Shown here: positions 1 to 64,000 of the stretch, piece after piece
How positions within the stretch are numbered: position 1 is the stretch's first letter
Layout: each line of letters begins with the position of its first letter
Assembly: GCA_021648525.1 (NCBI GenBank)
Contig: JAKISP010000010.1
Location: 5,695-69,694, forward strand
DNA from: Gammaproteobacteria bacterium
Lineage (GTDB): Bacteria; Pseudomonadota; Gammaproteobacteria; SZUA-140
Direction: 5' to 3'
DNA length: 64,000 nucleotides
The notes under the pieces: model-generated
The model's database searches: none
The model's input: the letters and a program-made list of their open reading frames with translations, nothing else
What the model was told of the DNA's origin: nothing
Position numbers and translations under genes: made by a program

Positions 1-1397
1 ACCCTGTCCAGGGTGAACAGGTTGTACTCCCGCAGGCGCTATCCCCGGAAAGAACCACTCAATTGCTGATTGATCTTGGACGTATTCGTGAATTGGTGGC
101 GGAATGTATTGTTTCACCGTCAGATTGCAAAGAGGCGTTGATCTGTCGGCAAATTAGAGAGGTGAGTTTGCCGCTGTATAATTTGTCGCTTGCACGAGTT
201 GTTGAGGTGCTCAATAGCGGTACTCAGTGTGCGGATGAGCAGGGGGTAGCTGTTTCGACGCGACGATTAAAGGCTTATGCAGCGGTGGTGGATGATGTGG
301 TCTGCTATATCGAAAATTTACGCGATGGTTATCAGGGGGATGATGGTTTTCTTGAGAACATTGAAGATAAGATGGCGCTGAGTGATGCTTCGTTAACCCA
401 TTATGCTAAACCTTGCCTGCAGAATTGTCCGGTGGATGTGATGGCTGAATTTCTGGATGGTGTGGGTGCTTCATTACGAGATATTCGCTCTGTGCTTTCT
501 CAGTGGGAGGCGGTGCCGAATCACCCCCCATTAGCAAGTGAGTTTTTACGCCATTTGCACGCGCTCAAAGGGGCTGTACTGGTGTATGGGGTTGAGGAAC
601 TGGTGAGTAATATTCAGTACCTGGAATCATGTGCGGTGGCTTTTTTGAAAGGTGAATTGAAGGCGAGTGAAAGGCTATTTGAATTGATGAATCGCTATGT
701 TGCCCGTATGAATGTGGTGACGGATTTGCTGGAACAGCAGGCCGAGACCGTATTAATGACGAATGAAGCGGTGCTACCGATGTCGGGTGTCTTACCTGAG
801 CGTGTTGAACCATTGCAGGATGCGGCTCAACCTGAGCCAGGTCTGCCATTAGCGCAAAAATTACCTCGTTTACGGTTTCTGGTTGAGCGCGCGAGTATCA
901 TGCTGGGTAAGTCCGTTCGATTGATGGTGACGGGTGAGGATGTGGTGCTGCCTGCCGAACTTATCGGTAAATTGATCGCACCACTGGAGTTGTTGTTGTG
1001 GAATGCGATTGACCATGGAATTGAGACACCGACGGTGAGGGCGGAGGCAGGTAAATCAAAAGATGGTGTGATAACGCTCTCTTTAACGCTCGACCAGGAT
1101 CGCTCAATGGGCGTGATCACGGTTGCTGATGATGGGGCGGGTATTGATGAAGAGGCGGTACGTGAAAAGGCGTTGCTGAGTGGTTACGTAACGTCGAATC
1201 AGGAGGCACAGCAAGCGGCGCTGTCGGAGATGATTTTTCACCCTGGGCTCAGTACTTCACTGGTGGTTTCACCTGTCTCAGGCAGAGGAATGGGGCTGGA
1301 TGTGGTGAATACCGAGGTGAGTCGTCTCGGTGGCCATGTGGAGGTGCAGACGGCGCGTGGACAAGGTGCTAGTTTTACGCTTTCTGTGCCGCTCTAG
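1..1397 (+). CDS. CheA-family / Hpt-containing histidine kinase, C-terminal part (Hpt + HATPase_c); the 5' end lies outside the window
   Basis: The frame stays open back to nt 3 with no upstream stop. It has an HxLKG-type Hpt motif (HLHALKGA) and a C-terminal ATP-lid region (GMGLDVV...GQGASFTLSVPL) typical of HATPase_c. Confidence 0.6.
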   Translation, partial: PVQGEQVVLPQALSPERTTQLLIDLGRIRELVAECIVSPSDCKEALICRQIREVSLPLYNLSLARVVEVLNSGTQCADEQGVAVSTRRLKAYAAVVDDVVCYIENLRDGYQGDDGFLENIEDKMALSDASLTHYAKPCLQNCPVDVMAEFLDGVGASLRDIRSVLSQWEAVPNHPPLASEFLRHLHALKGAVLVYGVEELVSNIQYLESCAVAFLKGELKASERLFELMNRYVARMNVVTDLLEQQAETVLMTNEAVLPMSGVLPERVEPLQDAAQPEPGLPLAQKLPRLRFLVERASIMLGKSVRLMVTGEDVVLPAELIGKLIAPLELLLWNAIDHGIETPTVRAEAGKSKDGVITLSLTLDQDRSMGVITVADDGAGIDEEAVREKALLSGYVTSNQEAQQAALSEMIFHPGLSTSLVVSPVSGRGMGLDVVNTEVSRLGGHVEVQTARGQGASFTLSVPL

Positions 1398-1418
1398 CGG
1401 TCTGCAGACTCGCTATCA

Positions 1419-2147
1419 TTACCCCAGGTCGCCCCAGTATGTTTGCAGTGCGGCTAATGCCGCGATGCTGGCCGTTTCAGTGCGTAAGATACGAGGGCCA
1501 AACTGAATGCCCTGAAATCCGCTTTGAGAGGCGCGCTCGATCTCGTTTTCACTAAGTCCCCCTTCTGGGCCGATTAACAGTGATATTGGCCCGGAGGGGC
1601 GCGCTAGTTGGCGTAAAGAGTGTGTTGCTCGATGATGCAGCACGAATGGTTGTGTTTCAGCGTGATTGCCGCCAAGCCAATGCGCTAGTGAGGTGACGGG
1701 CTGGATTTCAGGGATGCGATTACGGCCGCATTGCTCGCAGGCGCTGATGATAACCCTCTGCCAGTGCAGCAATCGTTTGCCTGAGCGCTTCTCATCCAGT
1801 TTGACGCCGCAGCGTTCGGTGGTAAGGGGAATGATGCGATTAACGCCAAGTTCAACGGATTTTTGCAAGGTATAGTCCATTCGTTCACTGCGCGAAATTC
1901 CCTGGGCGAGTGTTATCTGTAGCGGCGATTCAGATTCACGTGGATTGAATTCGCCGACTTGTGCATGAATTACCTGTCGTTTAATCGAGGTGAGCGTTGC
2001 ACTGTATTCGCCACCGTTACCATTAAACAGCGTGATCTCGTGACCGCTTTTGAGGCGCAATACTCGCCCGATATGGTTGGCTGCACTGCCTTCGATTATG
2101 ATTTCTGAATCGGTCGTAATCGACGTTGTAATGTATATGCGGGGCAT
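1419..2147 (-). CDS. rsmE: 16S rRNA (uracil1498-N3)-methyltransferase RsmE
   Basis: It is 242 aa. The N-terminal PUA-like region (HIGRVLRLKSGHEITLFNGNGGEY) and the C-terminal SPOUT motifs (LLIGPEGGLSENEI, GPRILRTETASIAAL) are characteristic of RsmE. Confidence 0.85.
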   Translation of the reverse strand: MPRIYITTSITTDSEIIIEGSAANHIGRVLRLKSGHEITLFNGNGGEYSATLTSIKRQVIHAQVGEFNPRESESPLQITLAQGISRSERMDYTLQKSVELGVNRIIPLTTERCGVKLDEKRSGKRLLHWQRVIISACEQCGRNRIPEIQPVTSLAHWLGGNHAETQPFVLHHRATHSLRQLARPSGPISLLIGPEGGLSENEIERASQSGFQGIQFGPRILRTETASIAALAALQTYWGDLG

Positions 2148-2366
2148 CTGCTGGCAGAGAGTCTATGTATAATGGTATCTGTAGGGGGATTGTAACACTT
2201 CGTCAGTATGCCTGTGATGTGTGCGGCGATTGTCCTTATGAAATCAGGGTTGTAGTGGCCAGGAAAAACGCTAAACTCTAGTCCCAATGAATAGCTATTT
2301 GGGCATGCTTGACCTGAAGGGTTGTTTCAGCTGAATTTGATAAGTTTTGTTTAAGGAGATCGAAAA

Positions 2367-2966
2367 ATGAGTGTATTGGTAACCAGAGAAGCCCCAGATT
2401 TTACCGCGGTAGCGGCAATGCCTGATGGCAGCTTTAACGAGGAATACAAACTTTCTGATTCGCGTGGTAAGTACGTTGTCCTGTTCTTCTATCCACTGGA
2501 TTTCACCTTTGTCTGTCCGTCTGAGTTGATTGCATTTGATCACAGAATTGCTGAATTTGAAAAACGTAACGTACAGGTAATTGGCTGTTCTGTGGACTCA
2601 CACTTTTCCCATCATGCATGGAAAAATACGCCAATAGACCAGGGTGGCATTGGCAATGTGAAATACCCGCTAGTGGCTGATCTGACCAAAAACATCGCGC
2701 GTGATTATGATGTGTTACTGGATGAGGCCGTGGCCTTGCGTGGTTCATTTCTGATTGATAAAGAAGGTGTGGTGCGTCACCAGGTTGTGAATGACCTGCC
2801 GCTGGGCCGCAACATTGATGAAATGCTACGTACCATCGATGCGCTACAGTTCACCGAAGAGCATGGTGAAGTGTGTCCTGCTGGCTGGAAAGAGGGTGAT
2901 AAAGGAATGAACCCAACGGCAGAAGGTGTGGCTTCATATCTTTCAAGTGAGTCTGACAAGTTGTAA
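2367..2966 (+). CDS. 2-Cys peroxiredoxin (AhpC/TSA family)
   Basis: It is 199 aa. It has the peroxidatic-Cys motif FTFVCPSE and the resolving-Cys motif GEVCPAGW. An RBS (AAGGAG) lies upstream of the ATG. Confidence 0.9.
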   Translation: MSVLVTREAPDFTAVAAMPDGSFNEEYKLSDSRGKYVVLFFYPLDFTFVCPSELIAFDHRIAEFEKRNVQVIGCSVDSHFSHHAWKNTPIDQGGIGNVKYPLVADLTKNIARDYDVLLDEAVALRGSFLIDKEGVVRHQVVNDLPLGRNIDEMLRTIDALQFTEEHGEVCPAGWKEGDKGMNPTAEGVASYLSSESDKL

Positions 2967-2990
2967 TAGCGGGTATAGACATGCTTTGAA

Positions 2991-3017
2991 AAAGCGGCCA
3001 TCTGGCCGCTTTTTTTA
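2991..3017. terminator. rho-independent terminator, possibly bidirectional, between the peroxiredoxin and the convergent gene
   Basis: There is a GC hairpin (gcggcca tct ggccgc) followed by a T7 run. Confidence 0.5.
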
Positions 3018-4403
3018 TGCTTGTTTGCTCGTTTTTTCGACTTCCTTTTTGTCGTTAGGCACTGCGCTTGCGGTTGTAATATCGATATCTTCAAGAATAG
3101 CATCGATGTCATCGGCATCAATATTAAGCTCTCCTTCGGGCGGTGAGATTTGGGATGGTTCTCTGGTCGATGTGTTAGCTGTCAGCAGGGCATCGATGTC
3201 ATCTGTCTCGACTGCTTTTTCTGTGATCTCCTTTTCAGTGTCAGATGCTGGTTTTTCTGGCGCTTTATTCACACTTGTTGCTAGTAGAGCGTCGATGTCA
3301 TCAGGGTCAAGTGCTTCATCACTGCTTTTTGTCTCTGGAGTTGATGGTGTCTCATTCGTGTTGGCGGCGAGTAGTGCATCAATATCGTCGGCTGCTGACG
3401 CGTCTATTTTTTCGGTCATTTCTGTTGGGGGTTGTGGTGTCGGAGTAATATTCAGGTCAAGATCGATATCCAGATCGTTCTCATCTGTTGCGGTCTCACT
3501 GGGGGCCTCGGATGATTCAGTGTCATTGCCCGTTATGGCATCACTATCGATACTAAGAAAAGGGTTGCCCTCTTCTTTTTTGGGTTCTTCCTGCTCGGCG
3601 AGGGGCGCTTTATTGGTTTCTGGTATGTCAGATAGTTCATTAAGGGGCTCGTCAACGGCTGCTGATATTTCATCAGCTGGCGCTTTAGCGGCAGGCTTCT
3701 CTGCGTGGTGACTGCTTGCTATGAGTTCTTCATCTATTGCTATTGGGGATTTATTCGGTAGTTTAGATGCCTCTTCCTGTGCTGCAGCATTTTCCTTTTC
3801 TTTTTTTGCAAGCATTTCCTCTGCGGCATCACGCCCACCGCTGAATGCAGAGATGAATTCGGCTACTGTTTCACGCATCTCTTTTTTGGCAGCATCGAGT
3901 TCTTTTTCCAGGCGGTCATTTGTTTGTTGAGTGGCGCTCAGTTCGTGTTGTAAGCGGGAATTTTCATTTTTGAGTTCATTGAGCTCTTCACCATTGGCTG
4001 TGTCAGTAGCGGACGTGTTCCTGTCGACGCTAATGGTGCCAGGTCTGGTATTGGACTCTGTCAGTGCGATGATGTTTTTGTCGAGTTCTTTTAGTGCCTC
4101 ACTGTCTCTATCAGCATAGATATTCATCATGGTGATGTAGAATTCTATTTCTATGTCGCGAATTTTTTTTGCGGTGGCGCTGAGTGCATCGCTATCCAGA
4201 TCGTGAGTTTCTTTGAGCTTGATCGATAGCACATTGAGACGTTCTTCTTTGTTCTCTTTTATCTTTTCAGTCAGCGCTAGCAGCGCTTTTTTATCTTTTC
4301 GCTGTTCTTTTACCTTTAAAAAAATAAGGATGCCGCATATGATTAATAAAAACAGAATGACTTCTGCGAGGATGAGTGATAGTGATGCATATAGACTATT
4401 CAT
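3015..4403 (-). CDS. membrane-anchored coiled-coil protein with an acidic C-terminal 'DDIDALL' repeat region (FimV/HubP-like tail), hypothetical
   Basis: The probable start is MNSLYAS at 4403, 4 nt after the upstream VWA gene stop. It has an N-terminal TM helix and a Lys/Glu-rich coiled coil. It has at least 5 copies of D(D)IDALL/DIDAIL in a very acidic tail. Confidence 0.5.
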   Translation of the reverse strand: MNSLYASLSLILAEVILFLLIICGILIFLKVKEQRKDKKALLALTEKIKENKEERLNVLSIKLKETHDLDSDALSATAKKIRDIEIEFYITMMNIYADRDSEALKELDKNIIALTESNTRPGTISVDRNTSATDTANGEELNELKNENSRLQHELSATQQTNDRLEKELDAAKKEMRETVAEFISAFSGGRDAAEEMLAKKEKENAAAQEEASKLPNKSPIAIDEELIASSHHAEKPAAKAPADEISAAVDEPLNELSDIPETNKAPLAEQEEPKKEEGNPFLSIDSDAITGNDTESSEAPSETATDENDLDIDLDLNITPTPQPPTEMTEKIDASAADDIDALLAANTNETPSTPETKSSDEALDPDDIDALLATSVNKAPEKPASDTEKEITEKAVETDDIDALLTANTSTREPSQISPPEGELNIDADDIDAILEDIDITTASAVPNDKKEVEKTSKQA

Positions 4404-6240
4404 GAGCGAGTGCTTCCCACGGTTTTTCCTGCGCCGACTTTGGCCGGGCTTTCCATTTTTTATATCCAAAGAAGATGCCGCCACCTAGTAGGAGGTTGAA
4501 CATGACAAATGGAATTGAGATGGCTATCCAGTTAACTTCGTTGTCACTTGTTACTTCGGCTGCTGCGATAGGTGTTAATTCGTTGGTATCGGGTGTTCTA
4601 ATTACTTCGGCTGGTTGTGTTTGTGCACCAAATGAGATGGGGCCTACGCGGCTTTCGACTGGGCGGCCATTGGGGCGTATTCCTGTGATCTTAATGGTAA
4701 CGCTATGTTGCTGGTCGGAAGAGAAGTTACCTAAAGGTAGTTTCCATTCATTATGACTGCTGCGTGGAATATCGATGCGTTGAACTTCACCGGCACTATC
4801 TGAGATGATTGCCATCATATTGATTGAATCTGGGTTGATCATATCAGCTCGAGGAATGACGAATAGCGTTTCTATCTCGGCATCAAGGATCTTTTCGGGT
4901 TTGATTTTGGTGATCACCGGTGAGGCGTAGACATTGATCAGGTGCCTTTTTTCACGTTTAAAAGTAACCCCGTCAACCTGAGTGATAAGCTCGTGTTGAC
5001 CTTCTGTGAGTGCATCACTAAGGTTGATGCTATAGGTGCCATCTTTTGCTTTTTGATCAACGACATCGCCGTCATCTTTTAGTTTGTGTCGCGTCTGGTT
5101 CTCTTTGTGTGTCTGTTGTAGTTTAATGTCAACAAAGCGATGAAAGGCTGGTTTGGTGATGACCTTGTTTTCGTTGGCGAGCGAAGCGAAATAGTATTGT
5201 TCATCATCCAGGTAGATATTGTTGGGGAATGAAGTGGTAACAAGTTTCAGGTCGGTCACTACCATTACGCGATTATCAGGATCGGTGTCGGCATCCACAT
5301 ACCAGGTACCACTAGCTGGGTTGGTGATGGTGATGAGATCGTAACGTGATTGATGGTGCCAGCTAACATTCTGCGGTGGGCTATTACGCCCAAAGACCTT
5401 GTCTTCAGGGGTTGTGACCATGGGTGGTTGCGCATCATTGCGGTTAAAAATTAATAATGTCATCTCATTGATGCTGCTATCGACGATGACTTTGTTTTCG
5501 ATCAATGGCAGTGTGTCTGGTTGGGTTGTTTTTTCAAACATACGAAAGAAAATACGCTCAAGCCCTTCAGCGTCTTTTGCTTTTTCATACCAGCCATTAG
5601 ATGAGGCGGCGAGTTGCTGTAGGAGAAGCTCATCCGCCTCACCTGAGAGTGCAATGGTGTGTACTGTTGCGCCAGATCTGGCGAGTCGCGGCACAATATT
5701 GTTAATGATGTTATCTCGAGACGCACGGTTTTTATTAGCGTCTTTGTCGATGTCGACGAGCCCATCGGTTAGCAGAATAATGGTGCGTTCAATTTCTGGG
5801 TTATCCTGCTTCCAGTCCCAGGTCGATTTCTGAAGGGTCTCCTCAATATTGGTAAACAATCCATTGGAGCGGATTGTGCCCGCTGCTTTGGTGGCACGTC
5901 GTTTCCATTGTTTATCAACGGGGGAGAGTGGTACTAGCATGTTGACGTGGCGCCCAAATGTCCAGACACCTGCCTGTGCATTGCTGGGTAGCAGGTTGGC
6001 AAGCAAGCGCAGGGCTGGGATGCGAAGGTTGCCGGGGTCGTTCCGTTTCATGCTGCCTGAAACGTCGATAAGGATTCTTATGTCGTGTGCAGCGGTGGCA
6101 GGTTTTGTTTTGGCGAGCACATGCGTATGCCAGCCAAGAAATAGAAAGGCTGTAATGACTGCAATCTTAAGTCCATTTTTTTTCAAAGCGCACCTGGTGA
6201 AAGAACGGTTCTTACATAACGACCATATCGGTGTAACCAT
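4396..6240 (-). CDS. von Willebrand factor type A (VWA) domain protein with a signal peptide and a C-terminal TM anchor
   Basis: It has a MIDAS motif (ILIDVSGSM ... ILLTDG) after a signal-like N-terminus. A C-terminal hydrophobic helix is followed by basic residues (YKKWKARPK). The start could be an internal TTG (MKKNGLK...). Confidence 0.7.
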   Translation of the reverse strand: MVTPIWSLCKNRSFTRCALKKNGLKIAVITAFLFLGWHTHVLAKTKPATAAHDIRILIDVSGSMKRNDPGNLRIPALRLLANLLPSNAQAGVWTFGRHVNMLVPLSPVDKQWKRRATKAAGTIRSNGLFTNIEETLQKSTWDWKQDNPEIERTIILLTDGLVDIDKDANKNRASRDNIINNIVPRLARSGATVHTIALSGEADELLLQQLAASSNGWYEKAKDAEGLERIFFRMFEKTTQPDTLPLIENKVIVDSSINEMTLLIFNRNDAQPPMVTTPEDKVFGRNSPPQNVSWHHQSRYDLITITNPASGTWYVDADTDPDNRVMVVTDLKLVTTSFPNNIYLDDEQYYFASLANENKVITKPAFHRFVDIKLQQTHKENQTRHKLKDDGDVVDQKAKDGTYSINLSDALTEGQHELITQVDGVTFKREKRHLINVYASPVITKIKPEKILDAEIETLFVIPRADMINPDSINMMAIISDSAGEVQRIDIPRSSHNEWKLPLGNFSSDQQHSVTIKITGIRPNGRPVESRVGPISFGAQTQPAEVIRTPDTNELTPIAAAEVTSDNEVNWIAISIPFVMFNLLLGGGIFFGYKKWKARPKSAQEKPWEALAHE

Positions 6241-6582
6241 TTGATTCTTTAAAAGTGGTGTTTAGCTGGTTGTGTTACATGTAGCTGTGACTGTAGTGCT
6301 GGTGTTTGTTGGTCGTCCGGTTGTGTGCTGCTATTATTTTGAATGCATTATTGCCATGCGGTTTGTATGTTATTTTTTCTGACGGTATACCTTCATTACT
6401 CGTAAAAACCATAATTATAAGGTGGTCATTACTGCTATAACACTATAATAAATATGTTATTTTCTTTGAAATAATACTTGCAAATTTGTTGAGTGATTTG
6501 CTATGTTACTTGTTGAAGGGGGATGCAGTGGCAAGGCATTTCTGACATACATACAGAGTTTGATTTTGAGGAGATGAGAATA

Positions 6583-6678
6583 ATGTCTGATGCGAATATT
6601 TCGAAGACGGATGGCCTTTTTGTTATTGCTATTGCAGCAATTATTACTGTTCTAGGGCTGGTTGGCACTAACATCTAA
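6583..6678 (+). CDS. small hydrophobic peptide (31 aa; MSDANISKTDGLFVIAIAAIITVLGLVGTNI), candidate small membrane protein
   Basis: An ATG sits 10 nt after a GGAG. It has a single predicted TM helix. It is a paralog of the ORF at 7300 and sits in a 1.3 kb AT-rich intergenic region. Confidence 0.35.
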   Translation: MSDANISKTDGLFVIAIAAIITVLGLVGTNI

Positions 6679-7299
6679 TATTTTGTTCGTGAGAGAGCCT
6701 CGGCTTTATTCACGAGAGATGATGTTTTAAGTAGTAAAGATTATCATTCGCTTACCCATTTGAACGATGTGGGTAGGCAAATCTCGGCGGTGGTTAGCGT
6801 TGAATTTCTGGCAGGTTGCTGAATGCCTTATCTGGGAGTTAACACCGCCGCTTTTTTATTCCCTTCTGTATAGTCTTTTTCCTGTTATTTTCTAAATTTT
6901 TTGTGTGCTCTCGCATCGCTTCCACACGGCATGTGTGGTGGGTGTTGTTATTCAATGAGATTGTCTGGATGCCCCACTATATGCTGACTTTGTGTACTAA
7001 GCGAGGCGCCTTGCACTTCCATGGCAATTTTCAGGGCAATTATAAAATAGCTGCGGGTGCTATTCAGTGCACGCTAAAAAATATTTCTGTGATTTAGGGT
7101 GTGTAGGGTACGCTGTCACTACAATGTAGGGCATTCACTTGTTTGTTGCTGCGAATTTAGGCTTGATTCTATTTCCTTCTTTATGTATGGTTTAAATACC
7201 TTTTAATAAAGAAGGGTACTATTTCCGGTTTAGCAGGTTAATTTGCTAATAAACGGGTCAATAAATACTTAAGTTCAATGTCGAATTAGGAGTGCTTTT

Positions 7300-7401
7300 A
7301 TGTCAACGGCAGTTAATGTTAATAAAAATGATTCACTGATTGTTATCGCAACTACCGCTATCGTGCTTGGCCTGTGGGCGGTTGCGATTGCTATTGGCTA
7401 G
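7300..7401 (+). CDS. small hydrophobic peptide (33 aa; MSTAVNVNKNDSLIVIATTAIVLGLWAVAIAIG), paralog of 6583..6678
   Basis: An AGGAG RBS lies 7 nt upstream of the ATG. It has the same polar-head plus single-TM architecture. A terminator hairpin lies downstream. Confidence 0.35.
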   Translation: MSTAVNVNKNDSLIVIATTAIVLGLWAVAIAIG

Positions 7402-7450
7402 TACAGTAACAGTGTAGATCTATTTGCAGTTGCTCATAGATTAACGAATA

Positions 7451-7485
7451 GCCAGTGTGATATTAATCGCACTGGCTTTTTTTTG
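7451..7485. terminator. rho-independent terminator after the second small peptide ORF
   Basis: The stem is ccagtg ... cactgg and is followed by a T8 run. Confidence 0.45.
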
Positions 7486-7549
7486 CCTGTTATTGTTTAA
7501 GTATTTGTTGCTATGGGCGTGGTGTGGTTGATTCAGTTACACTTGCGCG

Positions 7550-8536
7550 ATGCAGACTCGATTCAAGCTACTTAACACACTGTCGGATGGCAATTTTCAC
7601 TCTGGGGATGCGTTAGGTGCGGAGCTGGGCGTTGGGCGGAGTGCTATCTGGCGGCATGTTCAAACGCTGCGTGGCTATGGACTCGATATTTATGCCGTGA
7701 CAGGTCGGGGTTATCGGCTCAGAACGCCTCTGGAGTTGCTATGTGAATCACGAATTATTGATGGTCTGCCGCAGACGGCACGCTCTTTGATTGCTGATAT
7801 TGATCTCCACCCGCTGCTGGATTCTACTAATAGTCATTTGATGCGTCCTGAGGCGATGGCGTTGCCTGGTGGTAGCGTTTGTCTGGTTGAGTATCAGACA
7901 GCGGGTCGTGGTCGTCAGGGACGTCGCTGGGTCTCTTCTTTTGGTGCTAATCTTTGCTTTTCACTGGTGTGGCATTTTAATGGTGGACCGGACGCGCTTT
8001 CTGGTTTGTCGCTTGCGGTGGCCGTGGCGCTGGCGGAAGGTTTGTCGTCTCTAGGGCTTTCGCGGCCAGGGTTGAAGTGGCCGAATGACCTGTATATAGA
8101 TGGGCGGAAGCTGGCAGGTATTCTGCTGGAGATGAGTGGTGAGTTTTCTGGCACGAGCCGGGTTGTAATTGGGGTGGGGGTGAATATGAGAGCGCCATCG
8201 GCGATTGATGAATCAATCGACCAGCCGTGGATTGCGCTGGATGAGCTGTTGCCAGCGCCGGTGTCGAGAAATCAGGCGGCATCGATCTTGATTGCGGCGA
8301 TTGCGGTGGCGATGTCTGAGTTCCAGAAAGAAGGTTTCGCGCCGTTTATGGCACGCTGGCAGCAGTGGGATGTGATGGCGGGTAAATCCATAACATTGCA
8401 GCAGACTCAAGGTGTTATTGAAGGGAGGGCGCGTGGGATCGACACGACGGGTGCGTTATTAATTGAGCGTGAGGGTGAAATTAGTCGTTATCATTCGGGT
8501 GATGTTTTTTTGTTACGCGAAGTGGCACCATCGTAA
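7550..8536 (+). CDS. birA: bifunctional biotin--[acetyl-CoA-carboxylase] ligase / biotin operon repressor BirA
   Basis: It is 328 aa. It has an N-terminal HTH and the GRGRQGRRW biotin-binding motif. It is followed by coaX, as in many gammaproteobacteria. Confidence 0.9.
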   Translation: MQTRFKLLNTLSDGNFHSGDALGAELGVGRSAIWRHVQTLRGYGLDIYAVTGRGYRLRTPLELLCESRIIDGLPQTARSLIADIDLHPLLDSTNSHLMRPEAMALPGGSVCLVEYQTAGRGRQGRRWVSSFGANLCFSLVWHFNGGPDALSGLSLAVAVALAEGLSSLGLSRPGLKWPNDLYIDGRKLAGILLEMSGEFSGTSRVVIGVGVNMRAPSAIDESIDQPWIALDELLPAPVSRNQAASILIAAIAVAMSEFQKEGFAPFMARWQQWDVMAGKSITLQQTQGVIEGRARGIDTTGALLIEREGEISRYHSGDVFLLREVAPS

Positions 8537-8559
8537 ATGGCATTAACGCTGGAATTGTT

Positions 8560-9318
8560 ATGATTTTATTGTTGGATATCGGTAATACCCGGATTAAATG
8601 GGGCTGTCTGATTGGTGGTGAGTTTCAGCCGGGTGGTGCGCAGTCGCGCGGCGCAGGTGATGTCGCAAGCATGGTTGCAGCGGTGCAGGCGAGGCACTGT
8701 CACCCTTTGCACGTGGTTATTTCAAATGTGGCCGATGATGCTTATCGTGAGCAGCTGTGCCGTGTGGTCAGTGAAACCTGGGGTTGCCAGGTTGAAGTTG
8801 CTGCGACGGAGGCTGCTGCTTTTGGTGTTGTAAATGGGTACGATGAGCCGCATCGTCTTGGCGTTGATCGCTGGTTGGCATTGATTGCAGCGCGACAGTT
8901 ATGTGATGGTGCGCTGTGTCTTGTTGATTGTGGCACCGCTTTGACGGTTGATTTGCTAACGGCAGAGGGCTTTCATCTTGGCGGAATGATTGTTCCCGGT
9001 GTGTCGTTACTGCAGGATACATTAGTGAAAAATACAGAGGGACTGGATGTGATAAGCGGTTGCTGGGCGGGTGGCGAGGTGCGCTTTATGGCACGAAATA
9101 CGGTAGATGCACTGTTGGCTGGCGCATGTTATTCGTCGGTGGCGTTGATTGATCGAGTGTTTGTGGATGCGCAACAATCGCTTGGTGAAGGTGTTTCATT
9201 GGTGTTGACAGGTGGTGATGCCAGTATGTTGAGGCCGCATTTGCAATGTGAAGGGGTGTTTGAGCCTGATTTGGTGTTAAAGGGAGTGGCGATGATTGCG
9301 GGAGCGGCGAGTCAATGA
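8560..9318 (+). CDS. coaX: type III pantothenate kinase
   Basis: It is 252 aa. It has the DIGNTRIKWG N-terminal motif and ASKHA-fold motifs (DCGTALTVD). Confidence 0.85.
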   Translation: MILLLDIGNTRIKWGCLIGGEFQPGGAQSRGAGDVASMVAAVQARHCHPLHVVISNVADDAYREQLCRVVSETWGCQVEVAATEAAAFGVVNGYDEPHRLGVDRWLALIAARQLCDGALCLVDCGTALTVDLLTAEGFHLGGMIVPGVSLLQDTLVKNTEGLDVISGCWAGGEVRFMARNTVDALLAGACYSSVALIDRVFVDAQQSLGEGVSLVLTGGDASMLRPHLQCEGVFEPDLVLKGVAMIAGAASQ

Positions 9319-10115
9319 GGGCATTTGTACTGATGGTACTGGCGCTTAACGTGGCTTTTTTTGCGTGGCAATTTCTGGTGAAAGATGAGGTGGAGCCAGC
9401 GGTGTCAGAAGAGGTATTGACGCCATCTGCTGGCGTGAGTGGTGCAGCAACGTTGGCGTTAGTCAGTGAAGTGTCGTCAATTGCCATTGATGTGATTCCT
9501 GTTCAGCCAGTGGCGTTGGTCGAAGCGCCAGTGGTGGTACCAGACCCAGACCCCGTGGACCTTACTGATGCTGCAATACCATCTGTTACTAATGCAGAGG
9601 TTGACGAAGAGCTTGTTGCCCCTGCGTTAGTGGCACTTTGTTACAAAGCGGGGCCGTTTAAGCAGCGTGCGCAGCCTCAGGAATTGGTGGTGATGGCGGA
9701 ACAGTATGGTTTTGATGTTGCGGTTACTGCGCGTGAGGTTGAAAGCCTGTTGGGTGAGTGGATTTATCTAACGGAGTACGCGTCGGTTAAATCGGCACGG
9801 GATGATGTGACGGCGCTTAAGGCTCAGGGGATTGTAGATGTTGCCGTGACGCGGCTGGAGAATGGTCAGTTGATTATTTCATTAGGAATCTTTGGGCAAA
9901 AAGAGACGCGAAAACGGCGCTTGCGTGAGCTGAGGGCGTTGGGTTATGTGAATTATCAAACTAAAAAGCGGTATCGTAAAAAAGAAGAGTTTTGGCTGGT
10001 GCTTTCAGGATTTGAGGGCGAGCAGCAGCGTATTATGGCCGATGAACTGGGTGTGACGCTTTCGGATCGTTTTCCGACCGCACAACTGATGCCAGTTGGT
10101 TGCATTAAATTGTAA
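9315..10115 (+). CDS. SPOR domain-containing protein (peptidoglycan-binding, divisome-associated)
   Basis: It overlaps the coaX stop by 4 nt. It has an N-terminal TM helix, a Pro/Val-rich linker and a C-terminal SPOR-like fold (YLTEY...ALKAQGIVDVAV...QLIISLGIFGQKE...LRALGY). Confidence 0.6.
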   Translation: MRAFVLMVLALNVAFFAWQFLVKDEVEPAVSEEVLTPSAGVSGAATLALVSEVSSIAIDVIPVQPVALVEAPVVVPDPDPVDLTDAAIPSVTNAEVDEELVAPALVALCYKAGPFKQRAQPQELVVMAEQYGFDVAVTAREVESLLGEWIYLTEYASVKSARDDVTALKAQGIVDVAVTRLENGQLIISLGIFGQKETRKRRLRELRALGYVNYQTKKRYRKKEEFWLVLSGFEGEQQRIMADELGVTLSDRFPTAQLMPVGCIKL

Positions 10116-10133
10116 ACCCAGATCTCCCAACGC

Positions 10134-10496
10134 TCAATTCCCAGTATAATTAGCCGCAATATAATGCCCATCTAAACTAAAAAACAGATACAGGGTCTGT
10201 TTGCTGGCGTCACTCATTTTTTTGTTATTAAAAGTGATCACCCACTCAGGGCCATTTTTGTAACTCTTCTGTTCAATTGTGGCGGCTTCAAGGCCTGACC
10301 AGCTGTTATCTATTTTTCCTTTTTTTGCGAGTTGTTCAACTTTCATTGCGGCGCGGGTGGTGGCTTCTTCACTGTTGATTGTTTTGTGTGCGTGGCTATG
10401 GCCGCCATCTTTGTCGTGTTCATGACCGCTGCCTGCGATTGCTGGTGTGCCTAATAGTAGTGATGATAAAAAGAGTACTGTGATGATATTTTTCAT
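10134..10496 (-). CDS. periplasmic His-rich small protein (hypothetical; metal-binding candidate)
   Basis: The start is MKNIIT at 10496 with a GGAGA RBS. It has a signal peptide followed by GSGHEHDKDGGHSHAHK. It is directly downstream of the HupE/UreJ-like gene. Confidence 0.5.
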   Translation of the reverse strand: MKNIITVLFLSSLLLGTPAIAGSGHEHDKDGGHSHAHKTINSEEATTRAAMKVEQLAKKGKIDNSWSGLEAATIEQKSYKNGPEWVITFNNKKMSDASKQTLYLFFSLDGHYIAANYTGN

Positions 10497-10609
10497 GATT
10501 TCTCCATAATTTTTTAATTTGTCTACCCCAGTGTAGACCGAGGCCTGGCAGTGTTCTGTTAAAACTTGACCCGACACCCGAGGCTGTATTCCTTTAATTC
10601 TCAATTCCG

Positions 10610-11410
10610 TTAGTCGAGGGAGTCGTGGGTATTTTCCTTAATCAACTTCGCGGCGCGTGCTTCATCCATTTTAATATGTTCGTGTGCATGGTTATCTGCA
10701 CTAAAGCCAAATTCATCCGGGTGCGTGGTGTGAGAATAGCCGTGCATCTGCATCATGAAAAGATAGATGCCAGCAAAGATTAAACCATAGTTTGAGATAC
10801 GACTAAATAGCTGAAATGATGGTCGCTTGCGCCATCCAGCGAGTACGATCAGCATCACGGTTAGTGCGAGTATCTGCCCGGCCTCGATGCCGATATTGAA
10901 AGAGATGATATTCATCAATAGATCATCTTCACTGAGTGGCAGTTGTTGCAGGCGAGTTGATAGTCCAAGGCCATGAATTAAACCGAGTGAGGTGATCATC
11001 AATAAAAGATTCGGTGGTCTGACCTCAAGGTACTTACGAAAGCCATCGATATTGGCAAAGGCGATGTAGCAGACACTGAGGGCGATAATGGCATCGATCA
11101 AAAAATAGTTCACCTGAATGCCATTAAAGGTGGCGAAGATTAGCGTGACGCTATGTCCTAATGTAAACGCGGTGATGTACTTAACGATGTCTTTAAAACG
11201 GGTGAGAAGGAAGACGATGCCAAAGACAAAAAAGAGATGGTCGTACCCCGAGAGCATATGTGTGGCACCAATCCACATGTAGCGTAGATTACCACCTTCG
11301 ATGATCGACTGCTTTTCAGCCTCGGACATGCCGTGGCCAAAGGCGGCTGTGGCAGCGAGCGTTAAGGTAATGGCAAGCAGCCATCGTGATTGTTTAAGTA
11401 GCGCTAGCAT
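10610..11410 (-). CDS. HupE/UreJ-family membrane protein (putative Ni/Co/Zn uptake) with a His-rich C-terminal tail
   Basis: It has a signal peptide followed by ...FGHG..., a GYDHLFFVFG motif as in HupE/UreJ, about 6 TM helices and the tail HGYSHTTHPDEF...HAHEH. Confidence 0.55.
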   Translation of the reverse strand: MLALLKQSRWLLAITLTLAATAAFGHGMSEAEKQSIIEGGNLRYMWIGATHMLSGYDHLFFVFGIVFLLTRFKDIVKYITAFTLGHSVTLIFATFNGIQVNYFLIDAIIALSVCYIAFANIDGFRKYLEVRPPNLLLMITSLGLIHGLGLSTRLQQLPLSEDDLLMNIISFNIGIEAGQILALTVMLIVLAGWRKRPSFQLFSRISNYGLIFAGIYLFMMQMHGYSHTTHPDEFGFSADNHAHEHIKMDEARAAKLIKENTHDSLD

Positions 11411-11547
11411 TGAAGCCTCTTTTTTAGTGTTTTTAAAGCAGTGATGAGTATCAATAGCAACGAATGAGGTGAGTGTCGGGTTAACAGTGTCATTGATGAT
11501 GAAAAAAAGTATAACGAACCGGATGAGCTGATACTACCCTTACATTT

Positions 11548-12552
11548 TTATTTGCCAACACTGATGTCACTGGCGTGGTGTTTTAACCAGCCGACGATGC
11601 GCTTACTGAGTACCCGTTCCTGGCCCCTGAATGAGTGGTTGGCGCCAGTGATCTGAAATTTGCGATAGGCGATAAATTCACCTGTTTTACTGAGGGCCCC
11701 GCTGTTGGTCGCGGCGCGATTGAAGTCAGTGAGCGGTCTGTTTTTTGAGGTCCTGAGACCACTGCGACGGGCGGCGAGGGTACGTTTTTCTGAATTGTCG
11801 ATGACGCTGTCGAGGTCGTTGCTGCCGTAGACATCGAGCATTGGCAGGTTTAATTTTTCAATTGACCGGGTCAGATCCATCCACTCTTCTTCACCTCGAT
11901 AATAAGGCATGCTGATGCCAACGAAGGCAGTAATACCGCTATCTGGGGTGTTGGCGAGGAATGCCGCGCCCATTGTTGAGCCGAGGCCGTGCCCTAGTAG
12001 CACAATATTGCTGTTGCCGATGCTACGAAAATGCTCAATAGCGGCCTTGATACGCTCGGTGACACTGTTGAACGTATCCGCATAGTCGGCGGGTTGTCCA
12101 CCTTTTTCAAAGACGGGTAGTTGAATCGAGAGTGTCGCCCAGCCATTTTTTGGTAGCGAGCGGCGCAGTGGCGAGATCACATCGGGCCAGTCGGGGTGAC
12201 CGCCCATGCCGTGAAGTAAAATCACTCCGCCGCGCAAGGTTGCGGTGAAATTATCGTTGTAGAGGGCGATGAATTTTTCGCTGGGTGTTTGTAACCATCT
12301 AATTTCATTCGGGTTTGATGATTTCATCAGCACCTGTTCCCAGCTAATTTCCTGTGTTTCAGGTGAGTTTGCCGCATGTGCCCACGGTGTTAAAAGGTGT
12401 ATTAACAGGAGCGTGAACAGTAAAAATGATGGGATAAGGCACGATAATAGCCTCCGTTGACCGCTATTTGCGCTGTCAGCGTGGTGATCGAATGTGGATG
12501 ATAAACAGGCCATATCACTGAAATATATCGGTAACACCAGGAAAAACCGCAC
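11548..12552 (-). CDS. alpha/beta-hydrolase-fold protein (secreted; nucleophile elbow degenerate, GHGLG)
   Basis: It has a signal-like hydrophobic N-terminus, LLHGMGGHPDW, and LLGHGLGS where GxSxG is expected. The exact start is uncertain. Confidence 0.55.
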   Translation of the reverse strand: MRFFLVLPIYFSDMACLSSTFDHHADSANSGQRRLLSCLIPSFLLFTLLLIHLLTPWAHAANSPETQEISWEQVLMKSSNPNEIRWLQTPSEKFIALYNDNFTATLRGGVILLHGMGGHPDWPDVISPLRRSLPKNGWATLSIQLPVFEKGGQPADYADTFNSVTERIKAAIEHFRSIGNSNIVLLGHGLGSTMGAAFLANTPDSGITAFVGISMPYYRGEEEWMDLTRSIEKLNLPMLDVYGSNDLDSVIDNSEKRTLAARRSGLRTSKNRPLTDFNRAATNSGALSKTGEFIAYRKFQITGANHSFRGQERVLSKRIVGWLKHHASDISVGK

Positions 12553-12671
12553 GATTATTCAGTCTGAAGAGTGAAAACAGGCGCGTTTTCGGGTAGAATT
12601 TCGGGTTCGTTTTTTGAGCTCAATCCATCTGTGGGATCAACCCCGTGGAATATATAAAAAAGAGGAACACC

Positions 12672-13361
12672 ATGAAAGACTTCCTGATTGCCCCATCTAT
12701 CCTGTCTGCTGATTTTGCGCGCCTTGGAGAAGAGGTGGATAACGTACTGGCTTCTGGTGCTGATGTTGTCCATTTCGACGTGATGGACAATCACTATGTG
12801 CCAAATCTGACCATCGGGCCATTGGTTTGTGATGCGCTGCGTAAGCATGGTGTGACCGCTGAGATTGATGTGCATCTAATGGTGAAGCCAGTTGATCGCA
12901 TCATCCCTGATTTTGCCGCCGCGGGTGCGAGCTACATCACCTTTCATCCAGAAGCGAGTGAACATATCGACCGCTCATTGCAGTTGATCCGCGGTGAAGG
13001 GTGTAAGTCTGGCCTGGTATTCAATCCTGCTACCTCGCTTGATTGCCTGAAATATGTGATGGATAAGGTAGACATGATTCTGCTGATGTCGGTTAACCCT
13101 GGCTTCGGTGGGCAGAGTTTCATCCCTGCAACACTGGATAAGCTGCGTGAAGCGCGACAGCTGATCGACGACAGCGGTTATGACATCCGCCTTGAAATTG
13201 ATGGTGGTGTGAAGGTTGATAACATTCGTGAAATCGCTGCAGCAGGTGCGGATACCTTTGTTGCCGGTTCTGCCATCTTTAATGCGGCCAATGAGTCTGA
13301 TGCCAGCGATTACAATAGTGTGCTGGCTGCGCTGCGTGCAGAGTTAGCAAAGGCGCGTTAA
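12672..13361 (+). CDS. rpe: ribulose-phosphate 3-epimerase
   Basis: The start is [22 protein letters not shown]. It has a complete TIM-barrel Rpe signature ([24 protein letters not shown]). Confidence 0.9.
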
Positions 13362-13363
13362 AC

Positions 13364-14038
13364 GTGAGTTTGAGCCGACAACCAACGCTGGTACTGATCG
13401 ATCTCGACGGCACCCTGGTTGATAGTGTGCCAGACCTCGCTTACTGTCTGGATGAGATGATGAAAGCCCTTGGCCTTGCGCCGTGGGGCATTGAAAAGGC
13501 ACGCGGCTGGGTCGGTAACGGGGTAGACCGGCTGGTGATGCGCGCGCTGACCAATACCTTATGGGAAGATCCGACGGAGGCGCTGTTCGCCAGGGCGCAG
13601 CCGATTTTTATGGCACTTTATGCGGACAATACCAGTGGCCGTAGCCGTCTTTATGATGGTGTGGTTGAGGGGCTGGATTTCCTGAAATCGGCGGGCTTTA
13701 AGGTGGGGTGTGTTACCAATAAGGCAGAGGCCTTCACGGTGCCGTTGCTAAAAGAGGTGGGTATTCATGACTACTTTGAGATCATCGTCAGTGGGGATAC
13801 TACTGCGAAGAAAAAGCCGGATCCGATGCCGTTGTTGTATGCGGCAGAGAAAATGGGCGAAGCGGCTGAAGACTGCTTGATGATTGGAGACTCAATGCAT
13901 GATGTTGAAGCGGCGCGTCATGCAAAGTTTCAGGTGGTAAGTGTGCCATACGGTTATAATCACGGTGTTGATATTCGTGACGCAAAGCCCGATGTGGTGA
14001 TTGAATCGCTGGCAGAATTAAAGACGTTACTGAGTTAA
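13364..14038 (+). CDS. gph: phosphoglycolate phosphatase (HAD family)
   Basis: It has the HAD motif I (LIDLDGTLVDS), motif II and motif IV (IGDSMHDVEAA). It is in the classical rpe-gph arrangement. Confidence 0.8.
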   Translation: MSLSRQPTLVLIDLDGTLVDSVPDLAYCLDEMMKALGLAPWGIEKARGWVGNGVDRLVMRALTNTLWEDPTEALFARAQPIFMALYADNTSGRSRLYDGVVEGLDFLKSAGFKVGCVTNKAEAFTVPLLKEVGIHDYFEIIVSGDTTAKKKPDPMPLLYAAEKMGEAAEDCLMIGDSMHDVEAARHAKFQVVSVPYGYNHGVDIRDAKPDVVIESLAELKTLLS

Positions 14039-14170
14039 TTAAACGTTCAGGATTAAGTTGATGAAATTTGAAACACTAATGAAAATGATGCCGAAGAGCG
14101 GTGGCATACGATGGCGTGGCTAACAAACCACGACACCGTAACCCCAGTCTTTTGATATTAACGTTGATTA

Positions 14171-15682
14171 GTGATGCAGATGAAACATGAACAATTTGAA
14201 AAATTAAGTGCACAGGGATACTCCCGTATCCCGGTGATGCGCGAAGTGCTAGCGGATCTTGATACGCCGCTCAGTACCTATCTTAAACTGGCCAACGCCC
14301 CTTACACCTATCTATTTGAATCGGTGCAGGGTGGTGAGACCTGGGGCCGTTATTCTATGATTGGCCTGCCTGCGCGTACCTTGATGCGGGTGTTTGGGCA
14401 TGAAATTTGTGTTGAGCACGATGGCAACGAGATTGAGAAGGTGACGGTGGCGGATCCGCTGGCATGGATCGAATCGTATCAGGCACGTTATCACGTGCCT
14501 GAACTCGATGGCCTGCCGCGTTTTACTGGCGGCCTGGTGGGGTACTTTGGTTATGACACGATTCGTTATATCGAACCGCGCCTGGTTAAATGCCCGAATC
14601 CCGATGAACTGGGTACGCCAGATATCCTGTTGATGGTCTCCGATGAGGTGGTGGTGTTCGATAACCTCGGCGGCAAGCTCTATATCATCGTGCATGCAGA
14701 CCCAGCTCAGAGCGATGCACTGGTGCAGGCAGAGCAACGCCTTGATGAATTGCAGGGGCAGCTGGCGTGCGAGATTCCACGTAAAAATATCTATAGTGGT
14801 GAACCATCAATGAGCGAGTCAGACTTTATTTCTGGCTTTACTCAGGAAGGGTTTGAGTCGGCGGTTAATCGAGCTAAAAAATATATCGTTGAAGGGGATG
14901 TGATGCAGGTGGTGCTGTCGCAGCGTCTGTCGGTGCCGTATCAAGCAGAGCCACTTGATCTTTATCGGGTGTTGCGTAACCTGAATCCATCGCCCTATAT
15001 GTATTTTTTGAATCTTGGTGAATTCCAGATTGTCGGTTCATCGCCTGAGATTTTGACGCGCCTTGAAGAAGGTGTGGTAGAAGTGCGGCCAATCGCAGGC
15101 ACGCGTCCACGCGGTGAAACACCCGAGGCAGATCATCAGCTTGAAGTCGAGCTGCTGGCTGACCCAAAAGAGCTGGCGGAGCATCTGATGTTGATCGACC
15201 TGGGGCGTAACGATGTCGGCCGTGTCGCGGAAACTGGTTCGGTTAAGTTGACCGAGAAGATGTTGATCGAACGCTATTCGCATGTGATGCATATCGTCTC
15301 TAATGTGAAGGGCAAGCTAAAAGAAAACCTGTCGGCGATGGATGTTTTGCGTGCCACTTTTCCAGCCGGTACGGTGAGCGGTGCACCAAAGATTCGCGCG
15401 ATGCAGATCATCGATGAGCTGGAGCCGACTAAGCGTGGCATCTATTCCGGTGCGGTTGGTTACCTCGGCTGGAACGGTAATATGGATACCGCGATTGCGA
15501 TTCGTACGGCGGTGATCAAAGATAACAAACTCTATATTCAGGTGGGTGCCGGTATCGTTGCCGATTCTGTGCCGCGCAATGAGTGGGATGAGACGATGAA
15601 CAAGGGACGCGCGATGTTCCGAGCGGTTGCCATGGTGAGTGGACCAGGGGTGAGCGACGAAGGAGACCAGTCATGTTGTTGA
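14171..15682 (+). CDS. trpE: anthranilate synthase component I
   Basis: It is 503 aa. It has chorismate-binding enzyme motifs ([33 protein letters not shown]). Confidence 0.9.
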
Positions 15683-16257
15683 TGATCGATAACTACGATT
15701 CGTTTACCTATAACCTGGTGCAGTATTTTGGTGAACTCGGTGTGCAGGTGGAAGTGCATCGTAATGACCAGATCACGCTTGAACAGATTGAAGCGTTGAA
15801 GCCAGAGCGTATCGTGATCTCACCGGGGCCCTGCACGCCGAATGAAGCGGGGGTATCGCTGGCAGTGGTTGATCACTTTGCTGGCAAGTTGCCGCTGTTC
15901 GGGGTTTGTCTTGGCTATCAAAGTATTGGCCAGGCCTTTGGTGCAAAGGTGGTGCACGCCAGGACCATCATGCACGGCAAGACCTCGATGGTGCGGCATC
16001 ATGATGTTGGTGTTTTTAAAGGGTTGAAAAACCCGCTAGAAGCGACCCGTTACCATTCTCTGGTGCTGGCGGCTGATAGCCTGCCGGATTGCCTGGAAGT
16101 GACCGCATGGACCGAAGATGAAAATGGCGAACTGGATGAGATCATGGGTGTGCGCCATAAAACACTCGCGATTGAAGGGGTGCAGTTTCATCCCGAATCG
16201 ATCCTCACCGAATGTGGGCATGAGATGTTGAAGAATTTTTTAGAGGCGTCTGTTTAA
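15673..16257 (+). CDS. trpG: anthranilate synthase component II (glutamine amidotransferase)
   Basis: It is 194 aa. It has a GATase class-I triad (GVCLGYQ, ...H...E). Its start overlaps the trpE stop by 10 nt. Confidence 0.9.
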
Positions 16258-16270
16258 GCATTAAAATGTA

Positions 16271-16348
16271 GCCCGGGCTGAGTTTCAGGCGAAACCCGGG
16301 GATGCGTGGCGTTGTTCTCCCGGGTTTCGCCTGAAGCTCAGCCCGGGC
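16271..16348. repeat. long imperfect palindrome (30-nt arms with 1 mismatch and an 18-nt loop), REP-like or hairpin element between trpG and trpD
   Basis: The left arm is gcccgggctgagtttcaggcgaaacccggg. The right arm is cccgggtttcgcctgaagctcagcccgggc. There is no downstream T-run. Confidence 0.6.
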
Positions 16349-16379
16349 TACGTTGGTAGGTTTAATGGGAGAGAAAAGT

Positions 16380-17396
16380 ATGGACATGCAGGCGGCAATT
16401 GGTGCGGTGACAGAAAGGCGTGATCTCTCCGAGGGTGAGATGAGTGATGTGATGCGCACCATCATGACCGGTGATGCAACGCAGGCACAGATCGGTGGTT
16501 TTCTGATTGGCCTGCGTATGAAGGGGGAAACGGTTGATGAGATCACTGCTGCGGCGAAGATCATGCGTGAACTGGCAACGCCGGTGACGGTCTCTGGCCC
16601 TCATCTCGTTGATACCTGCGGTACCGGTGGTGATGGAGCGAGCACCTTTAACATCTCAACGGCGAGTGCTTTTGTGGTGGCGGCAGTGGGCGGCAAAGTC
16701 GCGAAACATGGCAATCGTTCTATCTCCAGTAAATCAGGCAGTGCCGATGTGCTGGAGGCGGCGGGTGTGCGCCTTGATCTGAATGCGAATCAGGTCACGC
16801 AGTGTGTCAATCAGGTTGATGTCGGTTTTATGTTTTCGCCGCAACATCACGGTGCGATGAAGCATGCGATCGGCCCGCGTAAAGAGATGGGCGTGCGTAC
16901 GCTGTTTAACCTATTGGGGCCACTGACTAACCCAGCCAATGCACCGAATCAGGTAATGGGGGTGTTTAGTGGCGAGTGGGTTGAACCGTTGGCCGAGGTG
17001 TTGGGTAAGCTGGGCAGCGAGCATGTGATGGTGGTTCACGCCGATGACGGTATGGATGAGATCAGTATCGGTTCGGCCACGCAGGTGGCTGAGTTGAAAG
17101 ATGGCAAGGTAACGACTTATAAAATCTCTCCAGAAAATTTTGGTATGACGATGGGTGATTGCAGCACACTTGCAGTGGTGGATGCCAATGAAAGCCTGCA
17201 GGTGATTCGTTCGGTATTGAATGGTGAGAAGGGTGCTGCGCATGACATTGTGGCACTCAATGCCGGCGCAGCAATCTATGTGGCAGGCCTCGCCGATTCA
17301 CTTGAAGTGGGTGTTAAAAAAGCGCAGGCGGTGATGAATGATGGCAGCGCCAATGCAAAGCTGGACCAACTGATTAGTTTTACCAAAGCGCTATAG
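16380..17396 (+). CDS. trpD: anthranilate phosphoribosyltransferase
   Basis: The start is MDMQAAIG after GGGAGAG. It has the GTGGDG and HGNRS motifs. Confidence 0.9.
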
Positions 17397-17428
17397 ATAT
17401 TAGCAATACAAAGATAGGGTGTTAAACA

Positions 17429-18223
17429 ATGGCGCAGGCGGATATTCTAAAAAAGATTCTGGCACGTAAGCGTGAAGAGATCACTGAGCGTAGTGCGTTG
17501 GTTTCAGTCAATGCGCTTAAACAGCAGATTGAAACGGCGTCACCTGTGCGTGATTTTACGGGGGCGATGCAGGCAAAGCTTGGTGCTGGAAAGTCTGCTG
17601 TGATCGCTGAAATTAAAAAGGCATCGCCAAGCAAGGGCGTGCTGCGTGAAGACTTCCACCCTGCCGAGATTGCAGTGTCTTATGAAAAAGGTGGTGCGGC
17701 CTGTTTGTCAATTTTGACTGATCGTGATTTTTTTCAGGGCAGTGAAGCGTATCTGCAGCAGGCACGTGCAGCGTGTAGCCTGCCGGTAATTCGTAAAGAT
17801 TTTATTATTGATGAATATCAGGTCTATGAGGCGCGTGCGATTGGTGCGGACTGTATTCTGCTGATCGTTGCCGCACTGGATGACGCGCAGCTGATATTGC
17901 TAGCAAACCTTGCCAAGCAACTTGGCATGTCGGTATTGGTTGAGGTGCATGATGCGGAAGAACTTGAGCGTGCCAAAGTGTTGAAAACGCCATTGTTTGG
18001 GGTGAATAATCGTAATCTTAAGACCTTTGAAGTCTCATTGCAAAATACCATTGAGCTGTTGGTTGCGATGCCTGATGGATGTATCGTGATCACAGAGAGC
18101 GGAATTCGCGTACACGCAGATGTGGAATTGATGCGTAAAAATCATGTCAATAGCTTTCTGGTTGGTGAGGCGTTTATGCGTTGTGAAGATCCCGGTAGGC
18201 GTCTGGCGGAGCTTTTTGTGTAG
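17429..18223 (+). CDS. trpC: indole-3-glycerol phosphate synthase
   Basis: It is 264 aa. It has a TIM-barrel IGPS signature ([26 protein letters not shown]). Confidence 0.9.
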
Positions 18224-18358
18224 TTGTTTATATTTGTGACTAAAGCCGCGCAATATCGCGTCGATAAGTGATAAATATAATCAGGTAACAGGGAGGATGG
18301 CTCTTTAAACCAGGGATAGCCGCTCTGTTTTTCTTTGACTAACAAAAAGGAAGACGTG

Positions 18359-19657
18359 ATGCCTAAGGGAATCCTACAGGCCACGATGTGTGGCGTTTTG
18401 TTTGCGGCGACAGGTTCCGTGGTTGCGGCCCCATTTAGCTCTTTTGATCCTCGTTCATATGGCATGGGTGGTACGGGTGTCGCTTCTGGCACTAGCGCCA
18501 ATGCTGGTTTTTTTAACCCCTCATTATTAGCGACAGCGGACGAAGACGAGGACTTTAGTCTTGAGTTTCCGATTATTGGTGGGCGTGCAGCAGATCCTGG
18601 TGATTTGATAGATGCGATTGATGATTTTGATAGCAGCAATTATATCGATCAATTTGATACCGCGCGCCAGGCAATAGATGCTGCGATTACTACAAATGAT
18701 GTGGCGGCTCTTGATAATGCTCGGCAGCCTATGGTTGATGCGACTAATAATCTGATTACAGGGCTGGATGCACTTAATAATAAGGCGTTGATCGCAGAAC
18801 TTGAGGCTGGATTAGTGGTGGGCATCCCGAGCAAAAAATTTGGAGCATCACTCTATGTTCGTGGTTGGGTGGTTGGGGGAGCGCAGGCGGTTATTTCGTC
18901 AGCGGATCTCGCGGTTCTTCAAACCATTTCTGATTCACTGGCAACGTTAACTATTGCTGATTCTTTAACGGGTGACCCGATTCTTACTTCTGCGATTGAT
19001 GTTCGTTTTGCTGGTATCAGTGAAGTGGGGTTGTCGTTGGCGCGTGAATTCAATATTGCTGGGCATGATATTGCGATCGGTATCACGCCCAAATATGTCA
19101 GTATTGAGACCTATGATTTTCGTATCGGTGACGAATCGGATCCGACAACGATCAGCCTGGATGAGGCTGAAATTGATCTGGATAGTGGCCAACTCGATGA
19201 TTCTGGTGTTGATCTGGATGTTGGTATTGCGAGAGACTTTGGTAATGGCTGGAAGGCCGGCCTGGTGGTGAAAAATTTAATCGGGCAGGAATTTAAGACC
19301 GTTCGGGGCAATATATTTGAGCTTAAGACCCAGGCCCGGGTGGGTGTTTCTCACCAGACTGAGTGGACGACAGTCGCGTTTGACCTGGATCTTATTGAGA
19401 ATGATCCTGTTATTAAAGATAAGGATACCGGTCTGGGGTTCGATAAAGAGACCCAGTATGCAGCCATTGGTGCTGAATTTGATATGTGGGATGTCGTTCA
19501 GTTTCGCGCTGGCTATCGTCATAACATGAGTGATAGTGATACCAGTATTATGACGGCCGGGTTTGGATTGTCACCATTTGGGGTACATATCGACGTGGCA
19601 GTAGCGGGTAACGATGATGAACTGGGCGGCTCGTTACAGTTAGGCTTTCGCTTCTAG
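18359..19657 (+). CDS. outer-membrane beta-barrel protein (TraF_2/FadL-like family, putative)
   Basis: It has a signal peptide. The motif YGMGGTGVASG...NPSLLA lies near the N-terminus. The C-terminus ends ...LQLGFRF with an aromatic terminal residue typical of OMPs. Confidence 0.45.
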   Translation: MPKGILQATMCGVLFAATGSVVAAPFSSFDPRSYGMGGTGVASGTSANAGFFNPSLLATADEDEDFSLEFPIIGGRAADPGDLIDAIDDFDSSNYIDQFDTARQAIDAAITTNDVAALDNARQPMVDATNNLITGLDALNNKALIAELEAGLVVGIPSKKFGASLYVRGWVVGGAQAVISSADLAVLQTISDSLATLTIADSLTGDPILTSAIDVRFAGISEVGLSLAREFNIAGHDIAIGITPKYVSIETYDFRIGDESDPTTISLDEAEIDLDSGQLDDSGVDLDVGIARDFGNGWKAGLVVKNLIGQEFKTVRGNIFELKTQARVGVSHQTEWTTVAFDLDLIENDPVIKDKDTGLGFDKETQYAAIGAEFDMWDVVQFRAGYRHNMSDSDTSIMTAGFGLSPFGVHIDVAVAGNDDELGGSLQLGFRF

Positions 19658-19682
19658 CGCTAATTGCAGATTCCAGGAGCAG

Positions 19683-19720
19683 AAACGGCGCAGTTGATGA
19701 ATTAACCGCGCCGTTTTTAT
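19683..19720. terminator. rho-independent terminator, possibly bidirectional, between the OMP gene and the convergent crp/vfr
   Basis: The stem is aacggcgc ... gcgccgtt and is followed by a TTTTTAT run. Confidence 0.4.
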
Positions 19721-19735
19721 GTTTATCGACTGGCT

Positions 19736-20380
19736 TTAGCGAGTGCCAAAGACGACGATCGTTTTGCCCTGAGCCGTGAGCAGATTTTGTTCTTCCATGC
19801 TTTTCAGAACGCGGCCGGCCATTTCGCGAGAGCAGCCCACGATGCGGCCAATCTCCTGGCGGGTGATCTTGATCTGCATCCCGTCTGGGTGGGTGATGGC
19901 ATCGGGTTCCTTGCAGAGATCAAGCAATGTGCCAGCGATGCGCCCTGCGACATCCATAAAGGCGAGTCTTCCCACCATGCCGCTGGTGCGGCGCAGGCGA
20001 AGCGCCATCTGTGAGGAGAGTGCAAAGAGGATATCAGGATATTCGGAGGCGAGGCTGCGGAATTTACTGTAGTTGATTTCGGCTAGTTCGCATTGGCTTT
20101 TGGCGCGCACCCAGGCACTGCGCTTTTTCTGATCGTCGAATAGCCCCATCTCGCCGAAAAAATCACCCGCATTGAGATAAGCGAGCACGATTTCATTGCC
20201 GTCATCTTCATCCTCAATCAGCACGGTCACAGACCCCTCAACTATGTAGTAGAGAGAGTCTGGTGCATCACCCGCATAGATGATCACGCTTTTGGCAGGA
20301 TAACGCCGACGGTGGCAGTGTTGTAAAAAGCGATCAATGGTTGTTGCGAGCTTGTCAGGTTTCTTTTCGATCATAGCCAT
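19736..20380 (-). CDS. vfr: cAMP-receptor-protein family global regulator (Crp/Vfr)
   Basis: The start is MAMIEKK. It has a cNMP-binding domain ([37 protein letters not shown]) and a C-terminal HTH ([20 protein letters not shown]). It lies in the Pseudomonas-like trpC-vfr-osmC synteny. Confidence 0.85.
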
Positions 20381-20514
20381 AGCCTTACTTCGCCTTTGCA
20401 TCAAGTTGGAATTCGGTGTTGAACAGCAATCTGTCATTACGTATCAATATTGGGTCTCTCAAGGTGTATCATACATCCTTATCGGTAGATTGCGTTATTT
20501 GAAGAGGGTTATTG

Positions 20515-20934
20515 ATGAAGGTTAGTGTGAAGTGGGTGCAGGATATGATGTTCCTGGGGGAGTCTGGCAGTGGTCACACGGTGGTGATGGATGGCCCGCC
20601 TGAGGCGGGAGGGCGTAATATGGGGATTCGCCCGATGGAGATGTTGTTGCTTGGTACGGGTGGTTGTACTTCATTTGATGTGATGAGTATTTTGAAGAAA
20701 TCGCGTCAGGCGGTGACTGATTGCATCGCTGAAGTAACGGCAGAGCGTGCCGAGACGGTACCGCAGGTCTTTACTAAGATTCACATCCATTTTGTGGTGA
20801 CTGGTAAGGGGCTTTCTGAGAAATCGGTGGCACGGGCGGTCTCATTGACTGCAGAAAAATACTGTTCTGCATCGATTATGCTAGCTCAAGTGGCTCAAGT
20901 AACGCATGATTTTGAAATTATTGAAACCAAATGA
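20515..20934 (+). CDS. OsmC/Ohr-family peroxiredoxin-like protein
   Basis: It is about 139 aa. It has the motifs LLLGTGGCTSFDV and AEKYCSAS of the OsmC family. Confidence 0.75.
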   Translation: MKVSVKWVQDMMFLGESGSGHTVVMDGPPEAGGRNMGIRPMEMLLLGTGGCTSFDVMSILKKSRQAVTDCIAEVTAERAETVPQVFTKIHIHFVVTGKGLSEKSVARAVSLTAEKYCSASIMLAQVAQVTHDFEIIETK

Positions 20935-20971
20935 AGCTTTTATGCGAACCGTTGATTAGAAGGGCAGTAAG

Positions 20972-21379
20972 ATGAAAAAACCAGCCGCAACAGGTGGCAT
21001 GCGTCATGTGGCGCTCTATGTGAGTGACCTTGATGCGTGTGTCCATTTTTATACGCAGATTCTGGACATGGCAGTGGAATGGCAGCCGGATCCCGATAAT
21101 ATCTATCTCTGCTCCGGGTGCGACAACCTTGCATTGCACCGTGCGCCGGAGGGATTTGACCCGCAAGAAGGGCAGCAGCAACTTGACCACATCGGTTTTA
21201 TTCTAAAAACAGCGGACGATGTCGATGCCTGGTTTGAGTATATGAATCGCTTTGAGGTGAAGATGAAGGCGATGCCGCGTACCCATCGAGATGGCGCGCG
21301 GAGTTTCTATTGTTACGATCCGGGCGGCAATCTGGTGCAGATGATCTATCATCCACCTATTTCGGGTAAGTGTGGCTGA
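20972..21379 (+). CDS. VOC (glyoxalase/bleomycin-resistance/dioxygenase) family protein
   Basis: It is 135 aa. It has HVALYVSDLDACVHFYTQILDM ... GGNLVQM, typical of the glyoxalase fold. Confidence 0.7.
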   Translation: MKKPAATGGMRHVALYVSDLDACVHFYTQILDMAVEWQPDPDNIYLCSGCDNLALHRAPEGFDPQEGQQQLDHIGFILKTADDVDAWFEYMNRFEVKMKAMPRTHRDGARSFYCYDPGGNLVQMIYHPPISGKCG

Positions 21380-21436
21380 TTAGGGTTAGCATCTAATTTA
21401 TTGTTGATTCCGCTGTTTTTAGGTATCTTTAGATTT

Positions 21437-22081
21437 ATGACTAATAGAAACTATACCCCGTTTGATCGTCTGGTGATGAATTTTGATCACGGCGTCCGTA
21501 CCGTTTTTGGCAAGCCAGAAGTGACCGAACGTCCCAATCCTGCAGAAGGGATTGCCGAGGCTGAGCTGACGGCTGCTGAAACGCAGTTAGCGATTCGTTT
21601 GATGCGAATCAATCACGCTGGTGAGGTTTCGGCGCAGGCGCTGTATCAGGGGCAGGCGATGACCGCTAAATTGCCAGAAGTACGTGAAAAGATGAAGCGG
21701 GCGGCGCAGGAAGAGAATGATCACCTTGAGTGGTGTGAACGGCGCGTGACTGAGCTGGGGAGTCACACCAGTCTGCTGAACCCGCTTTGGTATGGCGGAT
21801 CATTGGCGATCGGTGCGTTGGCGGGTAAGGTGGGTGATAAATGGAGTCTCGGTTTTGTTGCCGAGACCGAGCGTCAGGTGATCAGTCATCTCGAAGAGCA
21901 TCTGGAACAAATTCCTGAGAAAGACCTCAAAAGCCGCAAAATTCTTGAGCAGATGAAAGAAGATGAGGTGCATCATGGTAATATGGCGGTTGAGGCGGGT
22001 GGCGCGGAGTTACCTGCGCCGGTGAAGGGGTTTATGCAGTTGACCTCGAAGTTGATGACCCGGTCGGCTTACTGGCTTTGA
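21437..22081 (+). CDS. coq7: 2-polyprenyl-3-methyl-6-methoxy-1,4-benzoquinol hydroxylase (di-iron Coq7)
   Basis: The start is MTNRNY. It has two ExxH di-iron motifs of the ferritin-like COQ7 family (INHAGEVSAQALYQGQ, EENDHLEW, EEHLEQ, EDEVHH). Confidence 0.8.
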   Translation: MTNRNYTPFDRLVMNFDHGVRTVFGKPEVTERPNPAEGIAEAELTAAETQLAIRLMRINHAGEVSAQALYQGQAMTAKLPEVREKMKRAAQEENDHLEWCERRVTELGSHTSLLNPLWYGGSLAIGALAGKVGDKWSLGFVAETERQVISHLEEHLEQIPEKDLKSRKILEQMKEDEVHHGNMAVEAGGAELPAPVKGFMQLTSKLMTRSAYWL

Positions 22082-22217
22082 TTTGCACTTTTAGGTGGCC
22101 CGGACTGAGCTTCCAGCGCGCCTGAAGGAAGTGCCCCTGGGGTAAAATCCGGGAGGGCAGTGCCATATATCCCCATGTTTCACTGAAAATTCAGCACGGG
22201 CTACTCGTCATCTGTTT

Positions 22218-23435
22218 TTATGGTAGCTGCCGCGCCAGCAACGTTACCGGATGAATTACCTCGATTTTTAAACCAGCATCGCGTATCCCTGCTGCAATAT
22301 GCAGCGCGCAACCAATATTCGAACTCACTAAAATAGCTGGGCGCATGGTATCCAGCTGACGCAGCTTGTTATCACGTAGTTCATCTGCGATTGCTGGGTG
22401 GCGAATCATATAGTCACCAGCGGCACCGCAGCAGTTCTGGTTATCGGGCAGTGGCACCAATGTTATGTCGGGGATTCTGGATAGCAGTGCTGCTGGGGTG
22501 TGGCCCTGCTTTAATACATGGTTAAGGCTGCACGGTAGATGAATCGCGATCTGTTTGCTGAGTGGGCGTAGTGCCAGTGTTTTTGGCCATTCAATTTGTG
22601 CAAGGAATTGACCGATTTCCATGATAGGTGCATCGTTACACCCCATTTTTTCCAGTTTTTGTAATGTGCTACCGCAACCGCTGGCACAATAAATGAGTGC
22701 GTCGATGTTGAGATCGCCAAAGGCGTCGCAGTTTTCTTTGGCTAACAGGTCTGCCTGCTTTAAATCGCCACGGTGCAGGTGTAGTGCGCCACAGCAATTT
22801 TGTCTGGCTGGCAGGTGAACACCGTAGCCGAGGTGAGTGAGTAGTCTAATCGCCGCATGAATGGTGGTGGTGTCGAGGCTATCGCCCATGCAGCCAACAA
22901 ACAGTCCAATCTCCCCTTTTTGCTCGCCAATCGGTGGATGGTAGCTGAGTGTTGGCAGCGCAGAACCTAATTCTGGCAGTATGCCTTCAAGGCGTTGTAG
23001 GCCTAATGGGCGAAGTAAGCCGCTGTGGCGGGTTAGCCAACCGAGGCCACTGCGCTGGTAAATGCGTAGCAGGCGGCTGAGGTTGCGGCGGTGAGTCGGG
23101 GCTGTAACAAAACGCTGCATCATTTTAGCCGTGCGTCCGCTGGGCACGGTGGTTTCATTGATAATGGTGGCACGAGTCGCTTCGATCAGCTCGCCATATT
23201 TGACCTCGGAGGGGCACATCGCTTCACAGGCGCGACACACCAAGCAGCGATCGAGGTGAGCGATCAGTTTTTCATTCAGCGGTAGTTTTTTTTGCGCAAG
23301 CCCCTGCATCAATGCGATGCGACCGCGTGGCGAGTCCCCTTCGTCCTGCCATTGTTGATAAGTGGGGCAGTGCGGTAGACAGAGGCCGCATTTTACGCAG
23401 CGGTCTGCTTCTTTTATAAAGGTGGATTTGTCCAT
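22218..23435 (-). CDS. GlcF/LutA-like Fe-S oxidoreductase subunit (two 4Fe-4S ferredoxin motifs + two CCG domains)
   Basis: The start is MDKSTFIKEADRCVKCGLCLPHCPTYQ. It has a second cluster (CLVCRACEAMCP) and CCG motifs (NCCGA..., CCGAAGDY). The longer ORF call to 23879 is an N-terminal over-extension. Confidence 0.65.
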   Translation of the reverse strand: MDKSTFIKEADRCVKCGLCLPHCPTYQQWQDEGDSPRGRIALMQGLAQKKLPLNEKLIAHLDRCLVCRACEAMCPSEVKYGELIEATRATIINETTVPSGRTAKMMQRFVTAPTHRRNLSRLLRIYQRSGLGWLTRHSGLLRPLGLQRLEGILPELGSALPTLSYHPPIGEQKGEIGLFVGCMGDSLDTTTIHAAIRLLTHLGYGVHLPARQNCCGALHLHRGDLKQADLLAKENCDAFGDLNIDALIYCASGCGSTLQKLEKMGCNDAPIMEIGQFLAQIEWPKTLALRPLSKQIAIHLPCSLNHVLKQGHTPAALLSRIPDITLVPLPDNQNCCGAAGDYMIRHPAIADELRDNKLRQLDTMRPAILVSSNIGCALHIAAGIRDAGLKIEVIHPVTLLARQLP

Positions 23436-23537
23436 GCTGTGCAGGGTAAAGGGTTGCGCAGGAAGATCAAAGAAAAAGATTGAGTGAGAGGCCGTTTCCC
23501 TTTGCGCTTTACTCATTTCCCTTGTATCGTCGCGCTT

Positions 23538-23843
23538 ATGTATTTTAAACGCCATGTTTTTTTTTGTACTAACCAGCGCGATGATGGTCGTGACTGTTGT
23601 CAGCGTTTTGGCGCGTCCGAGGTTCGTGATTATGCGAAGCAGCGGGTAAAGGCATTGGGCCTCTCTGGCAAGGATGGGGTGCGGGTTAATTCTGCCGGTT
23701 GTCTTGACCGTTGTACTGATGGCCCAGTGTTGGTGGTCTACCCTGAAGGGGTCTGGTATAACTATGTCGATAAAGACGATGTCGATGAGATCATTGACGA
23801 GCATCTGGCCCATGGCCGCGTGGTGGAGCGTCTCAAAATCTAA
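23538..23843 (+). CDS. thioredoxin-like [2Fe-2S] ferredoxin family protein
   Basis: The start is MYFKRHVFFCTNQR. It has four Cys in the NuoE/Trx-like Fd pattern (C..., CC, C...C). It is divergent from the GlcF-like gene. Confidence 0.6.
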   Translation: MYFKRHVFFCTNQRDDGRDCCQRFGASEVRDYAKQRVKALGLSGKDGVRVNSAGCLDRCTDGPVLVVYPEGVWYNYVDKDDVDEIIDEHLAHGRVVERLKI

Positions 23844-23989
23844 TTTTGTCCGCTCATTTGTATTGATAAGCCAGAACATCCCTTGTGTCCGGTCGTCAAT
23901 TTCTGTAGAATTCCCGCTCTTTACAGATTCTAGGGTTCTTCGGCAAAGGTCGGGGAAAGGCCGGATACCCGATTTGGAGTTGGAAATAG

Positions 23990-24418
23990 ATGAAGACTTT
24001 CAGTGCAAAAGCAGAGAGCGTAAGACGCGATTGGTACGTTGTGGATGCCGAAGATAAGACCCTGGGTCGTTTTGCGTCCGAGATCGCGCTGCGTCTGCGT
24101 GGCAAACATAAAGCGGAATACACCCCGCATGTGGACACTGGCGACTATATTGTGGTTGTGAATGCAGAAAAAGTGCGCGTGACCGGTAATAAAACAACCG
24201 ATAAGATTTACCATCGTCATACAGGCTATATTGGTAGCCTGAAATCGATCAGCTTTGAAAAGCTTCAGGCAGAAAAGCCTGAGCGGATCATCGAACTGGC
24301 CGTAAAAGGAATGTTGCCAAAGAACCCATTGGGTCGTGCAATGTTCAGAAAGCTGAAAGTGTATGCAGGTGCCGAGCATGGCCACGCTGCACAGCAGCCT
24401 AAACCACTCGATATTTAA
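23990..24418 (+). CDS. rplM: 50S ribosomal protein L13
   Basis: It is 142 aa. The start [20 protein letters not shown]... is highly characteristic of L13. Confidence 0.95.
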
Positions 24419-24436
24419 GTAGTCAGGAATTAAGAA

Positions 24437-24832
24437 ATGACAGATAAGGTACTTTGCACCACCGGGCGTCGCAAGAGTTCAAGTGCACGCGTATTCATGA
24501 CGCCTGGCGGAACAGGTCAGATCACTGTTAACAAGCGCACGTTAGAAGAATACTTCGGTCGTGAAACCTCTCGTATGGTTGTACGTCAGCCACTGGAGAC
24601 TGTTGATATGCTGAATAGTGTTGATCTTAATATTACTGTTGTGGGTGGTGGTAATACTGGTCAGGCCGGTGCGATTCGTCACGGCATTGCACGTGCACTA
24701 CTTGCTTACAATGAAGAGCTACGTAGCCCACTACGTCGCGCAGGATTTTTGACGCGTGATGCGCGTGAAGTTGAGCGTAAGAAAGTGGGTCTGCACAAGG
24801 CGCGTAAGCGTCCTCAGTTCTCGAAACGCTAA
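24437..24832 (+). CDS. rpsI: 30S ribosomal protein S9
   Basis: It is 131 aa. It ends ...[11 protein letters not shown]. It forms the rplM-rpsI operon. Confidence 0.95.
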
Positions 24833-24842
24833 TAAAAGCGCT

Positions 24843-24866
24843 CTGCGCTATTTTTTATTAGCGCAG
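24843..24866. terminator. hairpin after rpsI (putative terminator with a U-rich loop, weak)
   Basis: The stem is ctgcgcta / tagcgcag with the loop ttttttat. There is no T-run after the stem. Confidence 0.3.
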
Positions 24867-24901
24867 GGGAAAAAGAAAAGATACAAAAGGAAAGGGAAGG
24901 C

Positions 24902-25247
24902 ATGGACGCCTTTGAAAAATTAGAAGTCTGGAAGCGCAGTTGTCGTTTATCAGTTGAGTTGTATACGCAGTTTCGAGATTGCAGAAATTTTGGGTTTCGA
25001 GATCAGATAACCCGTTCTGGATTATCAGTTCCCTCCAATATTGCTGAAGGCTATGAGCGTAATTCTCGAAAAGAGTATTTACGTTTCTTAAAGTATAGCT
25101 AAAGGTTCTAGTGGTGAGTTGCGTACGCAGCTTTATATAGGGCGAGAAGCGGATCTTTTGCCAAAAGAAGTTTTTGAGTCTTTTCATCAAGAGGCGGTAG
25201 AGATTTCAAGAATGCTGCAAGGCATTATCACAAAGTTGCAGGAGTAG
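24902..25247 (+). pseudogene. four-helix-bundle protein (Avd / 'S23 ribosomal protein'-like, TIGR02436 family) disrupted by a 1-nt frameshift near nt 25097
   Basis: Frame 1 reads ...NIAEGYERNSRKEYLRFLKYS* and stops at 25102. The frame from 25098 continues AKGSSGELRTQLYIGREADLL...ITKLQE*, matching the second half of this family. A single-base insertion in 'tat a gct' explains the frameshift. Confidence 0.5.
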
Positions 25248-25296
25248 TCGAGGCTTTTCCTTTCCCCTTTTATCTTGTGCCTTTACCCTGAATTAT

Positions 25297-25370
25297 TGGG
25301 AGATCGTCCAACGGTAGGACTACGGACTCTGACTCCGTCAATCCAGGTTCGAATCCTGGTTTCCCAGCCA
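25297..25370 (+). tRNA. tRNA-Gln (anticodon CUG)
   Basis: It is a 74-nt cloverleaf. The acceptor is TGGGAGA/TTTCCCA and the D arm is GTCC/GGAC. The anticodon stem ACGGA/TCCGT carries the loop CTCTGAC. It has a T arm CCAGG-TTCGAAT-CCTGG and an encoded CCA. Confidence 0.9.
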
Positions 25371-25378
25371 AATATATA

Positions 25379-25405
25379 AGCCCGCGAAAGCGGGTTTTTT
25401 ATTTT
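25379..25405. terminator. rho-independent terminator after the tRNA-Gln
   Basis: The hairpin is cccgc gaaa gcggg and is followed by a T6 run and ATTTT. Confidence 0.6.
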
Positions 25406-25569
25406 CATCGCTTTATACCCTTTTTTATTGTGAGTCTTTTGAGTATAGTATTGCCAGCTTTGGAGTGCGGTGAATTAAACAGGAATGTTGCTAATTTACA
25501 ACAAACATTAGCTATGCGTTGTAAATTGTGATTATTTATGCAAAAAAACGTTGCATTTCTGTTTTTATC

Positions 25570-25645
25570 GTTGTATATAAACAAACTGTTGTTTAACGTT
25601 AACCAACATTAAAGGGTTTAGCGACCCGAAATATCTATAGGGGAG
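25570..25645 (+). promoter_or_regulatory. conserved promoter/5' leader of OMP paralog 1 (shared with paralog 2 at 26835..26910)
   Basis: Both genes are preceded by about 75 nt with near-identical blocks. The blocks are tgtatataaac, ctgttgtt, aacattaa, gggttta and cgacc, followed by the RBS taggggaga. Confidence 0.4.
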
Positions 25646-25654
25646 AATTATAAA

Positions 25655-26650
25655 ATGAATAAAAAATTAATTGCTTTGGCAGTTGCAGGTGCATTTGCAA
25701 GTTATGGTTCTGTGGCAACAGCCGCGAGTGCTACCATAAGTGGTTTTGCAGATATCATCTATACTGCTGCTGATGATGCTGCAGGCCCAGCTGTGGGTGT
25801 AGCCGGCAAAAATACCTCGGAAGGTAAATTTGCTGCGGATGCTGAAATTGATGTGATTGCAACAACAGGTGCGGTAACAGCGCGTATTGATGTTGATTTG
25901 GATCTTACTGGTGTGGGTGATTCCGGTACGCTTGAGCAAGCCATGTTTGCATGGGATCTTGGTGCGGTTACCCTGATCGGTGGTGTGTTCAATAACCCAA
26001 TCGGCGCTGATGCAGAAGATGCACCAGACATGGATTTCACCACGCATAGTGTTGTTTACAGTGTTCTCGACAGTCAAACTCAGAGAGACGGTAATAACAT
26101 TACTGGTGTGGCGCTTGCTGGTGCTGTGGGCCCCGTTACCTTAACGGGTGCTTTCCTGAATGATATTGGCGGCGCTAATGAGGAGAATTCTCTTGCATTT
26201 GTTGCTAACTATTCGCCAATTTCAGATCTTGATCTTGAGCTGGGTTTTGTGACCCAGGACGATCAAGTGGTTGGAGCAGCGGCTACAACCGCCGGTGATG
26301 TAGCTAACTTCAATGTAACCTACGGCATTAGCGGTTTTGTTGTAGGCCTGGATTACTTGACTGCATCGAATGTTGTTGATAGTGCCTATACTATCTGGGG
26401 TGGTTATACCCACGGTGATTTCAACTTTAAACTACGTGCCGAAAGTGTTGGCTGGGAAGCGACTGGTATGGAAGATCACGATGCAATCACTTTCTATGCT
26501 TCATATGCAGCAAACGAAAACCTGAGCATCGCGCTGGAATATAAAGATGGTGATCAAGGTGCTACCACTGCGCCTGGTAATACCGCTAATGCCATTAGTG
26601 GTATTGCACAGGATGGTCTGGCTACACTGGAATTCATCGCAACGTTTTAA
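25655..26650 (+). CDS. secreted outer-membrane porin-like protein, paralog 1 (unknown family)
   Basis: It is 331 aa. It has a signal peptide (MNKKLIALAVAGAFASYGSVATA) and a Gly/Asp/Thr-rich beta-rich composition. It ends ...LEFIATF with a C-terminal Phe. Confidence 0.6.
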   Translation: MNKKLIALAVAGAFASYGSVATAASATISGFADIIYTAADDAAGPAVGVAGKNTSEGKFAADAEIDVIATTGAVTARIDVDLDLTGVGDSGTLEQAMFAWDLGAVTLIGGVFNNPIGADAEDAPDMDFTTHSVVYSVLDSQTQRDGNNITGVALAGAVGPVTLTGAFLNDIGGANEENSLAFVANYSPISDLDLELGFVTQDDQVVGAAATTAGDVANFNVTYGISGFVVGLDYLTASNVVDSAYTIWGGYTHGDFNFKLRAESVGWEATGMEDHDAITFYASYAANENLSIALEYKDGDQGATTAPGNTANAISGIAQDGLATLEFIATF

Positions 26651-26677
26651 TTGCGGCTGAAATTTAAAGTGGCTTAA

Positions 26678-26707
26678 AAAGCCGAGCCTGATGGCTCGGC
26701 TTTTTTA
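26678..26707. terminator. rho-independent terminator
   Basis: The hairpin is gccgagcc tgat ggctcggc and is followed by a T6 run. Confidence 0.6.
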
Positions 26708-26834
26708 TGCCTGAAAGAGATAAGATTGATTGGGAAAAACCTGCAAGTAAAGCGCGGCAATAATTACTGTGGTTATTTTACAACGGTAAACGATAAGTTT
26801 TTTAGTGGGAAATATTGTTTTTTTGTTCTAACCG

Positions 26835-26910
26835 CTGTATATAAACGATCTGTTGTTGAGTGTTGACTAACATTAACGGGTTTAACGACCTTGTGATTTT
26901 CTAGGGGAGA
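26835..26910 (+). promoter_or_regulatory. conserved promoter/5' leader of OMP paralog 2
   Basis: See 25570..25645. The same conserved blocks and RBS are present. Confidence 0.4.
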
Positions 26911-26920
26911 GGGTGTCATA

Positions 26921-27976
26921 ATGAATAAAAAGCTTATTGCTTTGGCAGTAGCGGGTGTGATTTCGGCCTATGGGACGGCTGCAAACGCAGTGGAAGTGAG
27001 TGGTTTTGCCAATATTAAATACACTATTACAAATGATAGTGCAGTTAAGAATGAGGGAACTGCAACCGAATATAACAGCAAAGAAGATAAATTTGCGGTA
27101 GATGGTGAAATTGATGTGATTTCTACAGTAGGCGCGGTCACGACGCGTGTTGATGTTGATCTTAACCTTACTGGTAATGGTGATTCTGGTACGCTTGAGC
27201 AAGCCATGTTTGCCTGGGATCTCGATGCGGTTACTTTGATTGGTGGTGTTTTTAATAACCCAATCGGCTATGAAGCTGAAGATGTGCCGGATATAATCTT
27301 TAATGTTCATGGTGCGGTTTATACTGCGTTGGACAGCCAGACTGAGCGAGATGGTGACAATGTCACTGGTTTGGCGGTTGTGGGCGCGCTTGGCCCTGTG
27401 ACACTGACAGGTGCTTTTTTAAATGATTTACAGGATGTTAACGAAGAAAACAGCATTGCATTTATTGCAAACTACTCGCCAATAGCGGGTCTTGATCTGG
27501 AGCTTGGTTTTGCTACGCAAGCGGGTAATGCTGGGCTTGGCGATACTGCTGGATTAAATACTTCCGTGGGTGATATAACCAACTTCAATGTGGCTTATAC
27601 CGGCGTGAAAAACCTGACGGTTGGTCTAGATTACCTTATGGGTGATGTGGTGCTGGATTCTGCTTATGATCTCTGGGCAGGGTACTATTTTGGTGGTGGT
27701 TTTTCTGCGAATGTGCGTCTCTCAGAGGTTGAATACAGCAATAGCGATGTCGCGACATTGAATGCTGGCCTGGGGGGGGCAGCGGCAGTGAGTAGTGCAC
27801 TGGAAGGTGTTGGCCTCCCTGCGGGCGATTCAGAAACAACTACGCTAAATCTGACGTATAAAGTTTCGAAAAACCTGAAGGCGGCGCTTGAATTTTCAAG
27901 TACAGATGTCACTTTGTTATCAAGCCCTACAACTAATAATGATTTAGTCACGCTGAAGCTGCTAGCAACATTCTAA
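26921..27976 (+). CDS. secreted outer-membrane porin-like protein, paralog 2
   Basis: It is 351 aa. It is about 55% identical to paralog 1 over the N-terminal 200 aa (GDSGTLEQAMFAWDL...LIGGVFNNPIG). It ends ...LKLLATF. Confidence 0.6.
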   Translation: MNKKLIALAVAGVISAYGTAANAVEVSGFANIKYTITNDSAVKNEGTATEYNSKEDKFAVDGEIDVISTVGAVTTRVDVDLNLTGNGDSGTLEQAMFAWDLDAVTLIGGVFNNPIGYEAEDVPDIIFNVHGAVYTALDSQTERDGDNVTGLAVVGALGPVTLTGAFLNDLQDVNEENSIAFIANYSPIAGLDLELGFATQAGNAGLGDTAGLNTSVGDITNFNVAYTGVKNLTVGLDYLMGDVVLDSAYDLWAGYYFGGGFSANVRLSEVEYSNSDVATLNAGLGGAAAVSSALEGVGLPAGDSETTTLNLTYKVSKNLKAALEFSSTDVTLLSSPTTNNDLVTLKLLATF

Positions 27977-28000
27977 TAGCATTTTAAAAATAGGTGGTTT

Positions 28001-28030
28001 AAAAACCGGGCTCAATAGCCCGGTTTTTTT
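28001..28030. terminator. rho-independent terminator
   Basis: The hairpin is ccgggc tcaata gcccgg and is followed by a T7 run. Confidence 0.6.
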
Positions 28031-28216
28031 GTAAAGCGAGGGTGGAAATCGGATGGCGATGGTTGCTATTGGTTCGTGAATTTCTGTAAACTGCATCAGT
28101 TTTTCCTGGCGCTGGTTTTGAGGCTATATCGAGTCGTCGTTGCTGAATATGATTTCTTTATGCTGTTGCCATTGAAGCGTGATGGCGTCTATTTTTTGAA
28201 TAAGAGGGTCAATAGA

Positions 28217-29329
28217 GTGAATAAGAAAAAAATAGCGGTATTGGTGGCGACTGGCATGTTGGCGGCACCGCTGATAGTGCAGGCGGAGGATGTTGAGGTT
28301 TATGGTGATGTTCGCCTGTCGATAGATATGTCGCAGAATGAGCAAGACCCAGTGACTGGAGGAAAAGACGATAGTGCGCTGTCAGTGAACAGTAACACTT
28401 CCAAGCTCGGTTTTAAGGGGAGCGAGAAGCTGAGCGATAACCTCTCTGTTATCTGGCAGTATGAGACCGAGGTTGAACTCGACAATGGTGATCTGAGCGT
28501 CAAGGGGCGTGATACTTATGGTGGCCTGAAAGGGAGTTGGGGGTTGTTAAAGGCAGGAAAGTTGAGTAACCCAATGAAACAGTCTTCTAGCAAAATCGAT
28601 ATCTTTACTAATACACGTGCCGATCATAATATGATTGTTGGCTATGTTAATGGTGTTAACACCTTTGATAACCGTTTTGACAATACCATTTGGTACTCCA
28701 CGCCAAAATTTGGCGGGGTGAAGCTGGATCTGTCGTATACAACGGATAGTGCGGGCAGCAAAGAGGATGCGCTGCCTGGTAAGCTGATTTCTCCGCAAAA
28801 AAACGTGACCAGTTTTAGCCTGAACTATGACAAGGGGCCGCTCTATGTGGCAATCGCGACAGAGGCTCGGAATGACGCCAAACTTAAAGACAATGGGCAG
28901 TATGAAGATGTGGCCGCAACCAAATTAGTGGGACGCTGGGATTTTGGCCAGGGTACGACCGTGGGATTCATCTATGAAGATGCTGAAAATTCAGCGGGCG
29001 CAGAGACTTCTACAATGACCCTCGCCTCCGCATCAGGACAGGCGCGTACTGCGTTTTACCTGAATGCAGCTCATAAGATCGGTAACACGACGTTGAAAGC
29101 CGCCTACAGTCAGGCGGATGATCTTGATAACATGGCGGGTACGGGTGCTACCCACTATGCGCTAGGTGTATTTAAGTCGTATTCTAAAAATACAGAGCTC
29201 TACCTGCTTTACACGGCGACCAACAATGATGCTAATGCGAAATATGGCTTGAAAGACATGGCGGGTGTTGAGGGCAATACAATTTCTGCCCTGTCATTTG
29301 GCCTGAATAAGCGATTCAGTAGTAAATAA
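28217..29329 (+). CDS. Gram-negative general porin (Porin_4 / Neisseria-Burkholderia type)
   Basis: It has a GTG start after AAGAGGG. It has a signal peptide followed by AEDVEVYGDVRLSIDM...SKLGFKGSEKLSDNLSVIWQYE...YGGLKGSWGLLKAGKL, typical of 16-strand trimeric porins. It ends ...GLNKRFSSK. Confidence 0.7.
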   Translation: MNKKKIAVLVATGMLAAPLIVQAEDVEVYGDVRLSIDMSQNEQDPVTGGKDDSALSVNSNTSKLGFKGSEKLSDNLSVIWQYETEVELDNGDLSVKGRDTYGGLKGSWGLLKAGKLSNPMKQSSSKIDIFTNTRADHNMIVGYVNGVNTFDNRFDNTIWYSTPKFGGVKLDLSYTTDSAGSKEDALPGKLISPQKNVTSFSLNYDKGPLYVAIATEARNDAKLKDNGQYEDVAATKLVGRWDFGQGTTVGFIYEDAENSAGAETSTMTLASASGQARTAFYLNAAHKIGNTTLKAAYSQADDLDNMAGTGATHYALGVFKSYSKNTELYLLYTATNNDANAKYGLKDMAGVEGNTISALSFGLNKRFSSK

Positions 29330-29355
29330 CCGATACGCTGTTTATTGTCTAGTTG

Positions 29356-29386
29356 AGCGGGCACCTTTGGGTGCCCGTTTTTTTTG
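29356..29386. terminator. rho-independent terminator
   Basis: The hairpin is cgggcacc tttg ggtgcccg and is followed by a T8 run. Confidence 0.6.
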
Positions 29387-29519
29387 TGCGGAAATTAAGG
29401 GGTTAGCGCTGTTGGCACAAAATAGAGGTGCACTGGAATGCCCTGTTGTGCTATAAATTACTTCTTGTATCAATGGCTTTTTCTGCGTTGATGCAGGCTC
29501 GGGGGAGATAATAAAAAAT

Positions 29520-30359
29520 ATGACAAGACGTGGTGGGAGAGCTCGTTTAATCGGGCATTTGCTGGGGGGCGTTTTGGTGGGCATGTTATTGCCTGCTATG
29601 AGTGCTGTTGCCGGCGTCTACAACACCAAACACAATCTTGGCAGTAGCGGCCTGAATGCGGCCAGTAATTTTAGTGGTACAGAAGAGATCTGTGTCTTTT
29701 GCCATACCCCGCATGGTGGTGATGCGTCGGCGGCGGTACCCATCTGGAATCGTCAGCTGGATGCGGGCGGTTTTCAAACCTATGATCAGATGGGGACCAC
29801 CACGCTAGATGCGAATGTTGAGCCGATAGGCTCTGTCTCCATTGCCTGCCTCTCCTGTCATGATGGCTCACAGGCGATGGATGCAGTCATTAATGAGCCA
29901 GGTTCGCTGGCTGATAACCCCTCTTTTTCTGCGGGTGACTGGAGCGGCCAGGCGGCGGCAGTTCAGGGGCGAATTGGGCCGGTTGATGTGGTGACAAATT
30001 TAGGTAAGGATCTAACGAACGACCACCCTGTCGGGATTCAATATGCAGGTGGCGGCTATTCAGAGAGCTACCCGGAGGGGCGACCAAGAGTCGATATTGA
30101 CTTTAATCCGCCAACCTCAGAAGTGCTGAGTACGGGGCGGGTGTGGTGGGTAGATAGCCGTGAGCATCCCGAGTCTTCTTTTAGTAAACGAGATTTAAAG
30201 CTTTATTCTCGCGTAGGGACACGCGGTACCAATGTTGGTGAGCTGCAGCCTTATGTGGAATGTGCATCGTGTCATGATCCGCATGTGGACTACAATCCGA
30301 CCTTTTTAAGGATTGACCCCGCTGGAAGCGCGGTTTGCCTGACTTGTCACGCGAAGTAA
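29520..30359 (+). CDS. tetraheme c-type cytochrome with doubled-CXXCH domains (paired_CXXCH family)
   Basis: It has a GGGGGAG RBS and a signal peptide. It has 4 CXXCH motifs (CVFCHTPH, CLSCHDG, CASCHDPH, CLTCHAK). The CHDPH...FLR...CxxCH spacing matches the doubled-CXXCH motif. Confidence 0.8.
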   Translation: MTRRGGRARLIGHLLGGVLVGMLLPAMSAVAGVYNTKHNLGSSGLNAASNFSGTEEICVFCHTPHGGDASAAVPIWNRQLDAGGFQTYDQMGTTTLDANVEPIGSVSIACLSCHDGSQAMDAVINEPGSLADNPSFSAGDWSGQAAAVQGRIGPVDVVTNLGKDLTNDHPVGIQYAGGGYSESYPEGRPRVDIDFNPPTSEVLSTGRVWWVDSREHPESSFSKRDLKLYSRVGTRGTNVGELQPYVECASCHDPHVDYNPTFLRIDPAGSAVCLTCHAK

Positions 30360-31361
30360 GTGATGGTGATGAAGTTGACTGCGCTGTGGATGCTACTGGG
30401 TTTAATGGCTGTGCCAGCCCTGGCCGAGCAAGTGGTGCTTGAACAGCGCCAGTCGGCGCTTGCTGCGGATGTATTTGCGGTGGTGGACGGAAAGGTCATT
30501 ACACAGCAGACATTTGATACCTTTTTGCACGTGGGAAAACGACAGCGGTTTTACCATGGTGATATCCCTGAAGCGGAAGAGGCTGCATTTCGAAAGGAGG
30601 TGGCGCAGCGCTTGATTGATCAGGTGTTGATGCGCTCCGCGGTGAAAGAAAGAGGGGTAGTAGCAGAGCCAGAGCAGGTGAAGGTTCAGTTGGCGGCCAT
30701 TGAGGCGCGCTATGAGTCGCGGCCGCATTGGCGGGCACAGCGAGAAGGATTCCTTGCAGAGTTATTGCCGCAGGTGGAAGAACAGAGTCAGTTCGAGCAG
30801 CTTGAGACGCAGGTGCGGAACGTGGTTGAGGTGAGTGAAACGGCGGTGGTGGCCTATTATCAGGCCAATTCCGAACAATTTACGACGCCGGAGCGACTGC
30901 GTGTTTCGCTGATTTTGTTAGGTGTCGAACCCTGGGCGCAGGCAGCCCAGTGGCAGGCGGCAATGGATGAGGGTGAGCGCTTAATTAAGCGACTGCGACA
31001 GGGCGGAGATTTTGCAGAGATGGCTCGCTTGCATTCAAGTGATGGCTCAGGGCTTAAAGGCGGTGATTTAGGTTACGTTCACAAAGGAATGTTGGCGGAA
31101 GAGGCGCAGCAGGTGCTGGATAAAATGATGCCGGGGGAGGTGTCGTCTGCCATTCGTTTGCTGAAAGGTGTCGCGATATTCAGGGTTGATGAGCGGGTTT
31201 CACCGGTGTTGAATCTGTTTGAACGGGTTGCACCACGCGCACGCGATTTGTATGTGCGTGAGCAGAGCGAAAAGAACTGGCGTGAGTTTATGAGTGAGAT
31301 GCGCAGTAGTGCGGATGTACAGGTAAGAGATCCGTTGCTGTTACCAATTAGCGATGAGTAG
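30360..31361 (+). CDS. periplasmic PpiC-type peptidyl-prolyl cis-trans isomerase (parvulin; SurA/PpiD-like chaperone)
   Basis: It has a signal peptide and a parvulin domain (SLILLGVEPW...GGDFAEMARLHSSDGSGLKGGDLGYVHKGMLAEEAQ). Confidence 0.7.
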   Translation: MMVMKLTALWMLLGLMAVPALAEQVVLEQRQSALAADVFAVVDGKVITQQTFDTFLHVGKRQRFYHGDIPEAEEAAFRKEVAQRLIDQVLMRSAVKERGVVAEPEQVKVQLAAIEARYESRPHWRAQREGFLAELLPQVEEQSQFEQLETQVRNVVEVSETAVVAYYQANSEQFTTPERLRVSLILLGVEPWAQAAQWQAAMDEGERLIKRLRQGGDFAEMARLHSSDGSGLKGGDLGYVHKGMLAEEAQQVLDKMMPGEVSSAIRLLKGVAIFRVDERVSPVLNLFERVAPRARDLYVREQSEKNWREFMSEMRSSADVQVRDPLLLPISDE

Positions 31362-31422
31362 TAGGGGGTTGTTCTGATTATCATGCGGTCGTTGCAAGTC
31401 GTATTTGTGACGTTAGATCAAT

Positions 31423-33231
31423 GTGGGCTGGATGGCTAGGGAGATAGCATCCCGGCGTTTATACCTGTTAGCCTCGGTTGCGATGTTGTGCCCGCTCGCC
31501 GCGCCATTAGCCGCGCCTGTTGATCTGTCGGGTGATGTTGGGTATGCCTACCGTTTGATGAAAGGTGATAATAGTGAAACCGTGAGTAACCAGCTACGAG
31601 GTTCGATACGCGGCAGGTCTTACTTGGGGCAGCCGTGGATTGCGACTGTGGATGTCGGTTTGCGATTTACCGAGGATAGAGCCAATTACAGCCTCACTTC
31701 GAGTGCGCATGTTGATGGTAGTGATACTAAATTGGTGACCGGTGACCTGAGCCTGAATGTGATTCCGCAGAGCCGTTTTCCTATTTCAATCTCCTATCAG
31801 GCCAATGATAGCCGCGTTGATGCTACGCTGAATACCATCACCAGCCCACTCACGGCGGCGGGTAATCGTGAATTCAAGACCCGGCGTTTTTCGATTAGGC
31901 AGAATATTACGGCAGACAGCGCCAGCCGTTTTAAGTGGAACCTGGATTCCAATCAGTGGGATTCCAGTAATAGTGAAAAATACAGTGACTGGTTATTAGG
32001 TGGCAGTGCTGATTTTGGTTTTGATGACCACCGGTTACAGTTGCGAGGGAGTTATAAGTCTATTGACCGGGCCGCTTTAAGTCAGGAGACAACGAATACT
32101 ACGCTGAGTGGTGATCATTTTTATCATAGCCCGACGCGGGCGCTCAGAGTGGACTCTTCTGTGGATTACTACCAGTATCAAACAGAAGGGGTAGCGTCCG
32201 ATATTGTCTTTAGTAACGGTGAGCTTGATACGACCAGTTATCAGGCGTCGAGCTTTGTATTCTGGCGCCCCGTTGACCGTAAGCTGAGCGCGAGTGCAGG
32301 TGTGCGGGTGTTTAATCTGACCAGTGATGCTATTTCAACTAACACCGCAGAGACGACAATTAGTAATGAAACTGAGCTGCTGAGTCTGAATGCGAGTGCG
32401 GCTGGGTTGTATCAATATACAAAAAATGTCCGCTTTGATGGGAATGTGAACTTTTCCGTTAATGATAACGGTGTAGAAGAGAATAATGCGTACCTTGGGC
32501 GATTGGGCGCACTGTTACAGTCCGATATTCATGAAATTCCTTTGGGGATGATGTATCAGTGGCGTGCATCGGCTGCGGCACAGACACAGGGGATAGAAAG
32601 GAATAAGCAGTACCAGACATTGAGTGTTAATCTGGGGCACGATGCGAACCGTAGCTGGCTGAATGATGATAAAAGTTCTGCATTACGGTTTGGTTGGAGT
32701 CAGGCGGTTAATGCTTCGCTTGAAAGTGGTGATGAGGACGCGAACTCACAGCGGTTTGATCATTCGGTCAATGTCGGCTGGGATCGTTATGGTGATCGTG
32801 ACAGTACTTATTCTCAGCTTACTATCTCGGATGCGCGCACCCTGGGTGATCGTGAAAGTGATCAGCAGTTGGTGAATCTACAGCTCACTCGAACGCAAAA
32901 TATGACCCGACGTAGCACGTTAACGGGCAATATTACCGCGCAAAGTGTGCGCCAGAATTTTGCTGGTCAGGATGCGAGTGAGATATCAACAACCACGACT
33001 GGAGCGATAAATTATCAGCTTTCCAGCGTGTTTGGTATTCCTCGTTTTCGTTATGGGTTTGATGTTCGCGTGTCACGAGCATCTCAGGATTCGGGAGTTG
33101 ATCGTGCCGAATGGGAACACCGACTGGATTATAGTGTCGGTCTAGTAGATACTAGGGCCAGTTGGCGCCTGATTGATGCTGGGGAGCAGAATTACACTTT
33201 GGTGTATTTTCAGGTTACACGACGTTTTTGA
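31423..33231 (+). CDS. large outer-membrane beta-barrel protein (602 aa, no heme motifs), a candidate porin component of a porin-cytochrome complex
   Basis: It has a signal peptide (…AMLCPLAAPLAAP). It is rich in alternating polar/aromatic beta-strand segments. It has a C-terminal aromatic end (...YFQVTRRF). It has no CXXCH. Confidence 0.55.
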   Translation: MGWMAREIASRRLYLLASVAMLCPLAAPLAAPVDLSGDVGYAYRLMKGDNSETVSNQLRGSIRGRSYLGQPWIATVDVGLRFTEDRANYSLTSSAHVDGSDTKLVTGDLSLNVIPQSRFPISISYQANDSRVDATLNTITSPLTAAGNREFKTRRFSIRQNITADSASRFKWNLDSNQWDSSNSEKYSDWLLGGSADFGFDDHRLQLRGSYKSIDRAALSQETTNTTLSGDHFYHSPTRALRVDSSVDYYQYQTEGVASDIVFSNGELDTTSYQASSFVFWRPVDRKLSASAGVRVFNLTSDAISTNTAETTISNETELLSLNASAAGLYQYTKNVRFDGNVNFSVNDNGVEENNAYLGRLGALLQSDIHEIPLGMMYQWRASAAAQTQGIERNKQYQTLSVNLGHDANRSWLNDDKSSALRFGWSQAVNASLESGDEDANSQRFDHSVNVGWDRYGDRDSTYSQLTISDARTLGDRESDQQLVNLQLTRTQNMTRRSTLTGNITAQSVRQNFAGQDASEISTTTTGAINYQLSSVFGIPRFRYGFDVRVSRASQDSGVDRAEWEHRLDYSVGLVDTRASWRLIDAGEQNYTLVYFQVTRRF

Positions 33232-33284
33232 CAGGCGTTGTAGGCCTCATATAATAAGAGTAAATTACGAGGAGAGAGTTTGAT

Positions 33285-33722
33285 ATGTCATCTAAGATCA
33301 AGCGTAATGTGTTGAAATCGATGATCATAGGGGTATTAGCGTATATGGGGGCTCTGGGGGCCCCGCAGCCTGCGCAAGCAGAGTATGCTGATATCGTGAT
33401 CAATAACTATGCTGATGCAGCAGGAATGCGCCCTGCCGTTTTTCCGCATTGGTTCCACCGAATTCGTTTCCGTTGCAAGGTTTGTCATACAGACCTGGGT
33501 TTTGCGTTTAAAGCGGGTGGTAATAAAATCGATATGGCTAAAATTATCGATGGCAAGTTCTGCGGAGCCTGTCATAACGGTGAAATTTCATGGTCGGTAG
33601 AAAACTGTGCCATGTGCCATTCCGGGATACCGGGGCAACCAACCCATTTTCACGGCAGTACGGTGCAGCGTCTGATCGCCCCGGCGTATAAGCCACTTCA
33701 AGCCAACGACGCTAAGAAATAA
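33285..33722 (+). CDS. periplasmic triheme cytochrome c7/c3-type (PpcA-like)
   Basis: It is 145 aa with a signal peptide. Heme 1 is FPHWFHRIRFRCKVCH, as in c7 cytochromes, plus CGACHNG and CAMCHSG. Confidence 0.75.
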   Translation: MSSKIKRNVLKSMIIGVLAYMGALGAPQPAQAEYADIVINNYADAAGMRPAVFPHWFHRIRFRCKVCHTDLGFAFKAGGNKIDMAKIIDGKFCGACHNGEISWSVENCAMCHSGIPGQPTHFHGSTVQRLIAPAYKPLQANDAKK

Positions 33723-33736
33723 GAGGAAGGCAAGCA

Positions 33737-34408
33737 ATGAATCATAAAACTAAAGCTGTTTCCTTATCTCTGGCGATGCTGGTGTCTGCCTTTGCGTGGA
33801 ATGCGCAGAGCCATGCAGATGAAGCGACCGGGGTGAAACAATCACCATTGATGTTGGCTGAGGTTTCGTCTGCCAACACCTTTAACGTTAACTTGAAGAA
33901 GCCTAAATCACGCAATCTTCCGCCTGCGGAAGACGGCATTCATGATCCAGAAAATGAAGCAACTCACTCGTTGCAGCATCCACTTGATGCCTATAAAGGG
34001 CTGCCAACAAGTGAATTTGGTAACTATGTTGACTGGGTGAAGGCGCTTGATGAGGGTAAATTGCGTCCGCGTTGGGATCGTTCCGATCCAAACGAAGAGC
34101 CATTTGTGCTCGATCTTGATATTGTACGTCCAGTGAAGGCGTCTGTGCCTGATGTGGTTTTTCCACATCGTCAGCACACCGAGTGGCTTTACTGCTCAAA
34201 TTGCCATCCTGCAATCTTTATTCCTCAGAAGAATGCGAATCAGATCAGTATGTCCGCAATTCTTCTGGGTCAAAAATGTGGCGTCTGCCACGGAAAGGTT
34301 TCTTTTCCAATTGAGACCAAAACCTGTCGTAAGTGTCATTCTAAGCCTAAACCGGCTGGTTGGACGCCTCCTTTGAGTGAAGCAACACTGAAGAATCCCT
34401 GGAAATAA
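33737..34408 (+). CDS. periplasmic c7-type triheme cytochrome with an ~120-aa N-terminal extension (paralog A)
   Basis: It has a signal peptide. It has a DGIHDP motif in the extension. The c7 module is VVFPHRQHTEWLYCSNCHP...IPQK...CGVCHGKVSFP...CRKCH. Confidence 0.75.
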   Translation: MNHKTKAVSLSLAMLVSAFAWNAQSHADEATGVKQSPLMLAEVSSANTFNVNLKKPKSRNLPPAEDGIHDPENEATHSLQHPLDAYKGLPTSEFGNYVDWVKALDEGKLRPRWDRSDPNEEPFVLDLDIVRPVKASVPDVVFPHRQHTEWLYCSNCHPAIFIPQKNANQISMSAILLGQKCGVCHGKVSFPIETKTCRKCHSKPKPAGWTPPLSEATLKNPWK

Positions 34409-34542
34409 CCGACACATTAATCAGAGCTATAGCATATTCTAAGGATTGATAATTAACGCCGGACGAACTCTTCGCCCGGCGTTCCCTATAATGTGTTTCA
34501 GGCAAGATTAATTGTTCAGTTAATTTTAAGGAAGTTGAAACC

Positions 34543-35874
34543 ATGAAAACACCATTTCAAATGCGTTCTCCAGTGCGAGCAGGGATAACCTCTATTCTGC
34601 TTGGCCTGGCAATGCCCAGTTATGCCTTCGATGATGATTGGGGCGATGGCGGAACGCTTGAAATTGAGCGTATTTTTGTGGTCACTGCTCAGGATAAACC
34701 AGATACCCATCCGTTTTATGGTGTCGGCCATAAACGTGGCATGGAGGTGGATGGTGTACCCGGAAAGGAATTAGTGCTGACGCGTGGCAAGAGTTATGCC
34801 TTTCGAGTGGATACAGATATAAAGCATGATTTCTATCTGTCAACCGAGTCGGTAGGCTGGGGAGCCTCAGTGCTGGCAGAGGGGGTTGAAGGTAATTTTA
34901 CCTATGACGGTATTGTTACCATCGAAACGGATAACAAAACACCCAAAGAATTTTTTTATGCTTGTCGTAACCATAAATACATGGGCGGCAAGATTCATAT
35001 TGCGAATGCAGGTGAAGAAGATAAGGTAGAGCTTGGCAAGATCGATATCTCGAAATTGCCACCAACAAAGCCACCTAAACCTGTTTCAGAACGTACGGTT
35101 AAGCAAAAAATTAGCTTTGCAGACATGTTTGTTAGCCTGTCATCAGCGGCGAAACGCGTCGCTAATAGTGATAATGATAAGGCAAAAATCGCTTACACCG
35201 ATGCACATGATCGCCTCAATAAAGCGAAAATAGCGCTGGATGCGGATGATCTTGTGCTGGCGCTGTTCGAAGTGGATGAATCACTGCGCTCGATGAGTAC
35301 TGCGGCACGTCTGGTGCCAACGCCCGAGCAGCTAGAAGAGCAGAAACGTATATTTGTAGCCTTACTGGAAGAGGTGAGGTCATTTGAGAAGTCATATAAA
35401 CGGAATGTTGAGCGTCTGGAGAAGAGTGGCCGAACCGATGTGCGTGATGACCTGAGTTATGCTGAATTAGAGAGTACGATAGAAGCTGCGGAAAGCCTTT
35501 ATGAAATGAAGGAAATTGTTGCTGCGAATCGTTTGATGAAAAATTTACAGAAAGCGATTACATCAGCATTGGGTAAGATGCTTGACAACACCACAGTGGT
35601 ATATGATAAAAACTTTGAGACGCCACTGGAGGAGTTTGAATACGAGCTTGCGCGCTACCTTAGCTATGAAGAGTTGATCCCGCTAGCGATCGAGCAGAAA
35701 CGTCCTTCTAAACGAGCGATAGAGTTGATGGATCAGTTTGTTGTTAAAGGTAAGGACATTTATCTACAATCGAAACCGGTGATTGAAGGAAAGGATTATA
35801 AAAACGCGATTTTGATGTTGCAAGGCGCAACATTTCAGTTGAAACGTGCATTACGGATGGTAGGAGTGAGATAG
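34543..35874 (+). CDS. cupredoxin (amicyanin-like type-1 copper) domain fused to a long alpha-helical C-terminal domain, novel fusion
   Basis: It has a signal peptide. Its copper-ligand pattern YACRNHKYMGGKIHI (C-x2-H-x2-M-G-K) closely mirrors amicyanin HCTPHPFMRGKVVV, with a candidate upstream His (KHDFYL). A Pro/Lys linker is followed by about 280 aa of helical heptad-like sequence. Confidence 0.6.
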   Translation: MKTPFQMRSPVRAGITSILLGLAMPSYAFDDDWGDGGTLEIERIFVVTAQDKPDTHPFYGVGHKRGMEVDGVPGKELVLTRGKSYAFRVDTDIKHDFYLSTESVGWGASVLAEGVEGNFTYDGIVTIETDNKTPKEFFYACRNHKYMGGKIHIANAGEEDKVELGKIDISKLPPTKPPKPVSERTVKQKISFADMFVSLSSAAKRVANSDNDKAKIAYTDAHDRLNKAKIALDADDLVLALFEVDESLRSMSTAARLVPTPEQLEEQKRIFVALLEEVRSFEKSYKRNVERLEKSGRTDVRDDLSYAELESTIEAAESLYEMKEIVAANRLMKNLQKAITSALGKMLDNTTVVYDKNFETPLEEFEYELARYLSYEELIPLAIEQKRPSKRAIELMDQFVVKGKDIYLQSKPVIEGKDYKNAILMLQGATFQLKRALRMVGVR

Positions 35875-35875
35875 C

Positions 35876-36526
35876 ATGACGCAAGCTATGAGCGAACGAT
35901 CACAAAAAATGCTGCCAATGAATGGTTGGTGGTGTGTGCTCGTGCTGATGGCCTGTTTTTGTTTTAGTACGTCGAGCCATGCGGCTGAGTCAGCGTTTAC
36001 GGATGCTGCTAACCCTTCGGAACCAGGCATCACGGCCGTCTGGTCTCGCGGCCTGCATTTTCAGACTGAAGGTGAAGTGGTGCCACTGGCTGAAGATGGT
36101 ATTCACGATCCTACTAATGATGCGGTCAAATTGTTACAGGAACCCTATGAAGCGATGGCTGAATTTCCACGGGATTCTCAGGGCATCATTGACTGGGTGC
36201 AGACACTACGCCAGGGATTGATTGATCCGCGGATGAGCCTGACTGGTGAAGAAGAGATGTTTCCGGTCGATTTTGATATTATTTTTAAAAATACGGGTTC
36301 AATGCCTCATGTCCGCTTTCCGCATTTAGAACATACTGAGTGGCTGACCTGTGCTAACTGTCATCCATTGATCTTTATTCCTCAAAAAGGCGGAAATCCT
36401 GTCTCCATGTCGGCAATTATTCAGGGTGAATATTGCGGTGTGTGTCATGGTAAGGTCGCCTTTCCACCAACGATGAATTGCGGCCGATGTCACTCCGTTC
36501 CAAATCAAGCCAACTTGCGGCGCTAA
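35876..36526 (+). CDS. periplasmic c7-type triheme cytochrome with an N-terminal extension (paralog B of 33737..34408)
   Basis: It has the same architecture as paralog A. It has LAEDGIHDPTND and the c7 module VRFPHLEHTEWLTCANCHP...IPQK...CGVCHGKVAFP...CGRCH. Confidence 0.75.
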   Translation: MTQAMSERSQKMLPMNGWWCVLVLMACFCFSTSSHAAESAFTDAANPSEPGITAVWSRGLHFQTEGEVVPLAEDGIHDPTNDAVKLLQEPYEAMAEFPRDSQGIIDWVQTLRQGLIDPRMSLTGEEEMFPVDFDIIFKNTGSMPHVRFPHLEHTEWLTCANCHPLIFIPQKGGNPVSMSAIIQGEYCGVCHGKVAFPPTMNCGRCHSVPNQANLRR

Positions 36527-37746
36527 TCGCACTGACATCCTCCCTTCTAATTGGGGGGTGTTCAATGCTGTCAAAAGACCCGGCTTCGAGCGCCACTCAT
36601 GCATCAGTGCAACAGTCACTCTATGGCTGGCGAGAGATTGAAGGTGGGGTCGAGTCAGCATGGACAGATAATTCGGCTTTATCAGCTATTACTGGTCAGC
36701 GATACGTTCGTTTTGTTCGGCCGGTGCAGGTGGCGGCGCGCGGAAACTTTGTCTTTGTTGTTGATGCTGGCCCAGAATTGCTTTATCGCTATGATCTTAG
36801 CCGTAATGAGTTGAAGGTTGTATTGAATCTCAAGGGGGTTATGGCTGGTGAAGTCACGGATCTTTATGTCTACCCGGATCACTCATTTCTCCTGGTAGAC
36901 CCTGATTCCGCACGTGTGCTGCACTTTAGTCGCAATGGGCGTCTAATTCGTATTTTCCAGGATGGTTTAAATCTGATTCGCCCTGTTGCTGTCACCTATG
37001 ACGAGGAGATGGGGCGCGTATTGATTGCCGATGGCTCCAGTGATGACGTGCTGGTGTTTTCTACAACAGGGCAATTACAGGGCGTGATTGGCACACGTGG
37101 TGTTCAGGAAGGGCAGTTTTTAAATATTACGGCGATGACTTCTGGCGCTGACGGTATTTATGTCACGGCACGCCTTGGTCATCGATTACAGGTAATGGGG
37201 CGTGATGGTTCACATGTGAAATCATTTCAGTCTGATGCAGTGGTGTTTCCGTTGGCTGTTGCAGTCGATAGAAGCGGCAATACATTTGTGAGTGACTATC
37301 TTGATAACTCGATTAAGGTTTTTCAGGATGGCCTGTTTCTTGAGAGTATTGCTGGATCTGGTTTTTCACCTGGTCGTTTTAAGCGGATTAGCGACTTGTG
37401 GTACGACGAAGGTTTTCTCTATGCTGTCGATAGCCTTAACGGGCGGATTCAGGTATTAAGAGTTGAGGTGATTGAACCTGAAATAGAAACGTTTGTTGAA
37501 GATGAAATTGACCTGGAAACAGCACCTCCTGCAGCTGCTGAGGTGTTACCGTTAGGGGAGCCAGGTGAAGAGCTGGAACTGGAAACTGCGCAGAATGAAC
37601 TGGAGGAATTGCAGGAGGAACTTGAAGCTGCTCGCTTAGAATTAGACGCTGAAGCTGACAGGCAGCCGGCCGAAGCCCCGCTTACTTCCGAGCCTCTTCC
37701 TGTTGAACCTGGTCAAGTGATTGATTCACCTGGTAGCGAAATTTAG
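36478..37746 (+). CDS. NHL-repeat beta-propeller lipoprotein with an acidic C-terminal tail
   Basis: It has a lipobox (LLIGGC). Multiple NHL-like blades are present (VFVVDAG...LYRYD, VLIADGSSDDVLVF, IYVTARLGHRLQV, TFVSDYLDNSIKVF, LYAVDSLNGRIQVL). The C-terminus is an E/L-rich acidic tail. Confidence 0.65.
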   Translation: MRPMSLRSKSSQLAALIALTSSLLIGGCSMLSKDPASSATHASVQQSLYGWREIEGGVESAWTDNSALSAITGQRYVRFVRPVQVAARGNFVFVVDAGPELLYRYDLSRNELKVVLNLKGVMAGEVTDLYVYPDHSFLLVDPDSARVLHFSRNGRLIRIFQDGLNLIRPVAVTYDEEMGRVLIADGSSDDVLVFSTTGQLQGVIGTRGVQEGQFLNITAMTSGADGIYVTARLGHRLQVMGRDGSHVKSFQSDAVVFPLAVAVDRSGNTFVSDYLDNSIKVFQDGLFLESIAGSGFSPGRFKRISDLWYDEGFLYAVDSLNGRIQVLRVEVIEPEIETFVEDEIDLETAPPAAAEVLPLGEPGEELELETAQNELEELQEELEAARLELDAEADRQPAEAPLTSEPLPVEPGQVIDSPGSEI

Positions 37747-37760
37747 AAATAAACATAATC

Positions 37761-38837
37761 ATGATGCTTAACTCTCGCCAAGGGCTGGTTGTGCTGTTAT
37801 GCCTGATTTTTTCAGGCTGCGCCTCCGCACCTGCTGTTCTGAAATATGACCTTGAAGAGGCGGCTGGGACAGTCTGGCCAGCCACCCCGGAGGTGGCACG
37901 TTATCAATACGTGGGGCAGCTAACCGGTGAAGAAAATTTCATCCATTCGAGTGATGATGTCTCAATGGGGCGTAAGGTTTTTGAATGGATTGTGGGTGTT
38001 GTGACCGGAGAAGAAGCCCCAACGGTTTTACAGCGTCCGCAATCTGGTACGGTAGATCGCGATGGACGTATTTATGTCACGGATGTGAGTCGTGCGGCAG
38101 TATATGTGTTTGATGGGCAAGGCGGTCGACTGGATGTGTGGGAGATGGCGGGTGAGGCGTTGCGATTTAAAACACCGATCGGCATAGCGGTGGTTGAAAA
38201 AGCGGAAGGTGTACGTGAAATTCTGGTCGTTGATGCGGATCTTAAACGTGTGGTGGTACTAGATCAGAAAGGTATCCCGCAGCGCCACTTTGGTAGTGAT
38301 GTATTGACGCGGCCAACTGGACTGGCGCGGGATCCAGAGAGCGGCCAGCTCTATGTGGCGGATACTCACGGGCATGACATCAAGGTGTTTAGCGCAGATG
38401 GTGTATTGCTTAAAACGCTTGGAGTCAGTGCGAGGGGAGAAGGTCCGGGGCAATTTAACTCACCTACTCATCTTACTTTTGCGGCTGGCCAACTGTATGT
38501 GACCGATACACTTAATTCACGAGTGAAGATTTTTAGCGCGGATGGAGAGCTTGTGCGTATTTTTGGACGGCGCGGGATTTTTGTGGGTGACCTGCCGCGC
38601 CCCAAAGGGCTGGCGGTTGATAAAGACGGCAATATCTATGTGGTGGAATCCTATTATGATCATCTGTTAGTATTCAATGGTGAAGGGAACCTGCTTTTGC
38701 CGATTGGCGGCTCGGGTAGCGGCGTAGGGCAGTTTTACCTGCCCGCAGGTGTCTGGACTGACCACCGTGACAGGATATATGTGGCTGATAGTTTCAATGG
38801 TCGGGTCGTGATATTACAATATTTGGGGGGGGCATGA
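37761..38837 (+). CDS. NHL-repeat six-bladed beta-propeller lipoprotein
   Basis: It has a lipobox (IFSGCAS). It has six NHL blades (RIYVTDVSRAAVYVFD, LYVADTHGHDIKVF, LYVTDTLNSRVKIF, IYVVESYYDHLLVF, IYVADSFNGRVVIL...). Confidence 0.7.
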   Translation: MMLNSRQGLVVLLCLIFSGCASAPAVLKYDLEEAAGTVWPATPEVARYQYVGQLTGEENFIHSSDDVSMGRKVFEWIVGVVTGEEAPTVLQRPQSGTVDRDGRIYVTDVSRAAVYVFDGQGGRLDVWEMAGEALRFKTPIGIAVVEKAEGVREILVVDADLKRVVVLDQKGIPQRHFGSDVLTRPTGLARDPESGQLYVADTHGHDIKVFSADGVLLKTLGVSARGEGPGQFNSPTHLTFAAGQLYVTDTLNSRVKIFSADGELVRIFGRRGIFVGDLPRPKGLAVDKDGNIYVVESYYDHLLVFNGEGNLLLPIGGSGSGVGQFYLPAGVWTDHRDRIYVADSFNGRVVILQYLGGA

Positions 38838-41509
38838 GAGGTCATTTTACAGGCACGTTATTGATCCTGTTTGCTGTTGTATCAATGGCAGAGTCAGCTT
38901 ATGCTGCACGCATCTCAGATATCGCGAACACAAAACATAACTTTTCGGCGACAGTTCCACCGAGTGAGACGTCTCGTACGGTTCAGGCAGTCTCTGAATC
39001 TCAAATTTGTGCGTTTTGCCATACACCGCATGGGGCGACTAACGAAGCGCGTACGCCACTTTGGAATCGCACGCTTTCGACCGCAACTTATGCACCCTAC
39101 AACTCAAGCTCGTTGGATGCAATAGATCTGGGGCAGCCAGAGGGAAAGTCTAAACTCTGTTTGTCATGCCATGACGGTACGCTGGCGATCGGATCTGTTA
39201 ATGTATTAAATCGGGTAGAACTCAAAAAAGAGGGACGTGACATTCCTTTTCAGGGGACACGCCCTGATGGCAGTATTCCAGATGGACATGGTGAGTCAAC
39301 TGGATTTACGCGCCGCATTGGTGTCGACTTAACCAATGATCACCCGATTTCATTTACTTTTGATAGTGCTCAGGCCGCGCGTGATGGTGAGCTCTATAAC
39401 CCAGAAGTTGAATTGCATATTAGAGAACGTTCGCCAGGAAGCGGCCCGCCTTTCCCGCAGTCACAACATACAGGTGTAGCGGGTTATTTACCGTTGGAAG
39501 ATGGCCAGGTGGAGTGTATCACCTGTCATGACCCGCATATTCGTTCAGATGATCCGAACGAAGGTAACATTAAATTCTTACGTGTTAACCGAATGCAACG
39601 CCACGCGGAGCCTGTTGACGGTCAGTTTAATGCGGACAACGATATTATCTGTATTTCTTGCCATGATAAAGAAGGATGGGTTGGGTCTGCGCATGCTAAT
39701 CGTCTCGCGGCAGATGAAACTTATCAACTGCCTGCTGGTAATCTACGCGAATTCCCGCGAGATACTCAGGTGTGGCAAGCGGCATGTTTGAATTGTCATG
39801 ACCCGCACACGGTTGAAGGTTCACGCCGGATTTTACGTGAGGGAACCGATGGGCCGACCAGGATTGATCCCGTGACCGGCGGTAAGTTTAAACAGGGCGG
39901 TAATCACGCAATTGAAGAAGTCTGTTTTGCCTGCCACTCACCCGATGGTGATGTGTTAGTTGGGCAGGGTAGTGTTGGTTTCCAGGTGCCGGATGTTAAG
40001 ACTGATTTTGTGACACCAGGCAACACCCATATGCCACTGCAGAGTGCAGATCAACGCGCTGGTCGTGAAGTGCATTCGATTGGTAGCGGCAGAGATGGTG
40101 TGGAAGGAAAAACGCGAGGCCAGGATTTTGTTGAATCCCCAGAGATGATGGGTAAGGGGAATTTGATGAATCGTCACGTAGAATGTACCGACTGCCATAA
40201 TCCTCATCGTGTCGCTAAAAATCGCATGTTCAATGCAAACAACGCGATTCCAGATGTAGAGGGTACGCATCCACATACACCCACTGATATTGCGGCTAAT
40301 GGTTTAACCATGCACACCAACCTTGCTTCAGGGGTGTTAAGGGGGATTACTGGCGTTGAGCCTGTGTATGGATCCACTGCTTTTGGTAGCGAGCCTGTGA
40401 GTTTTACCCTTAAACGTGGAGACCCCGGAACGGGTGGGAGTACTGAGGTTGGCGCCCCTTATGTCACGCGTGAATATCAAGTCTGTCTTAAGTGTCATTC
40501 AAACTATACTTACGATACACCGCCCCCTTTAGGTTTGCACGGTGGGAGTACCGCGCCGGGTACGAATGCGATGTTTGAATACACCAATCAGGCGATGGAG
40601 TATCAAGCGCCTCCTTCCCATATGGGCGAGGTGAGTTCATTTCCAGCACCGGGATGGGGGCCATTTGTTGGTGTCGATGGCGAGGGAAACAGCGTTGATT
40701 TTGAAAATAACAATCATCGCTCATGGCACCCTGTGATGGATAGAACTGGACGTACTGCGACAGAACGGCTTGCCGACCCTGATGTCTGGCGTTCACCGTT
40801 TAATATCCCTGGCGCATTAGGGGAGCAAACGATGTACTGCACCGACTGCCACGGCAATAACACCGCGAGTGATACCGTTATTCCAAATGGTGGCGTTAAT
40901 GGTGAAGTCTGGGGGCCTCATGGCTCGCAAAATAATTTTCTATTAAAAGGACCCTGGGATGATAATACCGGGCGGCAGCAGCCTGAGGGGCTGTGTTTCA
41001 GGTGTCACGAATTTGATCAATATGGCCGAGACTCAGGAATCGCGACCTCCTTAACCCCGCCCGTGCTTGCTAGTGGATTTAAAGTAATCAATAACGTGGC
41101 TTTTGGTTGTATTAATTTTAAGCTGGTTAATCTGCACATTGGACATAATAAATCCATTGCCCCGGGCGTGACTAATTTCCGTTGCACGCTTTGTCATATT
41201 GCGGTGCCTCATGGTTGGAAAAATAAAGTATTCCTCGCGAATCTAAATGATGTTGGGCTAGAGGCGAGCCTCGCGCCTGGCACGCAGGTGAGATATTTAG
41301 GGTTTGCGGGTAATACGAATAAAGCGAATGGAACCGGACGCTACTACGCTGGCCCGTACTACAATGGTGCCGCATTAAAAGTCAATACCTTTTCACGCAG
41401 TGGCGCCTGGCTTGAGACAGGTTGTGGCTCATCTGGAAACCCTGGTAATGGTGAACTTGGGTTTGGCTGGATGACGAGTCTTGACGAAACATGCGCATCA
41501 TTACCATAA
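38834..41509 (+). CDS. large multiheme c-type cytochrome (891 aa, 11 CXXCH), doubled-CXXCH family, candidate outer-membrane or extracellular cytochrome
   Basis: Its start overlaps the NHL gene stop (ATGA). It has a signal peptide. There are 11 CXXCH motifs (CAFCHTPH, CLSCHDG, CITCHDPH, CISCHDK, CLNCHDPH, CFACHSPD, CTDCHNPH, CLKCHSN, CTDCHGNN, CFRCHEF, CTLCHIA). The N-terminal module TKHNFS...ICAFCHTPHG...PLWNR parallels the tetraheme protein at 29520. Confidence 0.8.
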   Translation: MRGHFTGTLLILFAVVSMAESAYAARISDIANTKHNFSATVPPSETSRTVQAVSESQICAFCHTPHGATNEARTPLWNRTLSTATYAPYNSSSLDAIDLGQPEGKSKLCLSCHDGTLAIGSVNVLNRVELKKEGRDIPFQGTRPDGSIPDGHGESTGFTRRIGVDLTNDHPISFTFDSAQAARDGELYNPEVELHIRERSPGSGPPFPQSQHTGVAGYLPLEDGQVECITCHDPHIRSDDPNEGNIKFLRVNRMQRHAEPVDGQFNADNDIICISCHDKEGWVGSAHANRLAADETYQLPAGNLREFPRDTQVWQAACLNCHDPHTVEGSRRILREGTDGPTRIDPVTGGKFKQGGNHAIEEVCFACHSPDGDVLVGQGSVGFQVPDVKTDFVTPGNTHMPLQSADQRAGREVHSIGSGRDGVEGKTRGQDFVESPEMMGKGNLMNRHVECTDCHNPHRVAKNRMFNANNAIPDVEGTHPHTPTDIAANGLTMHTNLASGVLRGITGVEPVYGSTAFGSEPVSFTLKRGDPGTGGSTEVGAPYVTREYQVCLKCHSNYTYDTPPPLGLHGGSTAPGTNAMFEYTNQAMEYQAPPSHMGEVSSFPAPGWGPFVGVDGEGNSVDFENNNHRSWHPVMDRTGRTATERLADPDVWRSPFNIPGALGEQTMYCTDCHGNNTASDTVIPNGGVNGEVWGPHGSQNNFLLKGPWDDNTGRQQPEGLCFRCHEFDQYGRDSGIATSLTPPVLASGFKVINNVAFGCINFKLVNLHIGHNKSIAPGVTNFRCTLCHIAVPHGWKNKVFLANLNDVGLEASLAPGTQVRYLGFAGNTNKANGTGRYYAGPYYNGAALKVNTFSRSGAWLETGCGSSGNPGNGELGFGWMTSLDETCASLP

Positions 41510-42543
41510 GCGGAGTGCTGCGCCGTCTGGCATCAACAAAGCTAACATTATTATGGATGTTACTGTTAGCCGTTGGTGCAGCGCTGAGTTACGATAATCC
41601 TGAGGATACTTCGATCTGGGTCTTGATCGTACCGATGTCACTGCTGGCGCTTAACCTGATCGCTGCAATTATCAGTAACCCCCGCATCAATCGACGTGGC
41701 GGTCTGCTAGTATTCCATCTGGGCTTGTTAAGTATTGTTGTGCTGGCTGCGATTGGTCGCCTGACCCATATGGATGGACGTGTTGAAATTATCTCTGGCG
41801 CTGAGTTCTCACCTGAAATAGTCACCGATATACATAGCGGTCCGCTGCATAGCGGTGCACTGGCTGATGTGAATTTTGTACAGGGGCCATTTACAGTTGA
41901 GTATCGTCCTCAGATGATGCGAGGCCTTACCTATAGTCAGGTTGCCCTGCCTGATAATAAAGGTGGGTGGCGAGAAGCAGTGGTGGGTGATGACCGCCCG
42001 CTCCTGGTTGAGGGATACCGTTTCTATACCACTTTCAATAAAGGGTTCGCGCCAATATTAAGCTGGACGAGTCATGATGGACGGGTGGCTGAAACTGGCG
42101 CTGTTCATATGCCCTCATACCCCTTGTTTGATTTTAAACAGTCAAATAGCTGGACACCTCAGGGAGGCGATGAAATTAAATTCTGGTTGCAGTTAGAAAC
42201 CGGCCTTACCACTGAAGAGGCGTGGGTGCTCGATGGACGACGTGCGACAGGTACGCTGGTAGTTAATGTATCGGGTGAACGTACGGAATTATTACCGGGA
42301 GAGAGTGTCAAAATGGCGGGTGGTACATTACGTTACGAGCAGCTTACGACCTGGATGGGCTACAAATTATTTTATGACCCCACATTACAGTGGATGTTTC
42401 TCGCCGCATTTATCACGATTGCTGGGCTTGCCGCCCATTTTTGGCAAAAACTGGCGGCAGAACCACTGGGACTGGATGATGCGCTACGACATGAAAAACA
42501 GCATGCAAAAGGATCGGTGCCTGCATCGCGTTCGGCAGCGTAG
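41491..42543 (+). CDS. System II cytochrome c biogenesis protein ResB/Ccs1 (CcsB) family
   Basis: It has an N-terminal TM pair, a large periplasmic domain and a C-terminal TM (WMGYKLFYDPTLQWMFLAAFITIAGL). It lies immediately upstream of a CcsA/ResC gene. It is shorter (350 aa) than canonical ResB. Confidence 0.6.
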   Translation: MRIITISGVLRRLASTKLTLLWMLLLAVGAALSYDNPEDTSIWVLIVPMSLLALNLIAAIISNPRINRRGGLLVFHLGLLSIVVLAAIGRLTHMDGRVEIISGAEFSPEIVTDIHSGPLHSGALADVNFVQGPFTVEYRPQMMRGLTYSQVALPDNKGGWREAVVGDDRPLLVEGYRFYTTFNKGFAPILSWTSHDGRVAETGAVHMPSYPLFDFKQSNSWTPQGGDEIKFWLQLETGLTTEEAWVLDGRRATGTLVVNVSGERTELLPGESVKMAGGTLRYEQLTTWMGYKLFYDPTLQWMFLAAFITIAGLAAHFWQKLAAEPLGLDDALRHEKQHAKGSVPASRSAA

Positions 42544-42564
42544 CGGTGTAAGGAGATTGGAACG

Positions 42565-43425
42565 ATGACAGAATTACCATGGTTATACGCAGGCATCGCA
42601 GCCTATGCATTTGCAGCTATCGCAGCGCTGGTGGGTGTGGCACGATTAGGCACAACGATGGCGACTGTTGGCGGGGTCAGTAGCGTCAGTGAAAGCCAGC
42701 GCAATAATGAAAGACTGGTGCTTTTATTGATGACCACGAGTGTGATTTTACTGACGATCACGCTAGCTGATCGCTGGCTGCGCATTGGCCATGGCCCGTT
42801 TGTAAACCTGTTTGAGTTATTAATCAGCCAGCTCTTTAGCCTTGGTCTGGTTTATACCATCGCTTACTGGCGCATCCCTGTATTGCGTACCACATCCGTG
42901 GTGGTGTTGCCGCTGATGGGTGTGTTAGCTGTGTGGGTCATGGTGCTTGAACCGTCAGATAGTGTATTCCCGCCCACTTATCACAACCCATGGCTATGGG
43001 CACATGTTGGCTTTGGTAAATTTTTCCTCGCCTTTTGTTTAATCGGCACCGGGTTAGCTGGCGTGATCTTACTACGTAGTTATGGCTTTTTTAAAAACCT
43101 GTTTCGTCATCTGCCTGATAATGTCATCCTCGATAAACTGGCGTGGCGATTTATGTTGCTTGCGCTGGTGTTTGATAGCCTGATGTTATGTGCCGGTGCG
43201 GTTTGGGCACAGGATGCATGGGGACGCTACTGGGCATGGGATGCGCTGGAAACATCATCATTCCTTAACTGGCTGCTATTAGGTGCCTCAATACATGCGC
43301 GCACAACCTATAATGTTCCTATCCGGTTAGGTGCAGTTCTGATTATCAGTGTTCTTGTTTTTGCATTTGTCACCTACTTTGGCACCCCTTTCTATAGCGA
43401 AGCGGCACACAAAGGGGTGATATAG
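42565..43425 (+). CDS. cytochrome c-type biogenesis protein CcsA/ResC (heme-handling WWD-domain protein)
   Basis: It is 286 aa with multiple TM helices. It has the Trp-rich WWD motif WGRYWAWDALETSSFLNWLLL and conserved His residues. Confidence 0.8.
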   Translation: MTELPWLYAGIAAYAFAAIAALVGVARLGTTMATVGGVSSVSESQRNNERLVLLLMTTSVILLTITLADRWLRIGHGPFVNLFELLISQLFSLGLVYTIAYWRIPVLRTTSVVVLPLMGVLAVWVMVLEPSDSVFPPTYHNPWLWAHVGFGKFFLAFCLIGTGLAGVILLRSYGFFKNLFRHLPDNVILDKLAWRFMLLALVFDSLMLCAGAVWAQDAWGRYWAWDALETSSFLNWLLLGASIHARTTYNVPIRLGAVLIISVLVFAFVTYFGTPFYSEAAHKGVI

Positions 43426-43433
43426 CGGAGTAG

Positions 43434-44219
43434 ATGGTGGACGTGGATAAGAAAAAAAATAGTAATGAAACGATAGTTACAACCCTTTCACTGTTAATGG
43501 TTGGAATTGTCAGTGCTGCGATTGTGATGTTGATGATGCAGGACGACCCAGGCAAGACGGGGGCATCAATCACACTGGAAGCACTACAGGGATCATCGGT
43601 CGCTCAACTACCCCCGCCCCCCGTAAATAACGCAATGTCTTCGGTCGAAATAGCAATACCCGCACTACAAACGCCAGTGCCGCAAGTGGCCGCACCTCAA
43701 ACAGAAGAAGCGAAACGCATGGCTGAAATAACCACGCGTTTTGAACAGGCGGTGGTGATGCTACATGCCAGACAATATGAACATGCCGCAACCGCACTGC
43801 ATCGAGTGATGACATTGGCGCCCAGAATGCCTGAAGTCTATGTGAATATGGGGTATGCAAAGTTAGGCCAGGCATTACCCAATGAAGCGCTGGTCTTTTT
43901 TGAAACTGCGACACAGCTAAAACCAGAGCAGGCGAATGCCTACTGGGGAATGGCTGTTGCGCTGGAAAATAGTGGTGACCTTGCGGGTGCTTTAGGTGCG
44001 ATGCGTACTTTCCTGCACCTCTCATCCGGTGATGACAACTTCGCACGACGCGCACGCTCAGCACTGTGGGAGTGGGAAGAGGCACTCGCTCGCGGGCCGT
44101 TGCCGGAAGAAGAAAAAGAATTTCTTGAACGTGGGGCGTTGCAGTGGGAATCTCGCAATACGCCGCGTGATGATGCCGATAGTGGAGAGCAAACACTACA
44201 GGTGCAACCGCTTCAATAA
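43434..44219 (+). CDS. membrane-anchored TPR-repeat protein (CcmI/NrfG-like apocytochrome chaperone candidate)
   Basis: It has an N-terminal TM helix, then a Pro-rich linker. It has TPR-like repeats (YEHAATALHRVMTLAP, EVYVNMGYAKLGQ, ANAYWGMAVALENSGDLAGA). Confidence 0.55.
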   Translation: MVDVDKKKNSNETIVTTLSLLMVGIVSAAIVMLMMQDDPGKTGASITLEALQGSSVAQLPPPPVNNAMSSVEIAIPALQTPVPQVAAPQTEEAKRMAEITTRFEQAVVMLHARQYEHAATALHRVMTLAPRMPEVYVNMGYAKLGQALPNEALVFFETATQLKPEQANAYWGMAVALENSGDLAGALGAMRTFLHLSSGDDNFARRARSALWEWEEALARGPLPEEEKEFLERGALQWESRNTPRDDADSGEQTLQVQPLQ

Positions 44220-44233
44220 TAGAGTACTACTGA

Positions 44234-44884
44234 ATGAAACACCTGACGACAATATTATTAACGCTTATGTTTGTAGGCTTTGCTGCTCAGGCAACCGCTG
44301 CACCGTTGCAGCCGTCCTTTCAAAAGGATCGGCACTATAAAGAAATTAATGGCGCACAATCGACTTACCAGGGTGAGAAGGTCGAAGTGCTGGAGCTGTT
44401 ATGGTACGGTTGTCAAACCTGTTATGTCATCCAGGAGGGCCTTGAAAATTGGCTGGCAGGCACGGGTAAAGTAATTAATTACCGTCGTATGCCTGCAGTC
44501 GTACACGATAATATGATGCTGCTAGCGCGAGCCTTTTATGCGGCTGAAGTGTTAGGGATCATGAGTAAAATACATAAACCGCTATTTTCTGCGATTCATG
44601 AATCGCGTCGCCAGCTGATAACAGAAGCGGCCGTAGCCGAATTTTTTGCTGAGCAAGGCGTTGCAGAAAAAGACTTTACACGCGCGTTGAATAGCGCATA
44701 CGTCAATGGAAAAATTCGACGTTCACGGATGATGAGTCAACGCTATGGGATCCAGGGAGCGCCATCGATTATCGTTGATAGTCGGTATCTGGTTGATCCT
44801 TCCCTGGTGCGTAGTCCAGAAGAATTTATTGATGTGGTTGATTTTCTGGTGAATAAAGTCAGGATGACTGTAAGAGAAAAGTGA
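44234..44884 (+). CDS. DsbA-family periplasmic thiol:disulfide oxidoreductase (CQTC active site)
   Basis: It has a signal peptide. Its thioredoxin-fold active site is LWYGCQTCY. It has a DsbA-like helical insertion and the C-terminal cis-Pro region GAPSIIVD. Confidence 0.65.
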   Translation: MKHLTTILLTLMFVGFAAQATAAPLQPSFQKDRHYKEINGAQSTYQGEKVEVLELLWYGCQTCYVIQEGLENWLAGTGKVINYRRMPAVVHDNMMLLARAFYAAEVLGIMSKIHKPLFSAIHESRRQLITEAAVAEFFAEQGVAEKDFTRALNSAYVNGKIRRSRMMSQRYGIQGAPSIIVDSRYLVDPSLVRSPEEFIDVVDFLVNKVRMTVREK

Positions 44885-45071
44885 CCTTGTTCTGAGACGA
44901 AGCGCTTATTAATTTACAAAAGTGTTATCGAAATATCCTTACTCACAGAGAAAAAGAGCGACCACCGATCCCGCCTGGCCAGGCCGCAACCGGTGATGCC
45001 TCTGAAGAACGCCCTGATTGATCATATGCATTTTTTCTAAAGTCGATACTTTTCTATCCGATATTGAAATT

Positions 45072-46925
45072 ATGAGAAAAAACAATCGGAAAAGCGAAGA
45101 GGTGAAGCCGCGGGTTGTATTGCAATATAATGCGTTTGACCGTATTTGTGGCATCCACCCCTTCAAATCCGCAGTTCCTGATGGCTTTGTTGAGTATGCA
45201 GTGAAGACTCGTAGTGGCGGCGAGGTGTTCTATTTTAATTTTGAACTGGCCCTGGAGATGGGGCTTCTATCTGAAAATAATCCTCAATCGTTAAATAAAA
45301 AATTAAGCCAAAAGCTGCTTGATACTTTTAGTATCGAAATAATTAATGAATATGAGATCGAAAATGGTGCACAGGTTCCTGTTGCTGATATTCGTTCTGA
45401 AAAATATATGGCGACGCGTTATCTACAGCTTCAACATCCAGGTCGATCAGGTTTGACCTCTGGCGATGGTCGTAGTTTATGGAATGGCTGTTTTACTGGA
45501 AAAGGAGTGACGTGGGATATTTCAAGTTGTGGTACCGGTGTTACCTGCTTAAGTCCGGCGGCTGCACATGAAGGGCGAAACGTTAAAACGGGTGATAAGA
45601 ATGTATCGTATGGCAGTGGCCGTGGTGATCTACTTGATGGCGTTGGTGCCGCGTTGATGAGTGATATTTTTCACCGCAGTAAGATTGCCACTGAACGTAC
45701 CCTGTTATTAATTGGTTATCCTGATGGCACCTCGGTGAATGTACGTGCTGCAAAGAATCTTTTAAGGCCTGCTCACTTCTTTCATCATTTAAAGCAAGGT
45801 CAGTATGAGCGATTAAAAGGGGCGGTTGATTACTATATTGATCGACAGGTTAGCAATGGTGAATGGCCAGTAGTACGAGGTGATGCACGTTATGCAGCAA
45901 TGCTTGATCATGTGGCGAGATTATTTGGCAAGATGGCTGCTCGTCTGGAAAGTGATTATATTTTTTGCTGGATGGACTGGGATGGCGATAATATTCTGTG
46001 TGATGGCGGGATTATTGATTATGGTTCTCTGCGTCAATTTGGTCTGTTTCATCATGAGTATCGTTACGATGATGCAGAACGTATGTCTACTTCAATTACG
46101 GAGCAGAAAAATAAAGCAAAATATATTATTCAAACCTTTGCACAGCTCATTGATTATTTGATTTTTGGTAACAAAAGGCCGATTAAATTATTTGCTAAGT
46201 CTTCTGCCGTTAAGCTGTTTCTTGATGTGTTTTCACAGACGAAAAATGAGTTGTTACTGAACAAAATGGGGTTCACTGATAAAGCTGTACAGTTATTTTT
46301 ACTCGATAAAAAAAATATTGGTGTGATTGAGGAATTTAGTCGTGTTTATTCAACATTTGAGCGGACTAAATCTATTCGTGGGCTTTATGCTGTGGGTGAT
46401 GGTGTCAGTTGGGACGCGGTATTTTGTATGCGAGATATCCTTCGTGAATTGCCCGCCTGGTATCAGGCAGATGGTGACTGGATGACAGCAGAAAGTTTTG
46501 TTCAGATTATGCGTTCAGATTATGCTGAAGAGAAAGATGTTGAAATATCATCATACCGACGACGGCAGGTGCGCTGTTTTCAGCGCCTGTACTGGCGGAT
46601 TGTGGAGAGCGTCGCTTCACTTTCCGCCCAGACTGAAGATGAGTTGATTGATGATATAGTGCTGCGTTCGGCGGTGATCAATCGATATGAACGTGTGACG
46701 GGTGATGCCTTAATTTATGTTGCGAAGCAGCTAATTAAGCTGAATAGCAGCGTCAGTAAAAATGTCCTGCACCAGATGTTTGAGGGGTTTGTTGGGCAGC
46801 AGGTGTTGATCCCCGGTAAGCTAACACCATTTCCATTGCCACACCCGGCAGGCAAGCCAACCACTGCATATTCCGGATATCAAAAACTATTTAAGGTCAT
46901 TCGGGAGTGTCGAGAAGGTATTTAA
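45072..46925 (+). CDS. SelO/YdiU-family protein (protein adenylyltransferase-like pseudokinase fold), divergent
   Basis: There are blocks alignable to E. coli YdiU. [9 protein letters not shown] matches [40 protein letters not shown] matches [40 protein letters not shown] matches [37 protein letters not shown] matches [20 protein letters not shown]. Confidence 0.5.
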   Translation: [617 protein letters not shown]

Positions 46926-46943
46926 AGTCTGCGATGCTGGGGG

Positions 46944-47207
46944 TTAATCGCTGGCTAATGAGCGCTTTTTTTTACTGGAAAATTTTTTTATCTGCATTTC
47001 TCTCTTGAGTGCGGCTGAGCGGCTATCCACCTGTTCATAATAATGAAGTTTTACCGGCCGGCGTGAACGTGTGTAGCGCGCCCCGAGGGTGCTGTTATTA
47101 TGCTCATTTATGCGCCGTTCGATATCGGTAGTAATGCCGGTGTAGAGAGTGTTGTCGCGGCACTTAACGATGTAGACATGCCATAACCGTTGGCTGGTGG
47201 CTAGCAT
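46944..47207 (-). CDS. GIY-YIG nuclease family protein (UPF0213/YhbQ-like)
   Basis: It is 87 aa. It has the GIY-YIG motif (WHVYIVKC...LYTGITTDIERRINEHN). Confidence 0.75.
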   Translation of the reverse strand: MLATSQRLWHVYIVKCRDNTLYTGITTDIERRINEHNNSTLGARYTRSRRPVKLHYYEQVDSRSAALKREMQIKKFSSKKKRSLASD

Positions 47208-47222
47208 TGGATTGGCATTGGC

Positions 47223-47432
47223 TCAGGCATTAAGGTCAGGGATAAGTTGACTCTCTAGTTTTGATATTATGTCTTTGAGCCATAGTTTTCGTTTTTTCAT
47301 ACGCTTCAATAGTAATTGGTCTGCTTTGGTTTGTGATGAGAGTTGCGTGATGACCGCGTCAAGATCTCGGTGTTCAAGGCGAAGGGTGTTAAGACGAAGC
47401 GTAATGGCCTCTTTTTCATCGGTCTGTTGCAT
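47223..47432 (-). CDS. DUF465 (YdcH-like) small protein
   Basis: It is 69 aa. It has LRLEHRDLDAVI...LKRMKKRKLWLKDII...LIPD, characteristic of DUF465. Confidence 0.65.
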   Translation of the reverse strand: MQQTDEKEAITLRLNTLRLEHRDLDAVITQLSSQTKADQLLLKRMKKRKLWLKDIISKLESQLIPDLNA

Positions 47433-47514
47433 GGTTTAATTGTAATTGAATTTAGGAATAAAGAAATCGTTTGTTATCAAGTTTATCAAATCAGTGCGTG
47501 GTTGATGTCTGTGC

Positions 47515-49794
47515 TTAGCTGGCAATTGCCTGCCCATCAGTACCATCTAAATCTGAATGGTTGTCCTGGTTATTGCAATAGTCTATTTCGAGTATTTTGT
47601 TATTCCTGGCTGGTAGTGAAATACTGAACAGGCTGCCTTCTCCTGGTGTTGACTGGCAGTTGAGTGAACCGCCCAGGCGGCGTGTCAGGTACATGACGTA
47701 GGCAAGCCCAATGCTGTCATGCGTTAGCGTCTCTTTATCCTGTTTTTGAAACGGATTGAAGACCTGAGGTATTTCATCATCAGCGAGTGCCTTTCCATTA
47801 TCGCGAATATAGAATAAACAGCAATCATCATGGGTTTCTGCGTTGATTTCAATGATGCCAGGACGACCGGGTAGTAAATGTTTAATGGCGTTGTCCAGTA
47901 AACTCGAAATGATCTGCTCAACTGCTTTTCGATCAGTTGATATGACTGGAAGGGAACCAATATTAATATGTGCATTTTTATTTTTAAGTTCAGGTCCAGC
48001 TATTTTTTTTAAATTATGGGCAATAATTTCCATATCTACATATTCTGGTTGTAGTTTTTGCAAGCCAGCATGTGAGAGTTTAATGAGTGCTTCAATCTCC
48101 CATTCAAGCTGGTTACTCGCCTGAATGATGGTGTTTACTCTTGTAATGGTCTCCTCGATGACAGCCTGGACTGTTTTATCTGGTGGTGTGTTTTTATTGC
48201 GGAAGAGGGCGGCTAGTTTTTCTGAGTTTTCTTTTATGACTGGGATCTGAATCATTAAATCATGTGATGCAATATGAGTGAACTGTTTTAGCTCATCATG
48301 CAGTGTATTTAATTCTATTGTTCTATCTTCAACCAGAAATTCAAGATGGTTTTTGTACTGCATGAGCTCTAATTCAATTGCTTTATGAGCGCTAATGTCA
48401 TGAATGGTGCCGGTGAAAATACGCTCTCCTTTGTGAGGTGCTTCACTGACGCTTAGCTCAATCGGAAATAAGGTGCCATTTTTTCGCATCCCTTCAGTTT
48501 CTCGTCCAATACCGATCATCTTGCGTTTACCAGTGCCGAGATAGCGGCTGAGGTAGCTATCATGGCCGGACTGGTGTGGTTCGGACATCAGCATATCTAA
48601 ATTATTGCCGACCATTTCAGGGACGTTATAACCAAAGAGTTTTTCTGCAGCTGAATTGGCACTTAAAATAATACCTCTCTGGTTGATGGTGATAATGCCA
48701 TCGACTGAATGGTTGATGATGGCTCTATTTTTAGCCTCACTGTCATACAGCGAGTCAATGGAGCTTTGTAGTTCTTTAAAGGCTGTAGTATTTTTTCGGT
48801 AAAAAAGAATGATGAAAAATGCCATTGTCAAAATGGCGGTTAACTCGCCGCCTACTGTTAAATAGATACTTGTCTGTATCTTTGACAGGCGAGCCTGGAG
48901 TCGTTTATTCAATAGTTTTTCTGAATCAGCATAGAGTCGCATTGATTGTTCAATTGCTCGGCTGCCTTCAGAAAAATAGCCTTGAGCGGTGATCTGAAGT
49001 TTTTCACCATTTAATAACTTCTCACTTTTAGTGATGAATTTGTCGCTGATCTGGAAAAGTAGACTCATTAAGTGGATGATACGTTTTTCATCGTCAGCGA
49101 CAGTGTCGACTGCGCGCATGGTACTGCGGTGGGCAATGTTGAGGTTGTTTTTTAATGTATGTAGTTCCTGTGTGAATTGACGGCTATTACCGAGTCTTTC
49201 GTTAAGAATAAAGCCCCCACCAATGCCACGTACGCGACCGAGCGATTCGCTAAGGTCGCTGATTTGATAGATGATCAGCTTGGTTAAAAAGTAGATATTG
49301 GGGTCATCATCAAACGCGAGCATTGAATTTTCGGCTGATTTTTTGATGATGTCCAGAGAATGGTTGACCAATGCACTGTGGCTAAGAAAAATTTCCTGTG
49401 GTGTATTGATTTCCGAAGCATCAAGGGTATATTTTGTCTGTAAATCGAGCTGTTTCAGCTCTTCATCAATGCCAAGTTCGATGCTGCGAGGTGAGTTTTT
49501 CAGTGTATTGATCTGGTTGCTTAGCTGTTTTTTTAATTGAGCTATTTCACTGTTCAGGTTTCCTTCACCATGGCGTTGTAGCTGTGTGATGCCGCGTATT
49601 TTCTGCAGTGTCATACTGAGATCAAACAGTGGCGTGAGATGTGATAGTCCGCTGAGTTCTGTTTGTGTATTTTTTAACTGTTGGTAATCTCTGATGTTAT
49701 TGAGACCCAGTGCAATGATCATGACCAGCGCTGGAATTGCAATCGCGACCAGGTAATGCCATGTGCGCGGAGGATTGCTGACAATGGTATTCAT
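47515..49794 (-). CDS. sensor histidine kinase with a large periplasmic sensing domain, PAS domain, HisKA and HATPase_c
   Basis: The start is MNTIVSNPP. It has a TM helix, about 290 aa of periplasmic helical region, then a second TM. It has a PAS domain (IINHSVDGIITINQRGIILSANSAAEKLFGY). The H-box is FTHIASHDLM. The N, G1 and G2 boxes are LLDNAIKH, IRDNG and GLGL. Confidence 0.8.
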   Translation of the reverse strand: MNTIVSNPPRTWHYLVAIAIPALVMIIALGLNNIRDYQQLKNTQTELSGLSHLTPLFDLSMTLQKIRGITQLQRHGEGNLNSEIAQLKKQLSNQINTLKNSPRSIELGIDEELKQLDLQTKYTLDASEINTPQEIFLSHSALVNHSLDIIKKSAENSMLAFDDDPNIYFLTKLIIYQISDLSESLGRVRGIGGGFILNERLGNSRQFTQELHTLKNNLNIAHRSTMRAVDTVADDEKRIIHLMSLLFQISDKFITKSEKLLNGEKLQITAQGYFSEGSRAIEQSMRLYADSEKLLNKRLQARLSKIQTSIYLTVGGELTAILTMAFFIILFYRKNTTAFKELQSSIDSLYDSEAKNRAIINHSVDGIITINQRGIILSANSAAEKLFGYNVPEMVGNNLDMLMSEPHQSGHDSYLSRYLGTGKRKMIGIGRETEGMRKNGTLFPIELSVSEAPHKGERIFTGTIHDISAHKAIELELMQYKNHLEFLVEDRTIELNTLHDELKQFTHIASHDLMIQIPVIKENSEKLAALFRNKNTPPDKTVQAVIEETITRVNTIIQASNQLEWEIEALIKLSHAGLQKLQPEYVDMEIIAHNLKKIAGPELKNKNAHINIGSLPVISTDRKAVEQIISSLLDNAIKHLLPGRPGIIEINAETHDDCCLFYIRDNGKALADDEIPQVFNPFQKQDKETLTHDSIGLAYVMYLTRRLGGSLNCQSTPGEGSLFSISLPARNNKILEIDYCNNQDNHSDLDGTDGQAIAS

Positions 49795-50083
49795 GCGGCT
49801 ATCAGACTGGATAAAATGGGCGTTGGGATATTGGGTTGGCACCTGTTATCCGCTGAAGATAGCTAGTGCCTGATATGGGTGCGTATGCTTGTTGTGACGA
49901 CCTTTTCATCGAATCCATCCTTACGAAGCTCTGTCCCTGGACGTGGGTGGTGTTCAGGCATTACAATTCGCGCCCTGTGATTACATTTAATGTAACGGGA
50001 TAGCAAATTTAAACTTTAGTGATTTGCAGATGGATTGTGATTTAACGCCAGGTTTATCTTAAGCTGTTTTGTTGTGCTTAGAT

Positions 50084-50722
50084 TCAGGGGTTATTGTTGA
50101 GGTGGGGATTGTGTTGCCGCTCGTTGCCAAAGGTAGACATTGGGCCGTGTCCGGGGATGAACTGAACGTGGTCGCCAAGTGGTAAAAGGCGCTCTTTAAT
50201 TGAGTTGATGAGTGTGTCGTGATCACCTTTTGGGAAGTCTGAGCGGCCAATGGATCCCTGAAAAAGCACGTCGCCAACAATCGCGAGGCCGTCATCTTTG
50301 TGAAAAAAGACCACATGCCCCGGGGTGTGACCAGGGCAGTGCAGTACATCCAGTGTGATATTGCCAAATGTGACCTGGTCACCGTGCTTTAACCAGCGAT
50401 CAGGGGTGAAGCCTTCTAGTGGTGGGAAATTGAACATTTCACACTGTTGTGGAATGGCGTCGATCCAGAACTGATCCTCTTTATGCGGGCCTTCAATTGG
50501 CAGCTGGAGTTGTCTGGCTAATTCAGCAACACCGCCAATGTGATCCAGATGAGGATGGGTTACCAGAATTTTTTCGATCTCGACTCCCGCTTCGTTGACA
50601 ACTGCCAAAATACGTTCAATTTCACCACCAGGGTCTACCACGGCTGCCCGCATTGTCTGCTCACAGTAAAGCAGCGAGCAGTTTTGTTGTAGTGGTGTTA
50701 CGGGGATGATCTGGTATTTCAT
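50084..50722 (-). CDS. MBL-fold metallo-hydrolase (glyoxalase II / YcbL-like)
   Basis: The start is MKYQIIPV. It has the motifs THPHLDHIGG, HCPGHTPGH and GDVLFQGSIGRSDFPKGD. Confidence 0.75.
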   Translation of the reverse strand: MKYQIIPVTPLQQNCSLLYCEQTMRAAVVDPGGEIERILAVVNEAGVEIEKILVTHPHLDHIGGVAELARQLQLPIEGPHKEDQFWIDAIPQQCEMFNFPPLEGFTPDRWLKHGDQVTFGNITLDVLHCPGHTPGHVVFFHKDDGLAIVGDVLFQGSIGRSDFPKGDHDTLINSIKERLLPLGDHVQFIPGHGPMSTFGNERQHNPHLNNNP

Positions 50723-50948
50723 GATTAGTGTCTTTTGTCTGCTATTAATTGTATTGATATGAAAATGCATATTGTCTGAGCAATCGGCAAGATGCAACTT
50801 TAAGTCGCCAGGATGCCAGGATGCCAGGGTGGGGTTCAAGGAATGTGTGCGTGTTCCGACACAATAAGGGTATTCCGGTGGGCGTTTTATCTGGTTGTTT
50901 TGAACGTTCACCCGGTTGATCAACTAAGACAATATCTTTACTGGAGGG

Positions 50949-51980
50949 GTGATGGGCCTAATAGATGGATTGACGCGGCAGCTACGCTCGGTGATCGAAT
51001 GGCAGGATACTGATCCTGATCAGCTCTTTTATAAATGGAGTGATAATGGCGATGAAATTAAAAATGCCTCCCAGCTGATCATTGGCCCCGGGCAGGGGTG
51101 TATTTTTGTCTATGAAGGGGTGCCAAAGGCGATGATCGTCAAGAGTGGCATTATCAACCTTGAAACGGATAATGTGCCGTTCTGGACCACCATCAAAAAG
51201 GTGATGAACTTCTTTGAGAGTGAGCATAAGGTCGGTATCTACTATTTTAAGACTACGCGCGTGCTGGATCAGAAGTGGGGCACTAACGCGGTCGTCAAAT
51301 ATGAAGACCCGAAATATCACTTCCCGGTGGGTTTGCGCGCCTTTGGTAATTACAGTTTTCGGATTCGTAAACCGGGCCATTTCTTTATTAATTTTGTTGG
51401 TAGCAATAGCGAGTTTACCGTCAGTCAGTTTCGTGAGGTGATGAACGCACGCATGGTGCAGCCGCTGACTGACCACCTCGCGCAAGCGCAATTTACCTAT
51501 GTTGATATCGATGCCAATCGTGATGCGCTCGCTGATAGTCTGCTAGAGAAGTTGAAACCCAGCTTCACCAAACTTGGCTTTATGTTGACTGACCTGCGCA
51601 TCGAAGGGACTAATTTTGATGAGGAGACGATGGATCGGATTAACCGCATCGCTAATATTACTGCCGAACAGCATGCGGCAGCGGCGGCGGGTATGGATTA
51701 TGCGAGTCTGCAAAAACTGGAAGCGATGCGTGAAGCAGCCCGTAATGAAGGTGGTGGTGCGGGTGTTGGCATGGGTATCGGTGCGGGGATGGGGTTTGGA
51801 CAGATGATGGCGAATGAGATGGGTGATTCGCTGGTGCCGAAGCAGAATGGTGCAGCGGAGCCTGTCAGCAGTGAAGACCCAGTCGCCAAATTGTCGCAGC
51901 TTAAGCAGATGCTGGATGCCGATTTAATTACGCAGGATGACTATGATCAGAAGAAAAATGAAATCATGAGTCGTTTTTAG
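50949..51980 (+). CDS. SPFH/Band-7 domain protein with a Gly/Met-rich segment and a C-terminal SHOCT-like motif
   Basis: It is 343 aa. It has an SPFH-like N-terminal domain. It has GGGAGVGMGIGAGMGFGQMM. The C-terminus is LSQLKQMLDADLITQDDYDQKKNEIMSRF. Confidence 0.6.
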   Translation: MMGLIDGLTRQLRSVIEWQDTDPDQLFYKWSDNGDEIKNASQLIIGPGQGCIFVYEGVPKAMIVKSGIINLETDNVPFWTTIKKVMNFFESEHKVGIYYFKTTRVLDQKWGTNAVVKYEDPKYHFPVGLRAFGNYSFRIRKPGHFFINFVGSNSEFTVSQFREVMNARMVQPLTDHLAQAQFTYVDIDANRDALADSLLEKLKPSFTKLGFMLTDLRIEGTNFDEETMDRINRIANITAEQHAAAAAGMDYASLQKLEAMREAARNEGGGAGVGMGIGAGMGFGQMMANEMGDSLVPKQNGAAEPVSSEDPVAKLSQLKQMLDADLITQDDYDQKKNEIMSRF

Positions 51981-51995
51981 GTTTGCAGAAAAATT

Positions 51996-52691
51996 ATGGC
52001 TAACTGTATTAGTTGTTCTGCAGCCCTGCCTGCGCCGAGTAATGTCTGTGAATATTGCGGCCGTCGCAATGATGTTGATCTGCATGGGGTGCATCGATAC
52101 ACCGTGGTAAAGCCGAATGGTGAGCGCAGTTGTCCGCGCTGCGAGGTTGGATTGCATACCATTAACCTTAAGCATGATGGTAAATTCTTCATCGAACGCT
52201 GTGATCAGTGTATGGGGCTATTTTTCGATGTGAATGAGCTGGAGGCATTACTAGAGCAGTCGGTATCGAATGTTTTTGAAATTAACCAGCAGCGACTGAG
52301 CGCGATCAATAAGGAGCTATATCAGCGGGACAGTGCAAATAAGCCATCGAAACAGCAGGCCTTTTATGTGAAATGTCCGGTCTGCCGTGATTTTATGCAG
52401 CGCAAAAATTTTGGTGCGCGCAGTGGTGTGATCATTGATCGTTGCCATCAGCACGGGGTGTGGCTCGATGGCGGTGAGCTGAAGCGTTTGATGGAGTGGA
52501 AAAAAGCAGGCGGTCAGTTGCTGCACGAGAAGATGGCACAGGAGAGAAGCGCTGCGAAGGCGAAGCGCTATGAATCAGTAGCAGGAAGGGCTGAAGCGAT
52601 AATTGATACGCGCGAAAATAAGCCGATTTGGGGCACTTCGGATGATGATTTTCTCTCCTCTGTTTTTAAAATAGTAGGAAAGCTCTTTTAA
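51996..52691 (+). CDS. zinc-ribbon (zf-TFIIB-like) domain protein
   Basis: It has two CxxC...CxxC pairs (CISC...CEYC, CPRC...C.QC, CPVC...CHQH). It lies in a same-strand pair with the SPFH protein. Confidence 0.55.
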   Translation: MANCISCSAALPAPSNVCEYCGRRNDVDLHGVHRYTVVKPNGERSCPRCEVGLHTINLKHDGKFFIERCDQCMGLFFDVNELEALLEQSVSNVFEINQQRLSAINKELYQRDSANKPSKQQAFYVKCPVCRDFMQRKNFGARSGVIIDRCHQHGVWLDGGELKRLMEWKKAGGQLLHEKMAQERSAAKAKRYESVAGRAEAIIDTRENKPIWGTSDDDFLSSVFKIVGKLF

Positions 52692-52951
52692 ATGCGGGCT
52701 ACTGCTATCTAAGTGTTTGAATTTTCGTTGTTATTTTTATTATTTATGACGCCGTTCTCAGTGCGCTCCAGGGAGTATCCCACGCTGTAAATACTGTGTT
52801 ACGATTGTGTAACTATAGGTTAATTAATAGATTTCCGTCTAGTAGGGGATTAATAAAACCACATGCGTGAGGCCGGCGGAAGGAAGGCCTGCGTTATCGT
52901 GATCTGTCCAGCAGCCTACAAAATTCGGGTATCGCTGTGAAGGGGGAAGCA

Positions 52952-55171
52952 ATGATCAAAGCTGGCAATGCTGTCAGGGGTGTACGCACTCCTGTATTGC
53001 TGCTGATGGTGGCATCACTGGCGGCGTGTGGTGGTGATTCCGCTACAGAGTCTAGTGGTAGTGGACCATATACGGTGGGTGGTACAGTCACTGGCGTGGC
53101 GAGTGGCAGCATGATATCGATCAGTAATCGAGTTAATCAGCAACTTGCGAATCAAAAGAATCGCATGAGTCTGAGGATCAATACGGCCTATATTTTTCCT
53201 GAAACAGTCGCCAGCGGTGATACTTATCAGGTGGTTGTTGAGGATGATCCACTGAATCAACGCTGTACTGTTAGTAATGGCTCGGGTCTGGTAAGCGGAG
53301 ATGTTAATAATGTGAACATTCATTGCGTGTCCCCGCCGCAATATAGTATTGGCGGGAATGTGAGTGGTCTTAGTGGCTCGCTGATGTTGAAAATTAATGG
53401 CGCTGAAGCGATTACCCTGTTAGCGGATAGCCCTTATACCTTTCCGACACGTTTGATGAGTGGTACCGAGTACCAGGTCGCTGTCTATAATGAGCCAGCT
53501 AATCAAGATTGTACTGTCTCAAACGGGACTGGCACACTGAATAGTCATGTAGCGAATGTTAGTGTGAACTGTGTTTCAGATAGTTGGGTTCACCCTGCTC
53601 ATCTGGCGGTGAATATTAGCCCTGATGGTGAAAATGCGATGTCTCCTCAGGTCGCGATGGATGATAATGGTAATACCGTTGTGGTCTGGTATCAGTTTGA
53701 CGGGGTTCCCCTTCCCCCTAATGTCCTGCCCAGGACTCAGATTTACATGAGCGATTATAATATTACGACTCCAGATGCATGGACGCATCCTGCCGATTTA
53801 ACTGATCATATTAGTTTCACGGGACAAAGTGCCATTAACCCGCAGGTGGCGATCGGACGTGATCAGACGAATACATTTGATGAGGTGGTTATTGTATGGT
53901 CACAGAAGGATACTGTCGGTAATAATTCTCAGCTGTTTATGAGTGAGTATCGAGCGAATAGTTGGAGTCATCCTGCAGGGTTAACATCGGGGTCTTATAT
54001 AAACCCACTGGGTTCGTTCATTTATGATAATCCTCAGGTGGCAATGGATGATCGCGGGAACGCCATTATTGCCTGGACGCAGGATTCTGGTGTGGGGATT
54101 GATGTTGATAAGCCTCAGCTTTATGTGAGTGAATATCGAGGGGGTATCTGGAGTCATCCAGGGTCACGTTCGGCTGATACCTTTAGTCAGACGGGGCGTC
54201 CAGTGCGATTCACGCCGGCCGTGGCGATGGGCAGAAATCCCGCTACGGGGAGTGATGATGCAGTGGTTGTGTGGCGGCAACACTCGGGGGGCGCTTCTGG
54301 TGCATTTTTAATTCATCGGCGAGAGTATCGCGGTGGTGCCTGGTCCGCAGTACCTGATCCTCAATTTTCGTCTGGTGATGCGATTACACCATTTCAATCG
54401 GACAACCTGTCGAGTCCCAGAGTTGCGATGGATAACAATGGCAATGCGATTATTGTCTGGGAACAGGCAGTGCAGGAGACTCAACCGCATCCTTATTTCC
54501 CCGGCGCTTCCCCCGTTGATATTACCCATGTCTTTAAAAGTGAGTACAGAGAGAGGCTGGTGCCTGATCCACCCGGCCCTGATATTCTTGTCTGGTCCTG
54601 GCTTGGCCCTGTTGACCAGTTCGACAACATTAGCCAGAGTGGTTTAAGTGTGCAGAGTCCTGATGTTGTAATGAATGAGAGTGGTGAGGCAATGATTACC
54701 TGGCGACAGGAGGACAATTCAAGAAAACAGCGCATCTTTAAGAGTGAATATCGCGCCAGTGAATGGACACATCCGATAAGCCTTGCTGATAACATTAGCC
54801 TGGGTGATGAATATGGGGTTGCTGGTTATGATGTGGCGATGGCGGATAATGGCGATGCGATTATTGCCTGGCGGCAGTTTGATGGTTTTAAATATTCAGT
54901 TTATAAAAGTGAATACCGCGTTAGCGAAGGGGTATGGCGGAACCCAAAAGGGGTGATGGACGCGATTAGCTCTGAGGTTTCATCACCAATAGACTGTGAT
55001 GAAAGAGGTGTGGATTGTTTCCCTGCATCTGTATCTTCAGATCCGATGATTGCAATGGATAATTCTGCCGCGCCGGGAGATGCTCTGATCTTATGGTCTC
55101 AGTCGGATATTGAAGCGACAACGCTTCCTGCTGCTGTTACGCAAAAAATATTTAAGAGTGAGCTGCGTTAA
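52952..55171 (+). CDS. large secreted lipoprotein with two Ig-like 'CTVSNG' modules and ~8 tandem 'PxVAMDxxGNAIIxW' repeats (beta-propeller-like), hypothetical
   Basis: It has a lipobox (LAACGG). Duplicated modules are YTVGGTVTGVASGSM...RCTVSNGSG and YSIGGNVSGLSGSL...DCTVSNGTG. Eight repeats each contain WSHP/WTHP...PQVAMDDxGNAIIAW. Confidence 0.6.
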   Translation: MIKAGNAVRGVRTPVLLLMVASLAACGGDSATESSGSGPYTVGGTVTGVASGSMISISNRVNQQLANQKNRMSLRINTAYIFPETVASGDTYQVVVEDDPLNQRCTVSNGSGLVSGDVNNVNIHCVSPPQYSIGGNVSGLSGSLMLKINGAEAITLLADSPYTFPTRLMSGTEYQVAVYNEPANQDCTVSNGTGTLNSHVANVSVNCVSDSWVHPAHLAVNISPDGENAMSPQVAMDDNGNTVVVWYQFDGVPLPPNVLPRTQIYMSDYNITTPDAWTHPADLTDHISFTGQSAINPQVAIGRDQTNTFDEVVIVWSQKDTVGNNSQLFMSEYRANSWSHPAGLTSGSYINPLGSFIYDNPQVAMDDRGNAIIAWTQDSGVGIDVDKPQLYVSEYRGGIWSHPGSRSADTFSQTGRPVRFTPAVAMGRNPATGSDDAVVVWRQHSGGASGAFLIHRREYRGGAWSAVPDPQFSSGDAITPFQSDNLSSPRVAMDNNGNAIIVWEQAVQETQPHPYFPGASPVDITHVFKSEYRERLVPDPPGPDILVWSWLGPVDQFDNISQSGLSVQSPDVVMNESGEAMITWRQEDNSRKQRIFKSEYRASEWTHPISLADNISLGDEYGVAGYDVAMADNGDAIIAWRQFDGFKYSVYKSEYRVSEGVWRNPKGVMDAISSEVSSPIDCDERGVDCFPASVSSDPMIAMDNSAAPGDALILWSQSDIEATTLPAAVTQKIFKSELR

Positions 55172-55428
55172 GGTGTTCATTTAAATTGCTGACAACATTG
55201 TATCGGGTTCAGTTGATCTGTCAGTATTAAGGGCAGGGCACGTCCTGTCGCAGAACATGACAGGAACGCTGAACCCGATAATCAGTGTATGACGATGTAC
55301 CAGGGCTGATGCTGGGCACCTTTCTTCCTTTGATGTATCCGCTTCCTTCAAATCACCTGTTTAATGAGCTGTCGTTCGATTTACCCTGTTGTGTGGCTAA
55401 GGGTATTTGACGATATAATAAAAATCCA

Positions 55429-55713
55429 ATGGAAATAGACGTGAATATCGACCCGGATGTCTCATGCTCAAAATGTGAAGCGGTCTGTTGTCGTCTGGAG
55501 GTGCTGCTGCTTGCTGATACGGGTGTGCCGGAGCAGTTTGTCGAGTTTGACCCGTGGGGTGGTGGCAGAATGCGTCGCCTTGATGATGGCTGGTGTGCGG
55601 CGTTAGATCGAAATACCCTGCATTGCACGATTTATGATCGTCGGCCTTTCATCTGCCGTGAACTGGATATGGGGGGTGATGAGTGTGTCTCTATTCGTAA
55701 GGATCATGCTTGA
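55429..55713 (+). CDS. YkgJ-family cysteine-cluster protein (UPF0153)
   Basis: It is 94 aa. It has CSKCEAVCC ... CTIYDRRPFICRE, the typical CxxCxxCC plus second-cluster pattern. Confidence 0.65.
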   Translation: MEIDVNIDPDVSCSKCEAVCCRLEVLLLADTGVPEQFVEFDPWGGGRMRRLDDGWCAALDRNTLHCTIYDRRPFICRELDMGGDECVSIRKDHA

Positions 55714-55785
55714 CTGGTGAGAAGAAACATAAAGTCGACATGCGATACCTGTGTTATTTTACGCCGCTAATTAGCGATATTTTAT

Positions 55786-56925
55786 GTGATGAATGAGATG
55801 AATATATTGGTGGTATGCACCTCGGGCGGACGAGGTGGGCTTGAACTTCATGCACGGCGCGAGGCTCGCTTTCTGGCAGATGAGGCCGGCATTAATTGTC
55901 ATCTGGTTGCTCAGAAGAATAGCTGCATTGCAGAATGCGTGGCAGGTGGTGGCGTGACAGCGCTCTATTTGAACTGGCACTTTAAGGCCTTGCCACTGTT
56001 TAGTGCGATTAAGCTGGCGCGCTATATCGACGACAATGAAATTGATCTTGTTCACTTTCACTGGGGTAACGATCAGCCTTTTGTGGCAATGGCCAAATAT
56101 TTCGCAAAGCGAAAACCGACGCTAGTCTATACCCGCCACATGGCGATTACGCGCCATAAAAAAGATCGTTACCACCGTTTTATTTATGGCCAGTTAGATC
56201 TGGTTTTAACGGTTAGTAACCAGGTTCGGCAAGAGGCGATGATGTATTTCCCATTAGAGCCGTCGCAGGTCAAACTGCTTTATTCAGGTGTGGCGGTAGC
56301 CAATGCTGAAAAGGCAGCTGAGCGTCGCGCACAGTTTAAAGGGGTCGCCAACAATCACGTCTTTAATATCGGTATGTTTGGGCGGGTTGAATATGGCAAA
56401 GGTCAGCATCTACTGGTTGAGGCGGTGGCAGTATTGGCCGAACGTGGGCTGGATGTCAGCGCAACAATTATCGGCCACGTGATGGATCAGAACTATGCTG
56501 ATCAGTTAAAGCAGACGATCGAAGAAAAGAAGCTATCAGATCGATTCGAGTTTGTTGACTTCATTCATCACCCGATGGAGGTCATGCCCTGTTTTGATGC
56601 CATCACTTTATTGACCTATTGCGAAACGTTTGGTCTGGTACTGGTGGAGGCGATGCGGGCAGGTGTGGCGGTGATTGGTACCAATGCGGGTGGTGTGCCC
56701 GAAATCATTATTGATAATGAAACCGGTCTGTTAATTCCACCTGGTGACGCGGCTGCGTTGGCGGAGTCGCTTACTCGTTTATATGATGACGAGACGTTTA
56801 AAAAATCGTTGGCGCAGTATGGTCAGCAGCGCGCTGATACCTTGTTTGATGAAACGAATAACTTTAATGCCTTGATGGCAGTGCTTAAGGATGTGGATGG
56901 CACCATCAAGTCAAATAATGAATAG
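55786..56925 (+). CDS. glycosyltransferase family 4 (GT-B, group 1)
   Basis: It is 379 aa. It has the C-terminal EX7E-type motif region (TYCETFGLVLVEAMRAGVAVIGTNAGGVPEII). Confidence 0.75.
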   Translation: MMNEMNILVVCTSGGRGGLELHARREARFLADEAGINCHLVAQKNSCIAECVAGGGVTALYLNWHFKALPLFSAIKLARYIDDNEIDLVHFHWGNDQPFVAMAKYFAKRKPTLVYTRHMAITRHKKDRYHRFIYGQLDLVLTVSNQVRQEAMMYFPLEPSQVKLLYSGVAVANAEKAAERRAQFKGVANNHVFNIGMFGRVEYGKGQHLLVEAVAVLAERGLDVSATIIGHVMDQNYADQLKQTIEEKKLSDRFEFVDFIHHPMEVMPCFDAITLLTYCETFGLVLVEAMRAGVAVIGTNAGGVPEIIIDNETGLLIPPGDAAALAESLTRLYDDETFKKSLAQYGQQRADTLFDETNNFNALMAVLKDVDGTIKSNNE

Positions 56926-57067
56926 CCATGGTTAAGGTTATGAATCAATTTTATTTAACCCTTTTCTGTACTCAGGAGCCAGGGGGGTGCTGTCGTTGGA
57001 TTTGAAAAACAGTTCAGCGGGAGACTAAATTCCCATCTATTTCAATCGATATATTTTCCTCTGACAA

Positions 57068-58498
57068 TCACCCATTGTAGCTTTGCCCCTCGGGGTTGGG
57101 TGAAGGGATGGATAAATTTACAAAACCAGGCAGGGTGATCCTGAACTCTGTGATCCTCTCATCAGAGCGGGCCACAATGGTACCGTCATGTGATTCGACA
57201 ATTGATTTAACGATGGCCAAACCCAGTCCGGCGCCTTCGCCACTGCGTTGACGTGATGGATCGGTGCGGTAGAAACGGTCGAAAATTTTACCGAGGTGTT
57301 CAACAGGGATGGGTATGCCGGGGTTCTGCACCACAACCAGGGCATCTCCATCTGAGTAGCCGAGTGTTACCGAGACGCTGCCACCTTTCGGTGTGTAGCG
57401 GACGGCATTGGAAAGTAAGTTGCTGAGTGCGCGGCGTAGCATCAGGCGATCTCCCTTTACGTGAGCATCGCCATCCAGTAGGAGTGAAACATCACACTCT
57501 TCAGCCCAGGCACTGTAATAATCGAACAAATTGCGCAGTTCACTTTTCAGATCAACCGCTTCTGTATTGGGTGGATTAAGACCGTTATCAGCCTTCGCTA
57601 AAAAGAGCATATCGCCGATCATTTGCGCCATGCGTTCGTATTCTTCCATATTGGAATAGAGAATTTCCTTATATTCGTCGGTATCACGTGTCTGGGACAG
57701 TGCAACCTGAGTCTGAGTCATCAAGTTGGTGACTGGGGTGCGCAGCTCGTGGGCGATGTCAGCAGAGAAATGGGAAAGATGGCTAAAAGCCTCTTCCATG
57801 CGTTGCAGCAGTTCATTGAACGACACGGCTAGTTCGGTGAGTTCAGCCGGAACCGCTTTAGGATTAAGGCGACTGTTTAACTCGTTGGCACTGATGCGGC
57901 TGAGCTGGTCAACCATATTGTGAAGTGGTTTGTGGCCATGCCGTACAGCAACCCAGCCCATCATGCCCATCACGATGACGCCGCAGGCCACCATCAGCCA
58001 GAGTGTGAGGCGAAACTGGGTGAGGAACTGAAGGTGGAAGTCGATAGCAACAGCGATCACAATGGTGTAAACGACGTTATTTTTTCCACTGACTTGCTGG
58101 GTTAAAACCCGGTAGTGATGCCTGTCGTTGCTCCACTGCCGTATGTTGCTGTGTGAAAGGTGGTTATTGTAAGGCAACGGAACTTGAGACAGGTCTGATT
58201 CGGTGCTGCTATACAGGGGTTTTTCTGAGCCATTACTAATATATAGCAGCGGGTTGTGATGACCGACGAGCATGTCGTCAAAACGCTGTTTAATGGGGCC
58301 CAGGTCATCATCGACATGCAGCGTGGCGAGTGACTGTTTTACCGCCTGGGCGACGACCTCAAGCTCTTTGCTGTCCTGGGTGATAAAATGTTCATTAATA
58401 GAGCGCTCGATAATCCAGCCAAAAGCGAGAAAAACCACCGTGGCAACAGCGCTGAACAGCAGGGTTAGCCGCAGTGTTAGCGAGGTGGGTCGTATCAT
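57068..58498 (-). CDS. cusS: heavy-metal sensor histidine kinase (CusS/CopS family)
   Basis: It is 476 aa. It has two TM helices flanking a periplasmic domain, then a HAMP domain. The H-box is FSADIAHELRTP. The N, G1 and G2 boxes are LSNAVRYT, VQNPG and GLGLAIV. It is in an operon with an OmpR-family regulator, divergent from an RND efflux system. Confidence 0.8.
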   Translation of the reverse strand: MIRPTSLTLRLTLLFSAVATVVFLAFGWIIERSINEHFITQDSKELEVVAQAVKQSLATLHVDDDLGPIKQRFDDMLVGHHNPLLYISNGSEKPLYSSTESDLSQVPLPYNNHLSHSNIRQWSNDRHHYRVLTQQVSGKNNVVYTIVIAVAIDFHLQFLTQFRLTLWLMVACGVIVMGMMGWVAVRHGHKPLHNMVDQLSRISANELNSRLNPKAVPAELTELAVSFNELLQRMEEAFSHLSHFSADIAHELRTPVTNLMTQTQVALSQTRDTDEYKEILYSNMEEYERMAQMIGDMLFLAKADNGLNPPNTEAVDLKSELRNLFDYYSAWAEECDVSLLLDGDAHVKGDRLMLRRALSNLLSNAVRYTPKGGSVSVTLGYSDGDALVVVQNPGIPIPVEHLGKIFDRFYRTDPSRQRSGEGAGLGLAIVKSIVESHDGTIVARSDERITEFRITLPGFVNLSIPSPNPEGQSYNG

Positions 58499-58504
58499 CT
58501 TATT

Positions 58505-59191
58505 CTATGCCTCTTCGTCCGGCAGGTCGATCATATAACCCATGCCGCGTACTGTCTGAATCAGTTTGAGTTCAAAATTGTCGTCAATCTTGCCACGTAG
58601 ACGGCGAATGGCAACATCAATGACATTGGTGTCGCTATCGAAATTCATATCCCAGACCTGAGAGGCAATCAAGGAGCGAGGCAGCACTTCACCCTGGCGA
58701 CGCACCAGCAGCTCCAGGAGGGAGAATTCCTTGGCGGTCAGGTGAATGCGCTTGTTGCCGCGACGGGCACGATGACGCGCCAGATCCAGTTCCAGGTCGG
58801 CAATGCTGAGGCTTAACTCTGTGGCTGGATTGGCGCTACGGCGTAACAATGTGCGCACACGGGCCAGTAGTTCAGCGAAGACGAAGGGTTTGACAAGGTA
58901 GTCGTCCGCGCCCAGCTCTAGCCCCTTAACTCGGTCATCAATACTTTCACGGGCAGTCAGGTATAAAACGGTCACCTCTTTACCAGCCTCGCGCAATGAT
59001 TGCAAAATCTGCCAGCCATCGATATCCGGCAGCATGACATCTAGAATCAGTAGATCGTAATCTCCTGTCATGGCCAGGTGGTGGCCATCCAGCCCGTTGT
59101 GGCTTAGGTCGACAATAAATCCGGCCTCGCTCAATCCCTGCCTGAGATATTCTCCGGTTTTAGCTTCATCTTCGACAATTAAGAGTTTCAT
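58505..59191 (-). CDS. cusR: heavy-metal response regulator (OmpR family; CusR/CopR-like)
   Basis: It is 228 aa. Its receiver domain has the D-D-K residues ([13 protein letters not shown]). It has a winged-helix C-terminus ([20 protein letters not shown]...MGYMI). Confidence 0.85.
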
Positions 59192-59295
59192 GGGGCACCT
59201 CCATTAATTCTGGGCAAAACAGATTGAATTCAAAATTTGTCACATCAAGGCATGAATCGCAGGTAATGCCGAAAGGGGCACGTTGTAGCGAGTCT

Positions 59296-59430
59296 GTTAC
59301 CAAAAATTGTAACGTCGATGGGATGGGCTCTGGATCAACAGGCTCGTTCTGAATTGCGGTATCCCACCTTCAAACAGCCTGGTCCATCACGCCTGTCATG
59401 AGTATGACAGTAACATTACAAAATTGTAAT
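59296..59430. promoter_or_regulatory. divergent cusRS / cusCBA promoter region with two palindromic cop-box-like sites
   Basis: GTTACcaaaaattGTAAC lies at about 59296-59313. The perfect palindrome ATTACAaaatTGTAAT lies at about 59415-59430, about 95 nt upstream of the cusC start. Confidence 0.5.
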
Positions 59431-59523
59431 GCAGATGTCACCTCAGTGACAGTGTTACCCCTATACTCTTACTGCATCAGATTTTAGCCATATTAATATT
59501 AGAGATATCCGAGGAGTAATTCA

Positions 59524-60831
59524 TTGTATTTTCGATTTCGATTTCGATATGGGTCTGGCTTACTCGTACATTTGTTGTTTGTCAGCGTGTTGATGCCAGG
59601 CGTGGCCACTGCTCAGGCAGTAGAGCCGCTCTTTCTGGACAGGGCCATTGCTGAGGCTTTGTCCAGCAACCCTGGCCTGGCCGCGATTGAGGCAAGAGCT
59701 CAGGCGCTAGCTGAGATGCCGGATCAGGTCGAGGCACTGCCCGATCCGGTGTTGTCGGTCAATCTTCTCAATCTGCCTCTGGATAGTTTTTCCTTTACGC
59801 AGGAGGCTATGACGCAGTTTCAGGTGGGTATTGCTCAAGCACTGCCTTATCCCGGCAAGCTGGCTTTGCACGCCCGGGTTGCTCGACATGAGGCTGGAGC
59901 GGCTGAGGCTGATCTGGAAGAGAAACGGCTACAACTGATACGTGATGTCAAAACCGTGTGGTGGAATATTTTTTACCTGGACCGGGCGCTGGAGGTGATT
60001 GCACGTAACCAGATTCTACTTGCGCAATTTGTCAATGTCACCGAGACGCGTTATACGGTTGGCCGTGGTTTACAACAGGACATCCTGCTGGCACAACTGG
60101 AACTATCCAGGTTGAGCGATAGCGCGATTCGTGTAGAGAACATGCGTGAAAACGAAGCGGTGCGCCTGAATGTGTTGATGGATCATCCGGCGGCAGAGAC
60201 TATCCAGTTACCTGTTTCTGTCGATGAGGTTTTATTAACATTAAATAGTGCGGAAATCATACAGCAGCAGGCGGTCAACAGCCGACCAGAATTAGCCGCG
60301 CAGACGGAGCGATTAGGGGCTGCACGCAGCCGAGTTGATCTGGCGAAAGAGGATTATGCGCCCGATTTTAAAGTGGGTGCGGTGTATGGCCTGCGCAATG
60401 GTAATAACCCCAATGGCGGCAGTCGTGCTGACTTCGGCTCTCTCCTGTTCAGCATGAACCTGCCTCTTTATACCGGCAGTAAACAGGATCGCGCTGTTGA
60501 TCAGCGGAATGCCGAGTGGATGCAGAAAAAATATCAGCTTCATGACCAGCGTAACCAGGTGGCCGCACAAGTACAGCAGGCGATGACCGATTACCGCCGT
60601 TCTGGTGAGCAAGCGCAGTTGTTCCAGCAGGAGATCATCCCGCAGGCACGCCAGACAGTTGACGCCATGCTGGCTGGTTATCAGGTGGGGAAGGTCGATT
60701 TTCTCAATCTGGTGCGCAGTCAGACCACGCTTTACAATTATGAGACCGAATACTGGAGTGCCCTGAGTGCAGCCAATCAGGCGATGGCGCGGTTGATCGC
60801 GGCGGTGGGTGAGGAGAATGTTTATGAATAA
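59524..60831 (+). CDS. cusC: outer-membrane efflux protein (TolC/CusC family)
   Basis: It is 435 aa with a signal peptide. It has the typical OEP repeats. It is followed by adaptor and RND genes. Confidence 0.8.
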   Translation: MYFRFRFRYGSGLLVHLLFVSVLMPGVATAQAVEPLFLDRAIAEALSSNPGLAAIEARAQALAEMPDQVEALPDPVLSVNLLNLPLDSFSFTQEAMTQFQVGIAQALPYPGKLALHARVARHEAGAAEADLEEKRLQLIRDVKTVWWNIFYLDRALEVIARNQILLAQFVNVTETRYTVGRGLQQDILLAQLELSRLSDSAIRVENMRENEAVRLNVLMDHPAAETIQLPVSVDEVLLTLNSAEIIQQQAVNSRPELAAQTERLGAARSRVDLAKEDYAPDFKVGAVYGLRNGNNPNGGSRADFGSLLFSMNLPLYTGSKQDRAVDQRNAEWMQKKYQLHDQRNQVAAQVQQAMTDYRRSGEQAQLFQQEIIPQARQTVDAMLAGYQVGKVDFLNLVRSQTTLYNYETEYWSALSAANQAMARLIAAVGEENVYE

Positions 60832-62179
60832 AATAACGGGTAGTATTGTGTTGGTAGCAACGTTTTCTATGGGGTTTGCTGGTAGTCATTTTTTGACAGA
60901 ATTCACTGCTTCCCCCGTTAAAAATACAGAAAAGCAATCGACAGAACGCAAGGCGCTGTATTATCGCAATCCGATGAATCCTGCCATTACTTCGCCTGTA
61001 TTTATGCAAGATGATATGGGCATGGACTATATTGCAGTCTATGCCGATGGTGGTGGTCGCGGTGATGCACCCGCAGGCACGGTTACCATTGATCCGGTGA
61101 CCGTGCAGAACATCGGTGTACGCACGACATTAGCTGAAACGCGTGATCTCTCTCGGGCACTGAGCGGCCTGGGGCGTGTTGATTTCAACGAGGAACATCT
61201 GGCTCGTCTGCACCCCAAAACTTCTGGCTGGATCGAGGAGTTGAAGATTAATGAAACCGGTAAGAAGGTAAGCAAAGGCACTATCCTGCTCAGTATCTAC
61301 TCGCCCGAACTAGTGGCCGCACAGCAGGAATACCTGGTGGCACTGAATAACTGGGAAACTGTGAGCAGTAGTGGCGTTTCGCAAATGAAAAGAAGCGCTA
61401 AGACCATACTTGATAGCGCTAAAGAACGCTTGCAGTTGTTCGACGTGCCAGTTCACCAGATCAAAGAGCTGGAACAGAGCCGCAAGATCAAGAAACAGCT
61501 GCATATCCACTCCCCTTTTGAAGGCCGGGTGATGAATATTGGCGCACGGGAGGGACAATATGTTACCCCTAAAAATGAACTCTATTTGATTGCCGACCTG
61601 AGCCGCATCTGGGTCAACGTCGATATCTTTGAAGATGAGCTGAGTTGGCTTAAAGAGGGGGATCGTGCCGAGATGCGAGTACGAGCTGAACCGGGTCGAA
61701 CCTATAAAGGCAAGATCACCTTTATTCACCCAATTTTAAATCCGAAGAGCCGCACAGTACAGGTGAGGCTGGAGTTTGATAACGCCGACCTGTCACTTAA
61801 ACCGGGCATGTTTGCTAATGTGACGCTTTACGTTGATACACAACCCAGTGCAGTGGTGGTACCCAGTGAAGCAATTGTGCGTTCTGGTAGCCGTGAACAG
61901 CTGTTTGTGGTGCGTGAACCGGGTAAGTTTGAACCGAGAGAAGTGACCCTGGGTGTGAGTGCCGAAGGGATGACTCAAATTTTGTCTGGTCTGGAAGCGG
62001 GTGAACAGGTGGTCACCTCCAGTCAGTTCCTCATCGATTCTGAATCCAAGTTGCGCGAAGCCACGGCCAAGATGATGGCAGTGATGGCGGGAGAAAGCAT
62101 TGAATATAACATGGGTGATATGAATATGTCGATGGATGATATGGATATGGGTGACATGGAAATGGAGGAGTCTAACTAA
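60824..62179 (+). CDS. cusB: efflux RND periplasmic adaptor subunit (CusB-like) with a Met/Asp-rich C-terminal tail
   Basis: The start is MNKITG after GAGGAG and overlaps the cusC stop. It has HlyD-like beta-barrel and lipoyl segments. The tail is [22 protein letters not shown]. Confidence 0.8.
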
Positions 62180-64000
62180 TGATCGTCAGTATCATTGAAG
62201 CCTCGCTGCGCAACCGTTTTTTGATCATTATTGCCACGATAATGATTGTGGTGGCTGGCCTGTGGTCGATGAAAAATACGCCGCTGGATGCGATTCCCGA
62301 TCTCTCCGATGTGCAGGTGATCGTTTTTACCGAATACCCCGGCCAGGCACCACAGGTGGTTGAAGACCAGGTCACCTATCCACTCACCACGGCTATGTTG
62401 GCAGTACCCAGCGCCAAAGTGGTACGTGGCTACTCCTTTTTTGGTTACTCCTTTGTCTATATTATTTTTGATGATGGCACGGATATGTACTGGGCGCGCT
62501 CGCGAGTGCTGGAGTATCTTAACTATGTCAGCGGTCGCTTGCCGGATGGACTAACGCCATCACTGGGGCCGGATGCGACCGGTGTTGGTTGGGTCTATGA
62601 ATATGCACTGGTCGATAAAACAGGTAATACTGATCTGGCCGAACTGCGCTCTATTCAGGACTGGTATCTGCGTTACCCCTTACAGACCGTTGAGGGAATC
62701 TCTGAGGTGGCCTCCATTGGTGGTCATGTTAAACAGTATCAGGTTGAAGTTGACCCCAATGCACTGCTGGCCTACAACATTCCGCTATCGAAAATTAAAC
62801 ACGCTATTCAACGTTCCAACAACGATGTCGGCGGTAAATTGATCGAGATGGCCGAGACCGAATATATGGTGCGCGGTCTGGGTTATATCCAGTCGATTGA
62901 TGATCTGAACGTCATCCCTGTTGGTGTTGATGACAACGGCACCCCGATTCGATTACAGGATGTTGCGCATATACATCTCGGGCCAGAACTGCGCCGTGGT
63001 GTGGCTGAATTGAATGGTGAAGGTGAAGTGGCGGGTGGCGTGGTGATTATGCGTTATGGTGAAAATGCAATGGCTGTGATCGAGCGGGTGCGCGCTAAAC
63101 TGGAAGAGCTTAAACCAGGCCTGCCCGAAGGGGTAGAAATTGTACCAGTCTATGATCGCGGTGATTTGATCACCCGTGCGGTGGATAATCTTAAAGAAAA
63201 ACTGATCGAAGAGATTATCGTTGTCAGCCTTATCTGCATCCTGTTTTTACTTCATGCCCGTTCCGCGCTGGTGGCCATTGTTTCGCTGCCGATCGGGATT
63301 CTGCTGGCGTTCGTTTTCATGAAATGGCAAGGTATCAACGCCAACATCATGTCCCTCGGCGGCATCGCCATCGCCATCGGTGCGATGGTGGATGGGGCGA
63401 TTGTGATGATCGAAAATGGTCACAAACACCTTGAAAAGATGGTGAAAGAGAAAGGACGAGAACTGACCTCGCCTGAACGATGGCAAGCAGTAACTGAGGC
63501 GTCGCGAGAAGTTGGCCCGGCACTTTTCTTTTCTCTGTTGATTATCACGGTCTCCTTTCTGCCAGTCTTTACCCTGCAGGCGCAGGAGGGACGACTCTTT
63601 GCACCCCTCGCGTTTACTAAAACCTATGCGATGGCTGCGGCAGCGATTTTAGCGATCACCCTCGTACCGGTGTTAATGGGTTATTTTATTCGTGGCAAAA
63701 TCCCTGCAGAAGCAAAAAACCCGGTGAACCGGTTTCTCCATTTTGTCCATAGACCAACCCTGAGTCTGGCCATTCACTGGCGCTGGATAACGTTGGCGCT
63801 ATCGCTTGTTTTGCTGGCTGTCACCTGGTATCCACTGAGCAAACTGGGTAGTGAGTTCATGCCACCGCTGAATGAAGGTGACATTCTCTATATGCCGACC
63901 ACCTACCCTGGCATCTCCATCACCAAGGCCAAAGAGCTGTTGCAACAGACGGATAAGATCATTAAATCGTTCCCGGAAGTACACCACGTGTTTGGCAAAG
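62179..64000 (+). CDS. cusA: heavy-metal efflux RND permease (CusA/CzcA, HME family), N-terminal ~607 aa; the 3' end lies outside the window
   Basis: The start is [24 protein letters not shown] after GGAGGA. The frame is open to the window end. It has typical HME-RND TM1 and periplasmic loop sequences ([32 protein letters not shown]). Confidence 0.85.

Follow-up and report, generated by a model that had tools for sequence, protein, structure and literature searches.

What is the ~19-kb block of cytochrome, porin and heme-attachment genes at 25570-44884 of the window (the whole 64,000-nt stretch analysed), and in which direction might it move electrons? The host, a gammaproteobacterial MAG from a hydrothermal vent, is kin to the Tenderiales and SZUA-140 lineages. 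A sequence-only reading had described an electron-transfer system matching no known operon, possibly acquired as an island at a tRNA gene. All of the listed open reading frames were present on the + strand, as follows:

tRNA-Gln (CTG), 25297..25370, +, found by ARAGORN (Rfam tRNA 60.9 bits); neighbour, outside the module
por1, 25655..26650, +, secreted protein, 331 aa, C-terminus ...ATF; outside the conserved module
por2, 26921..27976, +, 351 aa, tandem paralogue of por1; outside the conserved module
por3, 28217..29329, +, general porin of Porin_4/PorB type (Porin_4 E 8.7e-36, PorB E 1.5e-26)
uetA, 29520..30359, +, secreted tetraheme cytochrome, 279 aa, OmcE family, 4 CXXCH (Paired_CXXCH_1 E 2.5e-12)
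uetB, 30360..31361, +, periplasmic SurA-like parvulin PPIase/chaperone (Rotamase E 3.5e-14, SurA_N_3 E 9e-8)
uetC, 31423..33231, +, 602-aa predicted outer-membrane beta-barrel, 28 strands, no heme motif, no plug domain
sigma-70 consensus TTGACA-16-TATAAT, 33228..33255, +, perfect (12/12), in the 53-bp uetC-uetD spacer
uetD, 33285..33722, +, periplasmic triheme cytochrome c7, 145 aa, 3 CXXCH (Cytochrome_C7 E 1.4e-14)
uetE, 33737..34408, +, triheme c7 after a ~120-aa N-terminal extension, 223 aa, 3 CXXCH (Cytochrome_C7 E 1.9e-11)
uetF, 34543..35874, +, secreted, 443 aa, N-terminal cupredoxin-like and C-terminal helical domains
uetG, 35876..36526, +, triheme c7 with N-terminal extension, 216 aa, uetE paralogue, 3 CXXCH (Cytochrome_C7 E 1.9e-11)
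uetH, 36487..37746, +, NHL/beta-propeller lipoprotein, lipobox LIGGC, acidic Pro/Glu-rich C-terminal tail
uetI, 37761..38837, +, six-bladed NHL propeller, lipobox-like IFSGC (NHL E 3.9e-26)
uetJ, 38834..41509, +, secreted undecaheme cytochrome, 891 aa, 11 CXXCH (Paired_CXXCH_1 E 1.3e-26)
ccsB (ResB-like), 41491..42543, +, System II cytochrome c biogenesis, short form, 350 aa (ResB E 4e-12)
ccsA, 42565..43425, +, System II heme-handling subunit (Cytochrom_C_asm E 1.5e-21)
TPR protein ('nrfG' of the uet nomenclature), 43434..44219, +, TPR families, one N-terminal transmembrane segment
DsbA-family thiol-disulfide oxidoreductase, 44234..44884, +, CQTC motif (DSBA E 1.5e-12)

Identity and composition of the cluster

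Comparison of gene order and domain content with the published definition showed that 29520-44219 corresponds, gene for gene and in the same order, to uetABCDEFGHIJ-ccsBA-nrfG, a cluster that Eddie et al. (2022) named in 'Ca. Tenderia electrophaga' and that is also reported from Gallionella and Leptothrix. A second named cluster, occA-S of 'Ca. Dechloromonas occultata', is by description very similar to it. By these measures the block contains a bona fide copy of an already described module, contrary to the view that it resembles no known operon. The functional class proposed earlier (extracellular electron transfer or metal oxidation by an outer-membrane barrel, c7 shuttles in the periplasm and a large outer cytochrome) agrees with the literature, in which uet is predicted to be a route for electrons across the outer membrane. 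We found no genetics or biochemistry on any Uet protein in the literature, and a 2026 paper still terms UetJ a 'predicted' porin-cytochrome cluster.

The gene neighbourhood proved to be conserved. Upstream sequence of 9.5 kb or more was available for 54 loci, of which 32 carried all ten uet genes and 46 carried eight or more; ccsB and ccsA followed uet in 47 of 64 loci, the TPR gene was colinear in 43/64, and colinear uetB orthologues occurred in 45 loci. A 'Ca. Tenderia sp.' genome (L005) has colinear orthologues with identities of 67% (UetA), 79% (UetD) and 54% (UetJ). UetJ has more than 6700 relatives, and a UetJ relative is present in at least 580 species genomes. L001, L002 and L004 were the only loci in which a DsbA gene came after that for the TPR protein; by this distribution it is a lineage-specific addition of the closest relatives.

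Most of the individual gene assignments made earlier held, including the tetraheme and 11-heme cytochromes, the parvulin, the three c7 trihemes and each member of the ResB/CcsA, TPR and DsbA-family set. All five cytochromes carry signal peptides; their CXXCH motifs number 24 (4+3+3+3+11), not ~27 as first counted. In Tenderia, the trihemes are among the organism's most highly expressed genes, and on cathodes both they and the undecaheme show high expression (PMC5371394). Both propeller lipoproteins were likewise borne out: UetH, which likely starts at ATG 36487 (the mechanical ORF opens at TTG 36478), matched NHL weakly (E 5.5e-4) and a Geobacter NHL lipoprotein at E 5.8e-13.

The cupredoxin assignment of UetF stood in part, since it draws on an invariant ligand motif, a weak pseudoazurin match and a published prediction, while a Pfam cupredoxin match was not found. 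The motif (H62, C108-x2-H111-x2-M114) was invariant in 10/10 orthologues carrying the domain, its C, H and M aligned with those of pseudoazurin 3tu6 (E 0.04), and a cupredoxin domain has been predicted in the Tenderia orthologue (Eddie et al., 2022). A single-sequence AF2 model reached a pLDDT of 33. Among the orthologues compared, the C-terminal helical domain was the part conserved across all lineages and the cupredoxin domain was restricted to this gamma lineage.

Upstream boundary, transcription and origin

Comparison of loci placed the start of the conserved module at por3/uetA and not at 25570. All three upstream genes had been called porins. This was confirmed for por3, whose start is likely GTG 28217, preceded by a Shine-Dalgarno-like sequence (mechanical ORF from 28076); the gene lies upstream of uetA in L001, L002, L005 and L083 and is a conserved uetA neighbour in Tenderiales-like genomes. 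For por1 and por2, which are 51% identical, no match was found in Pfam or NCBIfam, nor in PDB sequences, and por1 showed no significant similarity to por3. The label 'porin' is plausible for both, and por1 may be an outer-membrane barrel.

A terminator scan revealed terminator-like hairpins after tRNA-Gln (25378-25397), por1 and por3, with a strong terminator at 29355-29380 between por3 and uetA. The sigma-70 site ahead of uetD, whose -10 element is retained in L001, L002 and L005, is probably an internal promoter for uetD-E-F-G. Since hairpins and promoter consensus interrupt it, the block, although correctly described as same-strand, is not one transcription unit.

The proposal that an undescribed system was recently acquired as an island at tRNA-Gln draws on the position of the block directly 3' of the tRNA gene, which ARAGORN and Rfam confirmed, on the patchy distribution of the cluster over Gamma-, Beta- and Alphaproteobacteria, Magnetococcales and Nitrospinota, and on the different upstream context in L083, a close relative in which no tRNA-Gln adjoins the cluster, por1 is absent upstream of it, and only the Porin_4 gene and uet are shared with the window. 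The published naming of uet, and of the very similar occ, refutes the 'undescribed' part. Against the remainder, GC content was 0.486 in the region and 0.484 in the flanks, the tetranucleotide correlation of region with flanks (0.95) exceeded that between flanks (0.91), a repeat search found no direct repeat of the tRNA-Gln 3' end, the ORFs scanned included no integrase, and the tRNA-proximal por1 and por2 lie outside the conserved module. Island acquisition at tRNA-Gln is thus not supported, and we consider the proposal as a whole extremely unlikely. Since the patchiness extends across several classes and phyla, an older horizontal transfer of the cluster is likely.

Relationship to the Geobacter omcE locus

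To judge from its alignments, UetA is homologous to the OmcE filament subunit from end to end. It matched the solved OmcE structures over its full length (PDB 9YUQ, E 3.7e-27; 7TFS, E 9.3e-26; both verified as filament subunits), and its profile matched G. sulfurreducens OmcE at E 8.5e-46. The four CXXCH motifs and four distal histidines are invariant in UetA, OmcE and the UetJ N-terminus, and UetA retains OmcE's C-terminal CxxCH-x-K end. Solved members of this family are extracellular filaments; given ~30% identity to OmcE, we infer that UetA probably polymerises, although an insertion of ~45 residues relative to OmcE could alter the subunit interface. UetJ opens with an OmcE-like tetraheme module that takes up its first ~280 residues (E 2e-18 for residues 14-241 aligned with 7TFS; profile E 3e-25). 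UetI matched a 361-aa NHL protein of G. sulfurreducens over its full length (E 1e-43; profile E 2e-83), and this omcE-adjacent propeller lipoprotein is its homologue.

The Geobacter omcE locus, like uet, contains a c7 triheme, ResB, CcsA, paired-CXXCH multihemes and a large protein without a Pfam family. Similarity was weak for UetE and a PpcA-like c7 (E 5e-5), and was also found for ccsB (hhalign E 7e-5) and CcsA (E 4e-17). Since the PPIase, cupredoxin and undecaheme of uet have no counterpart there, the two loci have parts in common but encode different machines; glycosylation genes follow Geobacter omcE, whereas uet has none of that kind. The resemblance to Geobacter porin-cytochrome systems noted earlier is real, but through the omcE nanowire locus and not through Pcc/Ext conduits. 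The kinships of UetA, of the UetJ module and of UetI to OmcE and its neighbouring lipoprotein are new here, as is the barrel model of UetC described next.

Structure prediction agreed with the earlier description of UetC (100% identical to MCF6323560.1) as a heme-less barrel, the AF2 model having 28 long strands and a mean pLDDT of 84.3. Its best PDB match, and thus the nearest structural likeness of the model, was MtrB (6r2q_B, TMq 0.51). No Pfam model covers the family, which comprises 855 representative clusters, and sequence homology to the 752-aa protein adjoining Geobacter omcE was not detected. UetC and UetH are 84% and 79% identical to their L083 counterparts, compared with 96-98% for the cytochromes; this faster evolution would fit surface exposure.

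A candidate electron conduit and its alternatives

We favour, at a probability of about 60%, the interpretation that the uet module works as an OmcE-type electron conduit of which UetA is the extracellular part, with inward flow most likely. The published model (Eddie et al., 2022) is instead a discrete complex of the MtrCAB type, without a polymer, in which UetA or UetJ would sit inside UetC and the other on the surface. The MtrB-like barrel model, the UetA insertion, the single copies of uetA and uetJ and the lack of OmcE-type glycosylation genes are all consistent with it. A tetraheme chain is short, however, to span a 28-strand barrel; UetA has lost none of the OmcE heme ligands and has the C-terminal motif too; and conservation of the OmcE-associated NHL lipoprotein suggests a shared assembly route. 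We therefore regard a discrete complex as possible but rather unlikely. Confinement to the periplasm, which would make UetC an ordinary channel for solutes and give the cytochromes a soluble substrate, would suit c7 cytochromes and cupredoxins, which are periplasmic carriers, and NHL propellers, which can be enzymes, localisation being only predicted. Yet a plug-less barrel far above solute-porin size, strictly syntenic with cytochromes, argues against it, as do the filaments formed by solved members of the UetA family and the divergence of UetC and UetH, and we consider it very unlikely.

Evidence on direction conflicts across organisms, with cathode oxidation in one and Mn(III) reduction in another, and RuBisCO, a terminal oxidase or any other lifestyle-fixing gene was not found within the window. 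Outward flow would make uet a terminal reductase pathway acting on Mn(III)/Fe(III), whether extracellular or chelated, in line with the proposal for OccP of 'Ca. Dechloromonas occultata' and with OmcE in Geobacter. This reading is in keeping with the colinear clusters of several Rhodocyclaceae genomes and of L041, a Dechloromonas MAG, with the link of OmcE to Fe(III)/Mn(IV) reduction (PMC9473688) and with the reversibility of multiheme chains. It seems unlikely to us here, because the nearest relatives are Tenderiales/SZUA-140-like lineages predicted to be autotrophic electron-uptake organisms, the cupredoxin domain confined to this gamma lineage is typical of high-potential oxidative chains, and the likeness of occ to uet is one of description.

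In the OmcE-type conduit that we favour, Sec would export the five cytochromes and the dedicated System II pair CcsBA would supply them with heme, aided by the TPR protein and DsbA, while UetB and the propeller lipoproteins UetH and UetI would aid their delivery and assembly at UetC, a barrel predicted to be wide enough for a cytochrome. The extracellular part would be built from UetA, probably by head-to-tail stacking as in OmcE. UetJ, with an OmcE-type module and seven more hemes, could plausibly dock on UetA through the shared interface and carry the heme chain through or onto the barrel, and UetD, UetE, UetG and the blue-copper-like UetF would carry electrons across the periplasm. The host would set the direction; in a vent, autotroph-like lineage, flow would most likely be inward, with Fe(II), minerals or another solid donor feeding the respiratory chain.

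Gene content of the cluster and its match to uet

All of the ORFs named in the sequence-only reading of this DNA are present on the + strand between 25.6 and 44.9 kb, and most of the gene assignments there are backed by both Pfam and NCBIfam, as listed here.

Features of the cluster and of the genes directly upstream
25297-25370: tRNA-Gln
25655-26650, + strand: por1, secreted protein
26921-27976, + strand: por2, secreted protein
28217-29329, + strand: por3, Porin_4 porin; 28217 (GTG) is the probable real start
29520-44219, + strand: uetA to uetJ, ccsB, ccsA, and the TPR gene, comprising:
uetA: tetraheme Paired_CXXCH protein (Pfam/NCBIfam)
uetB: SurA-like parvulin, a PPIase (Pfam/NCBIfam)
uetC: predicted beta-barrel
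uetD, uetE, uetG: three Cytochrome_C7 proteins (Pfam/NCBIfam)
uetF (34543-35874): cupredoxin-like protein
uetH, uetI: NHL propellers, one match strong and the other weak
uetJ: 891 aa, 11 CXXCH motifs
ccsB, ccsA, TPR gene (41491-44219): ResB-like, CcsA-like, and TPR proteins (ResB, Cytochrom_C_asm, and TPR matches), then a gene for a DsbA-family protein

The heme motifs of the cytochromes number 4, 3, 3, 3, and 11, giving a CXXCH total of 24 rather than the ~27 first counted, and no CXXCH motif occurs in UetC or in the products of por1-3. As called mechanically, uetH shares its first 49 nt (36478-36526) with the end of uetG; its start is more likely the ATG at 36487, which precedes a lipoprotein signal (...LLIGGC); the uetH gene call in a close relative (locus L083) begins much later and would delete the lipobox.

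The cluster had been taken for an undescribed operon; however, its gene order is that of the named uet cluster, defined in Tenderia by Eddie et al. (bioRxiv 10.1101/2022.05.06.490989; elsewhere cited as mSphere 2022). The legend to their Figure 2 lists, in order, UetA (tetraheme), UetB (PPIase), UetC (beta-barrel), UetD and UetE (c7 trihemes), UetF (cupredoxin), UetG (c7 triheme), UetH and UetI (NHL), UetJ (undecaheme), CcsA, CcsB, and the TPR protein NrfG. The same ten uet genes as in 'Ca. Tenderia electrophaga' (Tenderiales; Eddie et al. 2017, 2022) lie in the same order at 29520-44219 of the window, the System II genes ccsA/ccsB and a TPR gene come next in both, and a 28-strand barrel and an 11-heme UetJ are likewise common to the two. 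Orthology to Tenderia is further indicated by a 'Ca. Tenderia sp.' MAG (L005), in which all 13 genes are colinear at 34-79% identity (UetA 67%, UetD 79%, UetJ 54%). Judged by gene order and homology, the window cluster (GC ~49%) is a further copy of an already named cluster whose function is predicted, and the extracellular electron-transfer or metal-oxidation role guessed in the sequence-only reading agrees with the published prediction for uet. In Tenderia, the batABD adhesion genes lie downstream of uet, whereas the window has a SelO-like gene there, preceded by the DsbA-family gene. Since bat genes are also missing 3' of the cluster in the Tenderia sp. MAG, batABD looks like an accessory rather than a core feature of uet. 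The sole VWA protein of the window (614 aa; 4396-6240, minus strand) is its one Bat-like element and lies away from the cluster.

Later papers describe the cluster from Gallionella (PMC10734462) and from Leptothrix group 2 (PMC13386937), whose strains are reported to carry UetJ; the second paper, of 2026, still calls the cluster 'predicted'. Our literature search found no genetics of uet, and its expression is documented by transcript and protein abundance only, and for Tenderia only (PMC5371394). A 19-gene cluster, occA-S, was described in 'Ca. Dechloromonas occultata' (2020) and is reported to be widespread in Betaproteobacteria. By its published description it resembles uet, with a 922-aa extracellular undecaheme cytochrome (OccP), 6-NHL-repeat proteins, a PPIase, and many c-type cytochromes; however, it has 19 genes and is a proposed Mn(III) reductase, i.e., electrons would flow in the direction opposite to that proposed for uet. 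Colinear uet-type clusters are present in three Dechloromonas/Rhodocyclaceae genomes, and from these relatives and the published description, occ and uet are very probably clusters of one kind.

Distribution, boundaries, and flanks

UetJ-like proteins have >6700 relatives (best, 89% identity), and at least 580 genomes encode one in a scan of one genome per species. We fetched 80 loci and used the 54 with at least 9.5 kb of upstream sequence for uet gene counts. Results showed that all ten uet genes were present in 32 of the 54 and at least eight, colinear, in 46; ccsB and ccsA came next in 47 of 64 loci, with the ccsBA/TPR arrangement in 43-47 of 64. Carriers include the SZUA-140 lineage, Thiodiazotropha, Arenicellales, many Burkholderiales and Rhodocyclaceae, Alphaproteobacteria, Magnetococcales, and Nitrospinota, as well as a cultured strain, Sphaerotilus mobilis DSM 10617, with uetB-J and ccsBA within the fetched flank. 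A distribution far wider than Tenderiales is new here, and older transfers of the cluster are implied by this phylogenetic spread. At five loci, a uetJ-like gene stands alone, with no other uet gene within 10 kb upstream (genomes include Aromatoleum tolulyticum ATCC 51758 and Polaromonas, Azospirillum, and Thiohalomonadales MAGs); therefore, the undecaheme cytochrome occurs in other contexts too.

A gammaproteobacterial MAG encodes a protein (MCF6323560.1) that is 100% identical to UetC of the window, and the nearest relatives of UetC come from hydrothermal-vent metagenomes. Locus L083 is closely related to the window (UetA 98% and UetJ 91% identity). Across this pair, UetA, UetD, UetE, and UetG are 96-98% identical, while UetC (84%), UetH (79%), and por3 (76%) have diverged further; such faster change would be in keeping with exposure of the barrel, the porin, and one propeller at the cell surface.

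Upstream of uetA, terminator-like hairpins follow tRNA-Gln, por1, and por3, the strongest being that of por3 (29355-29380). Locus L083 has por3 and uet but lacks por1, por2, tRNA-Gln, and rpsI, and carries a UvrD-like helicase gene upstream instead. Of the three genes first read as porins, only por3 has a family match (Porin_4); searches of Pfam, NCBIfam, and the PDB gave nothing for por1 or por2, and neither resembles por3. These two tandem, secreted proteins are 51% identical, end in ...ATF, and may constitute an undescribed outer-membrane protein family. Within the cluster, a perfect sigma-70 consensus (TTGACA-16-TATAAT) is found at 33228-33255 in the 53-bp uetC-uetD spacer, and its -10 element is kept in two other fetched loci (L001 and L002) and in the Tenderia MAG. 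The Tenderia trihemes show very high expression and apparent co-transcription with the gene between them (PMC5371394), and the predicted promoter could explain such high expression of the triheme genes.

The position of the cluster after tRNA-Gln had been read as compatible with an island. We found no evidence for a recent one: GC is 0.486 in the cluster region and 0.484 in the flanks (tetranucleotide r, 0.95), no repeat of the tRNA-Gln 3' end was found, and no integrase is encoded among the scanned ORFs of the window. An Rfam scan gave nothing apart from the tRNA. The flanks are of housekeeping character: trpE, trpD, crp, coq7, rplM, and rpsI lie on the left, and on the right, sensor kinases and a cus-type efflux system are encoded in addition to the SelO-like gene. 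A TraF_2/PorV-like outer-membrane protein is encoded at 18335-19657 (E 1e-45). Directly after the DsbA gene, the 635-aa product of 45018-46925 is SelO/YdiU-like but divergent (E 1e-5 to Pfam SelO; 31 bits in NCBIfam vs. a cut-off of 431), and 47515-49842, on the opposite strand, encodes a PAS sensor histidine kinase. At 57068-62179, TolC-like and CusB-like efflux genes adjoin a two-component system of the copper/silver type, made up of a CusS-like kinase and a response regulator; these cus-type genes may bear on a host that makes a putative copper protein and lives at metal-rich vents.

The modeled UetC barrel, UetF, and the homology to the OmcE nanowire system

An AF2 model of UetC built from a 36-sequence alignment (mean pLDDT 84.3) is a plug-less barrel with 28 long strands, in agreement with the 28 strands predicted for Tenderia UetC (bioRxiv 10.1101/2022.05.06.490989). 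The family is large: a cut-off of E≤1e-3 gives 855 representative clusters, and one of E≤1e-30 gives 547. It is covered by no Pfam or NCBIfam model, and some members are extended N-terminally, up to 1037 aa. The best PDB TM-score of the model, 0.51, was to MtrB of the Mtr complex, while 22-strand TonB-dependent receptors scored 0.2-0.36. This nearness to MtrB (TMq 0.51) is at the level of fold only, there being no MtrB-family sequence match, and MtrB is reported to have 26 strands vs. the 28 of UetC (bioRxiv 10.1101/2022.05.06.490989). MtrCAB, MtoAB, and PioAB share with uet the logic of a large plug-less barrel, multiheme cytochromes, and a periplasmic relay; however, the Uet cytochromes are of the paired-CXXCH/OmcE families, and an MtrA/DmsE-family decaheme is absent (TIGR03508 scores of 29-38 bits vs. 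a cut-off of 192). Cyc2, like the uet proposal, provides an outer-membrane route for oxidizing extracellular Fe(II) in neutrophilic chemolithotrophs, but there a monoheme domain and a small barrel are fused in one polypeptide, whereas the Uet hemes are on separate proteins. We rejected assignments of the MtrCAB/MtoAB/PioAB, Cyc2, and FoxEYZ types, as there is neither an MtrA-family decaheme nor a fused heme-porin.

UetF is modular. Its N-domain carries an invariant H...C-x2-H-x2-M motif and gave a weak pseudoazurin match (E 0.04) and no Pfam cupredoxin match; AF2 from the single sequence gave a pLDDT of 33. The cupredoxin-like N-domain is confined to gammaproteobacterial (Tenderiales-like) copies, beta- and alphaproteobacterial copies consisting of the helical C-domain alone. 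In several gammaproteobacterial orthologues, the signal sequence is of the lipoprotein type (lipobox) and a low-complexity stretch of roughly 60-120 residues forms a linker; the window copy lacks the long linker and starts with a plain signal peptide.

A link to the OmcE nanowire came from UetA. Its full length matches 9YUQ (E 4e-27) and 7TFS (E 9e-26) in a PDB sequence search, these being the Desulfuromonas soudanensis OmcE bundle (bioRxiv 10.1101/2025.10.22.684050) and the Geobacter sulfurreducens OmcE filament (PMC12954529), respectively, and its profile matches OmcE with an E of 8.5e-46. The first ~240 residues of UetJ match both structures as well. Across UetA orthologues, OmcE homologues, and UetJ N-termini, four CXXCH motifs and four distal His (TKH, TPH, NDHP, DPH) are invariant, as are an FLR motif and a C-terminal CxxCH-x-K; the tetraheme subunit of the Geobacter/Desulfuromonas OmcE locus thus has the same heme-ligand pattern as UetA. 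UetI matches the 361-aa NHL lipoprotein of Geobacter over its full length (E 1e-43; profile E 2e-83), UetH matches it at E 6e-13, the window's CcsA matches Geobacter CcsA at E 4e-17, and UetE matches Geobacter c7 at E 5e-5. From these alignments, UetA and UetI are demonstrably homologous to parts of the OmcE nanowire system, which is new here. The OmcE preprint, which reports OmcE homologues in Pseudomonadota (bioRxiv 10.1101/2025.10.22.684050), makes no mention of Tenderia or Uet, the Uet preprint (bioRxiv 10.1101/2022.05.06.490989) makes none of OmcE, and our literature search found no paper joining the two.

In G. sulfurreducens, the omcE locus runs c7 triheme, ResB, CcsA, 9-heme and 8-heme paired-CXXCH cytochromes, NHL lipoprotein, and OmcE, followed by a 752-aa protein with no Pfam match and then glycosyltransferases. 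Within the fetched locus (L081, 3437-13121), genes for a PpcA-like 91-aa c7 and for ResB/CcsA come immediately before those for the two multihemes, the NHL lipoprotein, and OmcE. The grouping of c7, System II, and OmcE is therefore common to Geobacter and uet, although gene order differs, and each locus also encodes paired-CXXCH multihemes as well as, near the subunit gene, a large outer-membrane-type protein that matches no Pfam family. According to the OmcE preprint (bioRxiv 10.1101/2025.10.22.684050), every OmcE cluster has genes for the subunit and a large beta-barrel along with two beta-propeller lipoproteins and two multihemes; the modeled 28-strand barrel of UetC, encoded two genes past uetA, likewise lies near the subunit gene. 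However, no homology between UetC and the Geobacter 752-aa protein was detected by phmmer, by two family HMMs (40 and ~148 sequences), or by hhalign (probability 0.1-0.2%). Where uet has an undecaheme that includes an OmcE module, the Geobacter locus has 8- and 9-heme proteins. Counterparts of the PPIase, the cupredoxin-like protein, and the undecaheme are absent from that locus, and glycosyltransferases follow omcE. Filament formation has been shown for the Geobacter and Desulfuromonas proteins only. Since no homology of UetC to the 752-aa protein was detected, these Geobacter counterparts are missing, and UetA has an insertion of ~45 residues relative to OmcE, polymerization of UetA is something that we infer.

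Candidate mechanisms and their meaning

The best-supported reading is that uet encodes a trans-outer-membrane heme conduit. Maturation of the cytochromes would fall to a dedicated System II module (CcsBA, TPR, and DsbA), and their assembly at the UetC barrel to UetB and the propeller lipoproteins. UetA, an OmcE-family cytochrome, would form the outer element, the c7 trihemes and UetF would act as the periplasmic relay, and UetJ is a plausible adaptor since it starts with the same OmcE-type module as UetA. More specifically, Uet may be a proteobacterial counterpart of the OmcE nanowire run in reverse, in which an extracellular tetraheme filament of UetA, with UetJ, by way of its fused OmcE-type N-terminal module, as membrane-proximal adaptor through the 28-strand UetC barrel, would harvest electrons at a distance from solid Fe(II) minerals or cathodes for chemolithoautotrophs respiring oxygen or nitrate; we give this a probability of roughly one in four.

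A discrete, MtrCAB-like complex that forms no polymer is possible, if doubtful: the UetC model is structurally nearest to MtrB and the UetA insertion is consistent with it, while the identical heme ligands of UetA and OmcE speak against it. The direction of electron flow is not given by the window itself. Electron uptake is favored by the lineage and by the gammaproteobacterial-specific cupredoxin-like domain; however, the same parts can serve reduction, as the occ data and OmcE itself show, and an outward reductase is a tentative alternative. A module confined to the periplasm would retain the c7 trihemes and UetF in their proposed place, but is improbable alongside the modeled barrel and the OmcE-like UetA. 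Still less probable is a novel island at the tRNA, which has the adjacency of tRNA-Gln for it and the uniform composition and the match to uet against it. Our preferred reading of uet remains the heme conduit.

Papers on uet, occ, and omcE appear to treat related machinery under three names. Few candidates are available for how neutrophilic chemolithoautotrophs might take up electrons from solids, and Uet is one of them. Because UetA and one propeller are homologous to the structurally solved OmcE system, the arrangement of filament, adaptor, and barrel becomes a concrete, testable hypothesis, and the presence of uet in cultured strains makes the cluster more testable still. If the nanowire reading is true, cytochrome nanowires would not be special to anaerobic metal reducers but widespread, in hundreds of species, and would extend to iron oxidizers, sulfur-oxidizing symbionts, and Nitrospinota.

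What the first reader, a model, noticed from the sequence alone, without database searches (positions are those of the whole stretch)
29520..41509. Two cytochromes share an unusual N-terminal heme module (TKHN..S...IC.FCHTPHG...P.WNR), one tetraheme and one 11-heme
The 279-aa tetraheme and the 891-aa undecaheme proteins start with closely similar segments (GVYNTKHNLGSS...ICVFCHTPHGGDASAAVPIWNRQL versus IANTKHNFSATV...ICAFCHTPHGATNEARTPLWNRTL). Both use repeated CHDPH...FLR...CxxCH doubled-heme units. The large protein looks like a modular expansion of the small one. This suggests an inner periplasmic partner and an outer elongated wire version of the same family. The 11-heme protein is long enough to span or extend beyond the outer membrane.
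Basis: seen in the sequence. Interest (0 to 1): 0.7.

Follow-up and report, generated by a model that had tools for sequence, protein, structure and literature searches.

The report
Uet cytochromes share OmcE nanowire domain
The two cytochromes are UetA and UetJ of an already described gene cluster for exchanging electrons with minerals or electrodes, and the piece they share is the four-heme domain of OmcE, a protein that forms conductive "nanowire" filaments in Geobacter.

Summary
The whole 279-aa tetraheme protein aligns with residues 1-279 of the 891-aa undecaheme protein (BLASTP E 5e-22; profile-profile E 1e-42). The 4 and 11 heme motifs are conserved in hundreds of homologues.

The locus is not new. 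Genes 29520-44219 match, gene for gene, the uetABCDEFGHIJ-ccsBA-TPR cluster of Tenderiales. By its published description this is probably also the occ cluster of "Ca. Dechloromonas occultata", though I did not compare sequences. The two proteins are UetA and UetJ.

The shared module is the OmcE tetraheme domain. UetA-family and UetJ-family profiles hit only the two solved OmcE nanowire subunits in the PDB (7TFS, 9YUQ; E 1e-21 to 1e-34). All eight heme-ligating histidines are conserved. UetI and UetH are homologues of the beta-propeller lipoprotein in the Geobacter omcE cluster.

UetJ is an OmcE-like domain plus a distinct seven-heme extension, not repeats of the small protein. The "small periplasmic partner" reading is not supported, because UetA's relatives are extracellular filament subunits.

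Most likely, UetA forms an OmcE-type extracellular wire. UetJ may dock on it as a base or tip adaptor. Both steps are inferred, not shown. No paper in the held library links Uet/Occ to OmcE.

The parts
29520..30359 (+). uetA: 279-aa tetraheme c-type cytochrome, a full-length OmcE homologue with a signal peptide. The conserved N-terminal His (TKH) lies a few residues after the likely cleavage site, and the protein ends at CxxCH-x-K.
   Evidence: 4 CxxCH; profile against PDB hits 9yuq_N at E 8.6e-34 and 7tfs_A at E 7.5e-32; 32% identity to G. sulfurreducens OmcE over the full length, E 2.8e-31; the C-terminus is strictly conserved.
30360..31361 (+). uetB: SurA-like PpiC-type peptidyl-prolyl isomerase (periplasmic chaperone).
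   Evidence: Rotamase and SurA_N_3 domains. Its position matches UetB, and synteny holds across loci.
31423..33231 (+). uetC: 602-aa putative outer-membrane beta-barrel that ends in Phe.
   Evidence: No Pfam or NCBIfam hit. It is syntenic with UetC in Tenderia and other genomes. Eddie et al. predicted 28 strands for the orthologue. No similarity to the Geobacter omcE-cluster barrel was detectable.
33285..33722 (+). uetD: c7-type triheme cytochrome.
   Evidence: TIGR04257, 63 bits against a cut-off of 40.
33737..34408 (+). uetE: c7-type triheme cytochrome.
34543..35874 (+). uetF: 443-aa protein with an N-terminal cupredoxin-like type-1 copper loop (C141-RN-H-KY-M).
   Evidence: motif. No family hit. 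Named a cupredoxin.
35876..36526 (+). uetG: c7-type triheme cytochrome.
   Evidence: hhalign against Geobacter PpcB gives probability 96.6%.
36478..37746 (+). uetH: NHL beta-propeller protein with a lipoprotein-type signal (LLIGGC). It overlaps uetG by 49 nt.
   Evidence: hhalign against the Geobacter omcE-cluster NHL lipoprotein gives probability 99.9%, E 8e-36.
37761..38837 (+). uetI: NHL beta-propeller lipoprotein (lipobox IFSGC). It is a homologue of the beta-propeller lipoprotein encoded next to omcE in Geobacter.
   Evidence: NHL, 90 bits; 31% identity over the full length, E 2e-44; probability 100%, E 3e-49.
38834..39670 (+). uetJ, residues 1-279: signal peptide plus an OmcE-like tetraheme domain (hemes 1-4). 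It contains TKH, CAFCHTPH, PLWNR, CLSCHDG, NDHP, CITCHDPH, FLR and CISCHDK.
   Evidence: the profile hits 7tfs_A at E 5.7e-28 and 9yuq_N at E 1.7e-21 through positions 12-227; 30% identity to OmcE, E 4e-25; all eight His are 100% conserved.
39671..41509 (+). uetJ, residues 280-891: C-terminal extension with seven more CxxCH hemes. It starts with the invariant linker xGWxxSAH(287)AN and includes the invariant pair C864/C887.
   Evidence: It holds no further OmcE-module copy and has no solved homologue by sequence or by fold. The AF2 model has pLDDT 70.1 and pTM 0.76.
41491..42543 (+). ResB-like (CcsB) System II cytochrome c maturation protein. It overlaps uetJ by 19 nt.
   Evidence: PF05140; synteny.
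42565..43425 (+). CcsA heme-handling protein (System II cytochrome c maturation).
   Evidence: PF01578. BLASTP against Geobacter CcsA gives E 3e-15.
43434..44219 (+). TPR protein (NrfG-like), conserved downstream of ccsA in uet clusters.
   Evidence: synteny.
44234..44884 (+). DsbA-like thioredoxin-fold protein. Membership of the module is uncertain.
   Evidence: PF01323. In this window it sits where Tenderia has batDBA.

Best explanation
The two ORFs are UetA and UetJ of the uet extracellular electron transfer cluster. By its published description this is probably also the occ cluster (OccP), though I did not compare sequences. The window comes from an uncultured gammaproteobacterium.

Shown here:
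- The gene order uetA-B-C-D-E-F-G-H-I-J-resB-ccsA-TPR is present in the window.
- The shared "unusual heme module" is the OmcE tetraheme domain.
- UetA is an OmcE homologue from signal peptide to C-terminal Lys.
- UetJ is one OmcE-like domain fused, exactly at the point where OmcE and UetA end, to a different seven-heme region.
- UetH and UetI are homologues of the beta-propeller lipoprotein of the Geobacter omcE nanowire cluster.

Inferred mechanism:
1. The cytochromes are exported by Sec and loaded with heme by the dedicated CcsBA pair.
2. The SurA-like UetB and the lipoproteins UetH/UetI assist passage through or assembly at the large outer-membrane barrel UetC.
3. UetA polymerises head-to-tail outside the cell as OmcE does, with a histidine of one subunit ligating heme 2 of the next. 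This gives an insulated chain of hemes.
4. UetJ uses the same domain to dock on one filament end. Its seven extra hemes would link the wire either to the barrel and the periplasmic c7 trihemes (UetD/E/G, plus the cupredoxin-like UetF) or to the mineral or electrode.
5. The chain could run in either direction: uptake from Fe(II) or cathodes, or reduction of Mn(III).
For: Identity of the cluster:
- ORFs and domains match the published uet gene list one for one: tetraheme, PPIase, barrel, triheme, triheme, cupredoxin, triheme, NHL, NHL, undecaheme, CcsBA, TPR.
- The same order recurs in about 40 genome loci, including Candidatus Tenderia MAGs.

OmcE link:
- The only solved structures hit by the UetA and UetJ profiles are the OmcE filament subunits 7TFS and 9YUQ, at E 1e-21 to 1e-34. 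The UetA profile covers them along essentially the whole chain in two stretches; the UetJ profile covers them through heme 3.
- Pairwise identity to Geobacter OmcE is 32% (UetA) and 30% (UetJ N-terminal domain), both over the full length of OmcE.
- The UetA, OmcE and UetJ-N groups are mutually about 32-33% identical. All four CxxCH motifs and all four distal His are 100% conserved in 92 sequences.
- 120/120 UetA and 120/120 OmcE homologues end at CxxCH-x-K. UetJ continues from there.

Cluster kinship with omcE:
- The Geobacter omcE locus holds resB, ccsA, two multiheme cytochromes, an NHL lipoprotein, omcE, a 752-aa barrel and a c7 triheme gene.
- UetI and UetH match the NHL lipoprotein at E 2e-44 and 2e-10 (probabilities 100% and 99.9%).
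- Petersen et al. use exactly this context (large barrel plus beta-propeller lipoprotein) as their criterion for nanowire-competent OmcE homologues, and they report such homologues in Pseudomonadota.

Other support:
- Inter-subunit His ligation of heme 2 in OmcE is reported.
- Eddie et al. predicted UetA and UetJ to be extracellular and raised polymer formation as a possibility.
- Occ proteins were detected in a Mn(III)-reducing enrichment.
Against: - No experiment shows that any UetA polymerises. At 32% identity, homology to OmcE does not prove filament formation.
- UetC shows no detectable similarity to the Geobacter barrel.
- My AF2 model of UetA was poor (pLDDT 47.8). The OmcE-like part of the UetJ model is the least confident region (pLDDT 42-65).
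- The docking role of UetJ rests only on domain homology and on where the extension begins. I could not read which histidine OmcE donates in trans, nor which filament end the UetJ extension would block.
- Some genomes carry UetJ paralogues without neighbouring uetA-C, so UetJ may work without a UetA filament.
- The physiological role of cytochrome filaments is itself disputed (title and abstract of PMC11077965, listed).
Confidence: 0.55

Rival explanations
1. This is a classical porin-cytochrome conduit of the MtrCAB/PioAB type, as drawn by Eddie et al. One of UetJ or UetA sits inside the UetC barrel and carries electrons across the outer membrane. The other is a monomeric surface partner. Nothing polymerises, and the shared domain only reflects common ancestry by gene duplication.
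For: - The cluster encodes a large barrel plus multiheme cytochromes plus periplasmic carriers.
- The describing authors proposed this model, with a 28-strand barrel and a bar-shaped UetJ.
- An 11-heme linear chain would be about 9 nm, longer than the roughly 8 nm implied for a 10-heme chain at the OmcE spacing of 34 A per 4 hemes.
- UetJ paralogues occur without uetA nearby.
Against: - UetJ scores far below the cut-offs of the DmsE/MtrA family (38.5 bits against 192) and of OmcA/MtrC (16 against 209). UetC hits no MtrB/PioB model.
- UetJ has about 80 residues per heme, against about 33 for MtrA (my own knowledge: 333 aa, 10 hemes). That is bulky for threading through a barrel.
- The closest solved relatives of both cytochromes are filament subunits, and the accessory lipoproteins are shared with the omcE nanowire cluster.
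Confidence: 0.3
2. The 279-aa tetraheme protein is a soluble periplasmic shuttle, and the 891-aa protein is an outer elongated wire built by repeating the small protein's module.
For: - The small protein is small and has a Sec signal peptide.
- Both proteins share the module.
Against: - The small protein's solved homologues are extracellular filament subunits.
- It was predicted to be extracellular.
- The cluster already has three c7-type triheme proteins of the periplasmic-carrier kind.
- UetJ 281-891 contains no further copy of the module.
Confidence: 0.1
3. The similarity is an artefact of CxxCH-rich composition and does not reflect homology.
For: Short CxxCH-centred matches occur all over the large protein in BLASTP, with E 0.007-10.
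Against: - The alignment is collinear over about 270 residues, with E 5e-22 under composition-based statistics and E 1e-42 for profiles.
- Conserved non-heme motifs (PLWNR, SxxCxSCHDG, LxxxHP, FLR, terminal K) are shared in 92 sequences.
Confidence: 0.01

Closest known systems
uetABCDEFGHIJ cluster of 'Candidatus Tenderia electrophaga' / Tenderiales (Eddie et al. 2022, bioRxiv 10.1101/2022.05.06.490989; mSphere)
   Same: - Same genes in the same order: tetraheme UetA, PPIase, barrel, two trihemes, cupredoxin, triheme, two NHL proteins, undecaheme UetJ, CcsBA, TPR.
- Tenderia MAG loci are syntenic with the window.
   Different: - The window's UetJ is only about 54% identical to the UetJ of Tenderia MAGs. 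Its closest relatives are other uncultured Gammaproteobacteria, at 82-89%.
- A DsbA-like gene follows the TPR gene where Tenderia has batDBA.
- In the preprint text held here, the paper does not mention OmcE (0 occurrences). In the passages I read, it does not state that UetA equals the N-terminal domain of UetJ.
[quoted passage not shown] 2020, bioRxiv 10.1101/695007)
   Same: - The published description fits: an extracellular undecaheme of about 900 aa, NHL-repeat proteins and many c-type cytochromes in one cluster.
- An uncultured Dechloromonas sp. MAG (L065) has a syntenic uet locus.
   Different: - It was described in a metal-reducing (Mn(III)) context and as a 19-gene cluster.
- I did not compare OccP directly with the window. 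The equivalence is inferred from the description and from the Dechloromonas locus.
OmcE cytochrome nanowire of Geobacter sulfurreducens (PDB 7TFS) and Desulfuromonas soudanensis (PDB 9YUQ), with the omcE gene cluster
   Same: - Full-length homology of UetA and of UetJ residues 1-279, at 30-32% identity.
- Four CxxCH motifs plus four distal His are conserved.
- The C-terminus is identical in form, CxxCH-x-K.
- The neighbourhood also has an NHL beta-propeller lipoprotein (a homologue), a large barrel, multiheme cytochromes, a c7 triheme and resB/ccsA.
   Different: - UetA is about 40 residues longer (median 277 against 235 aa).
- The uet cluster adds a PPIase, a cupredoxin-like protein, three trihemes and a second NHL protein.
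- The barrels are not detectably similar.
- There are no glycosyltransferase genes next to the cluster.
- The uet cluster contains a second OmcE-domain protein (UetJ). Petersen et al. report no such protein in omcE operons.
- Polymerisation is shown for OmcE only.
MtrCAB / MtoAB / PioAB porin-cytochrome conduits
   Same: The parts list is alike: an outer-membrane barrel, multiheme cytochromes, periplasmic carriers, and a role in extracellular electron transfer in both directions.
   Different: There is no family-level sequence match. DmsE/MtrA, OmcA/MtrC and GSU2203 models score 16-38 bits against cut-offs of 192-325, and UetC matches no MtrB/PioB model.
OmcS hexaheme nanowire (PDB 6EF8)
   Same: Reported to share heme packing and inter-subunit His ligation with OmcE.
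   Different: The UetA and UetJ profiles produce no sequence hit to OmcS at E <= 1.

Membership tests
Uet (undecaheme electron transfer) cluster | Gene order tetraheme - PPIase - barrel - triheme - triheme - cupredoxin - triheme - NHL - NHL - undecaheme, followed by ccsBA and a TPR gene | tested here: met
   against the published list. tblastn synteny holds across about 40 loci, including Tenderia MAGs.
Uet (undecaheme electron transfer) cluster | UetJ has 11 CxxCH motifs and UetA has 4 | tested here: met
   The counts are conserved in homologues.
Uet (undecaheme electron transfer) cluster | Role in extracellular electron uptake or transfer | not testable with these tools
   Only literature evidence is available: expression in a biocathode community and in a Mn(III)-reducing enrichment.
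OmcE tetraheme nanowire family | Full-length sequence homology to solved OmcE subunits | tested here: met
   The UetA profile hits 9yuq_N at E 8.6e-34 and 7tfs_A at E 7.5e-32. The UetJ profile hits them at E 5.7e-28 and 1.7e-21. BLASTP gives 32% and 30% identity. hhalign probability is 99.9%.
OmcE tetraheme nanowire family | Four CxxCH motifs plus four conserved distal histidines (eight His in all) | tested here: met
   H38/62/65/114/169/252/255/277 in UetA and H35/63/66/113/170/232/235/277 in UetJ are 100% conserved across 92 UetA, OmcE and UetJ-N sequences.
OmcE tetraheme nanowire family | Genomic context used by Petersen et al. for nanowire-competent homologues: a nearby large outer-membrane beta-barrel and a beta-propeller lipoprotein | tested here: met
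   UetC (602 aa) lies one gene downstream of uetA. UetH and UetI have lipoboxes and are homologous to the Geobacter cluster's NHL lipoprotein. Caveat: the barrels themselves are not detectably similar.
OmcE tetraheme nanowire family | Free C-terminus at CxxCH-x-K (true of all 120 OmcE homologues sampled) | tested here: met
   Met for UetA, in 120/120 homologues and in the window protein. Not met for UetJ, which continues for 612 residues.
OmcE tetraheme nanowire family | Head-to-tail polymerisation with a histidine of one subunit ligating heme 2 of the next; extracellular location | not testable with these tools
   This needs heme-aware multimer modelling or cryo-EM. The AF2 monomer models were of low confidence in this domain and no coordinates are returned.
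Paired CXXCH domain (TIGR01905 / PF09699) | Score above the curated cut-off | tested here: met
   UetA scores 36.6 and 46.7 bits; UetJ scores 57.1 and 92.4 bits. The cut-offs are 25.2 and 20.6.
MtrA/DmsE decaheme family (TIGR03508) and OmcA/MtrC family (TIGR03507) | Score above the curated cut-off | tested here: not met
   Scores are 29-38.5 bits against 192.2, and 16-21 bits against 209.3.
MtrB/PioB outer-membrane barrel family | UetC matches the family model | tested here: not met
   UetC has no NCBIfam or Pfam hit at E <= 0.01.

The most novel reading that the evidence does not exclude
The widespread Uet/Occ cluster of iron-oxidising, electroautotrophic and metal-reducing Proteobacteria encodes an OmcE-type cytochrome nanowire, a polymer of UetA. 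UetJ is its dedicated terminal subunit. Its N-terminal OmcE-like domain would plug into one filament end through the normal subunit interface. Its seven-heme extension starts exactly where a normal subunit ends and carries an invariant ninth histidine (H287). That extension would occupy the place of the next subunit and connect the wire to the barrel and periplasmic trihemes, or to the substrate. UetJ would then be the initiator, anchor or stopper protein that Petersen et al. looked for and did not find in Desulfuromonadia omcE operons.
Probability: 0.2. Interest if true: 0.8.

Novelty: already known. Interest (0 to 1): 0.42.

Why it matters
**The cluster.** It is known, but only from genomics, transcriptomics and proteomics. 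No component has been studied biochemically.

**What the OmcE link adds.**
- Recognising that UetA, and the first 279 residues of UetJ, belong to the OmcE nanowire family ties two separate literatures together: Uet/Occ of iron oxidisers and cathode-oxidising bacteria, and the Geobacter cytochrome nanowires.
- It predicts that OmcE-type wires are made by many aerobic or microaerophilic Proteobacteria. More than 580 species genomes carry a UetJ relative.
- It offers a concrete candidate for a long-open question in the nanowire field: what starts, anchors or caps a cytochrome filament.

**Testability.** The idea can be tested in cultured carriers such as Sphaerotilus mobilis DSM 10617, Hydrogenophaga sp. 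RWCD_12 and Aromatoleum evansii KB740.

**If UetA does not polymerise.** The finding is then simply a correct description of two paralogous domains in a known cluster.

Tried and rejected
1. AF2 of UetA with a 31-sequence alignment gave pLDDT 47.8 and was unusable.
3. UetC and UetF profiles against the Geobacter 752-aa barrel and the 500-aa protein showed no similarity.
4. The UetJ C-terminal region against the two Geobacter omcE-cluster cytochromes (9 and 8 hemes) gave only generic paired-CXXCH matches, with probabilities 72-95% over about 100 columns. I did not count this as orthology.
5. I searched for further copies of the OmcE module inside UetJ and found none.
6. I could not read the OmcE structure paper or the mSphere version of the Uet paper. 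The identity of the trans-donated histidine in OmcE therefore stayed unknown. I found only that heme 2 is the acceptor.
8. The representative-library search with UetJ 1-285 listed mostly UetJ-type proteins and fragments. It showed the module is always N-terminal but revealed no new architecture.
9. I considered and rejected the idea that the similarity is a compositional artefact.
10. I did not attempt a mirror-tree or co-evolution test of UetA against UetJ. Shared operon history would give a correlation regardless of contact.

Full report
**1. The observation**

The two ORFs are exactly where the finding places them: 29520-30359 (+, 279 aa) and 38834-41509 (+, 891 aa). They carry 4 and 11 CxxCH motifs and no variant motifs.

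- BLASTP with composition-based statistics aligns residues 10-279 of the small protein with 1-279 of the large one. All four heme motifs are in register, with E 5e-22 and 24% identity.
- I collected homologues of each protein, aligned 31 of each and compared the profiles. The result was probability 100% and E 1.2e-42, with UetA 31-279 matching UetJ 28-279.
- The similarity therefore covers the whole small protein, not just an N-terminal stretch.
- TIGR01905 and PF09699 pass their curated cut-offs in both proteins.
- The heme counts are not errors. 120/120 homologues of the small protein have 4 motifs and 117/120 homologues of the large one have 11.
- In 80 genome loci from Gamma-, Beta- and Alphaproteobacteria, Magnetococcales, Nitrospinota and others, nearly all complete homologues of the large protein have 11 motifs. 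Every one has an N-terminal module that hits the small-protein HMM at E 1e-12 to 1e-37.

**2. What the locus is**

All the genes from 29520 to 44219 are on the + strand, several with overlapping stop and start codons. In order they encode:

- the tetraheme protein;
- a SurA-like PpiC isomerase;
- a 602-aa protein with no family hit that ends in Phe;
- two c7-type triheme cytochromes;
- a 443-aa protein with a C-x2-H-x2-M copper loop;
- a third triheme cytochrome;
- two NHL beta-propeller proteins with lipoboxes;
- the undecaheme protein;
- ResB-like and CcsA proteins, and a TPR protein.

This is, gene for gene, the uetABCDEFGHIJ-ccsAB-nrfG cluster described for "Ca. Tenderia electrophaga" and the Tenderiales. 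The same cluster has been reported in Gallionella and Leptothrix. The occ cluster of "Ca. Dechloromonas occultata", with its roughly 100-kDa undecaheme OccP and NHL proteins, fits the same description. An uncultured Dechloromonas MAG has a syntenic locus.

tblastn with the window's proteins shows the same order in about 40 loci, including Tenderia MAGs. The window's UetJ is 82-89% identical to proteins of uncultured Gammaproteobacteria and about 54% identical to Tenderia's. The exact protein is not on record. The two proteins are therefore UetA and UetJ, and the cluster is already known, though only from omics.

**3. What the shared module is**

A profile of the UetA family, searched against all PDB sequences, hits only two entries, along essentially the whole chain in two stretches:

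- 9YUQ (E 8.6e-34), the Desulfuromonas soudanensis OmcE filament bundle;
- 7TFS (E 7.5e-32), the Geobacter sulfurreducens OmcE nanowire.

The UetJ profile hits the same two through its first about 230 positions, at E 5.7e-28 and 1.7e-21.

I rebuilt the OmcE sequence from those alignments, collected its homologues and fetched the Geobacter locus.

- UetA is 32% identical to OmcE over the full length (E 2.8e-31).
- UetJ residues 11-279 are 30% identical (E 4e-25).
- In a joint alignment of 92 sequences the three groups (UetA, OmcE, UetJ N-domain) are mutually about 32-33% identical and 47-64% identical within groups.
- 100% conserved are the four CxxCH motifs, the four other histidines (TKH, TPH, NDH, DPH/KVH), W76/N77/R78 of the P-x-W-N-R motif, S-x2-C-x-SCH, F-L-R and the final K. 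A few neighbouring positions of these motifs reach only 98-99%.
- All 120 UetA and all 120 OmcE homologues end two residues after the last heme motif, at x-K. UetJ has the same x-K and then continues with the conserved linker xGW(V/A)(G/D)SAHAN, which contains an invariant histidine, H287.

The rest of UetJ (281-891, seven hemes) holds no second copy of the module. Only one generic paired-CXXCH unit matches, weakly. UetJ is thus an OmcE-like domain fused to something else.

**4. The neighbourhood points the same way**

The Geobacter omcE locus reads: ppcB (c7 triheme), resB, ccsA, a 9-heme cytochrome, an 8-heme cytochrome, an NHL lipoprotein, omcE, a 752-aa barrel, then glycosyltransferases.

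- UetI matches the NHL lipoprotein at 31% identity over the full length (E 2e-44; profile probability 100%). UetH matches it too, at probability 99.9%.
- The barrels are not detectably similar.
- Petersen et al. define nanowire-competent OmcE homologues by exactly this context: a nearby large barrel and a beta-propeller lipoprotein. They report such homologues in Pseudomonadota.
- They also ask what initiates or stops the filament. They suggest a protein resembling OmcE with an extra histidine or more exposed hemes, and state that no such candidate is encoded in omcE operons.
- The uet cluster does contain such a protein: UetJ.

**5. Mechanism**

Shown:
- the homologies above;
- the dedicated System II maturation genes;
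- signal peptides and lipoboxes, read directly from the sequences.

From the literature:
- UetA and UetJ were predicted to be extracellular, and UetJ is highly expressed on cathodes.
- Occ proteins were detected during Mn(III) reduction.

Inferred:
- UetA forms an OmcE-type wire outside the cell.
- UetB, UetC and UetH/I assist export or anchoring.
- UetD/E/G, and perhaps UetF, carry electrons across the periplasm.
- UetJ docks on a filament end by its OmcE-like domain and extends the heme chain by seven hemes. Eleven hemes in a line would be roughly 9 nm.

I rate the identification near certain, UetA polymerisation at about even odds, and the adaptor role of UetJ at about one in five.

**6. 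Limits and failures**

- AF2 of UetA was poor.
- The UetJ model was moderate (pLDDT 70.1, pTM 0.76) and weakest in the OmcE-like domain.
- I could not obtain the OmcE structure paper, so I do not know which histidine is donated in trans or which end UetJ's extension would block.
- UetJ paralogues occur in tandem or without uetA-C nearby in some genomes. That fits a stand-alone function as well.
- The main rival is the MtrCAB-like conduit model of the describing authors. The family models do not support membership of Mtr families, but the working principle cannot be excluded.

**7. Comparison and novelty**

- No paper in the held library links Uet or Occ with OmcE. The Tenderiales preprint does not mention OmcE.
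- The representative-library search shows the module family is large: 2189 clusters at E <= 1e-10. In long proteins the module always sits at the N-terminus.
- The added value is the assignment of the shared module to the OmcE nanowire family, with the testable idea that follows from it.

Noticed in passing
window 29520-30359; proteins P0121-P0360: Every one of 120 UetA and 120 OmcE homologues ends exactly two residues after the last heme motif, as CxxCH-x-K. Such a strict C-terminus suggests the terminal Lys or carboxylate has a structural role, possibly at the filament interface.
   Followed up: partly
window 39671-39700 (UetJ residues 280-289): Directly after the OmcE-like domain, UetJ has a conserved linker, xGW(V/A)(G/D)SAHAN, containing an invariant histidine (H287). 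This makes nine invariant His around four hemes. UetJ as a whole has 16 invariant non-motif His for 11 hemes.
   Followed up: partly
window 41108-41509 (UetJ C759, C864, C887) and 44234-44884: UetJ has three cysteines outside heme motifs. C864 and C887 are invariant in 121 sequences, which suggests a disulfide. C759 is conserved in at least 90%. A DsbA-like gene follows the TPR gene, where Tenderia has batDBA.
   Followed up: no
window 34543-35874 (UetF): UetF carries C141-R-N-H-K-Y-M, a short type-1 copper loop of the amicyanin kind, with a candidate upstream His (IKHDF). The remaining roughly 280 residues have no family hit.
   Followed up: partly
L021, L041, L070, L077, L078 (tandem UetJ); L015 (tandem UetA); L040 (second UetA-like gene); L027, L029, L036, L060, L062 (UetJ alone); L042, L056, L064: Some genomes have two UetJ genes in tandem or two UetA genes. 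Others have UetJ with no other uet gene within 10 kb. One Thiohalomonadales MAG has three UetJ loci. Colwellia, Halopseudomonas and an Enterobacterales MAG have a reduced cluster (trihemes, NHL, UetJ, ResB) with no uetA-C within 10 kb upstream.
   Followed up: no
window 26921-27976 and 28076-29329: Two porin-like genes lie immediately upstream of uetA. The second hits Porin_4/Porin_1. The first has no family hit but looks like a beta-barrel. I did not check whether they belong to the module.
   Followed up: no
window 36478-36526, 38834-38837, 41491-41509: Neighbouring genes overlap: uetG/uetH by 49 nt, uetI/uetJ by 4 nt (ATGA) and uetJ/resB by 19 nt. uetB starts at the base after the uetA stop codon. 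This suggests a single operon with translational coupling.
   Followed up: no
window 1-64000: GC skew is positive in every 2-kb window (0.06 to 0.34), and most long ORFs are on the + strand. The window probably lies within one replichore on the leading strand.
   Followed up: no
window 4396-6240 (-), 18335-19657 (+), 57068-62179: Other genes of possible envelope relevance are a VWA-domain protein, a TraF_2-family outer-membrane protein, and a CusS sensor kinase with OEP and CusB-like efflux components.
   Followed up: no
[not shown]
   Followed up: yes

Follow-up and report, generated by a model that had tools for sequence, protein, structure and literature searches.

A heme-less outer-membrane barrel and OmcE-like cytochromes in the uet gene cluster of a hydrothermal-vent gammaproteobacterium

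What does a heme-less outer-membrane barrel do among genes for multiheme cytochromes? The question is raised by a locus in a 64,000-nucleotide stretch of DNA (the window) from a hydrothermal-vent gammaproteobacterial MAG related to Tenderiales. An earlier note on this DNA had described the barrel as a candidate electron-conduit porin, paired with a SurA-like chaperone and lying between cytochrome genes, and had suggested that it might represent a new barrel family. Its linkage to a SurA-like protein and to multiheme cytochromes makes the first of these a reasonable reading. The second does not hold, as both the barrel and the PPIase have been published, as UetC and UetB of the uet cluster.

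A known cluster with a conserved gene order

Gene for gene and in the same order, the ten genes from 29520 to 41509 match the uetABCDEFGHIJ cluster that Eddie et al. (2022, bioRxiv 10.1101/2022.05.06.490989 / mSphere 7:e0022322) reported from "Ca. Tenderia electrophaga". The cluster and the features around it are as follows.

29355..29380, + strand: intrinsic-terminator-like hairpin after the upstream Porin_4 gene (11-pair stem, 7 G-C, then a T-run)
29520..30359, + strand: uetA, 279-aa tetraheme cytochrome (four CXXCH; OmcE homolog)
30360..31361, + strand: uetB, predicted 333-aa SurA-like periplasmic chaperone (Rotamase, SurA_N_3, SurA_N_2)
31423..33231, + strand: uetC, predicted 602-aa heme-less outer-membrane beta-barrel of ~28 strands (AF2)
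33228..33255, + strand: perfect sigma-70 consensus, TTGACA-16-TATAAT, in the uetC-uetD gap (12/12 matches)
33285..33722, + strand: uetD, c7-type triheme cytochrome (TIGR04257 E 2e-17, PF14522, three CXXCH)
33737..34408, + strand: uetE, c7-type triheme cytochrome (TIGR04257 E 4e-17, three CXXCH)
34543..35874, + strand: uetF, 443-aa secreted protein (position and order as in published UetF)
35876..36526, + strand: uetG, c7-type triheme cytochrome (TIGR04257 E 1.7e-17, three CXXCH)
36478..37746, + strand: uetH, NHL beta-propeller with a lipoprotein-like N-terminus (lipobox LIGGC in the sequence)
37761..38837, + strand: uetI, NHL beta-propeller lipoprotein (IFSGC; NHL E 3.9e-26)
38834..41509, + strand: uetJ, 891-aa undecaheme cytochrome (eleven CXXCH)
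41491..42543, + strand: ResB/CcsB-like system II cytochrome c biogenesis protein (PF05140 E 4e-12)
42565..43425, + strand: CcsA-type cytochrome c assembly protein (PF01578 E 1.5e-21)
43434..44219, + strand: TPR protein at the NrfG-like position of the published module (TPR_2, TPR_11, TPR_19)

The cytochrome flanks are those that the earlier note had reported: the 279-aa tetraheme protein is encoded upstream of the barrel, and the three c7 trihemes and the 891-aa undecaheme protein downstream. The order here (tetraheme, PPIase, barrel, c7, c7, cupredoxin protein, c7, NHL, NHL, undecaheme) is the published one, and the CXXCH counts of the cytochromes (4/3/3/3/11) match the published list. UetF was published as a cupredoxin-domain protein (Eddie et al. 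2022); its counterpart here, conserved in 34 of the related GTDB loci, has no family match in Pfam or NCBIfam. The product of uetD is a candidate periplasmic shuttle. Only small gaps separate the barrel gene from the cytochrome genes, and uetB, the chaperone gene, is flanked directly by the subunit gene uetA and by uetC. Three more porin-like genes are found just upstream of the cluster.

The published module continues past uetJ with ccs and TPR genes, and so does this one (ResB-like, CcsA-type, and TPR). It also has batABD, whereas here there are no adjacent bat genes, with DsbA-like and SelO-like genes instead. We treated the ccs, TPR, and bat genes as accessory and not as defining for UetC. 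The barrel described here and the published one are alike in having no hemes and in their predicted ~28 strands and ~5 nm pore. The host lineages differ, and the MAG studied here is probably one of the 'group 2' relatives of Eddie et al. The cluster has been reused for Gallionella (PMC10734462). On cathodes, the uet triheme genes rank among those that Ca. Tenderia electrophaga expresses most strongly.

Homology to Tenderia was measured against the Ca. Tenderia sp. MAG loci L031, L033, and L034, with the reference protein ALP54624.1 left out. The barrel is 32–34 per cent identical to its counterparts in these loci over residues 3–602 (E 1e-81 to 1e-85), UetA 66–72 per cent, and UetB 42 per cent. 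Wherever the contig reaches, the cluster is colinear in all related GTDB genome loci (38/38), the three Ca. Tenderia MAGs included, and this constancy of gene order argues that the arrangement is not due to chance. Two distant variants, a Ramlibacter MAG and a metagenome contig, carry the tetraheme–PPIase–barrel trio; their barrels are only 24–26 per cent identical to UetC, and they still hold NHL, tetraheme, PPIase, and barrel genes together. Median conservation among the related loci is 70 per cent for UetA vs 40 per cent for the barrel.

The cluster itself is thus a re-identification of a published one. What is new here is the homology of UetA to OmcE, the OmcE-like module of UetJ, the propeller match of UetI, and the loss of histidines in UetB, together with the finding that UetC has no detectable sequence similarity to MtrB or to the barrel of the Geobacter omcE cluster.

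A wide barrel and a SurA-like chaperone

UetC is 602 aa long (599 aa from the ATG of the NCBI annotation). Its N-terminus is basic at first and then hydrophobic, consistent with a signal peptide; the protein has a single Cys and ends in Phe (...YFQVTRRF). A sequence scan found no CXXCH and no CX3-4CH motif in UetC, and CXXCH is absent from 190/190 members of the family, so the earlier description of a heme-less 602-aa barrel with a signal peptide and a C-terminal aromatic residue is borne out. An AF2 model built on a 41-sequence alignment (mean pLDDT 83.5, pTM 0.66) has 28 long strands by DSSP, with a mean length of 15 residues and loops of 2–16 residues. This is far above the sixteen strands that the earlier note had set as the threshold for its reading. 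Neither a plug domain nor an usher-like periplasmic domain was found in the model.

The strands are amphipathic, with a mean Kyte–Doolittle value of +0.43 in the lipid-facing phase vs −1.41 in the lumen-facing phase, where facing was assigned by hydrophobicity alone. On the same assignment, 33 per cent of lumen-facing positions are at least 90 per cent conserved vs 19 per cent of lipid-facing ones, and the conserved lumen-facing residues are often Arg, Asp, Glu, or Gln. Such a conserved interior fits a specific, conserved occupant. A geometric estimate puts the C-alpha diameter at ~50–52 Å for 28 strands vs ~47–48 Å for twenty-six, in agreement with the published ~5 nm pore. The model thus describes UetC as a real, very large, heme-less outer-membrane barrel of ~28 strands. 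Because its loops are short and it has no plug, it would have to be filled by a partner protein and could not stay open.

The earlier note had seen no recognisable similarity to MtrB or PioB, and we found none: UetC has no Pfam or NCBIfam match at E ≤0.1, and its family profile has no significant match to any solved structure among PDB sequences, MtrB included. In its predicted design it may nevertheless resemble MtrB (of MtrCAB, PDB 6R2Q) and PioB/MtoB, which are also heme-less, plug-less, and very wide barrels encoded among multiheme cytochrome genes. MtrB has twenty-six strands, compared with the 28 predicted for UetC. The Foldseek comparison with MtrB proposed in the earlier note went partly its way, as no PDB structure matches better than MtrB (E 3e-8), yet the TM score is only 0.48 and the aligned residues are 10 per cent identical. 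The FimD usher is also among the Foldseek matches, weakly (TM 0.31).

The PPIase next to the barrel is indeed a SurA-like parvulin protein, as the earlier note had said, and the two genes are tightly linked in the 38 loci. UetB matches Rotamase (E 3.5e-14) and scores above the Pfam cut-offs of SurA_N_3 and SurA_N_2. Among PDB sequences it is closest to SurA (E 1e-10), with residues 38–322 aligned to 8–296 of 2PV3, a construct of the SurA N-domain, P1, and C-tail. It shares the N-domain, parvulin 1, and the C-terminal helix with E. coli SurA (PDB 1M5Y, 2PV3), but it has only one parvulin domain by Pfam where SurA has two, and it is encoded within a cytochrome operon whereas SurA is a housekeeping gene. 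The two also differ in the pair of conserved parvulin histidines, whose positions we took from SurA P1 (sHILI, GFHILKV). Both are gone in 39/39 UetB homologs, the one replaced by Leu, Met, Thr, or Val and the other by Ala. UetB looks like a holdase chaperone and not like an active isomerase. The earlier note had named it a SurA-like chaperone for outer-membrane proteins; its client may instead be the cytochrome.

OmcE-like cytochromes and the Geobacter nanowire clusters

The protein that the earlier note had called a tetraheme cytochrome does have four CXXCH motifs, but it can be named more specifically, as a homolog of a nanowire subunit. UetA matches the OmcE filaments in the PDB, 9YUQ from D. 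soudanensis (E 3.7e-27) and 7TFS from G. sulfurreducens (E 9.3e-26). Against G. sulfurreducens OmcE it is 32 per cent identical over the full length (E 3e-31); identities to OmcE range over 31–42 per cent overall, with 36 and 42 per cent to two PDB fragments. For comparison, the two experimentally confirmed OmcE filaments are only 41 per cent identical to each other. In the alignment with G. sulfurreducens OmcE, each of the four CXXCH motifs is invariant, as are the ligands H38, H65, H169, and H255. Compared with OmcE, ~50 residues are inserted in UetA, and the AF2 monomer model of UetA is poor (pLDDT 49.7). By alignment, it is a full-length homolog of filament-forming OmcE.

A second such module lies at the other end of the cluster. 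Residues 14–241 of UetJ match 7TFS (E 2e-18), and its N-terminus is 30 per cent identical to OmcE over 278 aa with the heme ligands aligned, which identifies the first ~279 residues as a complete OmcE-like tetraheme module. The propellers also have counterparts in Geobacter. UetI is 31 per cent identical to the NHL protein of the Geobacter omcE cluster over 352 aa, its full length (E 6e-47), and UetH matches the same protein at E 2.7e-14; the NHL and DUF5128 matches of UetH are weak (E ~5e-4, below the Pfam cut-offs).

Minimal omcE clusters consist of OmcE, two multiheme cytochromes, two propeller lipoproteins, and a large barrel that was proposed as a secretion port or anchor (Petersen et al. 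2025, bioRxiv 10.1101/2025.10.22.684050). Like the omcE clusters of Desulfuromonadia, the uet cluster encodes a tetraheme subunit of the OmcE family, complete in its heme ligands, along with an NHL propeller lipoprotein (UetI) homologous to theirs and further multiheme cytochromes. Both also have an unannotated gene for a large barrel, which directly follows the subunit gene in omcE clusters and takes an equivalent position in uet. In G. sulfurreducens a large unannotated 752-aa protein is encoded directly 3' of omcE. UetC showed no relationship to this barrel by hhalign (probability 0.7 per cent), and HMM and phmmer searches were non-significant; at the level of sequence the two are positional analogs and not demonstrated homologs. 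The Geobacter omcE cluster also lacks the PPIase (none was found within 10 kb of the locus), the in-cluster c7 trio, the cupredoxin protein, and the undecaheme protein bearing an OmcE module, all of which uet has. Finally, the Geobacter wire serves electron export (metal reduction), while the uet hosts are predicted electron-uptake lithoautotrophs.

A similar cast is described for the omcS-companion (osc) operon of G. sulfurreducens (Shen et al. 2025, Cell Chem Biol 32:239). In the summary of PMC13194489, OmcS is proposed to be secreted with the help of OscE, OscF, and OscG, as channel or secretion proteins, and to be folded with that of the prolyl-isomerase-type OscH, and the propeller-like OscD is linked to morphology. 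The likeness to UetB, UetC, UetH, and UetI is drawn from these described roles, and the subunit, OmcS, is a hexaheme cytochrome without sequence similarity to OmcE. A prolyl isomerase is also encoded in the omcZ operon.

Possible roles of the barrel

With UetA a homolog of OmcE, the likeliest mechanism shifts from a plain MtrAB-type sheath to the passage or anchoring of a filament. We lean, with some reserve, towards a role of UetC in electron uptake, in which it would let an OmcE-like cytochrome wire through the outer membrane or anchor it there. Its most likely partner would be a cytochrome chain of UetA, as the homolog of self-polymerising OmcE, and the OmcE-like N-terminal module of UetJ could possibly join one end of that chain. 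UetC would be the port or anchor where the heme wire crosses the outer membrane, and electrons would flow from a solid donor (a mineral or cathode) along the wire to the periplasm. UetB would serve as a periplasmic holdase, probably keeping UetA and UetJ, or the nascent barrel, assembly-competent, and the two NHL propeller lipoproteins could be assembly or quality-control factors. The presence of PPIases beside nanowire cytochromes (OscH, and the isomerase of the omcZ operon) counts for such a wire, and the missing sequence similarity between UetC and the Geobacter barrel counts against it, as does the lack of a PPIase at the Geobacter omcE locus. Geobacter surface cytochromes are reported to be fast-evolving, and a UetA much more conserved than the barrel is unlike what would then be expected of a freely exposed filament.

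One alternative that we consider possible, though doubtful, is a classical porin–cytochrome sheath, in which a single non-polymerised multiheme cytochrome (the bar-shaped UetJ, or UetA) would sit in UetC as MtrA does in MtrB. It would relay electrons between the periplasmic trihemes and a cytochrome outside the cell, with no filament. This was the proposal of the earlier note and is exactly the published one, in which UetC is a 28-strand, MtrB-like sheath with a ~5 nm pore and UetA and UetJ are predicted to be extracellular (Eddie et al. 2022). The wide, plug-less, short-looped barrel and its closest structural match, MtrB, agree with it, and a row of eleven hemes, as in UetJ, would reach across the barrel. 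On the other hand, no MtrA/DmsE-family decaheme was found in the cluster (TIGR03508 at 29–38 bits vs a cut-off of 192), and the MtrB/PioB sequence signal is missing. A sheath also leaves unexplained why, of the extracytoplasmic proteins of the cluster, the best conserved is homologous to OmcE over its full length and has the complete set of ligands, and why a propeller is shared with the omcE cluster. Export alone seems unlikely. Here UetC, aided by UetB, would work like an usher and bring UetA and UetJ, fully or partly folded, to the surface; it would lie outside the steady-state electron path, and the wire would reach the cell by another route. The secretion and folding roles proposed for Osc proteins speak for it, as do the porin-type mounting or secretion route favoured by Petersen et al. 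(2025), the weak match to FimD, and a chaperone gene placed between subunit and barrel genes as in chaperone–usher operons. However, an empty, plug-less barrel of 28 strands would breach the outer membrane, the model lacks an usher's plug and periplasmic domain, and the conserved charged lumen is no less in keeping with a permanent occupant. Least probable by far is that UetC serves as a channel for diffusion, whether general or substrate-specific, with UetB a general chaperone for outer-membrane proteins and the cytochrome genes mere neighbours. Its lack of hemes and of a family annotation would allow this, as would the porin-like genes upstream, but the strict colinearity in the 38 loci and the distant variants, the small gaps to the cytochrome genes, and a strand count far above that of nutrient porins all argue against it.

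Taking the wire as the occupant of UetC, a broader and more tentative reading joins the parts: uet may be a complete and self-contained OmcE-type nanowire system that works towards electron uptake. Its hosts would be lithoautotrophs with an aerobic or microaerophilic life (Tenderiales and relatives, some Gallionella, and Ramlibacter/Leptothrix-like Betaproteobacteria). UetC would then be a new type of filament port, from a family of 28-strand barrels that has no sequence relationship to the barrel of Geobacter, and UetB a non-catalytic parvulin that serves the subunit as its dedicated holdase. UetJ, with its OmcE-like module and seven more hemes, would be an end subunit, the long-sought base or tip of a cytochrome nanowire; the omcE operons of Desulfuromonadia encode no candidate for a specialised end subunit (Petersen et al. 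2025). How nanowires cross and attach to the outer membrane is called speculative in reviews. The uet cluster is compact and strongly conserved, its OmcE-family subunit, chaperone, and giant barrel adjoin, and a longer cytochrome carries a second OmcE-like module as a fusion. Should the filament reading hold, uet would be a cleaner system than Geobacter for the mounting, initiation, and termination of nanowires, and nanowires would extend to electron-uptake autotrophs among biocathode, iron-oxidising, and vent bacteria.

Two short signals fall at boundaries within this stretch. The hairpin ahead of uetA appears to mark the start of the uet unit. The sigma-70 match between uetC and uetD, a consensus match only, may be an internal promoter of the triheme genes, and a match of at least 10/12 is kept at this gap in ~16/37 related loci.

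The uet cluster in the window

Ten genes on the + strand of the window agree gene for gene with the published list of uet (undecaheme electron transfer) genes, uetABCDEFGHIJ, named in 'Ca. Tenderia electrophaga' (Eddie et al. 2022, bioRxiv 10.1101/2022.05.06.490989). There UetA is described as a tetraheme cytochrome, UetB as a peptidylprolyl isomerase, UetC as a beta-barrel outer membrane protein, UetD, UetE and UetG as c7 trihemes, UetF as a cupredoxin protein, UetH and UetI as NHL proteins and UetJ as an undecaheme cytochrome. The cluster has also been reported in six Gallionella genomes (PMC10734462), and Eddie et al. (2022) report Leptothrix cholodnii as an outlier that carries it. The window locus is another member of this known kind. 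We found no experimental test of any Uet protein in the literature searched.

Genes of the uet run (window positions, strand, gene and product)
29520-30359, +, uetA: 279 aa; four CXXCH motifs; Paired_CXXCH domain match
30360-31361, +, uetB: 333 aa; parvulin protein; Rotamase and SurA_N
31423-33231, +, uetC: 602 aa; barrel; no family match
33285-33722, +, uetD: 145 aa; c7-type triheme (three CXXCH motifs); TIGR04257
33737-34408, +, uetE: 223 aa; c7-type triheme (three CXXCH motifs); TIGR04257
34543-35874, +, uetF: 443 aa; no family match
35876-36526, +, uetG: 216 aa; c7-type triheme (three CXXCH motifs); TIGR04257
36478-37746, +, uetH: 422 aa; NHL propeller
37761-38837, +, uetI: 358 aa; NHL propeller; NHL repeats (E 3.9e-26)
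38834-41509, +, uetJ: 891 aa; eleven CXXCH motifs; Paired_CXXCH

The run is tightly packed, with short overlaps or gaps of 0-135 bases (135 bases from 34408 to 34543), and is set off from the upstream porin gene by a strong terminator-like hairpin (29355-29380). Neither UetC nor UetF has a domain match in Pfam or NCBIfam searches. UetF, published as a cupredoxin-domain protein, carries a C-x2-H-x2-M motif (YACRNHKYM). The NHL/DUF5128 matches of UetH are weak and sub-threshold (E about 5e-4), and we count it as a propeller because it is homologous to a Geobacter NHL protein. Both UetH and UetI carry lipoboxes.

On cathodes, the triheme genes of Ca. Tenderia rank among its most highly expressed. 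In the 53 bases that separate the uetC stop from the start of uetD we noted a perfect sigma-70 consensus (TTGACA-16 nt-TATAAT, 33228-33255), and about 16 of the 37 related loci keep a match of at least 10/12. From its sequence, this may be an internal promoter for the highly expressed triheme genes, separate from uetABC.

In the published cluster, uetJ is followed by ccsA, ccsB, a TPR protein gene and batABD. ResB-like, CcsA-type and TPR genes also come after uetJ in the window, and bat genes are not adjacent to them. The published place of batABD holds genes for a DsbA-like thioredoxin (216 aa) and a SelO-like protein (635 aa) at 44234-46925. Directly before uetA (25655-29329) are three genes for outer-membrane proteins: two paralogs (331 and 351 aa) that end in ...ATF and have no Pfam match, and a 417-aa Porin_4 general porin. 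Most of the related loci, those of the Tenderia MAGs among them, have homologs in the same position, with the porin 31-43% identical. Farther upstream are the ribosomal protein genes rplM and rpsI (23990-24832). Nearly all long ORFs in the listed stretches (about 24-55 kb) are on the + strand, and GC skew is positive in all 2-kb bins of the window (0.06-0.34 across 1-64000), which is consistent with a leading-strand segment distant from origin or terminus.

Conservation across related loci

Scanning genomes with barrel alignment A1, we found 38 related loci, all in Gammaproteobacteria or Chromatiales MAGs apart from one fragment labelled Pirellulaceae; three of the loci carry the label Candidatus Tenderia. 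All 38 are colinear with the window to the limit of each contig. Median identity to the window proteins is 78% for UetD (the first c7), 70% for UetA and 60% for UetJ, and 48%, 44% and 40% for UetH, UetB and UetC, respectively. Across these loci, the cytochromes evolve at a far lower rate than barrel, chaperone or propellers, the reverse of Geobacter surface cytochromes, which are reported to be fast-evolving.

We also looked at two distant variants, one on a metagenome contig, where the barrel is 24% identical, and one in a Ramlibacter MAG, where it is 26% identical. Both keep the order NHL propeller, UetA-like tetraheme, SurA-like PPIase, barrel, and the cytochrome-chaperone-barrel trio is therefore the invariant unit. 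Beyond the barrel, the Ramlibacter locus has c7 cytochromes, UetF-like C-terminal domains and two further propellers. The C-terminal helical half of UetF occurs there alone, as two tandem genes (locus L042, 9734-11547), and the core can therefore do without the cupredoxin part.

The UetC barrel

UetC has a signal-peptide-like N-terminus, a C-terminal Phe, one Cys and no CXXCH, a motif also absent from all 190 UetC-family members that we fetched. A collection of 5.8 billion proteins contained 41 close relatives, none of them named, and repeating the search with the broad alignment A2 brought back these 41 and one more. Identical to UetC is L3J89_04425, annotated as a hypothetical protein in a Gammaproteobacteria MAG; hydrothermal-vent metagenomes supplied the next relatives. 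Among 1.84 billion cluster representatives, a profile search found 859 of the family, and a look-up of ten distant representatives gave a single organism name, Hydrogenophilales.

The AlphaFold2 model of UetC (pLDDT 83.5, pTM 0.66, from a 41-sequence alignment) has 28 long strands with connecting loops of 2-16 residues, a low-confidence N-terminal helix corresponding to the signal peptide, and no plug or additional domain. Alternating strand faces differ in hydrophobicity (+0.43 vs -1.41). Positions conserved at 90% or more make up 33% of presumed lumen-facing residues, compared with 19% of lipid-facing ones, and many of those facing the lumen are Arg, Asp, Glu or Gln. Estimated from standard barrel geometry, the C-alpha diameter is about 50-52 A at 28 strands, against about 47-48 A at the 26 strands of MtrB. 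Eddie et al. (2022) likewise predicted 28 strands, with a pore of about 5 nm.

Foldseek against the PDB placed MtrB (6R2Q_B) first, at a TM of only 0.48 and 10% identity, followed at lower TM by TonB-dependent receptors, LptD and the FimD usher. The UetC-family profile found nothing significant among the sequences of solved structures. With no Pfam, NCBIfam or PDB sequence match, we rejected membership of the MtrB/PioB family. A nutrient porin or a periplasmic protein was also rejected, given how many strands there are, their amphipathic character, the Phe at the C-terminus and the strict synteny.

The earlier note had described a heme-less barrel paired with a parvulin chaperone between cytochrome genes. 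That observation is confirmed, the model being an amphipathic barrel of 28 strands rather than one of 16 or fewer, a non-barrel fold or a periplasmic protein. The interpretation is partly supported and was already published for UetB and UetC: the suggested new barrel family is, by the gene-for-gene match, UetC of the uet cluster, and the idea of an electron-conduit porin is reasonable and agrees with a hypothesis already in print.

OmcE-like cytochromes, the UetB chaperone and a proposed passage through UetC

UetA matches two solved cytochrome filaments in sequence: 9YUQ ('putative multiheme cytochrome c', E 3.7e-27), presumably the OmcE bundle from D. soudanensis in Petersen et al. (2025, bioRxiv 10.1101/2025.10.22.684050), and 7TFS, the G. 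sulfurreducens OmcE filament (E 9.3e-26). Aligned over its full length with G. sulfurreducens OmcE (P0274, 232 aa), it is 32% identical (E 3e-31); two filament-proven OmcE proteins are 41% identical to one another. The N-terminal ~279 residues of UetJ (38834-39670) form a complete OmcE-like tetraheme module, 30% identical to OmcE (residues 14-241 match 7TFS at E 2e-18), with seven further hemes C-terminal to it. The four CXXCH motifs and H38, H65, H169 and H255 are invariant among UetA, OmcE, two distant UetA homologs and the first 279 residues of UetJ. Judging from this sequence, a UetA filament could have UetJ as its specialised end subunit, whether base, tip or stopper; according to Petersen et al. 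(2025), the Desulfuromonadia omcE operons encode no candidate for one. OmcE is not mentioned in the Eddie preprint, nor Uet or Tenderia in the Petersen preprint.

The G. sulfurreducens omcE locus reads purHDE, ppcA, resB, ccsB, two multiheme cytochromes, an NHL propeller and omcE, then a 752-aa protein without a Pfam match and glycosyltransferases, in agreement with Petersen et al. (2025). UetI is 31% identical to its propeller over 352 residues (E 6e-47). For the omcE-cluster barrel, Petersen et al. (2025) propose a role as secretion port or anchor; they also report Pseudomonadota OmcE homologs with porin genes nearby. UetC showed no significant similarity to the 752-aa protein by BLASTP, hhalign, two family-alignment HMMs or phmmer on 314 fetched proteins, so we call the two barrels positional analogs, not homologs.

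UetB aligns best with SurA (2PV3), over the N-domain, parvulin 1 and the C-terminal helix, and has a single parvulin domain. Where SurA P1 has the two conserved parvulin histidines ('sHILI' and 'GFHILKV'), UetB has Leu and Ala, and all 39 homologs examined have L/M/T/V and Ala (domain residues ~181-279). We infer from these substitutions that UetB is a holdase with a non-catalytic, chaperone-only parvulin domain rather than an active isomerase. The omcZ operon of Geobacter includes a prolyl isomerase, and OscH, of PPIase type, is proposed to fold OmcS (as summarised in PMC13194489). Since PPIase-type proteins thus stand beside other Geobacter nanowire cytochromes, by analogy the client of UetB may be a cytochrome, not the barrel as the earlier note assumed.

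A 28-strand barrel without a plug and almost without loops cannot stay open, so UetC must be occupied. The best-supported candidate is an OmcE-like heme chain of UetA subunits, which the OmcE-like module of UetJ would possibly join at one end. UetC would then be the site where the heme wire crosses the outer membrane and is held, with the c7 trihemes as likely periplasmic carriers and electrons presumably flowing inward, the hosts being predicted lithoautotrophs. The main observations against such a filament are that UetC shows no detectable sequence similarity to the Geobacter barrel and that UetA is unusually conserved, and a single cytochrome in a single UetC barrel, as in MtrAB, is a serious rival. 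A channel for export only is a lesser one. The OmcE link, the UetJ module and the histidine-less parvulin domain add to the published description of the cluster, and together they make the filament-port model testable.

UetA and its close homologs also carry an insertion of ~50 residues relative to Geobacter OmcE (residues ~178-245), with a conserved 'RVWWVD' motif. The AlphaFold2 model of UetA (pLDDT 49.7, 49-sequence alignment) has low confidence, as expected for a heme-dependent fold, and we draw no structural conclusion from it; its sole moderately confident part is this insertion, modelled as a small beta-sheet.
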